A stretch of 64,000 bases of DNA from Candidatus Poribacteria bacterium (GTDB lineage Bacteria > Poribacteria > WGA-4E > WGA-3G). Positions within the stretch are counted from its first letter, which is position 1. Every line of letters begins with the position of its first letter. Location: NCBI GenBank assembly GCA_965198235.1, contig OZ240248.1, positions 3,008,001-3,072,000 of the forward strand. The letters are read 5' to 3'. The notes below the pieces were generated by a model. The model had not been told where the DNA came from, made no database searches, and saw only the letters and a list, made by a program, of their open reading frames with translations. Shown here piece after piece: positions 1 through 64,000 of the stretch. The position numbers and the translations under genes are program-made.

Positions 1-616
1 CTATTATAACCTTGCCAAAGCTTACCGACTCCTTGGTGATATGCCGGCAGCAACGGAACAACTTAAGGTGTTCCAGCGGATGAAAACCTACTATGATCGG
101 ACCTACGCACTTGAAAGTGCTTTGGCAGAAGATCCAATGAACACGACGCTCCGACTGCAATTAGCAGAAGTCCATCTGGCGCACAAACACATCTCGGCAG
201 CAATTACGACATATCAAAGCCTGATCCGGCTGAGTCCAGAGTTGGTGACTGGATACGATAAGTTGGGGCGACTCTACATGGATCTCAACATACCCCAGCG
301 CGCCATTCCGTTCTTCCAGAAAGTCCTTGAACTAAATCCAGACGCTGTGGAAGCGCATGTTCGGTTAGGGTGGCTCTATACCACACTGAAGGCGTTTGAC
401 GAGGCAGAATCGCATCTGCAAGCGGCTATAGAGAAGATGCCCGGACTTACCTTAGCATACCACGGGTTAGCCGAAATTTACACGAAACAGGGGTATCTTC
501 AGAAGGCGATAGATGTCTACCGACATATCACAGAAATCGCACCTAACGACAAAGACGCTTGGAAGGCATTACAAAACTTAGAGCGTTTGAAGAAGAATCC
601 ACAAACGACGCGATAA
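1..616 (+). CDS. TPR-repeat protein, 5'-partial
   Basis: Frame is open from the window edge (YYNLAKAYRLLG...); several TPR-like units (AHVRLGWLY, AYHGLAEIY...AIDVY). Confidence 0.85.
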   Translation, partial: YYNLAKAYRLLGDMPAATEQLKVFQRMKTYYDRTYALESALAEDPMNTTLRLQLAEVHLAHKHISAAITTYQSLIRLSPELVTGYDKLGRLYMDLNIPQRAIPFFQKVLELNPDAVEAHVRLGWLYTTLKAFDEAESHLQAAIEKMPGLTLAYHGLAEIYTKQGYLQKAIDVYRHITEIAPNDKDAWKALQNLERLKKNPQTTR

Positions 617-626
617 ATTTCTCCTT

Positions 627-2312
627 ATGCGGAAAACTAATCTTAATGGCATCCCGTCCCTCTATCGCCTTTTCGCATTCGCACTTATAAGTTTCCAATA
701 TTGCACAATCGCGGTCCCAGAACCGATTTTCGTCGATGTTACGGAATCCGCAGGGATAACATTTGTGCATACCGACGGCAGAAGCGGTTTGAGACTCTTC
801 AATGAATTCCTCGGATCCGGTGGTGGATTCTTCGATTATGATGGAGACGGTGATCTCGACATCTACCTCGTCAATGGCGCGGTTCAAACAGGAAATGGAC
901 AAGACCAAACCTCGCATAACGTCCTCTATCGAAACAACGGCGATAACACCTTCACCGATGTCACCGACAAAGCAGGTGTAGGAAGTAGTGCCTACGGCAC
1001 CGGTGCCGCTGTCGGTGATTACGATAACGACGGCGATATAGATCTGTACGTTACCAACTTCGGTGGAGATCAACTCTATCGGAATAATGGTGACGGGACA
1101 TTCACAGACGTGACAACACACGCCCAAGTTAACAATCCGAACTGGGGCACCAGTTGTGCGTTTGCCGATGTGGATAACGATGGACACTTGGATCTCTATG
1201 TGGCGAACTACGCCGCATACGTACCGAAGGACGACATCCGGTGTGAAGAACGCGGGGTTCACGTCTATTGCGGTCCGCATGCGTATCCGGCGGTTCATGA
1301 TACCTTTTACAAGAACAACGGAGATGGCACCTTCACCGATATGTCGGCTTTGTTTCGTCCCTCGGACCTGATTCCGCAACACGGTTTAGGTGTAACGTTC
1401 GGCGATTACGATGCCGATGGAGACACCGACCTCTACGTCGCGAACGATCAGGATCCGAACTTTCTGTTTCAAAACAGCGGGATCAGTAATTTTTTGGAGG
1501 TTGCATTAATTTCAGGTGTATGCTATAATGATATGGGTAAAGAGGAAGCCGGCATGGGTACTGATTTCGGGGACTATGACAACGACGGATGGCTCGATCT
1601 CACCGTCAGCAACTACCAGACCGAAACCAATACCGTTTATCATAATCATGACGGCACCTTTTTTATCGACAATACGATTACATCAGGTATCGCAGAAGTA
1701 ACACACGGCTATTTGGGATGGGGCATCAAATTTTTTGATTATGACAACGATGGATACCAAGACATCTTTGTCGCGAACGGGCACTTGATGGATAACATTA
1801 CCGTGCTTGAGAAGCATGTAACCTATCCACAAAGGAATCTGTTGTTCAGGAATTTAGGCGACGGCAGGTTCACCAATGTCATATCAGAGACGGATGGCTT
1901 GGCACAGGAAAAGGTGAGTCGCGGTGCTGCTATCGGTGATTACGACAACGATGGCGACCTTGATATCCTTGTCACCAATTGCAATCAACGTCCAGATCTG
2001 CTCCAAAACGCCATCGGGAATCGAAATAATTGGATACAGATCCAAATCGTCGGACAAAAAAGCAACCGCTCTGGGATTGGCGCAAAGATTAAAGTCGTCA
2101 CCGGAACACATATCCAGTATTGGGAGGTACAGAGTGGCGGGAGTTATCTCTCCTTTCACGACTTGCGTGCCCATTTTGGCGTTGGCAAAGTGGAACAGAT
2201 TGATCTTCTTGAAATTCGCTGGCAAAGCGGACACATTGACCGAGGGATACACCTCCCCGTCAACCGGAAGTTTCTGGCAGTTGAAGGGAATGGGATTGTT
2301 TCGATAGATTAA
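627..2312 (+). CDS. CRTAC1-like FG-GAP/VCBS repeat protein with C-terminal ASPIC/UnbV domain
   Basis: Repeated GDYDNDGDxDLY motifs; C-terminal NRSGIGA...GGSYLS...HFGVG...IRWQSG; N-terminal signal-like segment. Confidence 0.9.
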   Translation: MRKTNLNGIPSLYRLFAFALISFQYCTIAVPEPIFVDVTESAGITFVHTDGRSGLRLFNEFLGSGGGFFDYDGDGDLDIYLVNGAVQTGNGQDQTSHNVLYRNNGDNTFTDVTDKAGVGSSAYGTGAAVGDYDNDGDIDLYVTNFGGDQLYRNNGDGTFTDVTTHAQVNNPNWGTSCAFADVDNDGHLDLYVANYAAYVPKDDIRCEERGVHVYCGPHAYPAVHDTFYKNNGDGTFTDMSALFRPSDLIPQHGLGVTFGDYDADGDTDLYVANDQDPNFLFQNSGISNFLEVALISGVCYNDMGKEEAGMGTDFGDYDNDGWLDLTVSNYQTETNTVYHNHDGTFFIDNTITSGIAEVTHGYLGWGIKFFDYDNDGYQDIFVANGHLMDNITVLEKHVTYPQRNLLFRNLGDGRFTNVISETDGLAQEKVSRGAAIGDYDNDGDLDILVTNCNQRPDLLQNAIGNRNNWIQIQIVGQKSNRSGIGAKIKVVTGTHIQYWEVQSGGSYLSFHDLRAHFGVGKVEQIDLLEIRWQSGHIDRGIHLPVNRKFLAVEGNGIVSID

Positions 2313-2397
2313 CCTATGTTAAAAAAGTAAAATACTTCTCTTCGCTGGCGAGGTTTGTAACCTCGCCCTATCCCGAAGAGACTTTCATGGAGGAAAA

Positions 2398-3173
2398 ATG
2401 AAAACCCTGTTTATAATGCTAACAGTCTTTTACGCGTTTACGGCATCTTTTGCCTACGCGTTGAACGAACCGGAGGATTCTCTCATCCTCTACTTCTCTT
2501 TTGATGAACTCGATGGTAAAACGCCATCGATCATTCAAAGTATGAGAACCATGGTGAAATAGTCGGCAATCCAAAGCACGTTGAAGGCAAATTCGGCAAA
2601 GCTTTGGAACTTAACGGCAAAAGCGACTGGGTTGTGGTGCCGCATCACGAGATTCTCACCGTTGACGAGAGTGTAACAGTGATGGCTTGGATTAATACTG
2701 AACGCCATCAAGGACCTGGTGGACAGCGGTGGCAAGGCATTGTTGCAAAGAGCAACGGTCCACGTTCCTATAGTTTCTACACCGAATTTCCGAGTGAATG
2801 TTTGCACCTCAGTGTCGGTGGCGGAAGCGTTTGCAACAAAAAGGTCCCCCTAAATGAATGGGTACACGTCGTCGCACAGGTAGATGGCGGCTCGACACAC
2901 AAGTATTGGGTGAACGGTGAAGCAGCTGGCGAATTCGGTGGCAAAAATAATCCACCCGGTAAAGCCGATACAGCGGATGTCCTTGTGGGTAAAACACACG
3001 AAAATCAACGCGAATTCCTTGGGCTCATTGACGAGGTCCGTGTCTGGAACCGTGCCCTTGATGAGGATGAGGTTATTGAACATATGGAGAGCGGCTATTT
3101 CGATATTTTCGCCGTTGATCCGCGCCAGAAACTCGCCACAACTTGGGGACACTTAAAGACATCACAACGATAA
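2398..3173 (+). CDS. Secreted LamG-like jelly-roll protein, apparent 1-nt frameshift at ~2520
   Basis: GGAGG SD then ATG 2398 MKTLFIML...LYFSFDELDGK; the reading continues in another frame (AIDHSKYENHG...GKFGKALEL) into ORF 2604-3173; GLIDEVRVWNRAL; tail VDPRQKLATTWGHLK. Confidence 0.8.
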
Positions 3174-3182
3174 AATTTGTCC

Positions 3183-3269
3183 GGGTGCGCGCTTCTGAAT
3201 CGCAATAATGTAATACAAGGAATGGATTTAGTCTATTTCCAGATTAAATCCGGTTCTCAGCGCGCACTC
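3183..3269. other. Nested inverted-repeat (structured RNA or MITE-like) element
   Basis: gggtgcgcgct/agcgcgcactc outer stem, gaatc/ggttc, inner hairpin ggatttagtct/agattaaatcc. Confidence 0.5.
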
Positions 3270-3281
3270 TCTATCTACTTT

Positions 3282-3551
3282 ATGAGTCGTCAGTATTGGC
3301 TGAATGGTGAAGCCGTTGGCGAATTCAGCGGTCAAAACCCTTTACCGGGGGCTGCCGATACTGCGGATGTCCTCGTCGGGAAGACACACGAAGGCAACCG
3401 TGAATTCCTTGGACTCATTGACGAAGTCCGCATCTGGAACCGTGCCCTCAGCGAAGACGAAATTCTCGCGGAAATGGAGACATCGTTGACGCCAGTCGAG
3501 CCGCTTGGGAAACTGTCCACGACTTGGGCGGCACTGAAATCCCAAAGGTAG
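3282..3551 (+). pseudogene. Orphan C-terminal fragment of a LamG paralogue
   Basis: YWLNGEAVGEF...ADVLVGKTHE...GLIDEVRIWNRAL...VEPLGKLSTTWAALK, collinear with the last ~90 aa of the upstream gene; no signal peptide or N-terminal half. Confidence 0.75.
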
Positions 3552-3628
3552 ATACAGTTCTTTCAGAGGTGGTGCGGTTCAAACCGCACCTGTCTCTTTA
3601 TTTTGCGAAAAGGAGAATGTATAACGTC

Positions 3629-4030
3629 ATGAACGGAAAATTTATAGCGTCAGGGAACGTAGAACGAGACGAACTCGACTGGGGAACAATCGGTTGGCTC
3701 AGCCGCCCAGAAAGTACAGGCGCGAAAGACATTGTCGCCATGGAAGTTAGCCTCTCCCCCGGGTATGGACACGACTTCCATAAGCATCCTGACCAAGAGG
3801 AGGTTATCTACGTTATAGAAGGGAGTGTAGAGCAGTGGCTTGAGGATAAGAAGCAGACGCTCAACGCAGGTGACTCTGTATTCATCCCCGCAGACATGGT
3901 CCACGCATCCTTTAACGTCTCCTCTCAGTCAGCGAAATTATTTGTTACCCTCAGCCCCAGCAAAGGCGCAGAGGGGTATCAACTCATTGATGTTTACGAT
4001 CAGGCACCGTGGAATACGCTCCGCTCGTAA
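3629..4030 (+). CDS. Cupin-domain protein
   Basis: Cupin motifs GHDFHKHPDQEEVIYVIEG and GDSVFIPADMVH; AGGAG upstream. Confidence 0.9.
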   Translation: MNGKFIASGNVERDELDWGTIGWLSRPESTGAKDIVAMEVSLSPGYGHDFHKHPDQEEVIYVIEGSVEQWLEDKKQTLNAGDSVFIPADMVHASFNVSSQSAKLFVTLSPSKGAEGYQLIDVYDQAPWNTLRS

Positions 4031-4035
4031 CCGTC

Positions 4036-4310
4036 TTTTTAACTTTTTTAACAATTGCTTCTGAGCTGCCCTTGCCGTTGTCAGGGAACAGTATTCCAAT
4101 AGTTAGAAAACCCGTCATAATCCAGAGGTGGTTGGAATTAACCGAAAACCACCGTGAAACGTTTTTTAAACGATGAGCCTCTGAACTGCTCTCCATTACA
4201 TTGCGAGCAGGTTTCAGATTTATTCAGTTGCTTTCCTTTAAAAACCCCGTAGGGGTGAAATCTCTGTAGAGGAACGGTGCCCAGATTTAATAGTTAAAAA
4301 AGTTAAAAAA
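4036..4310. repeat. Intergenic-filling MITE-like element (family A), inverted relative to the 26675 copy
   Basis: Ends match 10115-10310 and 26675-26881 (ttttaactattaaatctgggcaccgttcc-type and aaggcagcccaggagcaat-type ends); shared core ggaattaaccgaaaaccaccgtgaaacg. Confidence 0.75.
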
Positions 4311-5141
4311 ATGCTTGGAACGCCTGTCCCTGAAACATCAATGTCAATTCGCCAACGGATGCGTGAGTTCTACGAAACATCGGAAACCTATAAAGGGCTT
4401 CTATCTGCGCACGATGAAGCGTATCTCCGACACTACGTAGAATTGGTAATCCGCTATGCCCCGCCGCGTTCCAAAGTACTTGACCTCGGATGCGGGAACG
4501 GTATCTCGGCGCGGCTGCTCAATCAAGCGGATTTTGATGTCGTCGGAACCGACATCTCTCCGCTCTTTCTTGAAGACGCGCACGCATGGGAAAATCCGAG
4601 ACTCCGCTATCAAGTTTGCGATGTGATGGAACTTCCCTTTGAAAGCGAGTCCTTCAATGTTATCTGTTCAAACGAATTGATCGAACATCTGCCCGACGTA
4701 GAAACGGCGTTAACCGAGATGATAAGGGTTGTGTGCAAGGGCGGGAGAATTGTGCTTTCCGGACCCAATCTCTGCTCACCCTTAATTCCGTTTCTTGACT
4801 GGCTCAACCTGATGTTTGGCAAACCCGGCAGACCCGTCTGGGGTGAGACGAAACGGCAAGCGTTGCAGCAATTTACACGTAACTGCAGGCTCTATGTCTG
4901 GAAACGGTTCTTGACGAAATCACCGAACTTCATTTACCGTGAACCCGATTTACAGGCGGATGCCATCGGCGGTGATGCAGATAGTGCTTATTATGCCAGC
5001 TCTGTTGATCTCGCACAATTTTTCCGATCATACGGGTTCACGATAATCAGAAAAGCCGTTGGGTTCGGGATAAAAGGCAGGATGATCGCGGGCGCGTTTC
5101 CGTACTTGAGTCCTTATATCACGATGGTCGTCGAAAAATGA
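4311..5141 (+). CDS. Class I SAM-dependent methyltransferase
   Basis: VLDLGCGNG motif I; LPFESESFNVICSNELIEHL. Confidence 0.9.
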   Translation: MLGTPVPETSMSIRQRMREFYETSETYKGLLSAHDEAYLRHYVELVIRYAPPRSKVLDLGCGNGISARLLNQADFDVVGTDISPLFLEDAHAWENPRLRYQVCDVMELPFESESFNVICSNELIEHLPDVETALTEMIRVVCKGGRIVLSGPNLCSPLIPFLDWLNLMFGKPGRPVWGETKRQALQQFTRNCRLYVWKRFLTKSPNFIYREPDLQADAIGGDADSAYYASSVDLAQFFRSYGFTIIRKAVGFGIKGRMIAGAFPYLSPYITMVVEK

Positions 5142-5980
5142 ACATTCGTCCGGACGATTTTGTCTTAGAAATAGGGAGCGGTCATAATCCGAAAGCACGC
5201 TCGGATGTTTTATGTGATAAATTTATATCGGACGACGAACAACGCGGCGGTGCAATCGTCACTGACCGCCCGATAGTGGAAGCGGATGGTCAGTTTTTGC
5301 CATTTGCAGACCGGGCGTTTGACTATGTTATCTGCTCGCATGTATTGGAGCACGTCGAAGATCCTGTGCAACTTATCACCGAATTAGAGCGCGTTGCACG
5401 CCGTGGATATATTGAAACACCCTCTGAAATAGGGGAGCGAATCTACGGCTGGCACTATCATAACTGGGTGGTCAACCTTGTTGATGGCTGTTTGATGCTG
5501 CGGAGGAATGAGAGAGATTCCCAGTTCGGACAACTCTTCCATAGGCTGGCGGCGACGGATAAGCATTGGAAACGGTTTCATCTTACGCATCATCACCTCT
5601 TGCTGGTCGAGTATGAATGGGAAAACGAAATAAACTATAAAATACTTCCCGATCAAAAGCCAGCATTGAACTTAGAATGCCCAGATACCCTTGAGAGACT
5701 CATTGCATCGGATAATAACACCTCAGGACAGAGTGAGTGGCTGCTACTTCTTAAAAACGTAGTACCGCGGCGCGTCGTTTCTCAGACAAAATCGCTCTTG
5801 GTAAGAAGCAAACGTCGCCAGACGAAAACATTACAGGAAATTCTCGTCTGCCCGCAGTGTAAAGGCGAGATTACATGGGAAGAACAGCGTCTCCACTGCG
5901 AAGTGTGTGAACGACACTATCCAATTGTGGATGGAATTCCGAGATTCTCTATAGACATTGCCCCCCGCTGGGGTGCTTAA
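5138..5980 (+). CDS. Methyltransferase-domain protein with C-terminal Trm112-like Zn ribbon
   Basis: VLEIGSG, LPFADRAFDYVICSHVLEH; ILVCPQCKG...CEVCERHYPIVDGIP; ATGA overlap with upstream gene. Confidence 0.85.
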   Translation: MNIRPDDFVLEIGSGHNPKARSDVLCDKFISDDEQRGGAIVTDRPIVEADGQFLPFADRAFDYVICSHVLEHVEDPVQLITELERVARRGYIETPSEIGERIYGWHYHNWVVNLVDGCLMLRRNERDSQFGQLFHRLAATDKHWKRFHLTHHHLLLVEYEWENEINYKILPDQKPALNLECPDTLERLIASDNNTSGQSEWLLLLKNVVPRRVVSQTKSLLVRSKRRQTKTLQEILVCPQCKGEITWEEQRLHCEVCERHYPIVDGIPRFSIDIAPRWGA

Positions 5981-6056
5981 AAGGAATTCCTTTGAAGTTC
6001 TCCAGCGGAGAGTTATGTCTATAGGAGAAGGCAGCCCAGGAGCAATAAATTAAAAA

Positions 6057-7034
6057 ATGAATGTAGTACCGAAAGAATTTATCCGCGTGATGCCAGATAC
6101 AATCCGAGGCTTCGTCAGTGACGCTTTCCAGAAGGCAGGGACCTCAGAGGCGGACGCTACGCACATCGCACACCTGCTGGTTCTCACGGACCTACGCGGT
6201 GTGTTCAGTCATGGCACACGCCAAACGCCGGGATATGTGGGAATGATACTTGACGGCAAAGTAAATCCACGTCCGAACGTCCGCTGCATCGATGAATCCC
6301 CGACGACAGCGGTCTACGACGGTGATGGCGGTATGGGACATTTTGCCTCGTATCATGCCGCGAAAGCAGCGGTCAAAAAAGCCAAAGAGATGGGACTCGG
6401 TGCCGCAACGAGTCGGAATCACTTTCACTTTGGGAGTGCTGGCAAGTATTCACGGCTCGCACTTGAAGCCGATTGCGCCGGGTTTGCGGTCTCCTCCCAC
6501 CGTTTTCGACACAGCCCTGACAGCGCGATTGCCACCGCAACTGGAGCTTCGCCGATGAGTTTTGCAATTCCGGCGGGCAACCAGCCGCCCATAGTCGTCG
6601 ATATGGCAACCGGCGTTGATGCCAAGCTGCCGTTGGAACAAGCGTTTGAACAGAGTCCCGCTGCGTTCTTCAAGATGTTGGGTTTGAGTCATGTGAGTCA
6701 TGCACTCGGTGGGTTTATGGCAGGCATCTGGTTGTTCGATAAGCCGCCGGATCTCCCAATAATCTGGGAAGGTGCCAATCAAGGTGCTTTCATTGCAGCG
6801 ATTGACATTTCCCGATTCCGACCGATTGACGAGTATAAGGCGGAGATCGACCAACATATCCACGATGCCCGACAGATGCAACCGGCACCCGGCTATGACC
6901 GATCGGATCTGCCCGGCGGCTTAGAATGGGAGCGCGAACAGGAATGGGCTGAAATCGGCATCCCGGTTGGCGAAGAACATCGAGAACAGTTGAAAATAGT
7001 TGCTGAACGAGTTGGCATTCCGCTTCCATTCTAA
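6057..7034 (+). CDS. Ldh_2 family (malate/L-lactate/ureidoglycolate dehydrogenase-like) oxidoreductase
   Basis: DLRGVFSHG, DGDGGMGH, RNHFHFG, VVDMATG. Confidence 0.85.
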   Translation: MNVVPKEFIRVMPDTIRGFVSDAFQKAGTSEADATHIAHLLVLTDLRGVFSHGTRQTPGYVGMILDGKVNPRPNVRCIDESPTTAVYDGDGGMGHFASYHAAKAAVKKAKEMGLGAATSRNHFHFGSAGKYSRLALEADCAGFAVSSHRFRHSPDSAIATATGASPMSFAIPAGNQPPIVVDMATGVDAKLPLEQAFEQSPAAFFKMLGLSHVSHALGGFMAGIWLFDKPPDLPIIWEGANQGAFIAAIDISRFRPIDEYKAEIDQHIHDARQMQPAPGYDRSDLPGGLEWEREQEWAEIGIPVGEEHREQLKIVAERVGIPLPF

Positions 7035-7139
7035 ATTCAGAATACTCTCAGCAAGCCAACAACGGCGGCTTGCGGAACTTAATCGAAAACCCTTGTGAAA
7101 CCAACATTGTAGTTTAACGCTTCGCGCAAAATTAAAATT

Positions 7140-8102
7140 ATGAATACCAATACAAACAATATAGAAGATCGAAATATCGTAATTATTGGCGGAGGCACCG
7201 CCGGTTTTGCCGCGGGCCTCTATACCTCCCGCGCAATGCTTGAACCTATCCTGATTACAGGAGACGCACTCGGCGGACAACTCTCTTTGACGCTTGATCT
7301 GGAAAATTATCCCGGCTTCTTTGGTAACGAGGCGGGAGTTTTTATACAGGGCATGCAAGAACAGGCAGAGCGGTTCGGCACTGAGGTCAAATTCGACACC
7401 GTAACGGCGGTTGACTTTTCGCAACACCCGTTTGCTGTCACCACCTATGAGAAAGAGTACCGTGCGAAATCTGTGATTATATGCACGGGTGCATCGCCGC
7501 GCACGCTTGATATTCCCGGTGAAGAGGGATATGGCGGACGGGGTGTCTCCTACTGCGCGACGTGCGATGGGTTCTTCTTCCAAGATCAGCGGCTTGTTGT
7601 CGTTGGTGGGGGTGACGCGGCGTTAGAAGAGGGCATCTTCTTAACCAAATACGCCTCCGAGGTGTATATCGTCCACCGCCGTGATCAGCTCCGGGCGAGC
7701 CAGATTATGCAGGAGCGCGCCTTCAAAAACGATAAAATTAAGTTTATCTGGGACACCGTCGTTGAGGAGATCAATGGCGACGCAGAAAAAGTGACAGGTG
7801 CCACCCTCAAAAACGTTAAAACCGGTGAGACGCAACTCTTCCCGATTGACGGTGTATTTATCTTTGTTGGACATATTCCGAACACAGAACTCTTCACAGA
7901 TGTCATACATACAGATGAGCAAGGGTATATCATTGTGGACGATATGCAACGCACAAACGTAAACGGGGTCTATGCCGCGGGCGATGTCCACGATCATGTC
8001 TTCCGCCAAGCGATTACCGCCGCAGGTGCCGGTGCTGCATCCGCTATCGCCGCTGAAAAGTTCATCGCAGAATTAGAGAACCGCGCCTATCCGGGGAATT
8101 GA
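7140..8102 (+). CDS. trxB: Thioredoxin-disulfide reductase
   Basis: GGGTAG, GVSYCATCDG, VGGGDAALEE, VHRRDQLRA, GVYAAGDV. Confidence 0.95.
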   Translation: MNTNTNNIEDRNIVIIGGGTAGFAAGLYTSRAMLEPILITGDALGGQLSLTLDLENYPGFFGNEAGVFIQGMQEQAERFGTEVKFDTVTAVDFSQHPFAVTTYEKEYRAKSVIICTGASPRTLDIPGEEGYGGRGVSYCATCDGFFFQDQRLVVVGGGDAALEEGIFLTKYASEVYIVHRRDQLRASQIMQERAFKNDKIKFIWDTVVEEINGDAEKVTGATLKNVKTGETQLFPIDGVFIFVGHIPNTELFTDVIHTDEQGYIIVDDMQRTNVNGVYAAGDVHDHVFRQAITAAGAGAASAIAAEKFIAELENRAYPGN

Positions 8103-8118
8103 TCCGCTGAATAGGTAA

Positions 8119-8400
8119 GCTGTAAAGAAGATTGATATTCAGTTCTTACAGACAACAGGAGAAGAGCGTTATCAACAGGGACTCCAGCAAGGAGCTGAAC
8201 AAGGCGCGCTACAAACGGCGATCAAATCCCTCTTTGGTGTCCTTGAGTTTCGGTTTGATGGACGCGCCGTTCAGGTGCTTAGGCCCGCATTAGAAAGCAT
8301 CCAGGATATCCAACGTCTTGAACAATTGCATCACGAAGCTTTGCGCGTAGAAACCCTTGAGGCATTCGCCCGCACTTTGGACATGAGTGGTAATCGGTAG
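8119..8400 (+). pseudogene. C-terminal fragment of an Rpn/YhgA/DUF4351-like protein (no start codon)
   Basis: Open frame ...EERYQQGLQQGAEQGALQTAIKSLFGVLEFRF...ESIQDIQRLEQLHHEALRVETLEAFARTL*, typical QG-repeat plus helical tail; absent from the ORF track. Confidence 0.6.
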
Positions 8401-8469
8401 GATTAATCTACGGTCCCAATATTATTTGCAACAATTTTCACGGAATTCAACTATAAGGAAACCGTTTCA

Positions 8470-10128
8470 GTGACTGATCACACACACCCACGCCTTGCCC
8501 TCGGTTTAGATTCAAGCACCCAAAGTCTATCTGCTGTCGTCATTGATATAGACACAGCGGAAAAATGTTTTGAACATTCGCTTGATTATCGCACCGATGC
8601 CCGTCTCAACCAATTCGGTATCGGAGAGGACTATATCTTACCGCCGAGAGAGGAAGGTGAAGCCGAACAGCCACCGTTGATGTACCTCGCCTCACTTGAC
8701 GCTATGTTTACCGACATGCGCGAGGCAGGCGTGCCACTTGAAAACATCCTCCTCATTAACACATCGGGGCAGCAACACGGGCATGTCTATCTGAACCGAG
8801 ATGCAGATGCACTTCTGGCGCAACTTGCAAGTTTCCAGAATTCCGACGAAGATACCCGCGACTTACAAATCTTGCTAAAAGATGCGTTTGCGTATCCCAC
8901 TGCCCCAATCTGGATGACCGCGAATACGACTGCGCAAACTGAGGCTGTCCGAAACGGGGTCGGTGGAAAATCGGAGATGATTGACCTTTCCGGTTCGGAC
9001 GCGCCGCTCCGCTTCACAGGTGCTGTCGTGCGCCGTGTTGGGGAGCGGTTTCCTGAATGCTATGCGGCAACAGCAAAAGTCCAGTTGATTAGCAGTTTTA
9101 TTCCCGCAGTGCTGACCGGTAACGCTGGGGTGCCTATTGATTACGGAAACGGATGTGGGATGTCGCTTATGAACTACCGGACGAAAGTCTGGGATGCCGC
9201 ATTGTTAACAGCGACCTCGGACGGCTTACTGGGCGGTGTGGAAGCACTCCAGTCGAAATTGCCCACGCTCGCACGTCCAGATTCCATTGTGAGCCGTCTC
9301 GCCGCGTATTACATAGAGAAGTATGGCTTTGATGGTCGCTGCGCGGTGATGGCAGGTTCTGGCGACAATCCGCAGTCGAAGGTGCCTGTTGCTGGAGATT
9401 TGCTTAGCCTCGGAACCAGTTTCGTCAACATGGTATCAACCGATGGAGATACACTTGATCCAGAGGGATTTGCCAACGCAATGTATGACGGCATCAACCG
9501 TCCGTTTATGTTCGGATGTCGCACAAACGGGGCAATGGTATGGGATGCCGTGAGAAGTCATTACGGCTTGGCGAAAGAGGAATACGCCCCTGCAGAAGCC
9601 GCGTTACAGACGGTTGCCCCTGGACAGTTTATGACGTTTTGGCAACCTAAGACTGAGTCCTTTCCAGTCTCTGGTGCGTTTGAGTTAATCCGCTCCACCG
9701 CACAATCTACATTGGCAGAAGACTATACCGGTATCATTGAAACGAGCCTCGCCGCGGTTTACATTTACTCTGAGGTCTTTACAAAGCAGACGCAGGAACC
9801 GTTGTTTGTAACGGGCGGCGCAACAGATAGTCCTGAAATCATGCGGCGGGTCGCAGGAATCTGGAATAGACCGACGCTTCCGGTAGAGAAAGGTGGAGCC
9901 GCACTTGGTGCCGCTGTTGCGGGGGTCAAGGCATTTTTTGACGCAGATGCCGATATGGAGGCGGAGTCTTTTGATGTTGAGGCGTTCAGTGCTGCGGTCT
10001 TGAAGCGCGGTGAATCAATCCAGCCGAACCCCGCAGACGTTGCCGCCTATCATGGTGAGCGGAAATACCTCCACCGGTTTCGGGAGAAATACGAGCAGAT
10101 TATGGCAGAACACCTTTTAAACTATTAA
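8470..10128 (+). CDS. FGGY carbohydrate kinase, xylulokinase-like
   Basis: LGLDSSTQSL, SGQQHG, GSGDNP, LSLGTS, VTGGA, GAALGAA. Confidence 0.85.
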   Translation: MTDHTHPRLALGLDSSTQSLSAVVIDIDTAEKCFEHSLDYRTDARLNQFGIGEDYILPPREEGEAEQPPLMYLASLDAMFTDMREAGVPLENILLINTSGQQHGHVYLNRDADALLAQLASFQNSDEDTRDLQILLKDAFAYPTAPIWMTANTTAQTEAVRNGVGGKSEMIDLSGSDAPLRFTGAVVRRVGERFPECYAATAKVQLISSFIPAVLTGNAGVPIDYGNGCGMSLMNYRTKVWDAALLTATSDGLLGGVEALQSKLPTLARPDSIVSRLAAYYIEKYGFDGRCAVMAGSGDNPQSKVPVAGDLLSLGTSFVNMVSTDGDTLDPEGFANAMYDGINRPFMFGCRTNGAMVWDAVRSHYGLAKEEYAPAEAALQTVAPGQFMTFWQPKTESFPVSGAFELIRSTAQSTLAEDYTGIIETSLAAVYIYSEVFTKQTQEPLFVTGGATDSPEIMRRVAGIWNRPTLPVEKGGAALGAAVAGVKAFFDADADMEAESFDVEAFSAAVLKRGESIQPNPADVAAYHGERKYLHRFREKYEQIMAEHLLNY

Positions 10129-10310
10129 ATCTGGGCACCGCTCCACTACGTTTCGCGGTGGGGACTAATAAATTCCGATGCAACTGAGACGATGTACGAT
10201 TCTTAAGTGCTTGTATCCGCTACCTATCATAACCCGAAGGCGGTTGGAATTAACCGAAAATCATCGTGGAACGTAGTGGAACGATGCTCGGAAGTCCATA
10301 ATTAAAAAAA
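10115..10310. repeat. Intergenic-filling MITE-like element (family A)
   Basis: Starts ttttaaactattaaatctgggcaccgctcc (contains the kinase stop codon) and ends ataattaaaaaaa directly before the moaC ATG. Confidence 0.75.
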
Positions 10311-10802
10311 ATGAAAGAGCAATTAACGCACTTTGACGAAAAAGGCAACACGCGAATGGTGAATGTCGGTGGCAAAGACGAGACACTGCGTATTGCCATC
10401 GCTCGTGGACATATTACTGCCCTTCCTGAAACACTCCGTCTCATCGCTGAACAAGGTATGAAGAAAGGCGATGTTTTAGAGGTCGCACGGCTTGCGGGTA
10501 TCATGGCGGCAAAACGCACCGGTGAACTGATCCCGTTGTGTCATCCCCTCGCATTGACTTCGATTCGTGTTGAACTCGCCATCGCAGATGATGTGTCGCA
10601 GGTTGAAATTGAAGCGGAAGTCCAGACGGTGGGTCGTACAGGCGTAGAAATGGAAGCACTCACCGCCGTGTCAGTCGCGGCTTTGACCGTTTATGACATG
10701 TGTAAGGCAGTGGACAGGGAGATGATTATCGGTGATGTTAGGCTTGTCAAAAAAACAGGCGGTAAAAGTGGCACTTTCATACAGAAGAATAGCCGTCAGT
10801 AG
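10311..10802 (+). CDS. moaC: Cyclic pyranopterin monophosphate synthase
   Basis: [42 protein letters not shown]. Confidence 0.95.
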
Positions 10803-10948
10803 TCAGTCATTCGTTATCAGTTAAAAGAGGACTGTGATAGTCTTGTGAAAAAAGAAATGAAGAAACACCCAAGCAAAAACACACCTCTTGTGACTGAAAA
10901 CTGAAAGGATTTTTTGAAAAAAATCCGCACTGACTGCTGATAACTACT
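10794..10948. repeat. Heptamer-flanked hairpin element (family H) carrying the 21-nt insert
   Basis: tcagt-type heptamers, aagagg...cctctt arms, actgac-type heptamers; relatives at 14176-14230, 25823-25951, 46369-46419, 48320-48411. Confidence 0.65.
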
Positions 10949-11016
10949 CCCTCAGAGATACAAAGGACACGGTTTCCAGTTCTAATACATAGTTGCCCCA
11001 AATGAGGTATGTAGCA

Positions 11017-14000
11017 ATGAAGAAAAAAATGCGTCAGATACTCATCATAACCCTTGCAGTTTGTCTAATTTCTACAACCACCTTTGCCGCCGATTACGTC
11101 CTGATCATTGGCGGGGTTGCCGGTGAAAAATCCTTTTACGATGCATTCTGGGGTGCCACCTCTCGGTTCCATCAGCTGCTCACCAATGAATACGGCTACA
11201 CACCCGACCAGATCACTTTCCTCTTTGAGGACATGGGCGATATAGATCGGGGCGGACAAGGAGAGTTAGAACTGGTTGACACCGAATCAAATCGCGAACA
11301 GGTTTTAGCCGCATTCGATCAACTCGCCAAGACTGTGCAACCCTCAGATCGGTTTCTGCTGTTCATGCTTGGGCACGCCTCCCGTACCGGTAGGGGTAGT
11401 GCGAAGTTTAATCTGCGGGGACGGGATATTACTGAAGCAGAGTATGTAAAGCTCATTAACAGTGTTCCTACCGAGAATCAGATTTTAATCTTCGGTTTCC
11501 CTTATAGTGCGAGGCTTGTGCCGCAACTCAGCGCATCGGGACGAATAATTCTCACCTCAAGTTCACCAAATGAAGGCTACTCGCTACAGGCAGGATTTGG
11601 CGATGTCTTTGTTGGTGCCTTCTCCACCGCAGATAACGATATAAACAGCGATGGGGACATCTCGTTGTTAGAAGCGTTTCTATCGCTACAGACACAGACG
11701 AAGGGGTGGTATGAGAACAACGGAAGTATTCAGTCTGAACATCCCCATCTTGATGATAACGGTGATGGAAATGCCACTCGAAACCTAACGATTGACCCTG
11801 AGGTCCCACGTGTAGAACGGACAGATGATGGCGCACTCGCCGAAAAGACCTTCTTGGGAAAACGTCGTTCCGTCTTACCAAGCACACCACCTCCGCCTGA
11901 ACCTGAAGTTTTCGTCGATGTGTCGCCTACTGAACCTCCCGAAGAGCACAAAAATGGAAACCCAGATGCATCGACTGTCTCTCACAACCCTGAGAATCGT
12001 CGGTCAGCACTGCCTTATGACTATATCAGCGACGCAGACGAGAAAGTAATCCAAGAAGCCATTGATACCGCCCCCGCTCAAAAGGACTATCCAGAGGATG
12101 GTGCTGTCGTTCTTTGGGAAAGCGTTGATGTTGACATCGATGAAAAGAGCCGTTATATCTATTCCACACGACGCGTCGTCAAAATCTTCAATGAAGATGG
12201 CGCGGACCTCGCTGAAGTTAGCATCCCCTATATGCGTGGAAGAGACGATGTCACTATTCATCATGCTCGAACGTTTACCCCTGATGGTAGGATTGTTAAA
12301 CTTAACTTGGGCGAAGTGATCCGGGATGTTCCACCGCCGAGTGCTGTGGACGCAGGCTTATACGTCGACGCACGCTTGATGTACTTCGCACTTCCTGAAA
12401 TTACCGATGGCTGCATCATAGACTACGCCTATTCCACGAACAACCTTGGGCACGTCATGCAAGGCGAATTTTGGCGCAAAGTCTATTTCCAAGGACCACA
12501 ACCCGTGCAACACTATCGGTTCACCGTACACATTCCCAAGAAAAAGCATCTCAATTATCAGATTTCAGGCGTACCGGCTGTAGGCGGCACCTCCGGAATT
12601 CTTAATATGAAAAACGAACCGATCCCCAGTCACAGCGTAGACTTAACCGGAAACCTGCAAGTTAACCCTCCACTCGACTCCGATACAAAACAGCAAAGCA
12701 CGAGTGGAGGGTTAAAACGGACGCAGCAGCCCAGAAGCAATCAATTAAAAACCTTTCTTGATATTGAACCGACAGTTACGGAGAATAACTATATCCGTAC
12801 CTATACCTTTGAAGTGCAAGATGTACCTCCCTTGAAAGAGGAGTACCTGATGCCTGCTCCGCAGGATCTCGCTTATAGCATTAGCATCTCCTCGATTGAT
12901 TCGTGGGATAAATTAGTGACGTGGTATGCGACGCTCATTCGGGAACAGGATACCATTACACCAGAAATTACGAAAAAGACGGAGCAAATCCTCCGCGGTG
13001 CCTGGTCCCGAAAGGAGAAAGTGAAACGGCTTTATGAATACGTCGCGACGAACATCCAGTATCTCGGCTATGAACTCGGAATTTGGGCGATTAAGCCTTA
13101 TCCAGCGGACTTCGTTCTGAAAATAGGTAAAGGGGATTGTAAGGACAAAACGACACTCCTCTCCACGATGCTTTCATCTGCAGGTATTAATTCCTATCCT
13201 GTTCTCATTTCTGCTGGCGATACGCGCGGTGTTAACGCCCACTTTCCAGATGGCGGTTCGGAAGTCGAGGCTGTCCCTTCACTCGCCTATTTCAATCACA
13301 TGATTCTTGCTGTTGACGGCGGCAAAGATGATGAATTCATCTGGCTCGATCCGACAGCAGAGACGTGTGCCTTTGGTGATTTCCCTGCCGGCGACCAAGA
13401 CAGATGGACGCTTATCATCAACCCGCGGTTTCTGACAGAAGATAAAGCATCTGTGGTAGAGGGTTCGGATGATGCAGCATCGGTGGATAGTATGGAAAAT
13501 AGGCTCTATCTCTTTAGGAGAAGTCCTTCCTTAGATGCAACATCAAATCTGAAACGGGTTCACACCCGCGTAGAGGTGAAGAGAGATATGAGCGTCTCTG
13601 TTCGCCAAGAATTGACGGTCACTGGGATCTTCAACATGAAACTTCGGAGTCAACTTTCACACCTTCAAACCTCTGAAGAGAAAGCGGAGTTCTTCCACAA
13701 AGCTTTGGAATTAGACGAACGCGCCAAGGTAACGGATGTTAAAGTCTCTGGACTTTCAAAGCTGGAAGGCGAATTGAAGGTCGAACTCACGTGGACATGT
13801 AAGGAGTATTTGTACGCTATCGGCAGTCAATTTGTCCTTGAATTGCCAATCGTCAAGCACCCCTATGCGGAGTTATTGAGCGAGGAACGCCGGATGTATC
13901 CTGCTGTCATTGGCAAGGCATTATCGCTTGAAGACAAAATCAGTGTCAGCACGGAGGCTCCCTTTCGGATTGATACCGTTCCTGAGGAGCGGACGCTGCA

Positions 14001-14175
14001 GACCGAGGTCGCGGAAATTCAGATCCGCTATGCGAAATCCAAGCGCAAAGCCGAGATGCATCAAACTATCCGTTTCCTAACACCGAGGGTCACACCGAAT
14101 AACATTTACCATCTCAAAGATGTCGTCAGAATCGCCTCAAACCGAGGACCGAAACGATTCATATTGACGCAGTAG
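11017..14175 (+). CDS. Secreted multidomain protein: caspase/C13-like N-terminus + DUF3857 + transglutaminase-like domain
   Basis: Signal peptide; FLLFMLGH; ARTFTPDGR...GCIIDYAY (DUF3857); GDCKDKTTLL...FNHMI...WLDPT catalytic triad. Confidence 0.8.
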   Translation: MKKKMRQILIITLAVCLISTTTFAADYVLIIGGVAGEKSFYDAFWGATSRFHQLLTNEYGYTPDQITFLFEDMGDIDRGGQGELELVDTESNREQVLAAFDQLAKTVQPSDRFLLFMLGHASRTGRGSAKFNLRGRDITEAEYVKLINSVPTENQILIFGFPYSARLVPQLSASGRIILTSSSPNEGYSLQAGFGDVFVGAFSTADNDINSDGDISLLEAFLSLQTQTKGWYENNGSIQSEHPHLDDNGDGNATRNLTIDPEVPRVERTDDGALAEKTFLGKRRSVLPSTPPPPEPEVFVDVSPTEPPEEHKNGNPDASTVSHNPENRRSALPYDYISDADEKVIQEAIDTAPAQKDYPEDGAVVLWESVDVDIDEKSRYIYSTRRVVKIFNEDGADLAEVSIPYMRGRDDVTIHHARTFTPDGRIVKLNLGEVIRDVPPPSAVDAGLYVDARLMYFALPEITDGCIIDYAYSTNNLGHVMQGEFWRKVYFQGPQPVQHYRFTVHIPKKKHLNYQISGVPAVGGTSGILNMKNEPIPSHSVDLTGNLQVNPPLDSDTKQQSTSGGLKRTQQPRSNQLKTFLDIEPTVTENNYIRTYTFEVQDVPPLKEEYLMPAPQDLAYSISISSIDSWDKLVTWYATLIREQDTITPEITKKTEQILRGAWSRKEKVKRLYEYVATNIQYLGYELGIWAIKPYPADFVLKIGKGDCKDKTTLLSTMLSSAGINSYPVLISAGDTRGVNAHFPDGGSEVEAVPSLAYFNHMILAVDGGKDDEFIWLDPTAETCAFGDFPAGDQDRWTLIINPRFLTEDKASVVEGSDDAASVDSMENRLYLFRRSPSLDATSNLKRVHTRVEVKRDMSVSVRQELTVTGIFNMKLRSQLSHLQTSEEKAEFFHKALELDERAKVTDVKVSGLSKLEGELKVELTWTCKEYLYAIGSQFVLELPIVKHPYAELLSEERRMYPAVIGKALSLEDKISVSTEAPFRIDTVPEERTLQTEVAEIQIRYAKSKRKAEMHQTIRFLTPRVTPNNIYHLKDVVRIASNRGPKRFILTQ

Positions 14176-14389
14176 CCGTCGGCTTTCGGCTATCAGCCAT
14201 CAGTTGTTGACTGCTGATGGGTTGACTGATGGTGTTCATGTCTCTGAGATGTAACCTACTTATTTTCAAGATTTACCGCGCAGATCCGCAAACCCGATTG
14301 AAACTGACCGAGAACCTGCCCGAAACATTGTCCCGCAAGCCTCTATAGGCTTGCGCAAGGAGGGCAGTCCAGGAGGCCATAATTAAAAA

Positions 14390-15397
14390 ATGCCAGCAAC
14401 AGAAGAAGTTCAAGCGATAGAAGAGTTGATGAAAAGTCAAGAGTTGATTTTGGAACAACTCAAAAAGGTAATAGTTGGGCAAGAAGAAGTTATCAATCAG
14501 ATGTTGATGGCACTTTTTGCTGGAGGACACTGCTTATTAGAGGGTGTCCCAGGGCTTGCCAAAACCCTCATGATTAGAACTTTGGCAGACATTCTGAATC
14601 TCAAATTCAAGCGAATCCAGTTCACCCCGGATCTAATGCCAGCCGACATCACGGGAACCGATGTCCTTGAGGAAGACCGGACGACCGGACATCGCACGAT
14701 CCGATTTATTCAGGGACCGATTTTCGCGAACATCCTCCTCGCTGATGAGATTAATCGGACACCCCCGAAGACACAAGCCGCACTCTTAGAGGCGATGCAG
14801 GAACACCACGTTACCGCGGGTGGTAACGAATTCCAGTTGGAACAGCCCTTCTTTGTGCTTGCCACACAAAACCCGATCGAGCAGGAGGGAACATATCCAC
14901 TTCCAGAGGCGCAGTTAGATCGGTTCATGTTCAAAATTGTCATAGATTACCCGACAGAGACAGAGGAGACGGAAATCGTTTCGGCAACGACAGGGGCAGA
15001 GGAACCTGAGCTCGAAACAGCATTGTCCGGGGACGCGATCGTGGCACTCCATAAAATCGTGAGGCGTGTGCCTGCCGCCGACAACGTCGTGCAATACGCT
15101 GTGAAAATTGCGCGCGCAACCCGTCCAAAAGAGGAGGACGCTCCCGATTTTATCCAGCAATGGGTGCGATGGGGCGCGGGACCCCGTGCCGGGCAGTATC
15201 TCATCTTAGGCGCGAAAGCCCGCGCGATTCTACGGGGTCGCTACAATGCCTCTTGTGAAGATGTGAAGTCTGTCGCACCTTCGGTTCTACGGCATCGCGT
15301 CTTAACCAATTTCCATGCCGAAGCTGAAGGTGTTGACTCCGACACCGTCATCCAACGTCTACTCGACACAGTACAGGAACCCGCTGTAAGGCTATAG
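14390..15397 (+). CDS. MoxR family AAA+ ATPase
   Basis: [68 protein letters not shown]. Confidence 0.95.
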
Positions 15398-15582
15398 ACC
15401 TCATCAATATCCAGCCTCTTGTAGGAGGGATCTCCGAATCCCGATGCTTATCTATGACAAATTATCGAAAAGTGAGGTTTCCAAAGTCCTCCTGATAAGG
15501 GGCGGGGAATGCCATAAGGCATTCATACCGTTGATTCTTTAGGGGGTTGGATGCTGCATAGTCCTACGTAGAGGAAAACACC

Positions 15583-16299
15583 ATACAAAAAATCTCGGTT
15601 ATCATTCCAGTCCTCAATGAAGAAAACGCCATTGCCAAAGTCATCACTGATATTCCAAAGACCGTGCCGACCTTTGACGGAAAAACCGAAGCCGCGGTCC
15701 AGGAAATTATCGTCGTTGACAACGGCTGCACGGACAACACCACCGCAATCGCAAGCCGAAACGGGGCAAAGGTTATAGCTGAGCCGCGACGGGGCTATGG
15801 ATCCGCTTGTCTCGCGGGAATTGCTGCGCTTACGACGACCATCCCAGATATCGTCGTTTTTCTCGACGGCGACTATAGCGACTATCCCACGGACATGTCA
15901 CAACTCCTGCAACCCATACTTGAAGGTAAAACCGACCTTGTCATCGGCGCGAGAAGTGCGGACAGCGCACGGGACGCGTTGTTACTGCAAGCGAGATTCG
16001 GCAATTGGCTCGCCTGTTTCTTGATAAAATGCTTCTATGGCGTGCGGTATACGGATTTAGGTCCCTTTCGAGCGATCCGGTATCCGCAGCTTCTCGCTCT
16101 GAACATGCAGGACAAAACCTTCGGATGGACAGTCGAGATGCAGCTCAAAGCCGCAAAACAGGGAATCCCTGTGTGTGAAGTTCCTGTTCGCTACCGCAAG
16201 CGGATCGGCATCTCTAAAATCACTGGCACATTCACCGGCACCCTCAAAGCAGGCTATAAGATACTCACCACTCTCATCTACCACCGATTTTTGACATAG
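15583..16299 (+). CDS. Glycosyltransferase family 2 (DPM1-like), probable ATA start
   Basis: The GT2 N-terminal strand ISVIIPVLNEE lies upstream of the ORF-track start; VVDNGCTD, FLDGDYSD, DLGPFRAI. Confidence 0.85.
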   Translation: MQKISVIIPVLNEENAIAKVITDIPKTVPTFDGKTEAAVQEIIVVDNGCTDNTTAIASRNGAKVIAEPRRGYGSACLAGIAALTTTIPDIVVFLDGDYSDYPTDMSQLLQPILEGKTDLVIGARSADSARDALLLQARFGNWLACFLIKCFYGVRYTDLGPFRAIRYPQLLALNMQDKTFGWTVEMQLKAAKQGIPVCEVPVRYRKRIGISKITGTFTGTLKAGYKILTTLIYHRFLT

Positions 16300-17400
16300 A
16301 ACTTATGACCGCCATACACGGTAGGTGCGGTTTCCTAACCGCAAAAATCCTCCAAACATTTTAGACACCCTGCTGGCGAGGTTTGATGAAGATTAAGAAT
16401 TATTTAATGTGGTAATGTAGAGCGTCCATTGTCTGAACTGTGATTTTTGTGATTATGGGATTTCTGTGATAAGAGACGCTTGTGGATTGGAAAGTGTCCT
16501 TTACAGAATTACCGAAATATTTATTTAACCTTCATCAACCGTACTGGGTTCCTTCTAACCACTCTACAGATACACTGCTGGCGAGGTTTCCTATAGGAAA
16601 TCCGCAGAAATCCGCAGAAATCCGCAGGGAAATACGCAGGGAAACACCCTATCAAAAACCCCAAGCAAAGACCCCAAGCAAAAACCCCTCGTCTTTTCTT
16701 TTTTTAGGACTTACGCACTTCCTCTTGAAGTCCCCCTGATAAGGGGGATTTAGGGGGTTAAATAACTGAAATACTCTCACTGCGAGGCATTTTTGGGTGA
16801 AATCTATTGCTTCTTTACGCAATTTGCGTAAGTCCTGTTTTTATTTCTTACCAAAACGACACGCTGGACGCACCCGCCTTACGGGACTACAATCACTTTC
16901 CCAACGACCATTGCTAATTGCTGGCGACTGACCACTGATTGCTGACTGCCGATCGCTATTCAATGCGGCGAGTTTCAAAGTATTCAGAGTAAAATCTGAA
17001 AAGTGATGGATTTCAAGTAGGCTGTAAACTTAGACGATTATTGGGTTTTGAAGGGTTTTGATAGAAGGTTTCTGAAATGCTTACTCTGAAATTTCAGAGT
17101 AGACAGAGGAGGTTTCGTAGCGTAAACTTTTAGTTTGCGCACTCGTGGGAAACCCAATCTAAAAGATTATGCTACAAAGGTGGCAACTTAGGTTACTTTA
17201 GTTTTCACGGAGGCTTCACGGAGTTTTTATCGCCGTAGGTGGGCCGTGGGTTCCCAGGAGTCAATATACCCCTTCTCCGTGAAAAAACGAACGTGAAATT
17301 ATATTTAACTTACTGTATTGATGTTTTTAAGACTGGATATTGCTATCCATGCAGTGCAGAATATCGCGACCAGAGGTCGCTCCTACAGCAAAAAACCCTC
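16300..17400. repeat. ~1.1 kb non-coding cluster of REP-like hairpins and MITEs
   Basis: At least 8 distinct palindromic units (16321, 16431, 16577, 16706-16836, 16910-16960, 17082-17101, 17117-17175, 17202-17285, 17365-17388). Confidence 0.8.
16706..16836. mobile_element. 131-bp MITE with 12-bp perfect terminal inverted repeats
   Basis: aggacttacgca (16706-16717) / tgcgtaagtcct (16825-16836), T-rich flanks. Confidence 0.75.
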
Positions 17401-17458
17401 AAGTAAAAGATCGCAATTATTGGAGAATTGAATGCCTTTATTATGCCGTATCTTTCAC

Positions 17459-17487
17459 TTGCAACTTCCCAAAATTAATGATATACT
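17459..17487 (+). promoter_or_regulatory. Sigma70-type promoter candidate for the antitoxin-PIN operon
   Basis: TTGCAA-N17-TATACT. Confidence 0.55.
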
Positions 17488-17629
17488 CATTAACGACCTT
17501 GAACACTGAAAGCCACACTTCTTGAAGTCTTAGAATATGACTTGCAGGAAGCGATTTGCCGAATCGAAAGCGGGTGTAAGAAAGCAAAAATCGCTAATTG
17601 TCGTGAAATAAAGATGGGGTTTAAAGACA

Positions 17630-17887
17630 ATGAAAAGAAAAAAAATAAAAGCAACATACAGAAACGGTGTGATTGAACCGTTGGATAGGATCAACCTTCC
17701 TGAAGGACAAGCACTTGAGATCGAATTCAGAGTTCTCCTAAAACCGCCTCATGAACTTTCTCGCGCAGAAAAGAAAGAACTGATTCAGAAGATGAGTGGC
17801 TCAATGAAAGGGACATGGGGAAGCACCGTCGAAGAAATTGATGCTTACATCACATCAGAAAGACAATCATGGGATCGAGAATTTTAG
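17630..17887 (+). CDS. Antitoxin, AF2212/DUF104-like
   Basis: IKATYRNGVIEPLDRINLPEG motif; overlaps the downstream PIN gene. Confidence 0.8.
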   Translation: MKRKKIKATYRNGVIEPLDRINLPEGQALEIEFRVLLKPPHELSRAEKKELIQKMSGSMKGTWGSTVEEIDAYITSERQSWDREF

Positions 17888-18318
17888 ATTTCCCCACGGC
17901 AAATTCTCACATAACATCGGTGTTGTTGGATACCTCTGTTCTTATATACTACCTTGAAGGGATCGAACCTTACAACCTTCTGGCAAAGGAAATATTCCAA
18001 GATATCGTTGATGAAAACATTAGAGGTTTTCTATCGGTAATATCGATAACTGAATTTGTAGCGAAACCACTTGGATCTGAAAAAGTAATAGACGTTGAAG
18101 GTTTTAAGCAGTTTCTCGCCTCACTACCAATTCAGGTGCTTGAAATTAACCATGAGATAGCAGAACGAGCGGGTAAACTCCGTTCGCAATATCCAAGTAT
18201 TCCAACACCAGATGCTTTAATTGTTGCGACCGCATTGGAGAATGATTGCGATATATTTGTCACGAACGACAAACGCCTAAAAAAGCTAGTGTTGTGTCAA
18301 CCTTCTGTTGATGGATAG
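17869..18318 (+). CDS. VapC-like PIN-domain toxin, 3' end cut by IS630
   Basis: LLDTSVLIY, SVISITE, PDALIVATA, FVTNDKRL; last ~9 codons derive from the IS. Confidence 0.85.
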   Translation: MGSRILDFPTANSHITSVLLDTSVLIYYLEGIEPYNLLAKEIFQDIVDENIRGFLSVISITEFVAKPLGSEKVIDVEGFKQFLASLPIQVLEINHEIAERAGKLRSQYPSIPTPDALIVATALENDCDIFVTNDKRLKKLVLCQPSVDG

Positions 18319-19525
18319 AGTTTCTTGAGTTTGACACGTGCGTCGTCGGTAGTAAACTGCCACTTTACAGTAGCACATTGTTCATTTCTTCGGCTTTGCC
18401 AGGCCTGAATCTCGTGCTTGAGGGTCTGTTGGTCGGCGATCCGCCTTGAAAGACATTGCCGAGATAGCACGGAAAGTTCAATCTCAGCCATGTTCAGCCA
18501 ACTGCCATGCTTCGGGGTATAGTGAAACTCAATCTTTTCAGCAATACGCCTGGCTTGATGTGCTTGAAACGCTTTATACAACGAAGCCGGCTTATGAGTA
18601 TTGAGATTGTCGCAAACCAGCAGGATCTTCTCGGCATCCGGGAAATGAACATCTACCAAGTCTCGACAGATGTGAGCAAAATCAAGGCTTGTTCGTCTAT
18701 CAGTGACTTCAACATGCCGAAATCCGTGAAGGGGTGCGAAAATCATGAACAGATTGCTGACGCCATTGCGCTGGTATTCAGAATCATATCGACGCGGAGC
18801 ACCCGCAATGACCGGCAGAGGCTGCCGAGTTTCTTGGATGTGTTGTTTACTCGTTTCATCAACACAAACCAAAGGATTCACACGCTCTTTGGGGCACTGG
18901 TAGATTTCTAAGACATCTTCCATCGCAGCGACGAAATCCGCCGAGGCTTCGGGGGGAATACACCCTTGCTGCTTTAGCCAAGGTCTCAGTTCGTTTTTTT
19001 TAGAACCTGTCGTATCGTTTCATGAGAAATACTTGAAAAATGGTTGAGTTCTACCATTTTCTCTGCTAACAGGCGAAGCGTCCATCTTGAGAAACCCTCC
19101 GGGGCTTCTGAACAGGCTAAAGCGATCAGATGCGCCTCTTTTTCGCCATCAAACTTTTGCCATCTTGATGCCTCGCAACGCTTCTTAGGAGTCAGGGTGG
19201 CTCTGAGACCCTCAAGCACAAAGGCTTTACGGACTCTCTGAATCGTAGGGATTGAGACTTCAACGGCTTCTTGTATCTGCTCATCTGAGTAGGCGGGGCC
19301 AAACTCACCCGCGTCTGCTTTCAGTAAGATTCTCGCACGCGTGAGTTTGCGTGCCGATTCTCTGCCTGAAGATATCAAATCAATGAGATAATCTCGTTGA
19401 CACTCATCAAGTAGGACTGCGTATCGTTTCGCTGGCATCATAGACTCCAAGTTATAGGATTGATTTTCTTAAGTCTAAGAATACCATCTTTCAGATTAAC
19501 TATCAAGATAAACTTGACAAAGCAC
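18289..19525 (-). mobile_element. IS630-family insertion sequence
   Basis: TIRs gtgttgtgtcaa / ttgacaaagcac, TA (CTAG context) at both ends, two-ORF transposase. Confidence 0.9.
18297..19450 (-). CDS. IS630 transposase (HTH ORF 18986-19450 + DDE ORF) joined by a -1 shift at an A8 run
   Basis: RARILLKAD, RWTLRLLA; the shifted frame KKNELRPW...FVAAMEDVL leads to VCVDE, CDNLNTH, YTPKHGSWLNMAEIE. Confidence 0.9.
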
Positions 19526-20016
19526 TAGATAGGTTCTGGGAGATTTACAACACAGGACTTACCCGTATCATGGGCGGCAGAGGATTAATCGAACAGCGTC
19601 TCAGTGAAGTTTTCCTCGAAAATCTTCAGCCACAGATAAAGACATGGATATCTTATGGCGAGGAAGACTCAGAACAAACCGAAAAGGCTCTTCTCCGATA
19701 CACTCTAAACCATCTCCTTCAACTTCTTGAGGAAGATGGAGAACGTTGTTTTCCCGAAGAATTTTACCTATATCCACCCGTGTCTGAAGGGATCACAACC
19801 GGAAGTATTGTCAAAGAAAAGACGGACGATCAGCCGTTTGTAGTTCTGAGTCCAGCGTGTGATCTTGTTATCAGAAGCAACGGTGAATTCAAAACGGATC
19901 GGATTCTCCTTGCTGGGATCGAAGATGAAAGTGGGGTTGTGAATGCTGCGCTGGATGGCATTAGAAGAAGACAGAGTAAAGAAAATAAACTCCGAGATGT
20001 ATTTAATGACAACTAC
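19526..20016 (+). pseudogene. Internal fragment of a receiver-domain-associated hypothetical protein, truncated at both ends by IS elements
   Basis: Open frame DRFWEIYNTGLTRIMGGRG...VVLSPACDLV begins at the IS630 end and runs into the IS3 remnant. Confidence 0.55.
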
Positions 20017-20825
20017 AGAAACGCCGAATGTGGGCGTTTCAGATTATAGACGTGTGTGATAAAATGCCCGATGCGATCTCTGGCCTCGGTGATGTTTTGA
20101 TAGTCATTGATGTGAACTTCTTCCTCTTTGAGGGTGCGTATGAGTCTTTCAGCATATCCGTTCTCCCAAGGCCGTCCGCGCTGTGCGACGGAAATCTCGA
20201 TGCGATGTTCTTGGAGTGTTGCGATATAAGCCTTTGAAAGAGACTGCACGCCTTGATCGGAATGATGAATCTCAGGGACGCTATGGCAGAATGCCTCTTC
20301 GAGCGGTTTGAGCGTCAGAGATTGGAAACTCAAGTGCTGACTGATCTGCCAAGCTTTGATCATTCGGGTGAAAACATCCATGAGTAGGCAGACATAGATG
20401 AAACGTCCATTGAGACGAACATAGGTAATATCGGCCACCCAGACCTGATCCTGACGAGAGACCTCAACGTTTTCGAGGCGGTTGCTCCAAGGCTTTTCAC
20501 CCTGAAGCGATTTTGTTGTTTGACACGCACGCTTGACAGTGACCAAGAGATTCCTATTTTTCATCAATCGAGCGACGCGTCGCGTCCCAACGGTGTATCC
20601 CATACGCAGTAGCAACTGCGTGATACGCCTATACCCGTATCTCGGATACCGTCCGGCAAGTTTCTCTATTTCCGATCGTAGCAGATCTTCGGACGGATCC
20701 TCTTGGGGGTGATAATAGAAACTGCTGCGGTTGAAACCCAGCGTTTCACAAATCTCTCGCACGGAATACTCCGTGTGCAATGCCGAAATGAGGCTTCGCT
20801 TTTCGGATAAGGTCATTTCAACCAA
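20013..20825 (-). CDS. IS3 OrfB integrase-like (rve) transposase, C-terminus truncated
   Basis: YGYRRI, WVADITYV, HHSDQG, ENGYAERLIRTLKEE, YNLKRPHSA. Confidence 0.85.
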   Translation of the reverse strand: MVEMTLSEKRSLISALHTEYSVREICETLGFNRSSFYYHPQEDPSEDLLRSEIEKLAGRYPRYGYRRITQLLLRMGYTVGTRRVARLMKNRNLLVTVKRACQTTKSLQGEKPWSNRLENVEVSRQDQVWVADITYVRLNGRFIYVCLLMDVFTRMIKAWQISQHLSFQSLTLKPLEEAFCHSVPEIHHSDQGVQSLSKAYIATLQEHRIEISVAQRGRPWENGYAERLIRTLKEEEVHINDYQNITEARDRIGHFITHVYNLKRPHSAFL

Positions 20826-21184
20826 TCCAAGGCTTTTTTTTGGATGTCTAACGCCACCGTTAATCTCCCAACAAGCTGCTCAAGGTGAGCGATACGCTTC
20901 TCGGAAACCTCACTCGACTGCTTATCAGTAGAGTCAAACAGCGTAGACGCATTTTCAACGAGCTGTTGCTTCCACTGTGAGAGTTGATTTTCGTTGAGAT
21001 TAGGTTCTCCGCCGACACACTTCTGCTTGGGAAGTCGCACCGCTGAGGACTTCGAGAACAAGTTCAGCTTTAAACTCAGGGGTGAATTTTCTTCGTTTCG
21101 CCATCGGATAACTCCTTTCTAATGAGATTGTATTGTAGCACAATCTTCCTTTAGGGTGTGGTCTAAAAAACCGATGGCAGTACA
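20017..21184 (-). mobile_element. IS3-family element, 3'-truncated, orfA frameshifted
   Basis: Left end TGTACTGCCATCGGTTTTTTAGACCACAC at 21184; orfA MAKRRKFTPEFKAELVLEVL broken near 21005; no right inverted repeat. Confidence 0.85.
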
Positions 21185-21638
21185 ATTAGTCTTAGATGTG
21201 GTGCATCAGCGCGCAAAAACAGGCTATCAGGTGTTTCCCAAGGGACCAGATCAATTTTTTGCAGGACCGAGGACAACGGATTTCCAAGATAGCAGAATTC
21301 AGGAACAATGTAATAAAGCAGCTCTGGACATTGATGAACAAAGTATTGAGAACGTTAGAACCTTAGTACAAGATTTTTTAAAAGGACATCGTTTCATTGA
21401 CTTACTTCCCGGGCACTTCGCTTTTGGGATTATAAGGCGTTGGATAAACCACACTGTCAATGTGAGGCAAAGAATTTTAGAAGAGGATATCAGAGTGTTC
21501 CTTTCAACAGAAGTATGGCGGTTGGTGAATACTCGGGACCATAACAGTTTGAAAAGGCGGTTACGGCGTGCAGTTCGGGAAGCAGAACAAATACGCCAAG
21601 CAAATAGTAGTCAAGCACAATCAAACCCTGGTTCGTAG
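21185..21638 (+). pseudogene. C-terminal fragment of a hypothetical (DUF4435-like?) protein
   Basis: Open frame beginning at the IS3 end; DLLPGHFAFG motif; family assignment tentative. Confidence 0.4.
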
Positions 21639-21860
21639 TAGTGCGATTCATCGCACGTCAAAGATAAAATGAAACCTGAAACTTCTGACAACCGAAAAAA
21701 TATTACCATTTCCAAATACCTCATCCAAAGCAATTCAATCTTCAGTCTTCCGATTATTTTCCCCAGAGTGTCGCGACCGGGAGGTCGCTCCTACAGAAGA
21801 GGGAGTGTTTTTGCTTGGGTGTTTCCCCAGGATTCGGAGATCCCTTCTACCGAATTTTCC

Positions 21861-21889
21861 TTGCTTTATTGGCAGCGTATTGGTATAAT
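21861..21889 (+). promoter_or_regulatory. Sigma70 promoter candidate (extended -10)
   Basis: TTGCTT-N17-TATAAT with TGG immediately upstream of the -10. Confidence 0.65.
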
Positions 21890-21955
21890 TAAGGACAAAG
21901 AACCCTGAAACTTCCAGTGAACGTTCACAATCCCAAGAGAGCCCACGTTCATAGC

Positions 21956-22837
21956 ATGGTAACACAACAAAAAATCCCAGAAAGATTCTGGTGCGTTAAA
22001 CAGATAGACATCTTCCGAGACCTTGCCGAAGCAGATGCCGACGCGCTTGCACGGATAACGACTTTCGGACAGTTAAAACATGGAGACACGCTCTCTGCCG
22101 AAGGCGTTTACCTATTGAAGGAAGGTCGCATCAAGATTTATCAAACACCGCCTGAAGGTGACGCTATCACCTTAGACGTGTTGGAGCCCGGTGAATTCTT
22201 TGGGGCAGTGAAATGGGAAAATAACGATACACACCCGAACGTCACGGCTGAGACACTTACAGAAGTTTCCGTTGTTGGAATCGTCACCGTCCAGAACTTC
22301 CAGTATTTTTTGAAGCGAAAACCGCACTTAGCGATGCCGTCACAGAGAACTTTAGCAAGTCTTATAAAGAGGCATCTACGTTGGCGTTCGACGGAATCAG
22401 GGAGTTATAATCTCGTAACCTCATGTCAAAAACCGCGTCGAGGAATGACGAACCCTTTTCTGAACATTGCGTTCCGAAGTCCCGCATCGCGACTCGCGCT
22501 TCTGCTACAGAACTGCGCCGATACACAGGGACGCGGAGGCACGACGATAGGACACGGTTCAAAGCGCGTCCCACATAAACTTTCGACAAAGCGGTTGGCA
22601 CAATTAATCGGCAGCTCCGTTGAAAAAATGGAGGCACTCCTAAATCAGTTTAAACAGCATCAGATAATAGAGAAACGGTTTCGGCGGATCCAGATCCTTG
22701 ATCCTTGGCAATTAAAAAAGATTGCCAACGCAAGAATGGAAACGCTACCACCTGAAACAGTCAAAAATCAAGAGAACACCCAAACTTATGAGCAAGAAGA
22801 ACCCTTATTTGCAGCTCGACCAGCAGATGGTCGGTGA
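21956..22837 (+). CDS. Crp/Fnr-family transcriptional regulator
   Basis: VYLLKEGRIKI...LEPGEFFG cNMP domain; SRLALLL...LAQLIGSS HTH. Confidence 0.8.
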   Translation: MVTQQKIPERFWCVKQIDIFRDLAEADADALARITTFGQLKHGDTLSAEGVYLLKEGRIKIYQTPPEGDAITLDVLEPGEFFGAVKWENNDTHPNVTAETLTEVSVVGIVTVQNFQYFLKRKPHLAMPSQRTLASLIKRHLRWRSTESGSYNLVTSCQKPRRGMTNPFLNIAFRSPASRLALLLQNCADTQGRGGTTIGHGSKRVPHKLSTKRLAQLIGSSVEKMEALLNQFKQHQIIEKRFRRIQILDPWQLKKIANARMETLPPETVKNQENTQTYEQEEPLFAARPADGR

Positions 22838-24167
22838 CATCTACACTTCGCAAGAAGTAATGGAAAACCTGACAGTCTTATGTGATGAATACGGTGCTCG
22901 GTTCGCCGGAACGCCGGAGGAATATGAAGCCGCGAACTTCATCGCCGCGTGTTTCAAACGTTACGGACTCCAGAACGTCAAACTTGAGACCTATCCCTAC
23001 GCGGGCTGGACGCGTGGCACGGCGACGCTTGAGGTTATCGAACCGATTCGTCGAACGTTGCACTGCATCTCGCTACCCTACTGCCCCGCTGCCGACATCA
23101 CCACTGAGCTTGTGTCGGCTGGGTATGGAAGTCCTGACGAATACACTGCACTCGGTGATACAGTTACCGATAAACTGGTTATGGCGAAGAGTGCCTCACC
23201 CCCTGATCTCGGAAGATGGGTACACCGCAAGGAGAAGTTTGAACGCACCGTGCTTGCGGGCGCAAGTGGATTCATTTTTGTCAGTGAACACCCTGGTGTC
23301 GGACCCGAAACGGGAAGCCTTCAAAATAACAGACGCGCACCCATCCCCGGTATATCCGTTTGCAAAGAGGATGGCGAATTCTTAACGCGGTTGATAGCAC
23401 GAGGAAACGGAAAAGTGACACTAAAACTCCAGACAACGGACATCAATGAACCGCGGACCTCTTGGAACGTCGTCGCAGATTTGCCCGGTAATGAAAATGC
23501 CGAAGAGATGGTGGTTGTGGGGTGCCATTACGACGGACACGATATTTCACAAGGCGCGCACGACCCCGCTTCAGGGATGGTATCTGTCATAGAAGCCGCG
23601 CGAGTCCTGTCTACCTATGCCGCTGGTTCGCTCAAGTGTACCGTCCGTTTCATCGCTTTTGGAACGGAAGAAATCGGGCTCACCGGTGCGTTTCGTTATG
23701 TTGATGCCCATGCGTCGGAGTTGGATAACATTCGGTTTATGCTCAATATGGATGCCGCAGGCGGTTCAAGCCGTAAGGGCATTGTGCTTCATCGCTGGGA
23801 CGCTTTGGAACCCTTCTTTAACACCGCCCGCGAGCAGATGCACACTGAAATGCCGGTTGGACAAAAGGTGCATTCCTACTCTGATCATTTTCCGTTTTTC
23901 CTGAAGGGTGTACCTTCAAGCCACATGGGCGATCCAGAGGCTCCGCCTGGTGGCAGAGGTTTCGGTCATACGGCTTATGATACGCTGGACAAGGTGGAAT
24001 TGGAGAATCTACGGGCTGCCAGTGCAGTCGGCGCAAGAATAGCCCTCCGCTGCGCGAGTGCCGATGATTTTCCCGCCAAACGGCGAACGTCGGAAGCCGT
24101 TCAAGAAATTGTTGATACTGACTCTGGGTTAGAGGGATATCGTATCTCTCTCAAACTGACACGCTAA
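22788..24167 (+). CDS. M28 family metallopeptidase with PA domain
   Basis: GCHYDGHD, GAHDPASG, FGTEEIGL, LNMD, SDHFPF, GHTAYDT. Confidence 0.9.
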   Translation: MSKKNPYLQLDQQMVGDIYTSQEVMENLTVLCDEYGARFAGTPEEYEAANFIAACFKRYGLQNVKLETYPYAGWTRGTATLEVIEPIRRTLHCISLPYCPAADITTELVSAGYGSPDEYTALGDTVTDKLVMAKSASPPDLGRWVHRKEKFERTVLAGASGFIFVSEHPGVGPETGSLQNNRRAPIPGISVCKEDGEFLTRLIARGNGKVTLKLQTTDINEPRTSWNVVADLPGNENAEEMVVVGCHYDGHDISQGAHDPASGMVSVIEAARVLSTYAAGSLKCTVRFIAFGTEEIGLTGAFRYVDAHASELDNIRFMLNMDAAGGSSRKGIVLHRWDALEPFFNTAREQMHTEMPVGQKVHSYSDHFPFFLKGVPSSHMGDPEAPPGGRGFGHTAYDTLDKVELENLRAASAVGARIALRCASADDFPAKRRTSEAVQEIVDTDSGLEGYRISLKLTR

Positions 24168-24201
24168 ATTTTGGAACGTGCAAGTTACGGCAAAAGGAAT
24201 T

Positions 24202-25644
24202 ATGATACGTTCGTGTCGTTGTTATAGTCGTATTCTTCTATTATGGCTATTGATTTCCTCGGTAATTGTAGATGGAACTTGGTACCGAGCCTACAGTGCA
24301 GAGTCCAGTAGGGGCGAGGTTACCTCGTCCATACGACAAAACGCGGTCACGGCATCGCGGCGCACCGCGATTGTCACAGCAGTAGCGAAAGCGAGTCCCG
24401 CAGTCGTCAATATCAGTGCTGTTCGGAGTGTTGAAACACGAACATCTTTTGATGAATGGTTCTGGGGCGAGATCACCTATCCTCGTAGACGTGCCTTACG
24501 AGAGGTCGGTTCTGGAGTTATCGTTGATAAAAACGGACACATCCTGACCAACTATCACGTCATCAGAGATGCCGATAAAATTACCGTCACTATTTCTGAT
24601 GGACGGGAATTCGGGGCACAGGTCGTCGGATATGACCTTTTCTCAGATCTTGCCCTCTTGGAGGTTGATACAGATGGGCTATTCCTACCAGAAATTCAGT
24701 GGGGAGATTCGGATTCCCTTTTGATAGGTGAGTGGGTAGTTGCGATCGGAAATCCTTTCGGTTTATCGATAGGCGATGCCCAACCGACGGTCACAGTTGG
24801 TATTGTGAGCGCAACACGGCGAACGCTCACTGTTGAAGATCTGTATCATGAAGATCTGATTCAAACGGACGCTTCCATTAATCCCGGCAACAGTGGCGGT
24901 GCGTTAGTGAACATCCACGGTGAACTCATCGGTATAAATACTGTCATCCGTTCAACCAGCGGCGGTTCACAGGGTGTCGGTTTCGCGATTCCGGTCAACA
25001 AAGCAAAAAGGGTCCTAAAACAGATTACCGAGTATGGCAGTGTTATTCCACCCTACTTTGCCTTGGAGATACAGCCCGTAACTGAAGAGTTGGCAGAAAA
25101 GTTGTCAATGTCGCGCAACACTGGGGTTTTGGTATCGGAAATAGGTAAACGCAGCCCTATTGCTGATGCAGGCATTAAACGCGGAGATGTCATTGTAGCC
25201 ATTTCCGGACAACGGATAAAGGACGAACAGGACTTTAACGCCCGCACGCGTCTACTCCCACTCAATCAACCTGTCCAGTGTGAGTTCATCCGCCGTGGAA
25301 AAAGGCGACAGACTGAATTCACACTGAAAACCCTACAATGGAATTATGCACCATCCGGATGGGGTATAGCACTTGCCCAGCCTGATAAGGCGATGGCACG
25401 CAAATATAAGCAGCGCGGTGTTATTGTCACGCACGTTGAAAAAAACAGCGGGTTGGCGAGCGCGCTGGAACGTGGGGATTTTATCTACCAAATTGACAAT
25501 ACCATAATTCATTCGCTTGAAATTTTTAAAATTGTTGATGACCATATCCGCACCCAAAATAGAGCGCAAGTCTATTTTGAACGAGATGGAGTCTATCAAG
25601 CCGTTCCCGTCACTTTTTTTAATAGAAACAATCGGCGGAGATAA
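24202..25644 (+). CDS. HtrA/DegP-like serine protease with PDZ domain(s)
   Basis: GSGVIV, LTNYHV, DLALL, IQTDASINPGNSGG, GIKRGDVI. Confidence 0.92.
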   Translation: MIRSCRCYSRILLLWLLISSVIVDGTWYRAYSAESSRGEVTSSIRQNAVTASRRTAIVTAVAKASPAVVNISAVRSVETRTSFDEWFWGEITYPRRRALREVGSGVIVDKNGHILTNYHVIRDADKITVTISDGREFGAQVVGYDLFSDLALLEVDTDGLFLPEIQWGDSDSLLIGEWVVAIGNPFGLSIGDAQPTVTVGIVSATRRTLTVEDLYHEDLIQTDASINPGNSGGALVNIHGELIGINTVIRSTSGGSQGVGFAIPVNKAKRVLKQITEYGSVIPPYFALEIQPVTEELAEKLSMSRNTGVLVSEIGKRSPIADAGIKRGDVIVAISGQRIKDEQDFNARTRLLPLNQPVQCEFIRRGKRRQTEFTLKTLQWNYAPSGWGIALAQPDKAMARKYKQRGVIVTHVEKNSGLASALERGDFIYQIDNTIIHSLEIFKIVDDHIRTQNRAQVYFERDGVYQAVPVTFFNRNNRRR

Positions 25645-25822
25645 GTGTTTTTATAATCTTAACCATCAACTCGTGCTTTAACACTTATAACGGAGGCGAG
25701 TTGAGGGTTAAAGTTAACAGTTTTCAGTTTTCAGTTAAGAGATTTTAATGTAACAATTCACCAGTTCTTGGAGTATTCCAAGTTAGGGTAGATTTTTACA
25801 GAATAGTTATCAGAGGGAATGA

Positions 25823-25951
25823 TTATCAGTCATCAGTTATCGGTTATCGGTTAAAGAGGTGCTTTGTTTAACCAAGGGGAAACACCCTATCAAAAACACC
25901 TCTTTTAACTCTCACTGCGAGGCAAACTGACAACTGACAACTGATAACTAT
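25823..25951. repeat. Heptamer-flanked hairpin element (family H) with two nested inserts
   Basis: tatcagt/tatcggt heptamers, aaagaggtg...cacctcttt, actgaca heptamers; inserts at 25877-25897 and 25911-25924. Confidence 0.7.
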
Positions 25952-25957
25952 AAAAAT

Positions 25958-26674
25958 ATGAAATTACAACTACCGACACTCATCGCCGTCTGTCTTGCTA
26001 TCCTGCTCATTGGTGGTATCTACTTCTTCGGTAGAGACAAGGCAGAATTGGGAATCGCCGTTAATTTGGAAAGTGAAGAATTCAAGCAACTCTGCACGCA
26101 TGCCACTGATGCATTCAACGCCGGGAAATATCAACAAGCCATTGAACTTTACAGCGACGCGTTAAAGATGCGTCCCGAAAACGCTGAAGTCTATAACGAC
26201 CTCGGAACCGTCTACTACGAGCAAGGTCTCAGATACGCCGGACCGAGTTGGCCCTCGTGGGAAAAAGAGTTGAGGGAAGACTCCGTTGATCAGGCAATCG
26301 CGGAACTTAAAGTCGCTGTCGACAAAACGGGGTCGGGTGCCGTCATGTTCAAAACACGAGACGAAACGGTCGCTGATGCCATTGAAGAAGAGGCAAAACA
26401 ACTCGGCGGAGGTGTATATAGACAGCGTTGGGAAAATGAAACAACGCTTAACGTTCTAATTGGACAAACGAAAGTCTATATGCTGCGCGCTCGCGACCAT
26501 TACATCCGTGCTTTGGATCTGAAACCTACGCATAGTGTCGCTTATCGCAACCTCGGTTCATTTTATATGAAGGTAGGCAGAACCGATAAAGCACTCGATT
26601 ACTATCAAGAGGCGTACAGGTTAGATCCAAGGGATGCCGAGTTAGAAGAATACCTGAATCAGTTCCGAAAGTAA
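25958..26674 (+). CDS. Membrane-anchored TPR protein
   Basis: N-terminal hydrophobic helix; AEVYNDLGTVYY and AYRNLGSFY...ALDYYQEAYRLDP TPRs. Confidence 0.8.
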   Translation: MKLQLPTLIAVCLAILLIGGIYFFGRDKAELGIAVNLESEEFKQLCTHATDAFNAGKYQQAIELYSDALKMRPENAEVYNDLGTVYYEQGLRYAGPSWPSWEKELREDSVDQAIAELKVAVDKTGSGAVMFKTRDETVADAIEEEAKQLGGGVYRQRWENETTLNVLIGQTKVYMLRARDHYIRALDLKPTHSVAYRNLGSFYMKVGRTDKALDYYQEAYRLDPRDAELEEYLNQFRK

Positions 26675-26881
26675 TTTTTAACTATTAAATCTGGGCATCG
26701 TTCCAAATGTAAAGCATTCTCACTGCGAAGCAAAATTATGCCATTTAAGGAAACCTAATTTCGTTCCACGATGGTTTCTGGTTAAGTACGAAAGGGTTTC
26801 AGCGAACCTGCCCGGTTTGCATTGCACCAAAAACCTGCCTGAAACGAAGTGGAAGGCAGCCCAGGAGCAATAAATTAAAAA
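26675..26881. repeat. Intergenic-filling MITE-like element (family A)
   Basis: Begins right after TAA (tttttaactattaaatctgggcatcgttcc) and ends ggaaggcagcccaggagcaataaattaaaaa before ATG. Confidence 0.8.
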
Positions 26882-29800
26882 ATGCATCACAAACGCTGCC
26901 CAAATTGTGGGTTCTTGAACCCGCCGTTCAAATTTTGCGGTGAATGTGGAACGTCCCTTGATAGTCCCTCACGTCCACGTCAAATTCCAGCAGTAGATAC
27001 CGCTGTCATGGAACAAGTATTACCGCATGGGGCAGAACGCCGCCAGTTAACCGTCCTTTTCTGTGATATTGTCGACTCCACCGCATTCACCGAAAAATTG
27101 GATCCCGAAGAACTCCGAAATCTTTTAGAGGTATACCGGACATGTATCATGGAGGTGGTTTTAGCACAAAATGGACATATCGCACGTTACTTTGGTGATG
27201 GTATCCTTGTTTATTTCGGTTACCCAATTACACACGAAGACGCAGCACACCGCGCCGTCCGAGCCGCGTTAGGTATTGTTGCCGCTATTGAGACGCTGAA
27301 CCCGTATCTCCAGGCTACCTTTGGCGTGGAAATCAACGTCCGACTTAGTATTGATACAGGGCTTGTTGTCGTCTGGCATATATCGGCGGAAGAATCTCCC
27401 GAGGCAATTGACATCGTCGGTAAAACGCCAAATGTCGCCGCAAGGATGCAAAAGTTAGCAACGCCGAACGGCATTGTCATTGGTGATACGACACATCAAT
27501 TGGTTGATGGCTTTTTTAACACCGCTGCACTCGGTGCTTCCCCACTTCGTGGCATTTCGCAACCCGTGAATGTGTATCAGGTGTCAGGTGAAATTCCTGC
27601 ACAGAGCCGATTGGATATTGCCAGCGAAAGTGGATTAACCCCTTTAATCGGGCGCGAGCGCGAGGTTGAATCACTCAAGCAGAGTTGGGCACAGGTACTG
27701 GCATCTAAAGGGCAAGCACTGCTTATTGAGGGGGAAGCCGGCATCGGAAAGTCAAGGTGTTTGCAACTCATTCAAGAGTCCGTCGAGCATCACCCAGAAG
27801 CAGTGACCATGGAATGCAGATGCTCGCCCTATTACCAGAACAGTCCGCTCTATCCTATTCTTTCGCTGTTCCAAGAGCACGTTGTACAGTTTACCAACAC
27901 CGATACCGCACAGACGCACCTTGACAAACTTGAGAATTTACTGCGCGACTACAACATCCCAACCGTCGGAGGTGATACGGCGTCCCTTTCAAATTCAGAT
28001 CGTGAAGTACAAGAGCATACGCCGGAGACCCTGCCACTTCTTGCCGAATTATTGGAGATACCTTTTGAGGTGCAACAACAAACGGTAACCGGTGTAGGCA
28101 CTCGCCCCTACGGTAGACCCGTTGAACAGGCCACATATCCATCAGGTTGGGGACGCCGACAGCGCCGACAGCAGACTTTGGAAGTGCTTGTTCAAGTCCT
28201 ACTGAAGATGGCTGAACAAAAGCCGATACTTTTTGTCGTTGAAGATCTCCACTGGATTGACCCCTCCAGCATAGAATTTCTTACACTCTTGATTACACGG
28301 ATCGAAAATGCTCGGATTTTCGCAGTTTTGTCCTGTCGCTCTGGTACGCAACCCTATAGACATGTTGAAGAAACACCCAAGCAAAAACCCCCGCTGGGGC
28401 TGAAGGGGGAAGGGCGAGAGATGGGCACGCCACACGGGAGTCGGGAATCGGAGTTCTCTCCTACCGAAATTCTGGATGGAGAAGTGCTGGAGCAACTTCT
28501 ACATCCAGAGTGGGCAAATGCGCTGACGTTGGCAGCACTCACGCCTCCGCAGGTGGAGGAGATGATTCAGCACGTCGCAGGGGACACAGCACTGCCATCG
28601 GAGGTGTTGACACGGATTATCGAAATGACCGAGGGTGTCCCTCTATTTGTTGAGGAACTCACCCAGATGATGCTTGAAAATGTATCGGGGTTACAAACCC
28701 CTCCCACATCTGAGGTGTCCGATGGAACAGATCCACATTCTCAAACAATGGAGGTGCCTGTAACGCTACAGGATTTACTGACAGCGAGATTAGACGAACT
28801 CGGTGCTGCGAAGGAGATCGTCCAACTCGGTGCAACGCTTGGAAGGGAATGGACAGCTGAATTATTACACGAGATTGCTTCTGGGATTGATCTGGAAAAT
28901 CGTCTTTTCACTGATTTCGCCTCGTTGAAAGGTGAATTGAACAAACTCGTAAACGCCTACATCCTCAATCGAAATCAGGTGGCTGACAATCAACTACGCT
29001 ATACGTTCCGACATCCGCTCCTGCGTGAGACAGCGTATCAATCTCTACTCAGGAGTAGGCGACAGCAGTACCATCAACAGATTGCAGAGGTGTTGCAAGG
29101 CGGTGGCGGTTTCCAACCCGAGTTGGTGGCACATCATTACACCGAAGCAGGTCTCCCTGAAAAAGCGATTGACTATTGGCACCGTGCCGGGCAACGTGCA
29201 CTTGAGCGTTCTGCAAACGTGGAGGGTATTCGCCATATCACACAGGGGCTTGCGGCACTTGAGGAACTTTCGACGAACGCCAGCGCACGAGAGTTGGAGG
29301 CTACCGCTCAGCGAGAATTGGAGCTGCAAACGATTCTGGGTAGCGCGCTCATTGCGACAAAAGGGTATGCCGCACCGGAAGTCGAGGTCGCCTATACGCG
29401 GGCGAGGGAGCTACTGGAAACACTTGAAAGTAAGGAACCGACCTTAGAAGGAAACACTGATTCTTCACTTGACCGCATAAAAGATCTCCGCTTTCCGATT
29501 CTGTTTGGATTATGGCTCTCTCATCTCGTGCGTGGACGATTCCTCTCTGCACGTGAACTCGGTGAACAGTGCTTTGTAATTGCCAAGCAAGTCGGAGACC
29601 CAGCTTTCGAGGTAGAGGCGCATCGAGCCCTCGGTGCAACGCTTTACTATTTAAGTGAATTCAAAGATGCATTAGCACATCTTGAGGCAGGAATTGAACT
29701 CTATCAACCGCAGCACCACCCGGTCCCGACATTTCTGCACTTCGTAGCCGATCCCGGGATGACGCTGCTCGCCTATTCTGCACCGCTCTTATGGTGTCTT

Positions 29801-30574
29801 GGCTATCCTCTGCAAGCAGAAGAACGACTTGCCGAAGCCGCAAGGATTGGAAGGGACAGAAGCCATCCTTTTAGTGATGCTGTGTTGCTCCATTTTAAAG
29901 CTGTGCTTTATCAACATCAAGATGAAGTAGAGGAAGTGGAGACCACCGCAACGCAGATGCTACAGATATGTCAAGAGCATGGATTTTCCCTTTGGGAAGC
30001 CGCCGCAACGGTGATGAAGGGTTGGGCACTCACAGAACTGAATCACTCAGAAGAGGGCATCGCGATGATACGTAAGGGCATTGCCGCATGGGAAAAGACA
30101 AGGGCTGAATTGCAACTACCGCTCTTTCTTGCACTGCTTGCACAAGCATATCAACGCGCAGGACAGTATACATTAGCCTTGCAAACACTTGATTCTGCCT
30201 TGAGTGTTGTCACACGAACAGGCGAGCGCGCCTATGATGCGGAACTCACTCGGCGGAAAGGCGAACTCTGTCTCGTCCTCGGTAAAGAGACCGAGATTGT
30301 TGGCGGAAAGGACACGACTTCTACTGTTGTAAAGGCTGAATCCTATTTTCAGGAGGCATTAGCGATAGCGCGCCGCCAAGGCGCAAAATCATGGGAGCTC
30401 CGAGCCGCTCTCAGTTTGAGCGAATTGTGGTGCACGCAAGACCGTTGTCGGGAAGCGTACAATTTGCTGAGACCGATATATCTATGGTTTTCGGAAGGTT
30501 TTGATACGAAAGACCTCCGACAGGCGAAACACCTGTTGAAAAAGCTGCAGGAAGTTAATCATAGCAACAAGTAA
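26882..30574 (+). CDS. Zn-ribbon + class III adenylate/guanylate cyclase + AAA ATPase + TPR protein
   Basis: CPNC/CGEC; ERRQLTVLFCDIVDST, GDGILVYFGYP, PNVAARMQ; GEAGIGKS, VVEDLHWID; WELRAA...WFSEGFDT. Confidence 0.92.
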   Translation: MHHKRCPNCGFLNPPFKFCGECGTSLDSPSRPRQIPAVDTAVMEQVLPHGAERRQLTVLFCDIVDSTAFTEKLDPEELRNLLEVYRTCIMEVVLAQNGHIARYFGDGILVYFGYPITHEDAAHRAVRAALGIVAAIETLNPYLQATFGVEINVRLSIDTGLVVVWHISAEESPEAIDIVGKTPNVAARMQKLATPNGIVIGDTTHQLVDGFFNTAALGASPLRGISQPVNVYQVSGEIPAQSRLDIASESGLTPLIGREREVESLKQSWAQVLASKGQALLIEGEAGIGKSRCLQLIQESVEHHPEAVTMECRCSPYYQNSPLYPILSLFQEHVVQFTNTDTAQTHLDKLENLLRDYNIPTVGGDTASLSNSDREVQEHTPETLPLLAELLEIPFEVQQQTVTGVGTRPYGRPVEQATYPSGWGRRQRRQQTLEVLVQVLLKMAEQKPILFVVEDLHWIDPSSIEFLTLLITRIENARIFAVLSCRSGTQPYRHVEETPKQKPPLGLKGEGREMGTPHGSRESEFSPTEILDGEVLEQLLHPEWANALTLAALTPPQVEEMIQHVAGDTALPSEVLTRIIEMTEGVPLFVEELTQMMLENVSGLQTPPTSEVSDGTDPHSQTMEVPVTLQDLLTARLDELGAAKEIVQLGATLGREWTAELLHEIASGIDLENRLFTDFASLKGELNKLVNAYILNRNQVADNQLRYTFRHPLLRETAYQSLLRSRRQQYHQQIAEVLQGGGGFQPELVAHHYTEAGLPEKAIDYWHRAGQRALERSANVEGIRHITQGLAALEELSTNASARELEATAQRELELQTILGSALIATKGYAAPEVEVAYTRARELLETLESKEPTLEGNTDSSLDRIKDLRFPILFGLWLSHLVRGRFLSARELGEQCFVIAKQVGDPAFEVEAHRALGATLYYLSEFKDALAHLEAGIELYQPQHHPVPTFLHFVADPGMTLLAYSAPLLWCLGYPLQAEERLAEAARIGRDRSHPFSDAVLLHFKAVLYQHQDEVEEVETTATQMLQICQEHGFSLWEAAATVMKGWALTELNHSEEGIAMIRKGIAAWEKTRAELQLPLFLALLAQAYQRAGQYTLALQTLDSALSVVTRTGERAYDAELTRRKGELCLVLGKETEIVGGKDTTSTVVKAESYFQEALAIARRQGAKSWELRAALSLSELWCTQDRCREAYNLLRPIYLWFSEGFDTKDLRQAKHLLKKLQEVNHSNK

Positions 30575-30714
30575 ACAGAATCGTTCAGTTTTCCCGTAGG
30601 AGGATCTCCGAATCCCGACTTCTGATGACTGATAACTGAGAACTATGTAGGAGGGATCTCCGAATCCCGACTCTTGCTGACGGCTAACTGACAACTATTT
30701 GGGAGGGGAACATT

Positions 30715-31575
30715 ATGAGACTTGGCGTTGTTGGGCTCTGTGGGGACTTTTGCACCCTCACATCGGATGAGATCGCAAAAATCAAAGCGTTAGAGTTTAC
30801 CGGTTTAAGTTTCCATTTCCGCAGCGCCGAGATTCCATCTGTACCGCCAGATGCTGATACCCGCTGTGTGCAAATGTTAGAAGCCGCGGAACTTGACCTT
30901 GTGCAATTCGGCATAACTTACGAGGAATGCCTTTTTCATCCAAATGCCGCTGTCCGAAAAGCAGGTATTGCCAGCGTCCAACGCGGCATGGCAACCGCTG
31001 CCTCTCTCAATGCACACCATTATCTATTTCGTGCAGGTAGCCTCAACCCTGATGGTGCTTGGACATCCCATCGAGATAACCATCTACCAGAATCGATGGA
31101 ACGGTTGATTGACACTTTGAAACCAATTGCAGAACATGCCGAACGGCACGAACTGACCCTTGTTATGGAAACACATGCAGTTTCAATTATGGATTCACCA
31201 GAAACCTGTCGCGAGGTGGTGGAGCGTGTCGGTTCCGAAAGGCTTCGCATTGTCATGGATTTCGTCAATCACTTTCAAACACTTCGACAGGTCTATGAGA
31301 GCGAGGCACGGCTTAACCACATTTTCGATGTCATGGGACCGGTCGCGCCGATGGCGCATATCAAAGACATCAGCGTGCAGAACGGTTTGGTCCTCCATCT
31401 CGATGAAGAGGTACCCGGCGAGGGTGAATTGGCACTTGGTGTAGCATTAAAACGTTTTGACGCACTCTATCCCGATGGCTACGGATTGATAGAACATCTC
31501 CCTGCGGAGAAAATCCCACTCGCGAACGCGAATGTCCGGCGAATTGCCGCCGAAAACGGAGTCCATATTTTTTAA
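30715..31575 (+). CDS. Sugar phosphate isomerase/epimerase (xylose isomerase-like TIM barrel)
   Basis: LVMETH, MDFVN, AHIKD, PGEG, LIEH. Confidence 0.85.
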   Translation: MRLGVVGLCGDFCTLTSDEIAKIKALEFTGLSFHFRSAEIPSVPPDADTRCVQMLEAAELDLVQFGITYEECLFHPNAAVRKAGIASVQRGMATAASLNAHHYLFRAGSLNPDGAWTSHRDNHLPESMERLIDTLKPIAEHAERHELTLVMETHAVSIMDSPETCREVVERVGSERLRIVMDFVNHFQTLRQVYESEARLNHIFDVMGPVAPMAHIKDISVQNGLVLHLDEEVPGEGELALGVALKRFDALYPDGYGLIEHLPAEKIPLANANVRRIAAENGVHIF

Positions 31576-31625
31576 ACTGTTTTTTACTTATTAAGCTCCT
31601 GGACATCGTTTCACGATGGTGTCCG

Positions 31626-34190
31626 GTGAATTTCAAAGGAGTTTTGATGATGAAAGGTTTTCTAAGGACATTCATATTCCCCTCTCCACCCCGTAGGGGG
31701 TTTTTGCTTGGGTGTTTTTTCAAAATCTCTGTAGAGAGAATAGCATGCTTAATTCTTGTTTCGATCTTTTTCATACTTCTGCACTCAGCGTTCGGGCAAG
31801 AATCCAATGTTGTTGAGGAGGTCCAAAAACAGGCGCAGAGTTGGTGGTCAAACACGCAGGTCTACGTTGGGGTTATCCTTCTCGTCTTTATAATCAGTAG
31901 CGTTGGATATGTAATAAGGCTCTTTAAAAAAGACAAACTTCTTAAGAAGCTTCTGAATAAATACGTCGTTTTTCAGATGAAGGATGGCAGACGTTACCGA
32001 GGCACCATGCGGCTGGAATTCACAGGTATGGAGATTATCTCTGAGGAATCCCGGCAACGCGGACATGCGCCGAGTTATATTTTCACCAATGAAGAACGCG
32101 ATGAGGGAATTGTCGCATACATCCGCTACCTCGATTCGATGAATACGCGTGAACTGAGAGAACGCGCTTGGGAGCTTGAGCGTGTCTATCATCCTCCTGT
32201 CATCTACAAGGTCGGACGGAAAATCCGGAATATGTTCATCGCTCTCAAAGAGGCGTTGAAAGAAGCTATTAGCATGGCATGGAGCAGTTTCACAAGAGGG
32301 GCGAACAGACGCTTAGAGCGGTACCGAGAGGCATATGAAGCTGAAGGCGGCGATCTGGAAAAAAGGTTCGAAAAATTGGAGGATGAATCTGCAGGCTACC
32401 TGGAGCAGGAAAGTTATGAACGTTTAATTGAACGCCTGATTGGAACACGGGTCAAAGTTCGAGTCCGTTTCGGTGAACATACCGCTGAGTACACGGCTAT
32501 CCTCAAGGACTACAATAGTAAACATATTGCGCTCATGAATGTAAAGGATAAGGACAACAACGGCTACGCAGACGAGTGGGAATATGAACATGAATTTAAG
32601 AAGGATCTTGCAAAACTCAACCGTCGTGATGACCGGGGGTTGCGATGTCGTGCGGAAAGCAACACAATCATCTTTGAAAACAATACACCTTATACAATCC
32701 GACTTGGACGCATTCGGTTGACGGAGGACTCACCGAAATGGGAAAAGGATTATAAGTACAAGTACCATATCGGTGCCTTCAGTGTTCAAAGACTTGAGGT
32801 AGAGCCTGTTGTTAAACATAATGTAGAACCTTTCGAGCGCGTTGCCGTTCGAGACACACGCGCCATAAGCAATTACAAAAAAATTTGGTTCAAGTTTCGC
32901 TCTTTCCGCGATGCGGATATCGTTTTCCCACGCCGCTACTGCACAATTGTTGAAAGCGCGGAGAAATACCAGCCTGAACTTTTCAGTCTTACCGGCTTGA
33001 CAGACACTATTTTAGACATGCGTGATGCGGAGGACATCGCTATTACGGACAAAGATGGCAATGCTATTCACGGTATCAACGTTGTTCACGGATATGTGAC
33101 AAATGTCAATGAAGAACGTATTGATTTAAAGGCAATTGATGCGAGTTATAGCCGAAGATGGGACGTTGAAAACGCGTTTCTCCGTTTTGATAATAAACTC
33201 CGCCACGGATTTCCTATCTACAAGCGGCTTCTACCGATAAATCGCGCCCGGATTACAGCGCACGCTTCCCTCGTTGAGCAGATACACAGTAACCCGGTTC
33301 GACATGCGGCGTTAGCGCCGCTTGTTTATCCACAGCCACGTAGCCTAAACGCTGCGGAACAGCGAACACGCAGCCGAAAACGGATGCGGAATCGAATTGT
33401 GAGGGGCATAAATGCTGCAATTTGGAAATCAGGAAACGGGCTCTCCAAAACTCCTGATATAAAACGTTCGGAAGTACAGATCGCGATGCCTCTCAAACTC
33501 ATGGCACTCACTGGAAATACATCCACTGTCGAGTTTCCAGTCCTTGAACGTTTTGAATACGTTCAAGATCACCACATGATTTACAACTCGGTTCAAGATT
33601 TACGGACCGATCGGCTTGCCAAGACTAATATTTTATGGATTGGCAACGGCGAAATTTACAAATCCGGCTATCGATTAAACATAGATGCTGAACATCGAAT
33701 TAAAAACTTCGTCAGCCAAGGGGGAGTCGTCATCGTTTCCGGACAAGATGTCAAAGCCAGTGCCAAACAACGCCGCGGCACAGGGTGGATTCCGGAGCCG
33801 CTCACCGGAATTGAATGTGAAGAGGCTTATGAGCTCTCTCCTACATCACAAGGAAAACGCTCCCGTATTTTCCAACATCCGAATCCACTTAATGGAAATC
33901 ATGCCGATCCAGAGGCGCAGGATCACCCCTTTATTCGACTGGATGATATGTGGTTGGATCCTCTTGGAAAATGGACATCTCTCGCCAAGATTAACACGAC
34001 TGCTGCGGGTTTGCCAAGAAATGGTGAAGATGCCTCCGCGCTGCTACTCCTTCCGTTTCAGAAGGGGTTATACATCGTCACCAGTTTGAAGAATGAGACG
34101 CAGGCGGATGTGCAGGTCAACGATAAAATTATGGAAAACCTGCTCCATTTTTCTGTCAAATGGCTCGACCGGCAACGTAAGAGCGTTTAA
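31626..34190 (+). CDS. Large membrane-anchored hypothetical protein (start uncertain)
   Basis: 854-codon ORF, two N-terminal hydrophobic segments, C-terminal class-I GATase-like segment (IKNFVSQGGVVIVSGQ). Confidence 0.7.
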   Translation: MNFKGVLMMKGFLRTFIFPSPPRRGFLLGCFFKISVERIACLILVSIFFILLHSAFGQESNVVEEVQKQAQSWWSNTQVYVGVILLVFIISSVGYVIRLFKKDKLLKKLLNKYVVFQMKDGRRYRGTMRLEFTGMEIISEESRQRGHAPSYIFTNEERDEGIVAYIRYLDSMNTRELRERAWELERVYHPPVIYKVGRKIRNMFIALKEALKEAISMAWSSFTRGANRRLERYREAYEAEGGDLEKRFEKLEDESAGYLEQESYERLIERLIGTRVKVRVRFGEHTAEYTAILKDYNSKHIALMNVKDKDNNGYADEWEYEHEFKKDLAKLNRRDDRGLRCRAESNTIIFENNTPYTIRLGRIRLTEDSPKWEKDYKYKYHIGAFSVQRLEVEPVVKHNVEPFERVAVRDTRAISNYKKIWFKFRSFRDADIVFPRRYCTIVESAEKYQPELFSLTGLTDTILDMRDAEDIAITDKDGNAIHGINVVHGYVTNVNEERIDLKAIDASYSRRWDVENAFLRFDNKLRHGFPIYKRLLPINRARITAHASLVEQIHSNPVRHAALAPLVYPQPRSLNAAEQRTRSRKRMRNRIVRGINAAIWKSGNGLSKTPDIKRSEVQIAMPLKLMALTGNTSTVEFPVLERFEYVQDHHMIYNSVQDLRTDRLAKTNILWIGNGEIYKSGYRLNIDAEHRIKNFVSQGGVVIVSGQDVKASAKQRRGTGWIPEPLTGIECEEAYELSPTSQGKRSRIFQHPNPLNGNHADPEAQDHPFIRLDDMWLDPLGKWTSLAKINTTAAGLPRNGEDASALLLLPFQKGLYIVTSLKNETQADVQVNDKIMENLLHFSVKWLDRQRKSV

Positions 34191-35383
34191 TTTATCTGTA
34201 GGAGCGAGTGGTTTTCTGCCGCCGATCTGGAACCCAGCAACACATCAGTAAGCTTCTCATCGCCTTCGGTAACAACCAGTGCAACCGCTAAAACGACTAT
34301 CGGAAGGTTCCAGTTATCTGCAAAGCGCGCTAATTTCTGCTCGTCTTTCTGTGTTGTGACAATCAGATCTGCCCCTGCTTCTTGAAAAGCCGTATCTATT
34401 CGCTGTTTATCGGTTTCTGTATAGACATGGTGATCGGGAAATGCCAGCAGTTCTACACTCGCAACGGAGCATCGCATGAGGGTCGCAACAAACGTATCCG
34501 GGTTTCCAATTCCACAAACTGCAAGAATCCGTTTTCCCTTGAGTTCTTTCATATCAGTGGGAATGGCTTTCGGATCTCGGATTTCAGCCGTCGGCAAAGA
34601 AGGTTTCGTGCTAATTGCTGACGGCTGATTGCTGATGGCTAATGGATAGAGATGTGTTGGCTGGTGAATGCTTTCCAAGACCGATGCGTTCGGTGCCAAG
34701 GGTTTCACCAATTTTTTGATATGTGCAGATACGTCAGGTGTGTCTGCATGCGTCAGTAAGATAAGGTCTGCGCGTTGTAGAGCGGCGGGTGGTTCACGTA
34801 GGGTTCCCGCGGGTAGCAATTTCTCTGGACTACCGAAGGGATGTGTTGCCGGGATAGTGAGAATATCGACATCACGCGCAAGCTGCCGATGCTGAAACCC
34901 ATCATCTAAGAGCAAGACATCTACCTTGAAACGTTCAAGCGCAACCTGACCTGCCAGATAGCGACATTTACCTGCGAGAATCGGAACGCTACTGAGGTGT
35001 TTTGCCATCATGTCCGCTTCATCACCGCTTTCTATGGGAGCGGCACACACTTTTTCGCCGTCCGAGACGATGGTCACTTTTTCGCGAGCACGACGTTTAT
35101 ACCCGCGCAGCAGAATAGCGACGCGCATCCCCTCTCTTTGAAGATGTTTCACAATGGTGATAACAGCAGGTGTTTTACCTGTCCCGCCAACAACAATGTT
35201 ACCGACACTGATGACGCGGCATGGCAATCTGCGTGCTTTAAATATCCCGTGTGTATATAAGATATTCCGTAGTTGGACGCTTGCCGTGTAGAACCAACTC
35301 AATGGAATTAATAAAAAGCGTAGAGGGGTGGCGAGAATCCTCTGCTGTAGCGAGGCAAGATCGCGGGAGTGTGTGAGTTTCAT
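34187..35383 (-). CDS. lpxK: Tetraacyldisaccharide 4'-kinase
   Basis: SVGNIVVGGTGKTP, GDEA, LDDGFQH, LLPAGTLRE, GIGNP, FPDHH. Confidence 0.93.
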   Translation of the reverse strand: MKLTHSRDLASLQQRILATPLRFLLIPLSWFYTASVQLRNILYTHGIFKARRLPCRVISVGNIVVGGTGKTPAVITIVKHLQREGMRVAILLRGYKRRAREKVTIVSDGEKVCAAPIESGDEADMMAKHLSSVPILAGKCRYLAGQVALERFKVDVLLLDDGFQHRQLARDVDILTIPATHPFGSPEKLLPAGTLREPPAALQRADLILLTHADTPDVSAHIKKLVKPLAPNASVLESIHQPTHLYPLAISNQPSAISTKPSLPTAEIRDPKAIPTDMKELKGKRILAVCGIGNPDTFVATLMRCSVASVELLAFPDHHVYTETDKQRIDTAFQEAGADLIVTTQKDEQKLARFADNWNLPIVVLAVALVVTEGDEKLTDVLLGSRSAAENHSLLQIN

Positions 35384-35472
35384 AGTGAATAAAGTTTGCA
35401 AGTATCCTAAAGTTGCGAAGTCTGTAAAGTTGAAAGAAGATTTCCTAACAACTTTAGGCACTTTAGAGCACT

Positions 35473-36630
35473 TTACAGACTTTTTGCAGCATCTAACACT
35501 AATTCCGCTGTGCGTTCAGCTGCACCAGCAGTGCCGAGTTGTGCGTGCACCGTTTGGAGTGCCTCCCGTTGTGTCTTTCGTTTCTGTGGATTCTGTAGGA
35601 AATCAAGAGACAGTTCCGTCAGAGCAGTAGGTGTCAGTTCTGTCTGTAGGAGTTCTGGGACAATGTCTCGTCCCGCAATAAGGTTCGGAAGTCCGCTCCG
35701 CTCCAAGGGGGTCAATGCCTTGATGATGTGCCAGTTAAGCGATGCTGTCCGAAAAACAATGATCATCGGTGTACCGATGCATGCCGCCTCAAGCGTCGCT
35801 GTGCCAGAGGTAACCAGTAACAAGGTCGATGCTCGCATTGCCGGATAAGTTGCGTCTTCCACAATTTTGATGGGTGGAATCTGCAGTCCTGACAGGTTTT
35901 GCTCCTGCTGGTACTTCGTAATGAGTTCGTGTGAAATTCCTGGTGCTAATGGGAGAACCCACTGGGCGTTTGGATAGACTTTGGCAATGTTTGCCGCGGC
36001 GCTTAGCATCACTGGCAAAATGTGTCGAATTTCGGAACGGCGACTCCCTGGCATCAATCCGATGACAGGCGTATTCTCAGCGTCTTCCGTTTCACATAAA
36101 TTGAGATGTTCGCGTGCGGCTTGTGTGCTGAGGGGTGTCTGTGCGAAATCAACAAGCGGGTGCCCGACAAATTCGGCGTTCGCACCCGCGTTTCGGTAAA
36201 ATTCTGCTTCAAAAGGGAAGATTGCCGCGACAACGTCTGCCCACTTTGCCAACTTCCGTGCCCGGTTTGCACGCCACGCCCACGCTTTCGGCGGGATGTA
36301 ATACACGACTCGGACACCCTGCTTCTGGGCAAACTTCGCTAACGGCATATTAAACTCCGCAAAGTCCACGAGGAGAAGAACATCGGGGCGTTCCTCACGG
36401 ATGCGCCGTTTCAGATGTGCCTGTTTCCGAAGGAACATCGGTAGGACAGTGATAACATCCGCAAACCCCATGACAGCCGAATCTCGGATATGAAAATCGA
36501 GTGACACGGATGCCTTTTCCATCCAGTCGCCGCCCATGCCGAAGAGTGTTATATCGGGACAAAGTGCCGTGAGTCGGCGTGCGACATGAGAAGCGTGTAA
36601 GTCACCAGAGGGTTCTCCAGCAACAATCAT
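35473..36630 (-). CDS. lpxB: Lipid-A-disaccharide synthase (start uncertain)
   Basis: IVAGEPSGD, VMGF, WAWR, FPFE, FVGHPL, PGSRRSE, SGTATLE, LPNLIA. Confidence 0.93.
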   Translation of the reverse strand: MIVAGEPSGDLHASHVARRLTALCPDITLFGMGGDWMEKASVSLDFHIRDSAVMGFADVITVLPMFLRKQAHLKRRIREERPDVLLLVDFAEFNMPLAKFAQKQGVRVVYYIPPKAWAWRANRARKLAKWADVVAAIFPFEAEFYRNAGANAEFVGHPLVDFAQTPLSTQAAREHLNLCETEDAENTPVIGLMPGSRRSEIRHILPVMLSAAANIAKVYPNAQWVLPLAPGISHELITKYQQEQNLSGLQIPPIKIVEDATYPAMRASTLLLVTSGTATLEAACIGTPMIIVFRTASLNWHIIKALTPLERSGLPNLIAGRDIVPELLQTELTPTALTELSLDFLQNPQKRKTQREALQTVHAQLGTAGAAERTAELVLDAAKSL

Positions 36631-36654
36631 AATTTTCGGCTGTCGGAAACCATC

Positions 36655-36750
36655 GTCTGAACTGTGATTTATAAGATTAGTAGATGGACCTTGATTGGAT
36701 GTTCTTGTAATCATGGCAAATCTTAAAATCATCAGAATCCAGGTTCAGAC
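36655..36750. mobile_element. 96-bp MITE-like element between argC and lpxB
   Basis: gtctgaac...gttcagac termini; partial relatives at 16431 and 38184-38211. Confidence 0.65.
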
Positions 36751-36754
36751 TTCT

Positions 36755-37798
36755 CTACGGCATCATCCCCGGCACCTTCAGTCCGTCAGTCTCTTTGAAG
36801 CCGAACATCAGATTGAGATTCTGCACAACGGCTCCTGCTGCGCCTTTACCGAGATTGTCAATTGCTGCCATCGCGACGATACGACGTGTCCGCGCATCCA
36901 CTTCAAGCCCAACATCGCAATAGTTGCTGCCGAGGACTGCCTTCGTCTGAGGGTATGTGCCGGTAGGAAGCACCCGAACGAAGGGCTCATTCTCGTAGAA
37001 CGCTGTGTACATATCAAGGGCTTCCGCTGTAGATATAACTTCTGTGAGACGCATATAGACGGTGCTAAAGATACCGCGTGTCATCGGGACAAGGTGTGGT
37101 GTGAACGTCACGCGAACTGGTTCAGATGCGACAGCACTCAATTCCTGCTCAATTTCCGGTGTATGTTGATGCACACCGACTTTGTATGCGACAAAGTTTG
37201 ACTCTCGATTCGCGTAGTGCGTATTTTCGCTCGGTTTCGGACCAGCACCCGAAATGCCCGATTTCGAGTCAATGATAATAGAGTCCAATTCCACCACACT
37301 ACGTGCCACTAACGGCAGTGCTGCAAGTATAGCACTCATTGGGTAACACCCTGGATTCGCGACGAGTTGGGCAGTGCGGATGCAATCGCGATAACGTTCC
37401 GGCAGCCCATACACTGCTTGTGGTATCAGTGATGCGCTCGTATGTTCGGCGTGATACCAAGCTTCGTAGGTTTCGGCATCCTCAAATCGATAATCTCCAC
37501 TGAAATCCACGACGCGTAAACCTTGTGCCAAAATCTGCGGCACGAAAGACATCGCCACTCTGTGTGGAACGGCGAGCACAACGGCATCCACTCTCTCTTT
37601 GAGGGAATCAATATCTAAGGCTTCAAATTTGGACGATAGAAACCCGCGGAGGTTGGGTAGAACACTGTCAATACACTGCCCAGCGTAGGTTTCAGACGTG
37701 CAAAGTGCAACATCAAGTTCGCCAGGGTGGTTGACAAGGAAGCGTAGCAATTCGCTGCCACCATACCCTGATGCGCCAATAATTCCAAGTTTCATCAT
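36755..37798 (-). CDS. argC: N-acetyl-gamma-glutamyl-phosphate reductase
   Basis: GASGYGG, VYGLPE, ANPGCY, SGISGAG, HQHTPEI, FTPHLVPMTRG, DNLGKGAAG. Confidence 0.95.
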   Translation of the reverse strand: MMKLGIIGASGYGGSELLRFLVNHPGELDVALCTSETYAGQCIDSVLPNLRGFLSSKFEALDIDSLKERVDAVVLAVPHRVAMSFVPQILAQGLRVVDFSGDYRFEDAETYEAWYHAEHTSASLIPQAVYGLPERYRDCIRTAQLVANPGCYPMSAILAALPLVARSVVELDSIIIDSKSGISGAGPKPSENTHYANRESNFVAYKVGVHQHTPEIEQELSAVASEPVRVTFTPHLVPMTRGIFSTVYMRLTEVISTAEALDMYTAFYENEPFVRVLPTGTYPQTKAVLGSNYCDVGLEVDARTRRIVAMAAIDNLGKGAAGAVVQNLNLMFGFKETDGLKVPGMMP

Positions 37799-37848
37799 TT
37801 AAGTCTCACTGTATGTTTTTTATTAGAAGGTTATAGATTATATCAGGA

Positions 37849-37877
37849 ATTGTAGCACATTTCGAGCGAAATGTCAA
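37849..37877 (-). promoter_or_regulatory. Sigma70 promoter for argC-lpxB-lpxK with an internal palindrome
   Basis: TTGACA-N17-TACAAT on the minus strand; acatttcg-ag-cgaaatgt overlaps the spacer and -35. Confidence 0.7.
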
Positions 37878-37953
37878 ATTATTGCAGGGGCTCACACCCA
37901 GAGCCATTCAATTCTCACGAGGTGCCTTTGTGGGAGGGCTTTATCAGTTTCTT

Positions 37954-38169
37954 GTAGGTTGGGTTGAACGCAACTTCACCAGAACCCACAATCCTCGCAA
38001 ACCTCGGACGGACAAAAACACATTAATATCTCCAATCCCGTAGTGAAACCCAACGAAAGCCTTGGAAAGTTGGGTTTCGCTGTCTTCCTGTGATGCGGCA
38101 GGGTTCTCCAAGATTAGGGGTTTCTTGGGTATATCCCGGTCTGGGTCGGTTCCGCTCAACCCAACCTAC
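37954..38169. repeat. REPIN-like inverted pair of GTAG-type REP units
   Basis: gtaggttgggttgaacg ... cgctcaacccaacctac with inner gaaacccaac/gttgggtttc. Confidence 0.75.
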
Positions 38170-38338
38170 GTCCCTCCATGCCCATAATCCTGTAAATCCT
38201 GATTCAGACAACTGCTTGTCGATCTCCCCTCCCGATTCCTAACTGCTATTCTGCTGTAGGAGCGAGTGTTTTTGCTTGGGTGTTTCCCCATGCTCGCGAC
38301 TCTTGTTGACTGCTAACGACTGCCCCCAAAGAAATAAA

Positions 38339-38367
38339 TTGACAGACCACCGTATACGCGGTAAAAT
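38339..38367 (+). promoter_or_regulatory. Near-consensus sigma70 promoter
   Basis: TTGACA-N17-TAAAAT. Confidence 0.75.
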
Positions 38368-38387
38368 ATGTATGGAATTTGCACGAT

Positions 38388-38616
38388 GTCAGTAACCCAC
38401 TCCTAAAGGATTGGGCTTGCGCGAAGCGTAGCCAAACGTCCACTCCGCAAGTTAAACCGCTGACTATAGGTCGCCCGGACCCGTGGCGATATCAATAACG
38501 GGCATAGCGGGTCCGCAGGCACCCGAGAACAACAAAGCCTGCACTTACCCGTAAAAAAAGGAGGGCGGTTTTTCCTCCTAAACCTAAAGGATTGGGTTCC
38601 CAAACCGTGAACGTAG
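38388..38616 (+). mobile_element. Non-autonomous IS200/IS605-superfamily mini-element with an IscB-type omegaRNA-like 5' region
   Basis: Starts GTCAGTAACCC-hairpin-GGGCTTG...CTGAC; both ends carry cctaaaggattggg; followed by ATGA; no nuclease ORF. Confidence 0.6.
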
Positions 38617-38633
38617 ATGAAAAGGAGACTACT

Positions 38634-39383
38634 ATGAAGTTAGCACGATATGAATTAAATGGCACAATCAGTTACGGCATTGTCTCAGGAGACAATCTAA
38701 GCGTCCTATCGGGATGCCCGTTCAGTGAATATAGCGAAACTGGGGAAACCGTCGCGTTAGCGGATGTCAAACTGCTTGCCCCGACGACACCCACACAGGT
38801 GTTGGCTGTCGGCTTGAATTATCGGAGTCATTTGGGCGGAGATCCGGAACCGCAAAACCCTGAAATCTTTATCAAAACGCCTTCCTGTATCAACGACCCG
38901 GAGGGCAATATTGAATTACCCGATGGCGATGATGAAATCCACGCCGAAGGTGAACTCGTCGTCATAATAAAGGAACGGACAAGCAAGGCGACCCCGGAAG
39001 AAGCAGCCGCCAACATTTTGGGCGTGACCTGCGGCAATGATGTCAGCGCACGCACATGGCAGAGCAACGACATGCAGTGGTGGCGCGCCAAAGCATCTGA
39101 CACCTTTGGCCCCATGGGTCCCATCATCGCTACTGATGTTGACTACACCGATGCCCAATTGGAGACCCGCATCAACGGCGAAGTCGTCCAGAAGCAGACC
39201 ACTGCCGATCTTATTTTCCCGGTGACAACGGTTGTCAGTTTCATTTCGCAGGCGATTACTCTTGAACCGGGGGATGCAATCTTTACCGGCACACCCGGCA
39301 CAACAACTGCTTTGAAAGCCGGTGATGTCGTTGAGATTGAAATTGAAGGCATTGGCATTCTGAAAAATCCTGTCATAGCGTAG
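38634..39383 (+). CDS. Fumarylacetoacetate hydrolase family protein
   Basis: AVGLNY, HAEGELVVII, GNDVSAR, AKASDTFGPMGP, TLEPGDAIFTGTP; AAGGAG SD. Confidence 0.92.
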   Translation: MKLARYELNGTISYGIVSGDNLSVLSGCPFSEYSETGETVALADVKLLAPTTPTQVLAVGLNYRSHLGGDPEPQNPEIFIKTPSCINDPEGNIELPDGDDEIHAEGELVVIIKERTSKATPEEAAANILGVTCGNDVSARTWQSNDMQWWRAKASDTFGPMGPIIATDVDYTDAQLETRINGEVVQKQTTADLIFPVTTVVSFISQAITLEPGDAIFTGTPGTTTALKAGDVVEIEIEGIGILKNPVIA

Positions 39384-39577
39384 TAACTCCTTCGTAGATG
39401 TGCTTTCTAATCCCTTTGCTGGCGAGGTTTTTAACCTCGCCCTGTTCTACTCGGAAACTCGTCTAATATCCTGCGATTTTAAGGTTATAGATACAGGAAG
39501 CCAAGAAATCTTACCCCAGCGGGGCAAAAGGTGGATAGAATTAAAATTGTCCAAAGTTTATTAATGGGTCAACACTC

Positions 39578-40246
39578 ATGAAAAAATTGTTTAGAGATTT
39601 CGTATTATTATTGGCAGGTTTGCTCACTGTTTCAATGCTCATCGGTTGTGGCAGTGGCGATGACATAGTCACAGATGAGCCTGTTCCAGCTAATTTTGTA
39701 AGTGCGACCCCGCCGGGCGGCGAGATTGCCGCAAATGGGACTATTACGGTTACCTTTGATAACCCACCAACTGATGTCACGGTAAATGTCGGTACTGTCA
39801 AGGTTGCAGGTAAAACGTGGTTGGGTTATAAAGCGATTATCACGGGGCCTTTCGTCCCCGGTCCACTTGCATTGACGGTCACTTGGGCTGATGGAACCCA
39901 GGCACTCACCTATAGGGTTACCAGTCCTGACTGATGTGGACCCACAGTTACTGGCGGGTCCGTCAGAGATGGTGACATAGATGTCGATCCCGAAGCTATC
40001 AACAGTGACGGGAAGATTGAGATTACCTTCGCTGAAGATATGACCGGAAACATCGCCCTTCAAACCGAAAGCGGGGCTGATGTCGGTTGGCTTAGCAAAG
40101 TCGAAGGTAACAAAGCGATCCTTGAACTTGTCAAAGGTAGGGAACTTCAAAACGAAACCACCTACGTTATCAGAGGGAAAGTTCGAGACGCTGCTGGCAA
40201 CTTTATTGATATTGCTGTAACCTTTGTAACCAAGGGTAAAGAGTAA
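39578..40246 (+). CDS. Lipoprotein with two Ig-like domains, interrupted by an in-frame TGA at 39932
   Basis: Lipobox LIGC; ORFs 39578-39934 and 40040-40246 share a frame and the sequence between them is open. Confidence 0.7.
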
Positions 40247-40316
40247 ATTCAAATCCTGCTTTGACTTGCATTGGCAAGGTTTTTTAACCTTGCGTTGTCC
40301 CAATAAGGAAAAGAAA

Positions 40317-41102
40317 ATGCGTTTTAGGTATCTATCTCTTTTTCGATGTAGTCAAGTTTTTAAAAAAGTAGAACTTGCGCTTAAAATTATCGTGCTTTTG
40401 CTGAGCATCGGTATAACAGTACAAGCATCGGCAGTATTGTTGTTTCATGATGACTTTGAGAAAGATAAAATCGGAGCAGAACCCGACAAATGGGAGGTTG
40501 GGCACGACGGAAGCACAACCGCAGAAGTCGTCGCCGATCCGAAAAAAGCAAGTAATAAGGTTTTGTTAACTGCTGACAAAGCATCTAATGCTTCACGGCA
40601 CGATGTCGGTGGTTCTATCTATGTCGTCGGGGATGCAGGTTGGGACGATTATGTCGCTGAATGGGATATGATGTTTCCTGATGACTTCTATATGGGGGTT
40701 GTCTTCCGATTTCAAGGCGGTGAAAAGTTCTACTTGAGTGACCGGCGGCAAGGCGGTAGAGATTACAACTTTTACAAACGCCAAGGCGGCTGGGCACTCG
40801 TCCAAGCGGGGGTGGTGGAAAATAAACCCGAAGTCTGGTATCGCGCACAACTCGTTCTCGCCGGTGATGAATTCACATTCAAGTTGAAAGAACGGAAGGA
40901 CAAGACCCCATTTGACAAGGTCGATCCAGCGACAGAAGGTAAAGACGGAAATTTCAAAACGGGTAAGTTCGGCAACTACGGGCTTGTTTATATTGATAAC
41001 ATCTTTATCGGTGACGCTGTCGAAGACCTCGTTTTACCCGTCGAACCACGGGATAAGTTAAGCACGACATGGGGAACAATTAAAGGTGGCTACTGGAGAT
41101 AG
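40317..41102 (+). CDS. Secreted concanavalin-like (DUF1080/LamG-type) protein
   Basis: LFHDDFE, GDAGWDDY, GVVFRFQ, YIDNIFIG; tail VEPRDKLSTTWGTIK. Confidence 0.7.
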   Translation: MRFRYLSLFRCSQVFKKVELALKIIVLLLSIGITVQASAVLLFHDDFEKDKIGAEPDKWEVGHDGSTTAEVVADPKKASNKVLLTADKASNASRHDVGGSIYVVGDAGWDDYVAEWDMMFPDDFYMGVVFRFQGGEKFYLSDRRQGGRDYNFYKRQGGWALVQAGVVENKPEVWYRAQLVLAGDEFTFKLKERKDKTPFDKVDPATEGKDGNFKTGKFGNYGLVYIDNIFIGDAVEDLVLPVEPRDKLSTTWGTIKGGYWR

Positions 41103-41309
41103 ACGCGTTCAGGAAAAGCGTGGAAGGTTGGAAACGGGATCTTCACACAGAGTAATTCTTCTCTTCTTCCATCCTTCTGTTCTTTGGATTGGCGTGTAAG
41201 CGCAACCGGGGTCCCCACCCGTTACTGGGAAGGGGCGGGCGCGCTGGATATACGGGTGGAACGTTATCATTACGACTCACCTGACCGAACCGCAAGGGAA
41301 AGTAAAAAA

Positions 41310-42596
41310 ATGTCAATGTACATTGCCCACGGTGGAAAAGACACCGTTATCACATCTGAAGAGAAACGCGCACTTCTACGCGAGGTACTCCTCAAGTTAG
41401 GCGGTGTTCCAAAGAAGATATTGGTAATCCCGCCGGATATAACACGCCTCCACTCAAACGCTGGCGAACTCACCCAACTGCTCTACGAATTGTGGGATGC
41501 CGCAAACGGCACCACGTTCGATATCCTTCCCGCTATCGGTACGCATGCTCCGATGAGCGAACCCCAAATTGCTGAGATGTACGGCGATCTGCCCAAAGCG
41601 ACCTATCATGTCCATCACTGGCGGACTGGACTACACCACTTCGGTGAAGTGCCATCCGAGTTCGTGCAGGAAGTTTCGGGAGGCAAACTCGATTACAGCA
41701 TTCCTGTCGCCGTCAATCGCCGTCTCGTAGAGGGAAACTACGAACTCATCATCTCCGTCGGACAGGTGATTCCGCATGAGGTTATCGGTATCGCCAATGG
41801 ATTTAAGAACATCCTCGTCGGTGCGGGTGGTGTTGAGATGATCAACAAATCCCATTTTTTAGGTGCCGTAGACGGAATGGAACGACTTATGGGACGGACG
41901 GATACCTCTGTCAGAAGGGTACTTAATTACGCGCATGCACACTACCTGAAGCAGCTCGGTATTGTGTATGTTATGAGTGTCATGGATGCCGATAATTCTG
42001 GAGAACGCGTAATGCGTGGACTTTACGTCGGTGATGATGCGTACACTTTTGAGACTGCTGCCGAATTGAGCAGAGCCGTTAATATGACGTTCTTAGACGA
42101 ACCTTTAGCAAAAGTAGTCGTCTATTTGGATCCGAGGGAGTTCAAAAGCACATGGCTCGGTAACAAGGCGATCTATCGCACCCGGATGGCGATGGCGGAC
42201 GATGGCGAGTTGATTATCATCGCACCCGGACTCCGTGAATTCGGTGAGGACGCTGAAATCGATAGGCTCATCCGGAAGTATGGCTATCGAGGCACACCCA
42301 CAACGCTCAATGCTGTCTCAGAAAACCCGGAGTTGCAAGACAACCTTTCCGCCGCTGCACACTTGATTCACGGTAGTACCGAAGGACGTTTCAAGGTCAC
42401 CTACGCGACCGAACACCTCACCCAAGCCGAAATTGAATCGGTCGGCTACCAATGGGCACCTGTGGACGAAGTGCTTGCCGAATACAATCCCGAAATGCTT
42501 ATCGATGGGTTCAACGATGGCGGTTTCTTCTACATTAGCGAACCCGGACAAGGTTTGTGGGCATTGCGCTCTCGGTTTGGTAGGAGGGGTTTGTAA
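41310..42596 (+). CDS. Lactate racemase (LarA/DUF2088)-domain protein
   Basis: VIPPDITR, PAIGTHAPM, VIPHEVIG..NGFKNILVG. Confidence 0.8.
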   Translation: MSMYIAHGGKDTVITSEEKRALLREVLLKLGGVPKKILVIPPDITRLHSNAGELTQLLYELWDAANGTTFDILPAIGTHAPMSEPQIAEMYGDLPKATYHVHHWRTGLHHFGEVPSEFVQEVSGGKLDYSIPVAVNRRLVEGNYELIISVGQVIPHEVIGIANGFKNILVGAGGVEMINKSHFLGAVDGMERLMGRTDTSVRRVLNYAHAHYLKQLGIVYVMSVMDADNSGERVMRGLYVGDDAYTFETAAELSRAVNMTFLDEPLAKVVVYLDPREFKSTWLGNKAIYRTRMAMADDGELIIIAPGLREFGEDAEIDRLIRKYGYRGTPTTLNAVSENPELQDNLSAAAHLIHGSTEGRFKVTYATEHLTQAEIESVGYQWAPVDEVLAEYNPEMLIDGFNDGGFFYISEPGQGLWALRSRFGRRGL

Positions 42597-42633
42597 CCCC
42601 GAAACGAATTTCCATAGGAAGAAGGAGAACAGA

Positions 42634-42852
42634 ATGCAACCCTTCAAGATTATTGTCGAAAAACATACCGATGGCTATGTCGCCTATCCACTCGGATTGA
42701 AAGGTGTTGTTATAGGTCAAGGCGACACCTACGAGGAGAGTGTTGCGGATGTCACTTCAGCAATTCGGTTTTATATTGAGACTTTCGGAAAAGAGGAACT
42801 TGAAATTGAGGAACCTGCCTTGGACGTTTTCGTAACTGAAGTGAATATCTAA
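42634..42852 (+). CDS. HicB-like antitoxin (short)
   Basis: DGYVAYPLGLKGVVIGQGDTYEE; AAGGAG SD. Confidence 0.8.
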   Translation: MQPFKIIVEKHTDGYVAYPLGLKGVVIGQGDTYEESVADVTSAIRFYIETFGKEELEIEEPALDVFVTEVNI

Positions 42853-43091
42853 TGCTTCGTTTTCCAACAGATGCCCCAAAAAACAGAGTTATCCGTGCAT
42901 TAGAACGATTAGGATATCGCATAATCCGTGAACGGAATCATATTTGTATGACGCGTGAAAATTCAGATGGGAGTCGAAGTGTATTGGTTCTGCCAAATCA
43001 TCGTCGTATCAAAGGCTCAACTTTGCGCCGAATTTGTACGCAGGCTGGAATTTCCAGAGATGCTTTTCTGGAAGCTTATAATCTGATATGA
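42852..43091 (+). CDS. HicA-like toxin
   Basis: VIRALERLGY..IRE.NHI.M, LPNHRRIKGSTLRRI. Confidence 0.85.
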   Translation: MLRFPTDAPKNRVIRALERLGYRIIRERNHICMTRENSDGSRSVLVLPNHRRIKGSTLRRICTQAGISRDAFLEAYNLI

Positions 43092-43092
43092 A

Positions 43093-43176
43093 GATGGGTT
43101 CAATAACTGCGTTTTTTTCTACATCAGCGAACCTGGACAAGGCTTATGGACACTGCGATCACAGTTCAATAAGTAG
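43093..43176 (+). repeat. Diverged direct copy of the larA-like 3' end
   Basis: DGFNNCVFFYISEPGQGLWTLRSQFNK* vs DGFNDGGFFYISEPGQGLWALRSRF at 42504-42578. Confidence 0.85.
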
Positions 43177-43199
43177 ATAACGTGTCGTAATCATCGAAA

Positions 43200-43560
43200 T
43201 TGGGGCACCCAGTGCAAAGTCCAAATCCGCGGATAGTTTCTCAGGAAATAGACAGAAATACGGATGTCACCACTTGGGTACTTCCAGAAGGGGCAATTGC
43301 CCGATTAGGACGTGGAAGAGTAGGTGCTGTTGGATTTTCTCCAGATGGAGAGCACCTCGCTATCGTCCCAGTCGCATCCCAATTACTTTTTCACCTGACG
43401 GAAGGCTCCTCATAGGAGCAACCCCCGAAAATACCTTTTCAGTCTGGGATATCGAAACAGGTGAATGTCTTTCTCACCTCACCCAACATTCAGCCATGGT
43501 GATCGCGCTGCTTTTTTCACCATGCGGTGAGTTCCTAACCTCGACTGGATTTTCGGCTAC
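43200..43560 (+). pseudogene. Degenerate WD40-repeat protein fragment
   Basis: DVTTWVLPEGAIARLGRG, FSPDG motifs, VWDIETG split over two frames. Confidence 0.7.
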
Positions 43561-44030
43561 CGTTTGGGCGTTGATCAGTTGGAGTGTCAGGGGGTTGGTC
43601 AGTTGGAGCCTGATAAGCGTTTTCCTCTTTTATGGGGGGCGATTATTTTCCGATGGCAAGGGGGTTTTCCAAAATTTCTTTAAGATGATAGGTATGTGCC
43701 ATCTCGTTCTGTTGGCAAGCACATGAGGTCACTTCATTTTCACTTTAATCAATATCCCGGCTGATTCTACAGTAGAAGTACCGACTACTACTGAGTGGTT
43801 GACTATGGCATTGATTCTCCTTGTAGGTTACATCTGTTTCGCGGTTAGCCTCGTAGCAGCGGTTCAAACTTTTTTTGAAATTGGGTGGGTTCACGCTTTT
43901 TGTAACGTATGTGTCTCTTATGTTATTTATAGGATTTTGAGAATTTTGAGTCATGCCTTGTGGTATGCTCTGTTTAATTCTGACAATTTTGTTTTGAGAT
44001 CATATCCAACCGACCCGATTTTCCCATAAC

Positions 44031-44738
44031 CTAATGTGGTATCAGCATTTCAGGCAATTCGGACAGGCTCTGAATCGTTTCTTTCCATCTATCTGTTTGT
44101 GTGCTGTCTCGGTCAATCAGTATCGGACGAATCCCTACACCTTGCGCTCCGATGATATCCGCCTCGTAAGTGTCCCCAACATGGACAACTTCTTCCGCCG
44201 AAGCACCGACTGCCGCGAGCGCATAGTTAAAGATATGCGGATCGGGTTTCTCGGACCTGACGCGTGCGTCATGCGAGGCGACAATCGCATCAAAATAGTG
44301 AGCAATGCCGAGTCGTTCGGTAAGCGGATCCAACGGTGTATCCCAATTTGAAACAATCGCTAACTTGAAGCCTTCATCTCGAAAATGTTGAAGTGTCGGA
44401 ACGACATCATCGTAAAGCGTAGCACTGTTCGCCGCAAAGAGGTAGTGCCCAGATTGCAGCAGTTCCCACGCTATTTGCTCCACGTGCTTCTCAATGCCAA
44501 CTTCTCTTATAAATTCACATTCTCGCATCATCACAGTTATCAACGATTCCAGCAGAGAATAATGGATAGTAGGTTCGGGGGCCGATGTGCCGGCAAAGAG
44601 TTTCTTTATTGCTGTGTCACAGCGTTCCCAATTGACCTCAACACCATACCTTTCAGCGATTCTTTCAAGGTTTTCTTCAAGTGAATGCCTATGAAAACAC
44701 AATGTTTCGTAAAAATCAAAGAAGACAGCCTTTACCAT
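44031..44738 (-). CDS. HAD-superfamily hydrolase
   Basis: AVFFDFYETL, IVSNWD, KPDPHIF, HVGDTYEADI. Confidence 0.9.
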   Translation of the reverse strand: MVKAVFFDFYETLCFHRHSLEENLERIAERYGVEVNWERCDTAIKKLFAGTSAPEPTIHYSLLESLITVMMRECEFIREVGIEKHVEQIAWELLQSGHYLFAANSATLYDDVVPTLQHFRDEGFKLAIVSNWDTPLDPLTERLGIAHYFDAIVASHDARVRSEKPDPHIFNYALAAVGASAEEVVHVGDTYEADIIGAQGVGIRPILIDRDSTQTDRWKETIQSLSELPEMLIPH

Positions 44739-44750
44739 AATTTCCTTGCT

Positions 44751-45464
44751 TTATACACCAGCACGACCCGAAAGCAGTTCTGGTAATTTAGACAAACTCT
44801 GAATCGTCTCTTTCCATCTGCCGACTTGTGTGCCGTCTCGGTCGATGAGTATTGGACGAATCCCCGCATTTCTTGCCCCAAGGATGTCCGCTTCATAAGT
44901 ATCCCCAACATGAACCGCTTCCGCCGCCGAAACTCCGACCGCTGTGAGCGTGTAGTTGAAAATATGCGGATCCGGTTTTGCTGACAGGACGCGCGCATCG
45001 TGTGAGGCGACAATTATATCGAAATAGTGGGCGATACCGAGCCTCTCAGTAAGTGGATCCAAGGGTGTATCCCAATTTGAAACAATCGCTAACTTAAAGC
45101 CCGCATCTCGCAAATATTGAAGTGTCGGAACGGCGTCATCGTAAAGCATAGCATTGCTTGCTGCAAAGAGCGAATGCTCGGATTGCAACAGTTCCCACGT
45201 CATCTGTTCTACATGTTCTTGAACCCCAAGCTCCCTGATAAATTTATAATAACTCTCAATGATTTCTTGCATTGTTCCGAGAAGGGAATGTTCGGTAGGA
45301 TCGGAACCTGACGCATCGGCGTAGAGGTTCTCACGTGCCGTTGCATAACGTTCCCAGTCAATTTCAAACCGGTACCGTTCTGCAATTTTTTGGAGACTCG
45401 CCTCAAGTGGCTGTCCCCAAACACACAATGTCGAGTAAAAGTCAAAGAAAACGGCTTTTATCAT
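44751..45464 (-). CDS. HAD-superfamily hydrolase (tandem paralogue)
   Basis: AVFFDFYSTL, IVSNWD, KPDPHIF, HVGDTYEADI. Confidence 0.9.
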   Translation of the reverse strand: MIKAVFFDFYSTLCVWGQPLEASLQKIAERYRFEIDWERYATARENLYADASGSDPTEHSLLGTMQEIIESYYKFIRELGVQEHVEQMTWELLQSEHSLFAASNAMLYDDAVPTLQYLRDAGFKLAIVSNWDTPLDPLTERLGIAHYFDIIVASHDARVLSAKPDPHIFNYTLTAVGVSAAEAVHVGDTYEADILGARNAGIRPILIDRDGTQVGRWKETIQSLSKLPELLSGRAGV

Positions 45465-45486
45465 GATTTTTTTGGGATGTTCGTCT

Positions 45487-46173
45487 TTAGATGTAGCGGG
45501 TCGGATCGGGAATCCCTGCCTCTTTAAAGCCTCTCTTTCGGAGCAGGCAACTATCACATCCGCCACATGCTTTGCCTTCAGTATCTGGATCGTAGCAACT
45601 TAGAGTGAGGCTGTAATCGACACCGAGTGCTGTGCCAATTTGAATAATCTCCGCCTTCGTTTTATCAATAAGTGGGGCGCGAATTCTCAATTTCGTTTTA
45701 CCTTCAACGCCGGCTTGTGTCGCGAGGTTTGCCATTGTTTGATAGGCATCTATATATTCCGGGCGACAATCCGGATAGCCACTGTAATCAATAGCGTTGG
45801 CTCCGATAAAAATGGTATCAGAGGTGAGAACTTCAGCATAAGCGAGCGCGTAGGAGAGAAAAATTGTGTTTCGGGCGGGGACGTAGGTTATCGGGATGCC
45901 ATTTCCCATTTCTGTCCCAGATCTGTCCTTTGGAACTTCGATATTTGCCGTCAATGCTGATGATCCGAAGGTCCGTAGGTCAATGTCAACGACTATGTGT
46001 TGTCTGGTGCCTAATGCCTTTGCGATGTTTTTGGCACACTGTAGTTCCATTGTGTGTCGCTGACCGTACCGAAAACTCATGCAATATGTATCGTAATCTT
46101 CATCGCGGGCGATAGCGAGCGTTGTTGTTGAGTCTAAGCCGCCACTCAATAGGACGACTGCTTTTTTACGCAA
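45487..46173 (-). CDS. queC: 7-cyano-7-deazaguanine synthase
   Basis: [28 protein letters not shown]...CGGCDSC. Confidence 0.95.
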
Positions 46174-46245
46174 TTCTTTTCCTTTTTTAATTGTTCCTTG
46201 CGGTTAGATATCGTGGTTGAAACTTTGGCGTTTTTTTCTTAAATC

Positions 46246-46337
46246 TGAAGAAATCCGCAGAAATCCACAGAAACACCCTATCAAAAACCCCAAGCAATAC
46301 GCAGAAATACCCAAGCAAAAACACCCCAAGCAAAAAC
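46246..46337 (+). repeat. Stuttered array of the GAAATCCGCA / GAAACACCCAAGCAAAAAC words
   Basis: Same modules as 16596-16685 in a different order and number. Confidence 0.8.
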
Positions 46338-46465
46338 CCTTCCATTTCATTACAGGCTATGTGTTTTGAGTCAGTAAAGAGGTGTTAGGACTATCGTAGT
46401 CCTCTTGTAACCGATAACCTACAGTGTGGGACGGCACAAAGCCGTCCCTACAGAAGTCTCGCGAG

Positions 46466-46993
46466 TTACGCCTGTTCAAACTCTAATTTTGCGAAACGCA
46501 TAAAGATGCCGCCACCCGGTCTGGCAAGGGGACCGTTGATCGCTAAGCATGCAATAACATGTTTCGCACCCGGTTCCACGCTTTCCGTAACGACAACACG
46601 TTGGGGTGTGTTGAAACCGGAGGCAGCACCACGTCCAGACTCTCCGAATGCAAGGTCAATTTCGCCATCGACCCAGACTTCGCCGTAGTCGTCAATACAC
46701 GTGTGGAACCACACCTGCGACCCAGCGACTGAGACCCCGTTAACTTCCTCTGGAAGCGTCACGGTAATCCGATACCAACCGAAGCAGAGTCCCTCGGAGA
46801 CGCCTGCTTGGATGTCCTCACAATTTTCCCAATCTGAATCGTCATAGTCGGCGAGACGGGCGGGGCTCTCTTTCATTAGATTAACTAAACCCCCATTAGG
46901 TTCACCGGGAACGAGCCCATCGCCATAACGCCATTCGGAATTGGTGAGTTCACGATGTTCCGCATTTTCTAAATCAAGTTCTGCAATAATCAT
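46466..46993 (-). CDS. Hypothetical protein with a galactose-binding-like (GH2 sugar-binding) fold
   Basis: DYDDSDW, GWYRITVTLP, IDDYGEVWVDG. Confidence 0.65.
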   Translation of the reverse strand: MIIAELDLENAEHRELTNSEWRYGDGLVPGEPNGGLVNLMKESPARLADYDDSDWENCEDIQAGVSEGLCFGWYRITVTLPEEVNGVSVAGSQVWFHTCIDDYGEVWVDGEIDLAFGESGRGAASGFNTPQRVVVTESVEPGAKHVIACLAINGPLARPGGGIFMRFAKLEFEQA

Positions 46994-47129
46994 TATGCAT
47001 CCCTTCGTTTTGTAATCGCGGCTTCCAACCGCGGTTTTTGTGGTACAGTGTACACATATTAAGTCCACCTACCGGTTTGTGAAATTAGGTGGTGATCCTC
47101 CCTGAAAAGGGAACAAACACAGCGAAAAC

Positions 47130-48311
47130 TTAATAGTTAAAAGACCAAAGTCTGTAAGCAATACCTGTTGAAAAAATCAGGAAAATTCCTGCGACAATAA
47201 ATGGAACGTGAACAGAGAAGTTAATCAAAAAGCCGCTTGCGACATAGCCGAGAAGAAATCCGGTACTCCACGCTAAATGCGTAAGACCTACTCCGTGTCC
47301 CTTCTCATGAGGCTCGGTAAATTCATTGATAAACCGAGGGATAGTCGTTGAAAGTCCCCACGCCGCGCCTGCGCCGAGTATCCCGAAAACTTCCAGCGCA
47401 ATTAAAGAATCGTGAAAGAACGCCACACCAAAAGCGAGGAGTGTAACAAGTGCGTTCGCCACGAGGGCAGGCGTGCGATGCCCAACTGCATCACATATTC
47501 TCCCAACAGCCAATTGGCACACAAAAGCAAACAGCAGACTCATCGCACCGTAGTAACCTGTCGCTTTGACCCCAGCGATACGGGCGATCAAGATCGGAAT
47601 GAGCAAGTTCACAGATCCCCAATAGTAGGTCGGGAAAACACGTAAACCGATCAGCATCTGTATGTTCCGCCGCCGACTCAGATCGAGGTATGCCGCGACG
47701 TTAAGGGTTGATTTCCATATCCCGTCGCGCCTCCGTTGAGTGCTGGAAGATTGTTGTGCCAACCGAGGGAGAAAGAGACACGCACCTATGAATAGCAAAC
47801 CTGCCAAAGCCACAGCACCGATTCCGAAAACACTATAGTCGATGCGGTCGATGACTTCGCCTGCGATAGCACTTCCAACAGCACTCCCGACAGTCATATT
47901 GATAAAGTACCATCCTGTCGCCCACCCCAATCGGTTTGATGGCACAACGCTGATGAGATAGGTTTGACCACCCGCAGTTTTGAACCCGGATGCGATGCCT
48001 TCATAACAGAGGATGCCCCAGATAAACAACGGCGTTTCTGTCGTGAAAAGCCCACCTACGACGATCGCACCTGTCATTCCGATGAGTATAGTCGGTTTCC
48101 GTCCGAATCGATCGCTGAGCGTTCCCCCTATCAGTGCCGAGATACCACCTAACCCGATAGGCAGTGCGCGCAACAACGCTGCAAACAGTGCCGTCTCTTC
48201 TAAAATCGTCTCCGCGTAGACCGGAAACAGCATCTGGACCGGTCCTGTTACCAAACCGACAACGAACACGATGGCACAAAGAAGAATAAAACCGCGACTC
48301 CACATCTTCAA
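47130..48311 (-). CDS. MFS transporter
   Basis: GTLSDRFGRK motif A, ~12 hydrophobic segments. Confidence 0.9.
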   Translation of the reverse strand: MKMWSRGFILLCAIVFVVGLVTGPVQMLFPVYAETILEETALFAALLRALPIGLGGISALIGGTLSDRFGRKPTILIGMTGAIVVGGLFTTETPLFIWGILCYEGIASGFKTAGGQTYLISVVPSNRLGWATGWYFINMTVGSAVGSAIAGEVIDRIDYSVFGIGAVALAGLLFIGACLFLPRLAQQSSSTQRRRDGIWKSTLNVAAYLDLSRRRNIQMLIGLRVFPTYYWGSVNLLIPILIARIAGVKATGYYGAMSLLFAFVCQLAVGRICDAVGHRTPALVANALVTLLAFGVAFFHDSLIALEVFGILGAGAAWGLSTTIPRFINEFTEPHEKGHGVGLTHLAWSTGFLLGYVASGFLINFSVHVPFIVAGIFLIFSTGIAYRLWSFNY

Positions 48312-48412
48312 AGTAGTCGTCAGCCATCAGCAATCAGTAAATCGGACTCTGGCTTATCAGGAGTTCTCTTTACTGAAAGCCGAAAGCAAAGCGACCTGAT
48401 AGCCGATAGCTG

Positions 48413-50047
48413 TTAACAAAAATACCTCATCAGACTATCTGTAATGTTTGGTGCAGCGGTGCCGAGTCCACACGCACTCGTTGCCCTCATAACTGCCCCA
48501 ATCTCCGAAATGAGTGCCTCCGAATTTGGTTGCAAAGGCTCAGACAAAAGTTCTGTCAGTCGATGTGTGCCGATGCGGCAAGGAAAACATTTTCCACAAG
48601 ATTCCTCAGCGAAAAATTCCATTGCGTTGCGTGCGACATCAAGCATATCGCGTGTATCATCAAACACCATAATTCCCGCTGCGCCAAGCATCGCACCCAC
48701 TTTTTGAAAACTCGGTTCATCGATAGTAATATCCAGATCTGCCCCAGCAATAAACCCACCTGATAGTCCTGCTGTCGTAATCGCTTGAATTTCGCGCCCT
48801 TCTGGAGCACCACCTGCCCATTCGTAGAGAAGTGTCTTTAGCGGAAGTCCGAATGGGACCTCGTAGTTCCCCGGTCTCTGGATGTCACCGGAAAGGCTAA
48901 TAATCTTTGTACCTGCCAAGTTTTCGTCACAACTGAGATTTTTATACCACGCTGCGCCGTGTCGTAAAATCTGGACAGCGGCGGCGAGTGTTTCCACGTT
49001 ATTTACAACGGTGGGCAAGTTCTCAAACCCGTGTGTTACAGGGTAAGGCGGACGATTCCTTGGAAACGGATGTTTCCCTTCCAGACTGTTCAATAGCGAC
49101 CCTTCCTCACCGCAGACGTAAGCACCAGCACCCCGTCGAATATAGATATGGAAGTTGAAGTCTTCACCGAGGATGGCATCGCCAAGCAGTCCCGCCGCCT
49201 CTGCTTCTGCGAGTGTGTGTTCAAGTATCTTTAAGGTTTCTGGGTACTCATATCGGAGGTAGATAAACCCGCGCGTCGCACCTGTCGCGTAAGCGGCGAG
49301 CGTCATCCCTTCGATCACGGCGTGTGGGGCGTAATCGAGAATAACTCTATCCTTGAAGCAGCCCGGTTCGCCCTCATCGGCGTTACAAACGATCGTTTTC
49401 GGTTCGCCAGGGGCATTCAAAACCGATTCCCATTTCATACCAGTTGGGAATCCGGCACCACCTCTACCCGCAAGTTGACTCTCTTTAAGCGTTTCAATTA
49501 CATCTGTTTGTGTGAGTGTTGTCAATGCCCGGGTTAACGCTTCATAGCCACCGGTACGTCGGTAGCCCGCTAATGTGTTGTGTTCGGGTTCGCGAATTTC
49601 AGCGAAAATGCATTCTTCGCCATCACTCGGATGTGGCGGTGGCAAAAGGGTAGGTTGCACGGAGAGGGTGTCTACCTGTTTCCCGACGAGTACCTGATGC
49701 CCTTTCAGCACTGGTACACAATCGTCGCACCTTCCGGCACACGGCATTGGGGTCGCGCCTTCATTTTCGAGTGCCTCAAGGATTTCCATTCCACCTTGCA
49801 ACCGACACACGGGTCCAGTACAGACGCGCGGCGCGCTCTGTCCTGGGGCTTCATGGGCAAAATGGTGGTAAAACGTTAACGTACCGAAAAGTTCAGCGAG
49901 TGGAATCCGAAGTCCGACTGCGATGTCGCGAAGAACTGCCTCCGATATAAACCCGTCTCGGTCGTGGAAGGCGTGTAGCAATGCGAGCAGTGGCGCCGGT
50001 TCATCGCGCCACTGTGCAATCACTTCTCGATTCGTCGGAGCTGCCAT
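48413..50047 (-). CDS. NuoE-NuoF fusion (NADH-binding flavoprotein with 2Fe-2S and 4Fe-4S sites)
   Basis: VCTGPVC/CAGRC; GRGGAGFPTG, CNADEGEPG, GAGAYVCGEE, ESCGKCFPCRIG, CGLG. Confidence 0.9.
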   Translation of the reverse strand: MAAPTNREVIAQWRDEPAPLLALLHAFHDRDGFISEAVLRDIAVGLRIPLAELFGTLTFYHHFAHEAPGQSAPRVCTGPVCRLQGGMEILEALENEGATPMPCAGRCDDCVPVLKGHQVLVGKQVDTLSVQPTLLPPPHPSDGEECIFAEIREPEHNTLAGYRRTGGYEALTRALTTLTQTDVIETLKESQLAGRGGAGFPTGMKWESVLNAPGEPKTIVCNADEGEPGCFKDRVILDYAPHAVIEGMTLAAYATGATRGFIYLRYEYPETLKILEHTLAEAEAAGLLGDAILGEDFNFHIYIRRGAGAYVCGEEGSLLNSLEGKHPFPRNRPPYPVTHGFENLPTVVNNVETLAAAVQILRHGAAWYKNLSCDENLAGTKIISLSGDIQRPGNYEVPFGLPLKTLLYEWAGGAPEGREIQAITTAGLSGGFIAGADLDITIDEPSFQKVGAMLGAAGIMVFDDTRDMLDVARNAMEFFAEESCGKCFPCRIGTHRLTELLSEPLQPNSEALISEIGAVMRATSACGLGTAAPNITDSLMRYFC

Positions 50048-50089
50048 CTATTTCTCCAGTCCTGTGACACAAAGAGTGGTTTTTTATGT

Positions 50090-50118
50090 ATCTTACCAAT
50101 TTTCTGGCTTCGCGTCAA
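50090..50118 (-). promoter_or_regulatory. Sigma70 promoter candidate for the nuoEF-like gene
   Basis: TTGACG-N17-TAAGAT on the minus strand. Confidence 0.55.
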
Positions 50119-50384
50119 CGCTTTTTTGGTTTCGTTTGGGGCACTTAGTTTTGTAGAAACGCCCTTTACACTCCACGATAGCCGTCCTAAGAGCAATCTC
50201 CTGACCGCAACTTCTTACCGCTGGCGAGGTTTCCAAACCTCGTCTTTCTTAACTTAGTCCTGTAAGGACGATATGTTTATAGAAATCACGATTTCCAAAC
50301 CCACCAGCCCTGTAAGGGCGGTATGTGTATAGATGCTGAGATGAGAAGAAATTAAACAGCTCTAAATCCTATTCGGTCGGATTC

Positions 50385-51203
50385 TCATTCGGGGACATCC
50401 ACTTTAAAGAGATCTATGAGTTCATTCAACGCTTTCCGCTGCCCGTGATCGCGGCTTTCAAGTTCATGAAGTGCCGCCGGAATCTCGTCCTTATGTGCAT
50501 CGAACGGGAGCCACCAAGATGAGTCCGCATGGTGGAACTGCTTTGCATAGACCCAGCGTAAGAACACCGTCATTCGGGGATAAGCCTTGTGGTTCCACCG
50601 TCGTCCAGCGTGCCGCGTATTTGGCAGAAACACAATGAAATCACCGGCGTTCACCGGGACATTGTGAACCGTCGGTGACGGGTCATCCATCGTGATGTCC
50701 TCTGGATACTGGAAGTTGGATTTGTGGCTTCCCGGAATGCAGGCAAATCCGTTGCTGGGTGGCACATCTACGAGCGAAACGGAGAGATTAAAGAAACTCG
50801 CGAAGATCTCATCGTTAGCGACTTGATATTGGTGTTGTGGACTCCGAAACCAGCCTTTATGTCCGCCGTGCAGTTCCAAACCGTCAGCGTTGGGATAGCA
50901 AATATTCGCTACCACATCAAAGACTCGCGGATGGTTCCAAGTCAGGGCGGTCGCCACGCGCAGGATTTCTGGATTCAAGATAAGCCGTTGGAACGCTTCA
51001 TGTCCATAATGCATGTTGTAGACCCACCACGGCTTCCCCTCTGGGGCGTTGATTCGCATGGGGAGCTTAAAGTCTGCCGCGTCCCATTTGTACCACTCAA
51101 ACATCTGTGCCTTCATCAGTTCAACATCCGCTTCCGGCACGGCGTTACGCACTACAAAATAGCCGAGCAGATCAAGATGCCATTTTTCTTCCTGTGTCAG
51201 CAT
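50385..51203 (-). CDS. Phytanoyl-CoA dioxygenase (PhyH) family protein
   Basis: GYFVVRNAV, LHGG, CIPGSHK, AGDFIVF...RHA. Confidence 0.85.
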   Translation of the reverse strand: MLTQEEKWHLDLLGYFVVRNAVPEADVELMKAQMFEWYKWDAADFKLPMRINAPEGKPWWVYNMHYGHEAFQRLILNPEILRVATALTWNHPRVFDVVANICYPNADGLELHGGHKGWFRSPQHQYQVANDEIFASFFNLSVSLVDVPPSNGFACIPGSHKSNFQYPEDITMDDPSPTVHNVPVNAGDFIVFLPNTRHAGRRWNHKAYPRMTVFLRWVYAKQFHHADSSWWLPFDAHKDEIPAALHELESRDHGQRKALNELIDLFKVDVPE

Positions 51204-52069
51204 AGTTCCTCTCCGGTCTCCAGTTTTTTGAGGATCCGTTTGGCAAACCCCTTTTCATTTCGTTGGATCGATTCCAATTCGTATTCGTCGTCAGAGATGC
51301 AATCTCGGTATTTCTCTATCGGCAAATTGTAGTTCTCATTGAAATAGAAACTGAATTGATACCGATTGAAAACAACTCGGCGTGGGTAGTCAACTTTCCA
51401 AAACTTTGTGCCGTGCATCAGTCGTGGTGAAAAAATCAGGCAATCCCCTGCCTTCAACTCAAAAGTGATTGCAGGTGCCCATTCGTTGTCGATCTCAAGC
51501 GTCGTAGGAAACGTAATTCGCGATTTATGCGTGCCGGGGATACACATGAAACCGTTGTCCTTCGGCACATCGACGAGCGTTATGGCGGTGTTGACGAAGT
51601 TGCTGTAGATCTGTCCGTTACCGGCTTGATAGTCGTTATGTGGGTTGTGGAATCCATCAGGGAATTCAAAACCACTGGTATCGCGATGAAATCTCTCCTT
51701 TTCACCTTCAGAGATGGGACGTTGCTTCTGCAAGACGAGGGCGCAATTAAAAAGCCGTGGACGGTTCCACATCAAGCCCATCACAATCCGTAGGACCTTC
51801 TCATTCAGCGATAAGCGTTCAAAAATTCGATCGCCGTACTGAATATTGTTCAGGACACCGCTGCGTTCGTCTTGGGTGACATTCACCGGTTCAGGTGCAG
51901 TTTCAGGATCCGCAAACCATTCGTTTGCGATCTCAAGCATCCGTTCAACCTCTGCTGGCGATACCACCTGCCGAAGTGCTAAGTAGCCAAACAGATCGTA
52001 GTGCCACTTCTCCTCTTCTGTCAGTGTAGACGGAAGATTGATGGCACTGTCCTCACCGCGAATTAGCAT
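51197..52069 (-). CDS. Phytanoyl-CoA dioxygenase (PhyH) family protein
   Basis: GYLALRQVV, FHRD, CIPGTHK, AGDCLIFSPRLMHG. Confidence 0.85.
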   Translation of the reverse strand: MLIRGEDSAINLPSTLTEEEKWHYDLFGYLALRQVVSPAEVERMLEIANEWFADPETAPEPVNVTQDERSGVLNNIQYGDRIFERLSLNEKVLRIVMGLMWNRPRLFNCALVLQKQRPISEGEKERFHRDTSGFEFPDGFHNPHNDYQAGNGQIYSNFVNTAITLVDVPKDNGFMCIPGTHKSRITFPTTLEIDNEWAPAITFELKAGDCLIFSPRLMHGTKFWKVDYPRRVVFNRYQFSFYFNENYNLPIEKYRDCISDDEYELESIQRNEKGFAKRILKKLETGEELC

Positions 52070-52159
52070 AACGTCTCCTCAGGATTTTGGTGGACTTGCA
52101 GCCCAATTAATATTAAAAAGGCACAACTTGCACAGAATAAATCGGCAGCATTTTTTGAA

Positions 52160-52669
52160 TCAAAAAAGTTTCCATTGGCTGACGACCTCACCTGTATTTG
52201 CATCAACCAATTTATTGTCGTCCTTCAACAAGTAGGTACCGCCGACTTTTACATCAGCAGAAAATTTTGACAGGGTTTGGATAGTGCTCCCCGTATCATT
52301 CTGAAAAAAATGACGGTGTATGGTCGTTACCGACATATCACGCTTTCCCGGCAGGACCAAAATTTCGTCAATAGCGATCTCCTCGTGTGCATTAATCTGC
52401 TTGTGCACAGCTAATTTGCCATCAATTCGGAACGCGATTAACTTATACCGTTGGAGCCACCCGCCCTTGGTATCAATTTGGATAGTGGCAAGTTCGGATT
52501 TTGGCAACTGTGGTGCTTCATATTCACCTGTTGGCATAAATACGCCGCAACCGACAAACGGCAGAGATAGAAGTATACCTGCGAGTAGAACAAGGGTGCT
52601 CAATCTTTGTTTTACCTGTTGAGTTCGGGTGCTATTGACGTAGCAACGTATCCACTTATCGTGTTTCAT
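52160..52669 (-). CDS. Hypothetical lipoprotein
   Basis: Hydrophobic stretch ending FVGC. Confidence 0.55.
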   Translation of the reverse strand: MKHDKWIRCYVNSTRTQQVKQRLSTLVLLAGILLSLPFVGCGVFMPTGEYEAPQLPKSELATIQIDTKGGWLQRYKLIAFRIDGKLAVHKQINAHEEIAIDEILVLPGKRDMSVTTIHRHFFQNDTGSTIQTLSKFSADVKVGGTYLLKDDNKLVDANTGEVVSQWKLF

Positions 52670-53555
52670 TTTTTCTCCTAAACCTTGCTTGCTCATTTAT
52701 AAAATCTACTACAAATTGCCTAAGTGATGCTTTCACTTCATCGGGCTTCTCTACCCAAGGATAGTGTCCTGATTCGGGAATCAACGCAAACGTGCTACGA
52801 GATAGTTTGGAGGCGAGCGTCTCTATAAAGTGACTCGGGCGAGGATCGCAAGCCCCGTGAAGAAAAAGAACAGGCATGGGCAGATTGTAAACGGATTGTC
52901 GGAATCTTGAATCTTTGGTGTAATTCTTCCAGTCCGCACCGACTTTTTCGTTCGCTTCATTGCTCACAGGATATTCATCAAAACTTGGAAGATTGTCAAC
53001 TTGGTTCGAGTCAAATACATCTGTCATGCGACTTAAAGTGCGAAGCCTGCTTAATATTCGTTCCCCATCAGCACCTTTAGCACGTTCTCTTTTTGCACGG
53101 AGATGTTGATATTCTTCACGCTCTGATTCATTCAGTGCCTTTAACCGATTTTCGCTATATTTGTCGTGCCATCGGACATCAATACCTGTGCCTGCGATGT
53201 GCAGAACGGCTATCGTCCGAGTTGGAAATCTAACCGCGTAAGCTAAAGCAAGTCCCGCACCCCACGAATGCCCCCCAACAATCCAACGTTCAAAATTGAA
53301 ATGTTTTCTCAATCCTTCTAAATCATTGACAAATGTGGACACATTGTAGGGGTCCACCGGTTGTGAGCGACCACTTCCACGTTGGTCGTATCGGACAACC
53401 TGACATACATCAGTAGCCATATCGGCGACTGGTCCGAGATAGTCGTAACCACCGGGACCGCCGTGACAAAGCACCATCGGTATTCCTTTGCCTTGAACGG
53501 CTGTCCAAAGCCGGACACCATTAATCTGAAGTACTTGCTCTTGGGACACTTTCAT
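52656..53555 (-). CDS. Alpha/beta hydrolase (proline iminopeptidase-like)
   Basis: HGGPGG, YDQRGSGRS, GHSWG, SGHYPW. Confidence 0.9.
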   Translation of the reverse strand: MKVSQEQVLQINGVRLWTAVQGKGIPMVLCHGGPGGYDYLGPVADMATDVCQVVRYDQRGSGRSQPVDPYNVSTFVNDLEGLRKHFNFERWIVGGHSWGAGLALAYAVRFPTRTIAVLHIAGTGIDVRWHDKYSENRLKALNESEREEYQHLRAKRERAKGADGERILSRLRTLSRMTDVFDSNQVDNLPSFDEYPVSNEANEKVGADWKNYTKDSRFRQSVYNLPMPVLFLHGACDPRPSHFIETLASKLSRSTFALIPESGHYPWVEKPDEVKASLRQFVVDFINEQARFRRKNETR

Positions 53556-53643
53556 CCCCTGTATTTAATAATATTAATGGGTTGTTATGAGGATACAAGT
53601 TTTAGACACACAAGTCAACAAAAAAATCAGTTTGATTTTTTCA

Positions 53644-53672
53644 TTGACAATCTTCCTCAAATTTGCCATTAT
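53644..53672 (+). promoter_or_regulatory. Sigma70 promoter candidate
   Basis: TTGACA-N17-CATTAT upstream of the LamG gene. Confidence 0.45.
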
Positions 53673-53761
53673 GTCGACAATCGAAATGTGATAAAAGCGA
53701 TTCAGAGGATATCTGTTAATTTTTCACATCGTATCGCTGAACTGGAAAAATGGAGGCTGTC

Positions 53762-54565
53762 ATGAAACCGAAACGTTTAAATTGGTGGGCATTTCGAACC
53801 GGTTTTGCCCTCCTCTGTACTTTCATCTTAATTATTGGGGTGGAAGCTCAAGTTGTTACGGACGGCTTAGTGAGTTATTACACGCTTGACAAAAATGACA
53901 TCGTCGGCGATACCGTTAAAGATCTCGTTGGCGGCAAGGATGGAACAATCGTCGGTGAGCCGGAGTCCATCGAAGGTCATCTCGGAGGCGCACTCAATTT
54001 TGGCGGAAAACCGGATTGTGTGGAGCTGCCGATCATTTTCAATATCGGGGAGAAACCAGCGTCGTATGAAGCGTGGTTTTTGAAAACCCCTAACAGTCGC
54101 ATCGGTTGGCAATATATCCTGACAAACAAAACGAATTTCTTTGATCATTTCTTTCGGTTGGGCTTTAATCAGAATACCGGACAACTCCGATACTATACCG
54201 AGCAAGCCAACAACGTCAGAAAAGCGTGGGTAACCGATGAGGATTACGCCGATGGCAAATGGCACCATGTAGTGGCGACACGCGAAGAGGATAAGGCACA
54301 GGTGTATGTCGATAGCGTCCTCGTCAAAGAGGAGGAGGCAATGTCCGGCAATCTAGGCGGCGGTGAGACGAACTGGAACATCGCTCAAGATGGTAATACC
54401 GATGGGTACTTGATAGGTGCGGTGGACGAAGTGCGCATCTACAAGAAAGTGCTAACCGTAGAGGAAATCAAGCAGAACTTCGAGTCACAGGGCTTGGCGG
54501 TCCAGCCCATCGGGAAGTTGAGTCTCACTTGGGGACGGATTAAAGCCGCGCAATCTTACCGTTAA
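53762..54565 (+). CDS. Secreted LamG-like jelly-roll protein
   Basis: Signal peptide, GLVSYYTLD, WHHVVAT, GAVDEVRIY; tail VQPIGKLSLTWGRIK; GGAGG SD. Confidence 0.85.
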   Translation: MKPKRLNWWAFRTGFALLCTFILIIGVEAQVVTDGLVSYYTLDKNDIVGDTVKDLVGGKDGTIVGEPESIEGHLGGALNFGGKPDCVELPIIFNIGEKPASYEAWFLKTPNSRIGWQYILTNKTNFFDHFFRLGFNQNTGQLRYYTEQANNVRKAWVTDEDYADGKWHHVVATREEDKAQVYVDSVLVKEEEAMSGNLGGGETNWNIAQDGNTDGYLIGAVDEVRIYKKVLTVEEIKQNFESQGLAVQPIGKLSLTWGRIKAAQSYR

Positions 54566-54696
54566 CGATTGTCAAATTCAGACAACATAAATGGTTCATT
54601 TCTTGACAAAAATCCAGGGTAACACAGAAACTTCCCAAGGTACTGAACCTTCGGGTGGTTCTGCTAAACTCTATCCGTTAGAAACGGGGACTGACA

Positions 54697-55915
54697 ATGA
54701 AAGTAGATCCGCAACAACTCATTGATGATGGCTATATTGTACTGAGACAGGTTGTTCCACCTGATCAGTTGGAGGCGTTGAGAACGAGTTATGAAACCCT
54801 CGTTGAGAAGCAAAAGGTGGTCTGGGCACGAGAACGGAAGCCGGAAGAAAAACCGGGAGGCGTTTGGACAACGAGCGCGCAACCGAGGGTGTTTTTCGAT
54901 GAGGTCGTTGACACAGCAACCGCGAATACCGTCGAATTTTGCCTGCATGAGAACACACTCGGTGTGAGCCAGCAGCTCATGAGAGCACCCGATGCGGCGA
55001 TCACACTGATGGCACTGATGTGTAATCCGGTACGAGACCACGGTCCCGCCAGTTGGCACCGTGATATTGACCCCACGGTACAGGCACCGCTCAAGGGAAT
55101 GCAAATGGACGTGGTCAAAAACGGACCAGGGTATGTCCAATGGAATATCCCGCTTTACGACGATAGCGTGTTCTGGCTCGTGCCGAGAAGCTACTGCCGT
55201 CCAAACACACCGGAGGAACACCAACACCTATTGACACGACCACAGCAGCCGATGCCGGGTGGAATTCCAATCGAACTTTCAGCAGGAGATGGGGTTGTCT
55301 ATAGCCATATGGGCTTGCACTGGGGCAGTAACTATAGCACAAAATTGCGACGGACAGTTCATCTCGGATATCGCACCTTCGGTGGAGATTCGTACCCGAT
55401 CGTTGATCATTTTTACTGGAATTTGGGATTTACGCAGCACCTTTCGGCTGAGGCTCGCACCCAATTTGAACATTTCTTCCAACTTCAGCAGCAGCAGAGC
55501 AATGTGATTGAGGCAACCTTCCACGCCATCCGTAACAAGGACACTGACGGTTTTCGAGATGGGGTGGCGAAACTGCACCCGGGTGAAGAGGAACGCATGG
55601 TCGCGGTCGTATTCCTCTCAAAGTTAGCAGATAAAGTCCATAAACTCAAAGATCCCGAGATCAGCAAACTTTCGATTGATGAACGCATCGGCGCAATCTC
55701 TGCGCACCGACTCAATTTCCATCTCTATGAGGATTTCTCGGATCGCTTTTCCGCCGAAGATGCCGAATGTATCTGGCAGCGATTTTCGACGCTATATGAG
55801 AAATCGAGGCAGAAATTGCCCGGTCTGTACCTGACAGAGCATCTCGTGTGATGCGCTATCAACTGACGGATATGCCAGCGAATTTCGAGGTGGAGGATTT
55901 CATTCGGAGTTGGTA
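54697..55915 (+). CDS. PhyH-family dioxygenase; apparent 1-nt frameshift near 55801
   Basis: DGYIVLRQVV, WHRD, WNIPLYDD, AGDGVVY..LHWG; the shifted frame continues IEAEIAR...NFEVEDFIRSW*. Confidence 0.75.
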
Positions 55916-55932
55916 GAAATGTTGAACAACTT

Positions 55933-56021
55933 TCAAACGACTTGAGTCAATCCGATGTGTCCGTCGTGCGACAGATGTGCGACTTGCGCTGGAAGATTGA
56001 ACAACTTTGCCGTGAAGCGAA
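55933..56021 (+). pseudogene. Short IS701-like transposase remnant
   Basis: SNDLSQSDVSVVRQMCDLRWKIEQLCREA resembles the RWxIExxxRExK signature. Confidence 0.45.
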
Positions 56022-56035
56022 CAGGAGAATTACTA

Positions 56036-57172
56036 TTGACACATAATCGAAGTGTAATCATCAAAATTGAGGCGGGTTCGGTTAAGCGGGACAATGACCT
56101 CGTCCGCATGCGTTTCAAACCGAAACGTTACTTTCCCGATTGGCAAGAAGGGATTTCAGTACTTGCGATGTCCACAGCTGATGCAGACGGCCATGTCTCC
56201 GACGAGGATGTGCCATGTCAATTCGAGCCGACGCTACGTGAACTTGCATGGCAGACAAGCGAACTTCCGGCGGGGACATCGGCATATTACGCGATCCGAC
56301 AGATCTGTGAGCCACCACCAAAAGCCCGTTATCAGATCGAACAGAAACCCGCGCATCTGCTCATTTCTGCCGATGACGCGTTATTTGCACGATACAACTT
56401 TCTCGGTGTCTGGAAGCCTTACTTTTGGCCCCTTAACGGGAATCATGGGACTGTGGTCCGCGGGGCTGGCGGTGGCGACCATCCGCATCACACAGGACTT
56501 TACCTCGCCTACGGCGGGCACGGTGAAGGTGGGTCTGCGAACATCTGGTCTGACTGGGACGAACCACCTTATGGACCCTGCGGGAAGATGTTGCACCAAC
56601 GCTTTGTCCGAATCACTGAAGGGAACGTCTATGCTGAATTTGTCGAAGACTTGATCCATGTCACGGGAGATGGTGAAGTTATCATGACAGAAACGCGGAC
56701 CGCTCGGGTATGGTATGGGAGCAATACGCGGCGGTTTCTGGAAATTATTCACGAAACGACACCGCCGTTGGACATCGGTGATCGGCAATTTCTCTTTGTG
56801 GCGCGTATGAATCCGTCAATGGGTATCCCGGAGAAAGGGCACGTTGAAAATTCTGAGGGACAGATTGGCAGAACAGAGGTGCATCATCAACGGGCGCGAT
56901 GGTGTGATTTAGGAGGCACAGTGGGAGATGGGGTGGCGGGTATCGCGCTGTTTGATCATCCAGAAAACGCTGAACATCCGGGCTTTTTCGGGGAAATCGC
57001 TGTGCAGGAACAGATGAGCATCCTCCACCATCCACCTGATGAACTGGAAGATGACCGTTTCCGTCTGCGATTTGGGGTTTACGTCCACGCAGGTGTTACA
57101 CCGGCGGCAGATGTCGAACGATATTATCAATGCTATGCAAATCCGGTGCAGGCGGAGGTCTTGAGGGACTGA
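56036..57172 (+). CDS. DUF6807 (PmoA-like family) protein
   Basis: KPYFWPL, DHPHHTGL, GIALFDHPEN; AGGAG then TTG start. Confidence 0.75.
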   Translation: MTHNRSVIIKIEAGSVKRDNDLVRMRFKPKRYFPDWQEGISVLAMSTADADGHVSDEDVPCQFEPTLRELAWQTSELPAGTSAYYAIRQICEPPPKARYQIEQKPAHLLISADDALFARYNFLGVWKPYFWPLNGNHGTVVRGAGGGDHPHHTGLYLAYGGHGEGGSANIWSDWDEPPYGPCGKMLHQRFVRITEGNVYAEFVEDLIHVTGDGEVIMTETRTARVWYGSNTRRFLEIIHETTPPLDIGDRQFLFVARMNPSMGIPEKGHVENSEGQIGRTEVHHQRARWCDLGGTVGDGVAGIALFDHPENAEHPGFFGEIAVQEQMSILHHPPDELEDDRFRLRFGVYVHAGVTPAADVERYYQCYANPVQAEVLRD

Positions 57173-57342
57173 GATTTTTAGGCGATAACAGTCCCCACCG
57201 CAACTAAAACGGTCTGTCATCTCACATTGACATACTGCATTGTCCCCGCTATTTTCACAGTTGTCCGGGCATCAATACAATCGTTTTATCGCGACTGGGA
57301 GGTTACCCCTACAAAGAAAAACCTCCGCAAACCGTCTCCAAT

Positions 57343-58161
57343 TCACTGCGGCCGCTTGCGGTGCTTTACATCCAGTTCGCGAAGGAGTGCCATAGTGTCC
57401 TCAAACGGCAGTTCATCCGTTGAAGCCGTGTGTTCGATGTAGTCGCGCGTCTTGTTGTTGAGCACACTATAAAAGGCACGCACCTCAGGGTCGGGATGGT
57501 CTCGCCAAAGTTCAACAGGTATCAACGAGTCCTCGCTCAAGTACCGACGGTTCGGATGCCCGTAATAGACTTGCACCGTCTTGCGTTCTTTCTGAGTGGG
57601 ACGGGTCGTAGCGGTATGTAAAACACCGATGTTGAATAGCACGCCTGTCCCGGCGGGACCGTACAAATCGACAATTCCGCCACGCTCCAACTGCGCGTCT
57701 GTTTCAAGAATCTCAGCTTCCACCGATTCCGGTGATAAGGAGAAACAGTGCGTCGTTTCATCAACATCGCTCAAATACAGCATCAATTGTATGAACCCGA
57801 TGCGCAACGGATGTTCAAGCCAGTGCTTGGGACCATCTCGATGCCAGCCGCGATTCAGTTCACCATCGTACGGTGACATGTGCCGGATGCAGATTTCTGA
57901 AAAGCAAGGGGCATTGCCCATCAGTGTGTGTAGGCAATCCATGACGATCGGATGCCGAATTGCATTGTCGAATTCAGGTGAAGTCAGAAGTGCATCGCAA
58001 TTCACGGTCTGGTAATGTCCAATACGATACCAGTGATCTTCAACTTCAGTGTGGTCCCGGTCAAAGGTATGAGCGAAATGCTCAACCTCGGCATCGCTCA
58101 GAATCTTACCGAGTGAGACGTAGCCATTTTCTTTAAAAAACGCATAATCTGCTGGCTTCAT
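57343..58161 (-). CDS. PhyH-family dioxygenase
   Basis: FFKENGYV, GWHRD, LMLYLSDV, GPAGTGVLFN..LH. Confidence 0.85.
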   Translation of the reverse strand: MKPADYAFFKENGYVSLGKILSDAEVEHFAHTFDRDHTEVEDHWYRIGHYQTVNCDALLTSPEFDNAIRHPIVMDCLHTLMGNAPCFSEICIRHMSPYDGELNRGWHRDGPKHWLEHPLRIGFIQLMLYLSDVDETTHCFSLSPESVEAEILETDAQLERGGIVDLYGPAGTGVLFNIGVLHTATTRPTQKERKTVQVYYGHPNRRYLSEDSLIPVELWRDHPDPEVRAFYSVLNNKTRDYIEHTASTDELPFEDTMALLRELDVKHRKRPQ

Positions 58162-58265
58162 GTGATTTTCCTCGCCTCAATGCTCTGCAATTGCGGTCGG
58201 GAGACCACTCCTACAGTAGTCTGTGGGTTCATTATTGTCGGGATTTTGTAGCGCATCTGCAGTTT

Positions 58266-59372
58266 CTACCGATTCGCTTGTAATCTCCGAATTCGGGCGG
58301 GCGTATCGTCATGCTGAATTTCCGAGGAAAGAATCCGGAGGCTCCGATCTTCAATCGGTAGCTCCACTTTTACACCGCCACGGCGATGCGATTCTCGGAG
58401 TGCAACCGCTACCTCTAACGCAGCACGCCCATCTTCTCCTGAACACTTCGGAGAAGTCCCGTTCTCAATGGCGTTAATGAGATCTTCAACGATCGTTAAT
58501 CCCATTCCCTGCATCCGCACGGGCCACGGGAACGGACATTTTGCAGGTACACCCTGTCCGCGCCGTCCACCCGGAATCACACGAATCAACTCAAACGTTT
58601 CAGCGTTGTTGACGGAACGGATACGTCCTGTTGTGCCGATGACATCGACCTCCCACGGTGCTGCGCCACACGATGTACTTCGGAGATACGCACGCACACC
58701 GTTATCAAACACAAGGTAGCCGTTTCCCTGCAGGTCAGTTTCACCCGCGGCGGCTTCGTCGGACTCCATTTCACCGAAAACCCATTCAACATTTCCGCCT
58801 GCCATGTAGCGTAAGATGTCAATAGCGTGGCTGCCGTTATGTGAAAGTCCGCACTGTGCATAGACTGTCACTTGAAGGACATCGCCGATTTCGCCTTCGT
58901 CAATAAGTTTTCGGGCTTCGCTAAAGAAGGGGTTCCAGCGTCGCGCACAATTGATTGCCAGCGCGACACCTTCTGCTCGGCAGGTATCCACCATCGCGTC
59001 CGCTTCGGCGAGACTGAGCGCAATCGGTTTTTCTGCCCAGATTGCCTTGACACTGGAGCGCGCTATATCTTGCACAATGGTTGCCCGCACGCGTGCTGTC
59101 GTGCAAACGCTGACGATGTCCAGATTTTCCTTCTCCAGCATTTCACGATAATCGCTGTAGATATGGTCAGAACCCAATCCCCACCGTTCGCCGAAAATCG
59201 CTGCCTGCTCGGCGTGCAGATCAGTCCCCGCAGCCAGTTCTACATTCGGCGCAGCATGGTAAGTTGGACCGTGGCAATACGGTAGAAAGATCGAACCACC
59301 TTGCGTAATTTCATCATCGAAAGTACTCCCCATACGTCCCAAACCGATTACACCTGCTCGATAAGTTGTCAT
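58266..59372 (-). CDS. Gfo/Idh/MocA family oxidoreductase
   Basis: IGLGRMG, LDIVSVCT, AEKPIA, GSHAID. Confidence 0.92.
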   Translation of the reverse strand: MTTYRAGVIGLGRMGSTFDDEITQGGSIFLPYCHGPTYHAAPNVELAAGTDLHAEQAAIFGERWGLGSDHIYSDYREMLEKENLDIVSVCTTARVRATIVQDIARSSVKAIWAEKPIALSLAEADAMVDTCRAEGVALAINCARRWNPFFSEARKLIDEGEIGDVLQVTVYAQCGLSHNGSHAIDILRYMAGGNVEWVFGEMESDEAAAGETDLQGNGYLVFDNGVRAYLRSTSCGAAPWEVDVIGTTGRIRSVNNAETFELIRVIPGGRRGQGVPAKCPFPWPVRMQGMGLTIVEDLINAIENGTSPKCSGEDGRAALEVAVALRESHRRGGVKVELPIEDRSLRILSSEIQHDDTPARIRRLQANR

Positions 59373-59427
59373 CTTGTTTCCTCCAAGAGAGTTATGCCAA
59401 ATAACAGAAGTTTTGATAGCAATATGT

Positions 59428-59898
59428 TTACAAGAAAGTATCTGCGTTCAACACAGAATCTGGCCCACGGATACCATTTTGCGCCAATGTCTGAAGATAT
59501 TTACCCCTTTTCACGCTTGATGCAGTTTTTCCCGTAGAAATCCAGTGGTAAGTACTCTGACCTTCCAAACCCTCAAGGTTTTTTGCGGAAAGTTTACGCC
59601 ACTGCTTTAACCACCCTAACCACCCTAATTTCGCTGTGACTTCTCCTACTTTACGCGTATTATCCGCCGAATGAACTTCAACATAGTAAACCCTGTCTCT
59701 ATAACCGAACACGTAATCCCAACGAGGTGCGTTCGGATAACGCCTTTCAAGACACTTGTCTATATAAACACTACCTTTTAGGTCGCGCGATGAGTTGACT
59801 TTTATTTTAGTTTTATCTTGCCGCTCTAATGCTTGTAACCCATTTTCCAGACATTTGGCAATTTCTGGAATGCTCTGAATAGCATCGGTAAAATTCAA
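59428..59898 (-). CDS. Hypothetical protein, possible PD-(D/E)xK-like nuclease
   Basis: RWDY...YYVEVH; TTG start overlaps the ATPase stop by 4 nt. Confidence 0.55.
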   Translation of the reverse strand: MNFTDAIQSIPEIAKCLENGLQALERQDKTKIKVNSSRDLKGSVYIDKCLERRYPNAPRWDYVFGYRDRVYYVEVHSADNTRKVGEVTAKLGWLGWLKQWRKLSAKNLEGLEGQSTYHWISTGKTASSVKRGKYLQTLAQNGIRGPDSVLNADTFL

Positions 59899-61046
59899 AG
59901 ATCACTCTCCCACACGGCTCTTGTGACAACATCAGCAGATTTAGTACTAAATAGTGTAAGACCACCCCAATCCGATACTGCTTCATCCGGATGCTCAGCA
60001 TCTAATGTTGAAATGTCTTTAACATTCACAACACTCTCCTGACGAGAGAAATAATAGGTTTTGAAAGTTTTTTCATCCAAAATGGTCTCTGTGAGGTCCT
60101 TGGAATAGGCACTTACTTTCAAATCCAACAACTGTCTTAACCGTGCTGGAGCAGTTTTTGATTTAGCAATAAATCGAATTGCCCAGATAAGTTCTAAAAT
60201 TTGGGCTGAATGCGTAGAGACGATAACTTTGTAGCCGCGCCTTAGAAGCTCTAAAAAAATAAGAAGCACTGCTGAAATTGCTTTCGGGTGTAACCCCATT
60301 TCCGGTTCTTCAATGACAACCCAATTTATGTTATCTTTTTTTTCCGCCTTTCCTGAAGGCATTAACCAATACAATCCCAATAGGAGGGGTGTAAATTCTC
60401 TCTGTCCGGTTGACCAAGTCATGAACGGTAGTTGACTGCCTGCCACGTCTAATACAATGCGCTTACGCAATCCGGACCTATCTAATTTGACCTCAGCTTC
60501 TCCAAAGATACTCTTCCCAATCGCGTCTCGGAGCGTTTTATTCATACGACCCACCTGTGGAAATATAGCACCTTCACCTGAGCCTAAACCCTTTTCCATC
60601 AATAGACGCAATTCCTCGCTGAATTCCTTAACCACATACGGATCACTTGTCGCGTAGTCTGTAAACGCGCGGGGCCATCCATCTTTAAGCGTTACAACCC
60701 GATGTGCTGGAATCAGAAAGAAAGTTTTATCTTTTTTTTTTCTTGATAAAGCTTTTCGGGGTGTAAAATCCACCTTATCAACGGTGACCTTTGTTATATC
60801 ATTCTGCCAAATCTGTTCCATTCCCTCGCCAAAATAGAGGGACAAAAAATTCTCCGACTTTTTCTGCCAATCAAAACCGTGTTTTTTGAGAGTTTGCGTA
60901 ATATTGCCTGCATCTGAAATTAACTTCACAAGTTGGAGCAGAATGCTCTTTCCACTTGCTTGTTCACCAACGAATACCGTCAAATCTCCAAAGGAGATGT
61001 TGGCTTCACGAATTTGTCCCAATGAAGTTAGTTCAATGCGTTCCAT
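59895..61046 (-). CDS. ABC-type (AAA_15/AAA_21-like) ATPase
   Basis: GEQASGKS, WSTGQ signature, VIEEPEMGLHP, VSTHS. Confidence 0.85.
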   Translation of the reverse strand: MERIELTSLGQIREANISFGDLTVFVGEQASGKSILLQLVKLISDAGNITQTLKKHGFDWQKKSENFLSLYFGEGMEQIWQNDITKVTVDKVDFTPRKALSRKKKDKTFFLIPAHRVVTLKDGWPRAFTDYATSDPYVVKEFSEELRLLMEKGLGSGEGAIFPQVGRMNKTLRDAIGKSIFGEAEVKLDRSGLRKRIVLDVAGSQLPFMTWSTGQREFTPLLLGLYWLMPSGKAEKKDNINWVVIEEPEMGLHPKAISAVLLIFLELLRRGYKVIVSTHSAQILELIWAIRFIAKSKTAPARLRQLLDLKVSAYSKDLTETILDEKTFKTYYFSRQESVVNVKDISTLDAEHPDEAVSDWGGLTLFSTKSADVVTRAVWESDL

Positions 61047-61185
61047 AATTATCCTACTCCCTTCCCACTAAAAAACCCTATGAGGAAAGCCGGCTACGAG
61101 TTTAGTACAACAAACCTGTCTTAATCTTTATTTTACCACAATTTCATATTTAGGTTAACGGATTGTAGCAGAATTTCAAGCATAT

Positions 61186-61827
61186 TTAGTTCCCTTTAAG
61201 AATTTTCTCATAAACAAAATTCAGCCACTTGTCTTGTGGTGGTATAATATCGGGTTTCGGCGAAAGCGGAGTCCAGTACGGCTTGAAAATATGACCCATA
61301 TCACTCTTCAGTTCCCACGAATCCGCTGTTTTCTCTTGTGTGAACAAATGAAAAAAATGTCTTTTTTTTTGCGCACTTAAATTTTCATTTGGGATCCATC
61401 CGGTAATGTTGGTGTCAATACATATAGGCTCGTAAAATTGGTCATATTTGTATTCAATGTACGAAATATGTGTGAAATCCTCCTGTGTGGAAAGGTAATC
61501 AACGGTAAGTCCCTTGGGTAGCTTTCGCTTGTAAGGAATTGCAGTTAAATTGGACTCACTATAAACCTGCGTTGTTTCCGCTATTATTCTTTGGTTATTT
61601 TCCAATTCATTTTCAAAACAACCTAAGTAGCTTTCAATTTCTACAAGCTGTAAGCCCGTTTCTTCGTATACTTCTCTCTTTACAGCGGTTTCAATACCTT
61701 CATCCTTTTCAACAGTGCCTGCAGGAATTTGAACACCCGCAGTTGGGTGTTTAAACACGAGTAACTCTTTGGTGCCACTCCTCTCGCGGACGATAAATGC
61801 CGTAACCTTTTGGACGACTTCATTCAC
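61186..61827 (-). CDS. NUDIX hydrolase
   Basis: PAGTVEKDEGIETAVKREVYEETG. Confidence 0.85.
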   Translation of the reverse strand: MNEVVQKVTAFIVRERSGTKELLVFKHPTAGVQIPAGTVEKDEGIETAVKREVYEETGLQLVEIESYLGCFENELENNQRIIAETTQVYSESNLTAIPYKRKLPKGLTVDYLSTQEDFTHISYIEYKYDQFYEPICIDTNITGWIPNENLSAQKKRHFFHLFTQEKTADSWELKSDMGHIFKPYWTPLSPKPDIIPPQDKWLNFVYEKILKGN

Positions 61828-61860
61828 TTATGTTTCTCCTTGAATTGTTATAGTAAAACT

Positions 61861-63272
61861 TTATTGCGCGAATGCATTTGCGACCTGCACTAAATCCAAA
61901 ACGTTGACAACACCATCATCATTTACATCTGGTGCTTCCTGTCCAAAACTATTTGTGATCTGAACTAAATCACGAATGTTGACAACACCATCTTTATTTA
62001 CGTCTTCTCGGGTACCCGTTTGCTGTGTGCCGGATTTATTTACGTCTTCTCGGACACCCCCTTGCTCTGTGGCAATAATTGATCGTCCCGTTTTTTTCTC
62101 GGCGCGGAATACAGCGAGGTTCCGCTCGTTCACGTCTTTGATGAGCCAGATATGCCCTACATACGTGTGTTGATTGACAAAGGCATTCGGAGCAATATTT
62201 CCATAGAATTTCTCATTCCCCTCATAATCCACCCAATAATAAGCGATCTCGGCTTTCGTGCTGTTCATGAAAATGATTGCGGTTTCGGTATCACCGCCTT
62301 CAGATTTTAGATTTGGAAGTGAACTTAGATCCTGTTCCTTCAAGTTTACCCACTTGCCTCCACCGTCGCTGCTTGGATCCTGCAATTGCTGGTGTAACTC
62401 TGTCAATTCTACTAACTCGGGGGCCATTCAAACTTTGGAGCCTCTTCAGGATTGAACCCTCGGAGATGTGGTAGATGTATGCGGGTTACCGCCTGTGTAT
62501 ATCGCCAATCCGTATCGCCAAAAACCTCGGTGAGCAGTGCTGCGAGTGCCGGATCGTATTCCTTCAACTTGTCCCGTGTGTCGACATGGTTATGTTGGTC
62601 GTCGTTTGCTCGGTTTGTATCAAACCAAGATTGTGTGCCTTCAGCCCAGTATTCCGCTTTGTTTGTAATGGCGTAAGTGTCTTTCCACAGCCCGTTTTCG
62701 ACTGCTGCCTCGAACGTTGCCTTAAGGCGGTCATCAAAACTGGGGTCAACCGTATTCAATCCCATCTGGTGGATCGCATGAGCGAATTCGTGGACCAGAA
62801 TATTTTCAGTCGAATACGGATCACCTTGGTAATTAAGCAGATTTTCCCCACCACAACTTACAGCAGGTCGTGCTGGTGTGGAACCCAAACCGCGTGCTCG
62901 CCGATCCCAATAATAGTCCGGTTGCAGATCACTATGTTCAGGAATCTGGGTTGTTAGTTCGTTATATGCCATTACAGCGAAACGTACATTGTTTTCCGCG
63001 AGTGCCTGTAACACATCCTGACGATGCTCAATTATCTGCCGAATGAGATATGCCGCTTCCTTCACGGCGTGAGGATTCACCTTCGCTGATGCGACAACAG
63101 GCAATCCGTCCACATCGATCCACTGCTCATAAAACGGGTCCAGATTAAAAGTTTTGCGAACAGCAACCGGTGGAGACACAGGTTCACGGATATTGATACT
63201 TTGCGCTGTTGTAGTTAACTGTGTTGAAAGAAATAGTACATAGACAATGAGAATGGCAGTCAGATAAAACAT
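61861..63272 (-). CDS. Secreted zincin metallopeptidase + VHL-beta-like domain + dockerin; apparent 1-nt frameshift at ~62420
   Basis: ILVHEFAHAIH, EYWAEG; YYWVDYEG...QHTYVGHIW; DVNKDGVVNIRDLV; the two ORFs join at a C5 run (WPP-ELV). Confidence 0.8.
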
Positions 63273-63276
63273 AGAT

Positions 63277-63316
63277 TAACGTGAGTTCCATAAAAGATTT
63301 TATGGAACTCACGTTA
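63277..63316. repeat. Perfect 19-bp inverted repeat with a 2-nt spacer
   Basis: taacgtgagttccataaaa-ga-ttttatggaactcacgtta. Confidence 0.9.
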
Positions 63317-63466
63317 GATAGGGGCGATATTTTGACTTTGCATGTAACATAGTAATGAGATAGGGAAACAGTTATTAAAACTATTCTTTCCCCATGCGGC
63401 TGCTTGTCTAAAGTCTTTATTTGTATTAGATTGGTTTAACCCAAACAAAGCAGGCGTATCATCCAT
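63314..63466 (-). pseudogene. N-terminal fragment of a HindVP-like restriction endonuclease
   Basis: PALFGLNQSN..DF....WGKNSFNNCFPISLLCYM; stops at the palindrome. Confidence 0.6.
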
Positions 63467-63568
63467 TGACCTAAATTTCATTGAATTGACCATCATTCTT
63501 GAATTAGTAAACTAATAAACTAAGTTTATTAGGACGTTCTATAATTACGGTTTCCTATTGTGAAAGTG

Positions 63569-64000
63569 CTACTCTCCTTCCCGGTACCTCAACTCTTGCC
63601 AGATGGAGCGCATCTGCCACACATCCATCGAAACGACCTTCGCTTCGCCACCGATTGCAAAAAGCGAGATACCGTTGCTCTCTTCTTGCTGTGGATAGAC
63701 GCGGGCAACGGCACACTGCCGAGAGAATAGTGGAAATAATTTGTCGATGCCTCTCCGCGGAAACGCCCATTCAGGTAGACACTCCCCGTTATCAGCGAAG
63801 ACTTCGATAAGGCTCCGATCGAGGAAGATGCGAAGACGTACCTTGCCGTCACTGCTCAGACGGAACGGCGCATTTTCAGGGGGTTTACCGACAAGATCTG
63901 TACGGAGGGAGGAATAGGATGTGTCGATCTGCAAACTATCGTTGGTCTTGCCGTGTCTGTGGTTGTAGATAGAGATTTTTGTCCGTTCATCGCCGTTTGG
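63569..64000 (-). CDS. Glycoside hydrolase family 32 C-terminal domain, 5'-partial
   Basis: LRIFLDRSLIEVFA, ARVYP, VWQMRSIW. Confidence 0.8.
   Translation of the reverse strand, partial: PNGDERTKISIYNHRHGKTNDSLQIDTSYSSLRTDLVGKPPENAPFRLSSDGKVRLRIFLDRSLIEVFADNGECLPEWAFPRRGIDKLFPLFSRQCAVARVYPQQEESNGISLFAIGGEAKVVSMDVWQMRSIWQELRYREGE

Follow-up and report, generated by a model that had tools for sequence, protein, structure and literature searches.

A word of about 20 nt, probably the core of a very small dispersed element copied into C-rich-flanked sites in one genus of Candidatus Poribacteria

The window analysed here, a 64,000-nucleotide stretch of a Candidatus Poribacteria genome, contains a short word lying within repeats that are unrelated to one another and that are in part also present without it, raising the question of whether so small a sequence inserts into them and, if so, from what source it is copied. 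The pattern AAACACCC(AAG/TAT)CAAAAAC has nine matches in the 64-kb window relative to 0.03 expected, and 0 of 100 shuffled windows reached nine. With up to one mismatch the sites are 10863, 16642, 21807(-), 25880, 28371, 31700(-), 38268(-), 46271 and 46305, and every site listed for the word in the first-pass annotation exists. Counting the word genome-wide and in related genomes, as that annotation had proposed, gave 151 exact copies in the source genome (G000; 5.17 Mb), 265 with up to one mismatch and 398 with up to two, and showed the exact word to be present in 24/24 genomes of the same genus versus 0/16 from other families. With up to two mismatches there were 14-284 copies per genome within the genus (24/24) and 0-1 in the sister families (16/16). 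Named database matches are almost all Poribacteria MAGs; the bacteria that host the word are sponge symbionts. Its distribution is thus limited to a single Candidatus Poribacteria genus.

An adapter or assembly artefact, named in the first-pass annotation as a possible refutation, is ruled out by the many separately assembled MAG records that contain the word and by an independently prepared Illumina RNA library, one contig of which covers 28287-29157 without gaps, including the copy at 28371. The G000 copies form 212 arrays, 94 of which have the simple form, an 18-nt core preceded by a purine-rich 5′ filler of 1-7 nt (19-25 nt in total). Simple copies add a net 20-23 nt and compound arrays as much as ~190 nt, which corrects the earlier figure of a fixed 21 nt; since the insert length varies, the suggestion that a length of 21 keeps reading frames open is not a rule either, although in-frame copies within genes do occur as a minority. 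Open reading frames of at least 200 aa, which make up 82% of the genome, contain only 39/210 arrays, the arrays being mostly intergenic. Orientation relative to genes is unbiased (57 vs 49), and the 110 forward and 135 reverse copies show no regional pattern, GC skew being too weak to place the origin or terminus. A search of Rfam at the gathering threshold matched no family, and the filler did not covary with the AAG/TAT variants of the word. The sites in the window, filled and empty, are collected in Table 1.

Table 1 Copies of the word and empty target sites in the window, with their states elsewhere
Feature	Position	Strand	Context	Orthologues and paralogues
Simple copy, filler GAAG + 18-nt word	10859..10880	+	In 174-nt composite hairpin/heptamer element 10780-10953	Element missing entirely (0-2 nt instead) at the orthologous site of G018, G014, G024 and G004
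Compound array, 4 left units (G)GAAAT(C/A)CGCAG + TAT-form core + 2 right units CCCAAGCAAA(G/A)AC	16596..16685	+	Loop of REP-like hairpin CTGGCGAGG...CCTCG	Hairpin has simple word only in G018 and G024; empty paralogue 50221-50244
Simple copy, TGGGG + word	21807..21829	-	In element GGGATCTCCGAATCC-..-ACTCCCTC	Empty paralogues gaatcc-cg-actccctc
Simple copy, GGGG + TAT-form word	25876..25897	+	In hairpin TTAAAGAGGT..ACCTCTTTTAA between heptamer tandem repeats	G018 identical; G014 host without word; G024 and G004 without host
Empty target, MITE-A copy	25755..25871	+	Reads caact-cg-cctccg	G018 filled (caact-TGAAG+word-actccg); G014 empty (caact-tg-actccg)
Simple copy, TGAAG + word	28366..28388	+	5′ foot of REP hairpin CCCCGCTGGGG; within 1230-aa ORF 26882-30574	
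Simple copy, TGAAA + word	31700..31722	-	5′ foot of REP hairpin CCCCTACGGGG; this REP type also flanks the RAYT gene in L169	G004 empty (gattt-ca-cccctacgggg); G024 filled with substitutions
Simple copy, TGGGG + word	38268..38290	-	Loop of REP TCGCGAGC..ACTCGCTCCTACAG	Empty and filled orthologous states of this REP type found at other loci
Compound array with nested junction (..CCCAAGCAA-TACGCAG-AAATACCCAAGCAAAAAC..)	46247..46337	+	Inside 231-nt MITE 46190-46420	MITE entirely missing in G018 and G024
Empty REP (CCCCGTAGGGG TG AAATCTCTGTAGA)	4245..4270	+		Paralogue of host at 31689
Empty REP (CTATAGACATTG CCCCCCGCTGGGG)	5949..5973	+	CTATAGACAT head common to REPs flanking RAYT genes	Paralogue of host at 28354
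Empty REP-like hairpin (CTGGCGAGGTTTCCAAACCTCGTC)	50221..50244	+		Paralogue of host at 16578

Comparison of empty and filled paralogues defined the junctions. All four pairs proposed earlier have the sequences given for them; three (4245/31689, 5949/28354 and 50221/16578) are clean, whereas 17365/38255 is approximate only, because these related REPs differ in their stems (GCGACC/GGTCGC vs GCGAG./ACTCGC); a better empty partner for the REP type of 38255 is located outside the window, near C1:4376712. Empty paralogues exist for 34 filled arrays in G000; the right junction is exact throughout the host families, the left one varies, and the insertion replaces 1-4 target bases. The 5′ junction is the ragged purine filler, and the 3′ junction lies directly against (A)C(C/T)(C/T), a motif that usually opens the stem arm of a RAYT-type REP or MITE hairpin. 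Neither terminal inverted repeats (TIRs) nor a target duplication was found at the copies, and the earlier statement to that effect holds in the empty/filled comparisons. Among MITE-A copies, 20 are empty, 2 unresolved and 14 filled in 6 different states, the majority state being an empty hairpin with a family-specific centre of 1-4 nt.

At least two bases matching (A)CCC follow 185/194 arrays that end in CAAAAAC, compared with 11% of random positions, and 87 of 92 distinct right flanks fit the same target rule, as does the word's own CCC. The rule is not absolute, since copies nested in reverse copies have GGTG rather than (A)CYC on their right (5/194). Hosts include REPs, MITEs with TIR-like ends, hairpins flanked by heptamer repeats and also non-repeat DNA; the host families are unrelated in sequence, with at least 92 distinct right flanks, and 39 arrays have single-copy 40-nt flanks. 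Copies lie between both arms of a perfect stem of at least 5 bp in 54/212 arrays, compared with 6.8% of controls, and many others sit at the 5′ foot of a hairpin. Of the earlier description of copies in or against palindromes, immediately 5′ of a C-rich arm, the C-rich 3′ flank was therefore borne out, whereas enclosure by a perfect stem applies only to those 54. Within ORF 26882-30574, repeat-derived sequence stands in place of a ~30-aa linker of four relatives, with the frame kept.

Alignment of orthologous loci, also proposed in the first-pass annotation, revealed presence/absence polymorphism. Where both genomes have the host, gains of the word were found at 4-5 of 17 mapped G018 arrays and 2-3 of 24 mapped G000 arrays, with G018-specific and G014-specific cases and further examples at loci L061 and L112; at single polymorphic sites, gain was distinguished from loss by unrooted parsimony. 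G018, the closest relative, is filled at only 4/24 mapped G000 arrays despite flanks that are ~90% identical, and the whole host element is present in one genome and absent from the other at ~17/24 mapped G000 arrays and ~9/17 mapped G018 arrays. The empty/filled pairs, paralogous and orthologous, are real insertions, and together with the lack of TIRs and target-site duplications (TSDs) they support the targeted micro-insertion process claimed earlier. Some orthologous copies are identical despite differing flanks, and others have decayed by substitutions and a 3-nt deletion (G024 at the 31700 orthologue; G024, G006, G012 and G045 at L174; G018 at three loci). The family consensus is nevertheless identical across the genus genomes searched, and the 18-mer is constant while genes are only 74-90% identical between species; that old copies decay and the consensus stays the same implies sequence-specific propagation.

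Copies are also inserted into one another. At no fewer than five loci the word is nested inside a reverse copy of itself, with 21-nt nested junctions, and compound arrays are assembled from left units AAAT(C/A)CGCAG and right units CCC(AAG/TAT)CAAAAAC. A 59-nt composite array is found only in G000, at 6-7 loci, and its 44-nt core at 6 places in G000 versus 0/30 other genus genomes; at 5/5 composite loci tested, a simpler word occupies the place in one or more relatives. A composite unique to G000 at several loci where relatives have the simpler word indicates that the donors are other genomic copies. Self-insertion builds the compound arrays, and slippage may contribute to their shape: a nested-insertion model expects as many left fillers as extra cores, and among 110 compound arrays the two numbers were equal in 39, off by one in 57 and off by more in 14 (shuffled pairings gave a mean of 27.5 equal and a maximum of 42). 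As the counts are mostly unequal, either slippage must also act or the nested-insertion model is incomplete. Copy number rises by three routes: the word is carried along when its host MITE or REP moves, it inserts afresh into empty hairpins, and it lands in older copies or overwrites them.

On balance, the word is probably the core of a very small element, resembling the small dispersed repeats (SDRs) of cyanobacteria, that is copied from genomic copies into C-rich-flanked sites in this genus. The anatomy of the junctions suggests that copy-in would be DNA-templated, by template switching or short-patch conversion, with the G-rich 3′ end that faces the C-rich arm acting as primer and sharing 2-5 nt of microhomology with the repeat unit that follows, (A)CCC; reverse transcription would not be needed. 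Given that old copies decay individually and that every genus genome searched nevertheless has one and the same consensus, a sequence-specific factor or requirement may restrict which copies can propagate. Passive microhomology alone would not hold an 18-mer constant at 74-90% gene identity, so part of the mechanism is missing from this account, and the searches for RVT_1, Prim-Pol and Y1 genes pointed to no enzyme or trans factor.

The first-pass annotation had suggested a reverse transcriptase or primase-polymerase. A dedicated, telomerase-like polymerase that copies a short separate template onto the G-rich 3′ end at a nicked or broken hairpin would yield an exact priming-side junction, a ragged far junction and tandem 13-mers; the word plus its flank amounts to 1.6 copies of a 13-mer (AAACACCCAAGCA-AAACACC..), resembling a template that includes an alignment region, the period of right-hand arrays is 13-14 nt, the junction adjoins C-rich sequence (hence a G-rich primer) in 95% of arrays, and the consensus is constant genus-wide. 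We nevertheless regard such an enzyme as unlikely, though the least unlikely of the alternatives. Searches found no RVT_1 and no Prim-Pol in G000, and no RVT_1 in 10/24 genus genomes; these include G004, G006, G007, G014, G018 and G024, which are assembled in 1-2 contigs each and carry 19-103 exact words, and G018 and G014 have lineage-specific gains. A non-exhaustive search found no conserved master locus, and the spread of the G000-specific composite between loci indicates that the template is a genomic array, not a fixed master. The same RVT_1 results led us to reject the products of retrons, group II introns, DGRs and telomerase-like retroelements, which would call for a reverse transcriptase gene wherever the element is active. 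Linkage to a RAYT, the other association suggested earlier, fared no better. G000 has six Y1 genes (three RAYTs with inverted flanking REPs and three TnpA+TnpB units), and the word sits exactly between the CTATAGACAT head and the hairpin of the RAYT-flanking REP type (hosts 28354 and 31689; empty at 4245 and 5949), as would fit a Y1 HUH nuclease, RAYT or IS200/IS605 TnpA, that cuts the foot or loop of a single-stranded hairpin and inserts the word incidentally during REP processing. This too seems unlikely: RAYT homologues occur in 9/16 word-less genomes outside the genus and were not found at E<=1e-20 in 6/24 genus genomes, including G024 with its 103 exact words, so that RAYT does not co-distribute with the word. 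Site-specific cleavage would not be expected to leave a ragged 5′ junction, ~20 nt is too short for the two subterminal hairpins of the IS200/IS605 family, and the balanced orientation relative to genes also speaks against it.

A functional module selected in hairpins, for example a putative binding site for a host protein, and moved only by ordinary recombination would account for the shared consensus in 24/24 genomes, the identical orthologous copies within differing flanks and the mostly intergenic location. We consider it improbable in view of the free decay of old copies, the mere 4/24 mapped copies shared with the closest relative, the unbiased orientation, the copies inside coding sequence and the lack of an Rfam family at the gathering threshold. 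That many copies travel with whole MITEs could suggest instead that the word is a fixed internal part of one longer ancestral repeat, whose empty forms are deletion derivatives. This reading, set out in the first-pass annotation as a refutation and considered here with an assembly artefact as its variant, is highly improbable: it is contradicted by the diversity of right flanks, the arrays in single-copy flanks, the unrelated host families, the mostly empty state of MITE-A (20 vs 14) and the lineage-specific filled states among close relatives, and its variant by the independent assemblies and library contigs.

Copying from other genomic copies can also be set against known systems. A slippage-only tandem repeat, whose copies would arise solely beside existing ones, was rejected on the 92 right-flank contexts and the 39 arrays with single-copy flanks. 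MITEs have TIRs, a TSD and a length of roughly 50-500 bp, and this class was rejected for a sequence of 19-25 nt without TIR or TSD that replaces 1-4 target bases. Single-stranded elements of the IS200/IS605 type (PATEs) have subterminal hairpins at both ends and insert 3′ of a fixed tetranucleotide that is kept in the empty site; here the empty sites are without the filler and the left flank varies (C-A-, C-AA-, C-CG-), and this class was likewise rejected. Template-switch or microhomology repair at palindromes produces templated insertions that copy arbitrary nearby sequence; as with the word, one of their junctions shows microhomology and the other is ragged, a few target bases are lost, and some copies are in reverse complement, whereas the word is the same 18-mer hundreds of times, constant across the genus. 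Rickettsia palindromic elements, reportedly described by Ogata et al. in 2000 as elements of 100-150 bp inserted in frame in genes, are a parallel for repeat-derived sequence tolerated in frame in protein genes, but they are palindromic and far longer, and the word is genic only in a minority of arrays. In E. coli, BIMEs join REPs with short extra motifs. REP families can have variable, sometimes long loops, as described by Di Nocera et al. (2013, PMC3733652). Many hosts of the word are RAYT-flanked REPs; unlike REPs, REPINs and BIMEs, the word is non-palindromic, is spread over many unrelated hairpin families as well as non-repeat DNA, and does not follow RAYT, and as it is absent from the REPs flanking the three RAYTs it was rejected as a REP or REPIN and is a guest in REPs. 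Elements of the IS1397/IS621 type are full-size, ~1 kb or more. Like the word, IS1397 and IS621 are aimed at REP structures, being mentioned by Delihas (2011, PMC3184786) as insertion sequences that target REP hairpins, but they encode a transposase, whereas the word is ~20 nt, non-coding and without defined ends.

Judged by behaviour, the closest precedent is the cyanobacterial SDRs. SDR1-8 of Nostoc punctiforme and relatives were reportedly described by Elhai, Kato, Cousins, Lindblad and Costa in 2008, and are said to be ~21-27 nt long, highly repeated, located in mini-transposons and heptamer tandem repeats, self-nested and recently mobile. The word is alike in its size class (~20-27 nt) and high copy number (151 exact, 398 with up to two mismatches), in lying inside MITEs and beside heptamer tandem repeats, in being nested in its own copies (reverse copies at five or more loci, composite over simple at 5/5), in empty/filled polymorphism between related genomes, and in having no TIR or TSD and no known enzyme. 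SDRs are briefly described in PMC3116915, PMC5861425 and PMC2884548, in passages that refer to Elhai 2008. The earlier term "undescribed" was accordingly too strong, given so close a behavioural precedent (Elhai et al. 2008). The likeness is one of behaviour, and the phyla differ, SDRs belonging to Nostocaceae-type cyanobacteria and the word to Candidatus Poribacteria. SDRs are not known to have been defined by an exact 3′ junction at (A)CYY, by a filler of ragged 5′ outline, by the replacement of 1-4 nt or by a lineage-specific composite that overwrites old copies, all of which are defined for the word. The word is a further case of this little-studied kind of repeat, the first seen outside cyanobacteria, and at ~20 nt is among the smallest mobile-looking elements known.

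The word AAACACCC(AAG/TAT)CAAAAAC was found at every position where the first-pass annotation had placed it and in the contexts described there, and with at most one mismatch it matched nine times in the window against 0.03 expected. The genome that holds the window at C1:3008001-3072000 (G000; 5.17 Mb, two contigs, 48% G+C) contains 151 exact copies, 265 at ≤1 mismatch and 398 at ≤2, which form 212 arrays; 94 of these are simple (19 nt), and lengths reach approximately 190 nt. An exact-match scan of the genomes of 185,579 species returned matches nearly all in Candidatus Poribacteria MAGs from sponge symbionts; two more MAGs among the matches show synteny with G000 at 82-85% identity, and the one match in Pyrinomonadales (L123), with no other similarity to G000, fits chance, since about four chance 19-mer matches were calculated for the 596 billion bases scanned. 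The exact word was present in 24 of 24 genomes of the genus and in 0 of 16 that represent three further families in the order; at ≤2 mismatches there were 14-284 copies per genus genome and 0-1 in the other-family genomes, and a reversed-pattern control at the same threshold gave 0-1 copies. Counting genome-wide and in related genomes, as the first-pass annotation had proposed, confirms a dispersed repeat that is sharply confined to one genus. A cyanobacterial source, suggested by the heptamer repeats and the general look of the word, was rejected, as HIP1 occurs just 139 times in G000 and the named matches are Poribacteria MAGs. The 64-kb window gave no Rfam match at the gathering threshold. 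The possibility that the word is an assembly artefact is countered by the many independent assemblies that carry it and by an independent Illumina RNA library, one contig of which covers 28287-29157 without a gap. Many repeat-induced joints at the word in the library contigs are assembly-graph effects, and were excluded as evidence of mobility.

Insertion junctions were defined from 34 filled arrays with empty paralogues inside G000. Three of the four empty/filled pairs proposed in the window are exact, whereas the fourth consists of two related REPs with unlike stems. The cleanest family, MITE-A (~85 nt), has 20 empty copies reading ccatc/A/actcgtg, 14 filled copies in six states that each start with GAAG, and two ambiguous copies. 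In all families compared the insertion replaces 1-4 central host bases, and a simple-form insertion lengthens the host by a net 20-23 nt. Across families, the junction on the right is exact (CAAAAAC, then host), and the left junction is a variable purine filler (GAAG, TGAAG, TGGGG, TAGGGG, TTAAGGG, AAAG or GG); the lack of TIRs and of target duplication noted at first reading holds across the empty/filled families. The bases 3′ of the element are A or C, then C, then C/T, then C/T, a rule that holds for 185 of 194 arrays and, when each distinct right flank is counted once, for 87 of 92, compared with 11% of random positions; the next repeat unit, (A)CCC, begins with these same bases. Folding of the flanks joined by a neutral loop did not discriminate, as controls paired equally often, and a count of perfect stems was used in its place as the hairpin test. 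Perfect stems of ≥5 bp surround 54 of 212 copies (6.8% of controls) and stems of ≥7 bp surround 29 of 212 (0.4% of controls), and many of the remaining copies are found beside a small hairpin, at its 5′ foot, for example CCCCGCTGGGG. Covariation of the left filler with the AAG/TAT variants, a sign of a hairpin within the element, was not seen. GC skew in G000 is too weak to show a replication-strand bias, and arrays lie in either orientation to neighbouring genes without bias (57 vs 49). The arrays are mainly intergenic: 39 of 210 fall within stop-to-stop ORFs of ≥200 aa, and such ORFs make up 82% of the genome.

The hosts, i.e. the repeats that carry the word, are diverse. G000 has six Y1 (HUH) transposase genes, three in TnpA+TnpB units of IS605 type and three solitary RAYTs, each of the latter lying between inverted REPs in which the head CTATAGACAT precedes a hairpin, for instance CACCCCTACGGGGTG. 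These three loci are classic RAYT/REPIN systems, and our literature search found no description of such systems for the phylum. REPs of the RAYT-flanking types serve as hosts at 4245, 5949, 28354 and 31689, and the place of the word in them is between the head and the hairpin. The word was also found in GTAG-type REPs, in MITEs with TIR-like ends, in hairpins that lie between heptamer tandem repeats, and in unique sequence; for 39 arrays the 40-nt flank on either side is single-copy. Other repeats were also observed in the window. A ~1.17-kb multicopy element at ~20007-21187 (ORF 20013-20825, minus strand), with G000 copies 94-99% identical at C1:1909974, 1287788 and 3764774 and many copies in most genus genomes, is probably an insertion sequence. 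The segment at ~18286-19531 is repeated with 90% identity at C1:2443383-2444628, and two related genomes (G046 and G021) have similar copies. Heptamer-type tandem repeats (cagttat/ctgacaa units) at 25820-25950, 34610-34643 and 30596-30707 flank hairpins in inverted orientation, and a 52-nt tandem of REP-like units is also present.

Copies also occur inside genes. At 28340-28480, repeat-derived sequence including the word stands in place of a ~30-residue AAA-TPR linker with the frame intact; the replacing sequence is REP-derived plus the word, and the linker of the cyclase-AAA-TPR protein in four relatives is a different, conserved sequence. The copy at locus L174 lies in the acidic linker of another gene and has been kept, with mutations, in five species.

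Orthologous sites were compared using syntenic DNA of four relatives and 876 kb of the closest relative, G018 (flanks ~90% identical). The first-pass annotation had named presence/absence at orthologous loci as a check on insertion, and empty and filled states were both found. The relatives lack the elements at 10780-10953 and 46190-46420 entirely. At site 31700, G004 has an empty REP (gattt/ca/cccctacgggg) and G024 a filled one that has since mutated; at site 25880, the G018 sequence is the same as in G000, and in G014 the host is there but lacks the word; MITE-A at ~25811 is empty in G000 and G014 and filled in G018; and a gain specific to G014 converted tatatc/cg/cctgcg to tatatc/TAGGGG+word/cctgcg. 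From G018, 17 of 30 arrays could be mapped to G000, of which 3 are filled in both and 4-5 have an empty host in G000, while for ~9 the entire host element is present in one genome only, and in the other direction 24 of 219 G000 arrays were mappable on the G018 stretch (4 filled in both, 2-3 with an empty host in G018, ~17 differing by the whole element). When 52 sites from other Poribacteria loci were mapped on G000, the word was present in 12 intervals, 4-5 of which share the same host, and absent in 40, with L061 and L112 as clean cases of host-present polymorphism. These mapped-array comparisons indicate high turnover in which single-lineage gains are common. Two further sites were observed. 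At C1:988498 in G000, 10 nt correspond to 25 nt (GG+word+ACCGC) at L081 in G018, in coding-looking DNA with no evident hairpin host, where the net +15 would preserve the reading frame. In the G004 orthologue of G014+39689, the loop of a CCTGCG..TGCAGG hairpin has reverse array remnants around further inserted sequence, which suggests that one loop may have been hit repeatedly.

Copies of the word have also landed on older copies. Compound arrays consist of left units AAAT(C/A)CGCAG and right units CCC(AAG/TAT)CAAAAAC, and junctions such as CCCAAGCAA/TACGCAG/AAATACCCAAGCAAAAAC represent a 21-nt insertion within an older copy; forward copies in the middle of a reverse copy (gtttttgctt/AAG+word/ggtgtttc) occur at at least five loci. 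Landing of the word on itself is expected, as its own CCC meets the target rule, and would leave the old AAA and new filler at the left and the old CCC..AAAAC at the right. Left-filler and extra-core counts in compound arrays are correlated (r=0.70); the two are equal in 39 of 110 arrays, off by one in 57 and off by more in 14, whereas shuffled pairings gave 27.5 equal on average and never more than 42. As a test of pure nesting, equality in only 39 of 110 suggests that slippage or partial events also act. A 59-nt composite array, GG-AAATCCGCAG-AGG-AAACACCCTATCAAAAAC followed by two CCCAAGCAAAAAC units, is found at 6-7 loci in differing contexts, two of them in reading frames that both stay open, and its 44-nt core occurs at 6 places in G000 and in 0 of 30 other genus genomes. 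At all five composite loci that could be compared, a simpler word occupies the same place in one or more relatives. A composite specific to G000, with simpler words in relatives, indicates that a recent array was written over older copies, with another copy in the genome, and not a fixed external master, as the donor; a non-exhaustive search found no master locus for the word.

Positions and states of Y1 transposase loci, a word-bearing gene and composite loci (C1, contig of G000; G numbers, related genomes; L numbers, single loci)
Feature	Position	Description
1230-aa protein	26882-30574	Adenylate/guanylate cyclase, AAA_16 and TPR domains
L167	G000 C1:3853757	RAYT; solitary Y1 gene, inverted REP pair
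L168	G000 C1:606918	RAYT; solitary Y1 gene, inverted REP pair
L169	G000 C1:1898775	RAYT; solitary Y1 gene, inverted REP pair
L164	G000 C1:118338-121691	IS605-type unit, 139-aa TnpA and 370-aa TnpB-like ORF
L174 (composite)		Simple, partly mutated copies in G018, G024, G006, G012, G045; none in G004, G010, G013, G001
L175 (composite)		Decayed array in G018
L176 (composite)		Decayed simple copy in G018; none in four other genomes
L177 (composite)		Decayed simple copy in G018
L178 (composite)		Simple copy in G024; different array in G004; empty in G006, G014, G018

The exact junction, the target rule and the empty/filled sites bear out the targeted micro-insertion process that had been proposed for the word; the enzymes proposed to drive it fared less well. 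A reverse transcriptase or primase-polymerase is unsupported as the agent, as neither RVT_1 nor Prim-Pol was found in G000; RVT_1 is also missing from 10 of the 24 genus genomes, among them G018 and G014, which nevertheless have lineage-specific gains. RAYTs are likewise unsupported because their distribution does not track the word: homologues occur in 18 of 24 genus genomes and 9 of 16 outside the genus, and none was found at E≤1e-20 in G024, which holds 103 exact words. No tested candidate enzyme tracks the word.

DNA-templated copy-in fits the exact junction on the C-rich side, the ragged far side, the loss of few target bases and the genomic donor. The exact junction beside the C-rich arm shows 2-5 nt of microhomology, and priming might start from a G-rich 3′ end opposite that arm. 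Old copies individually decay and approximately 1 in 6 is common to G000 and its closest relative, yet the same 18-mer predominates across species whose orthologous genes are just 74-90% identical, so that pure microhomology is insufficient; a sequence-specific factor or requirement must decide which copies propagate. A more speculative reading, which we consider rather unlikely, is an RT-independent, sequence-specific 'DNA-writing' activity, in which an unrecognised enzyme or ribonucleoprotein would install and re-install the ~20-nt word beside C-rich stem arms. A dedicated enzyme, if real, would put a short fixed DNA sequence beside a short target motif, and if DNA-writing is true, the distribution of the word (24/24 vs 0/16) and its range of 14-284 copies across dozens of genomes would allow phyletic profiling to find the responsible gene. 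The central question is the identity of the gene whose distribution follows that of the word, and these data are unusually well suited to working out the mechanism. The word also shows remodelling of repeat loops, REPs and protein linkers in uncultivated sponge symbionts.

As a MITE, REP/REPIN, IS200/IS605 derivative, retroelement product or plain tandem repeat, the word failed class-feature tests. Our literature search found no paper on such DNA repeats in Poribacteria, and the papers listed among those that combine Poribacteria with 'palindromic' (15 of 31) appear, from title and first lines of the abstract, to deal with sponge microbiomes in general and with CRISPR/defence. In 2008, Elhai and colleagues reportedly described self-inserting elements of ~20 nt in one cyanobacterial family; we know of no other description of elements of this kind, and to our knowledge their mechanism was never solved. 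These small dispersed repeats (SDRs) are said to occur in a cyanobacterial STRR context, which the heptamer setting in the window resembles. The process is therefore not 'undescribed', as had been claimed, since a precedent exists: the SDRs known from Nostoc and its relatives (Elhai et al. 2008; cited in PMC3116915, PMC5861425 and PMC2884548) appear by analogy to be the closest one, and in the literature searched only 8 papers cite the 2008 work. The likeness is one of behaviour and would cover size class, a location within MITEs and next to heptamer repeats, nesting within itself, and empty/filled polymorphism; unlike SDRs, the word has Poribacteria as its host taxon, which is new for such repeats. 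A second, unrelated lineage with SDR behaviour, sharp junction rules, a genomic donor, results that speak against reverse transcription and dozens of related genomes turns the matter into a comparative problem, and if DNA-writing is true, the word and the Nostoc SDRs would form a class of micro-mobile elements far smaller than any transposon.
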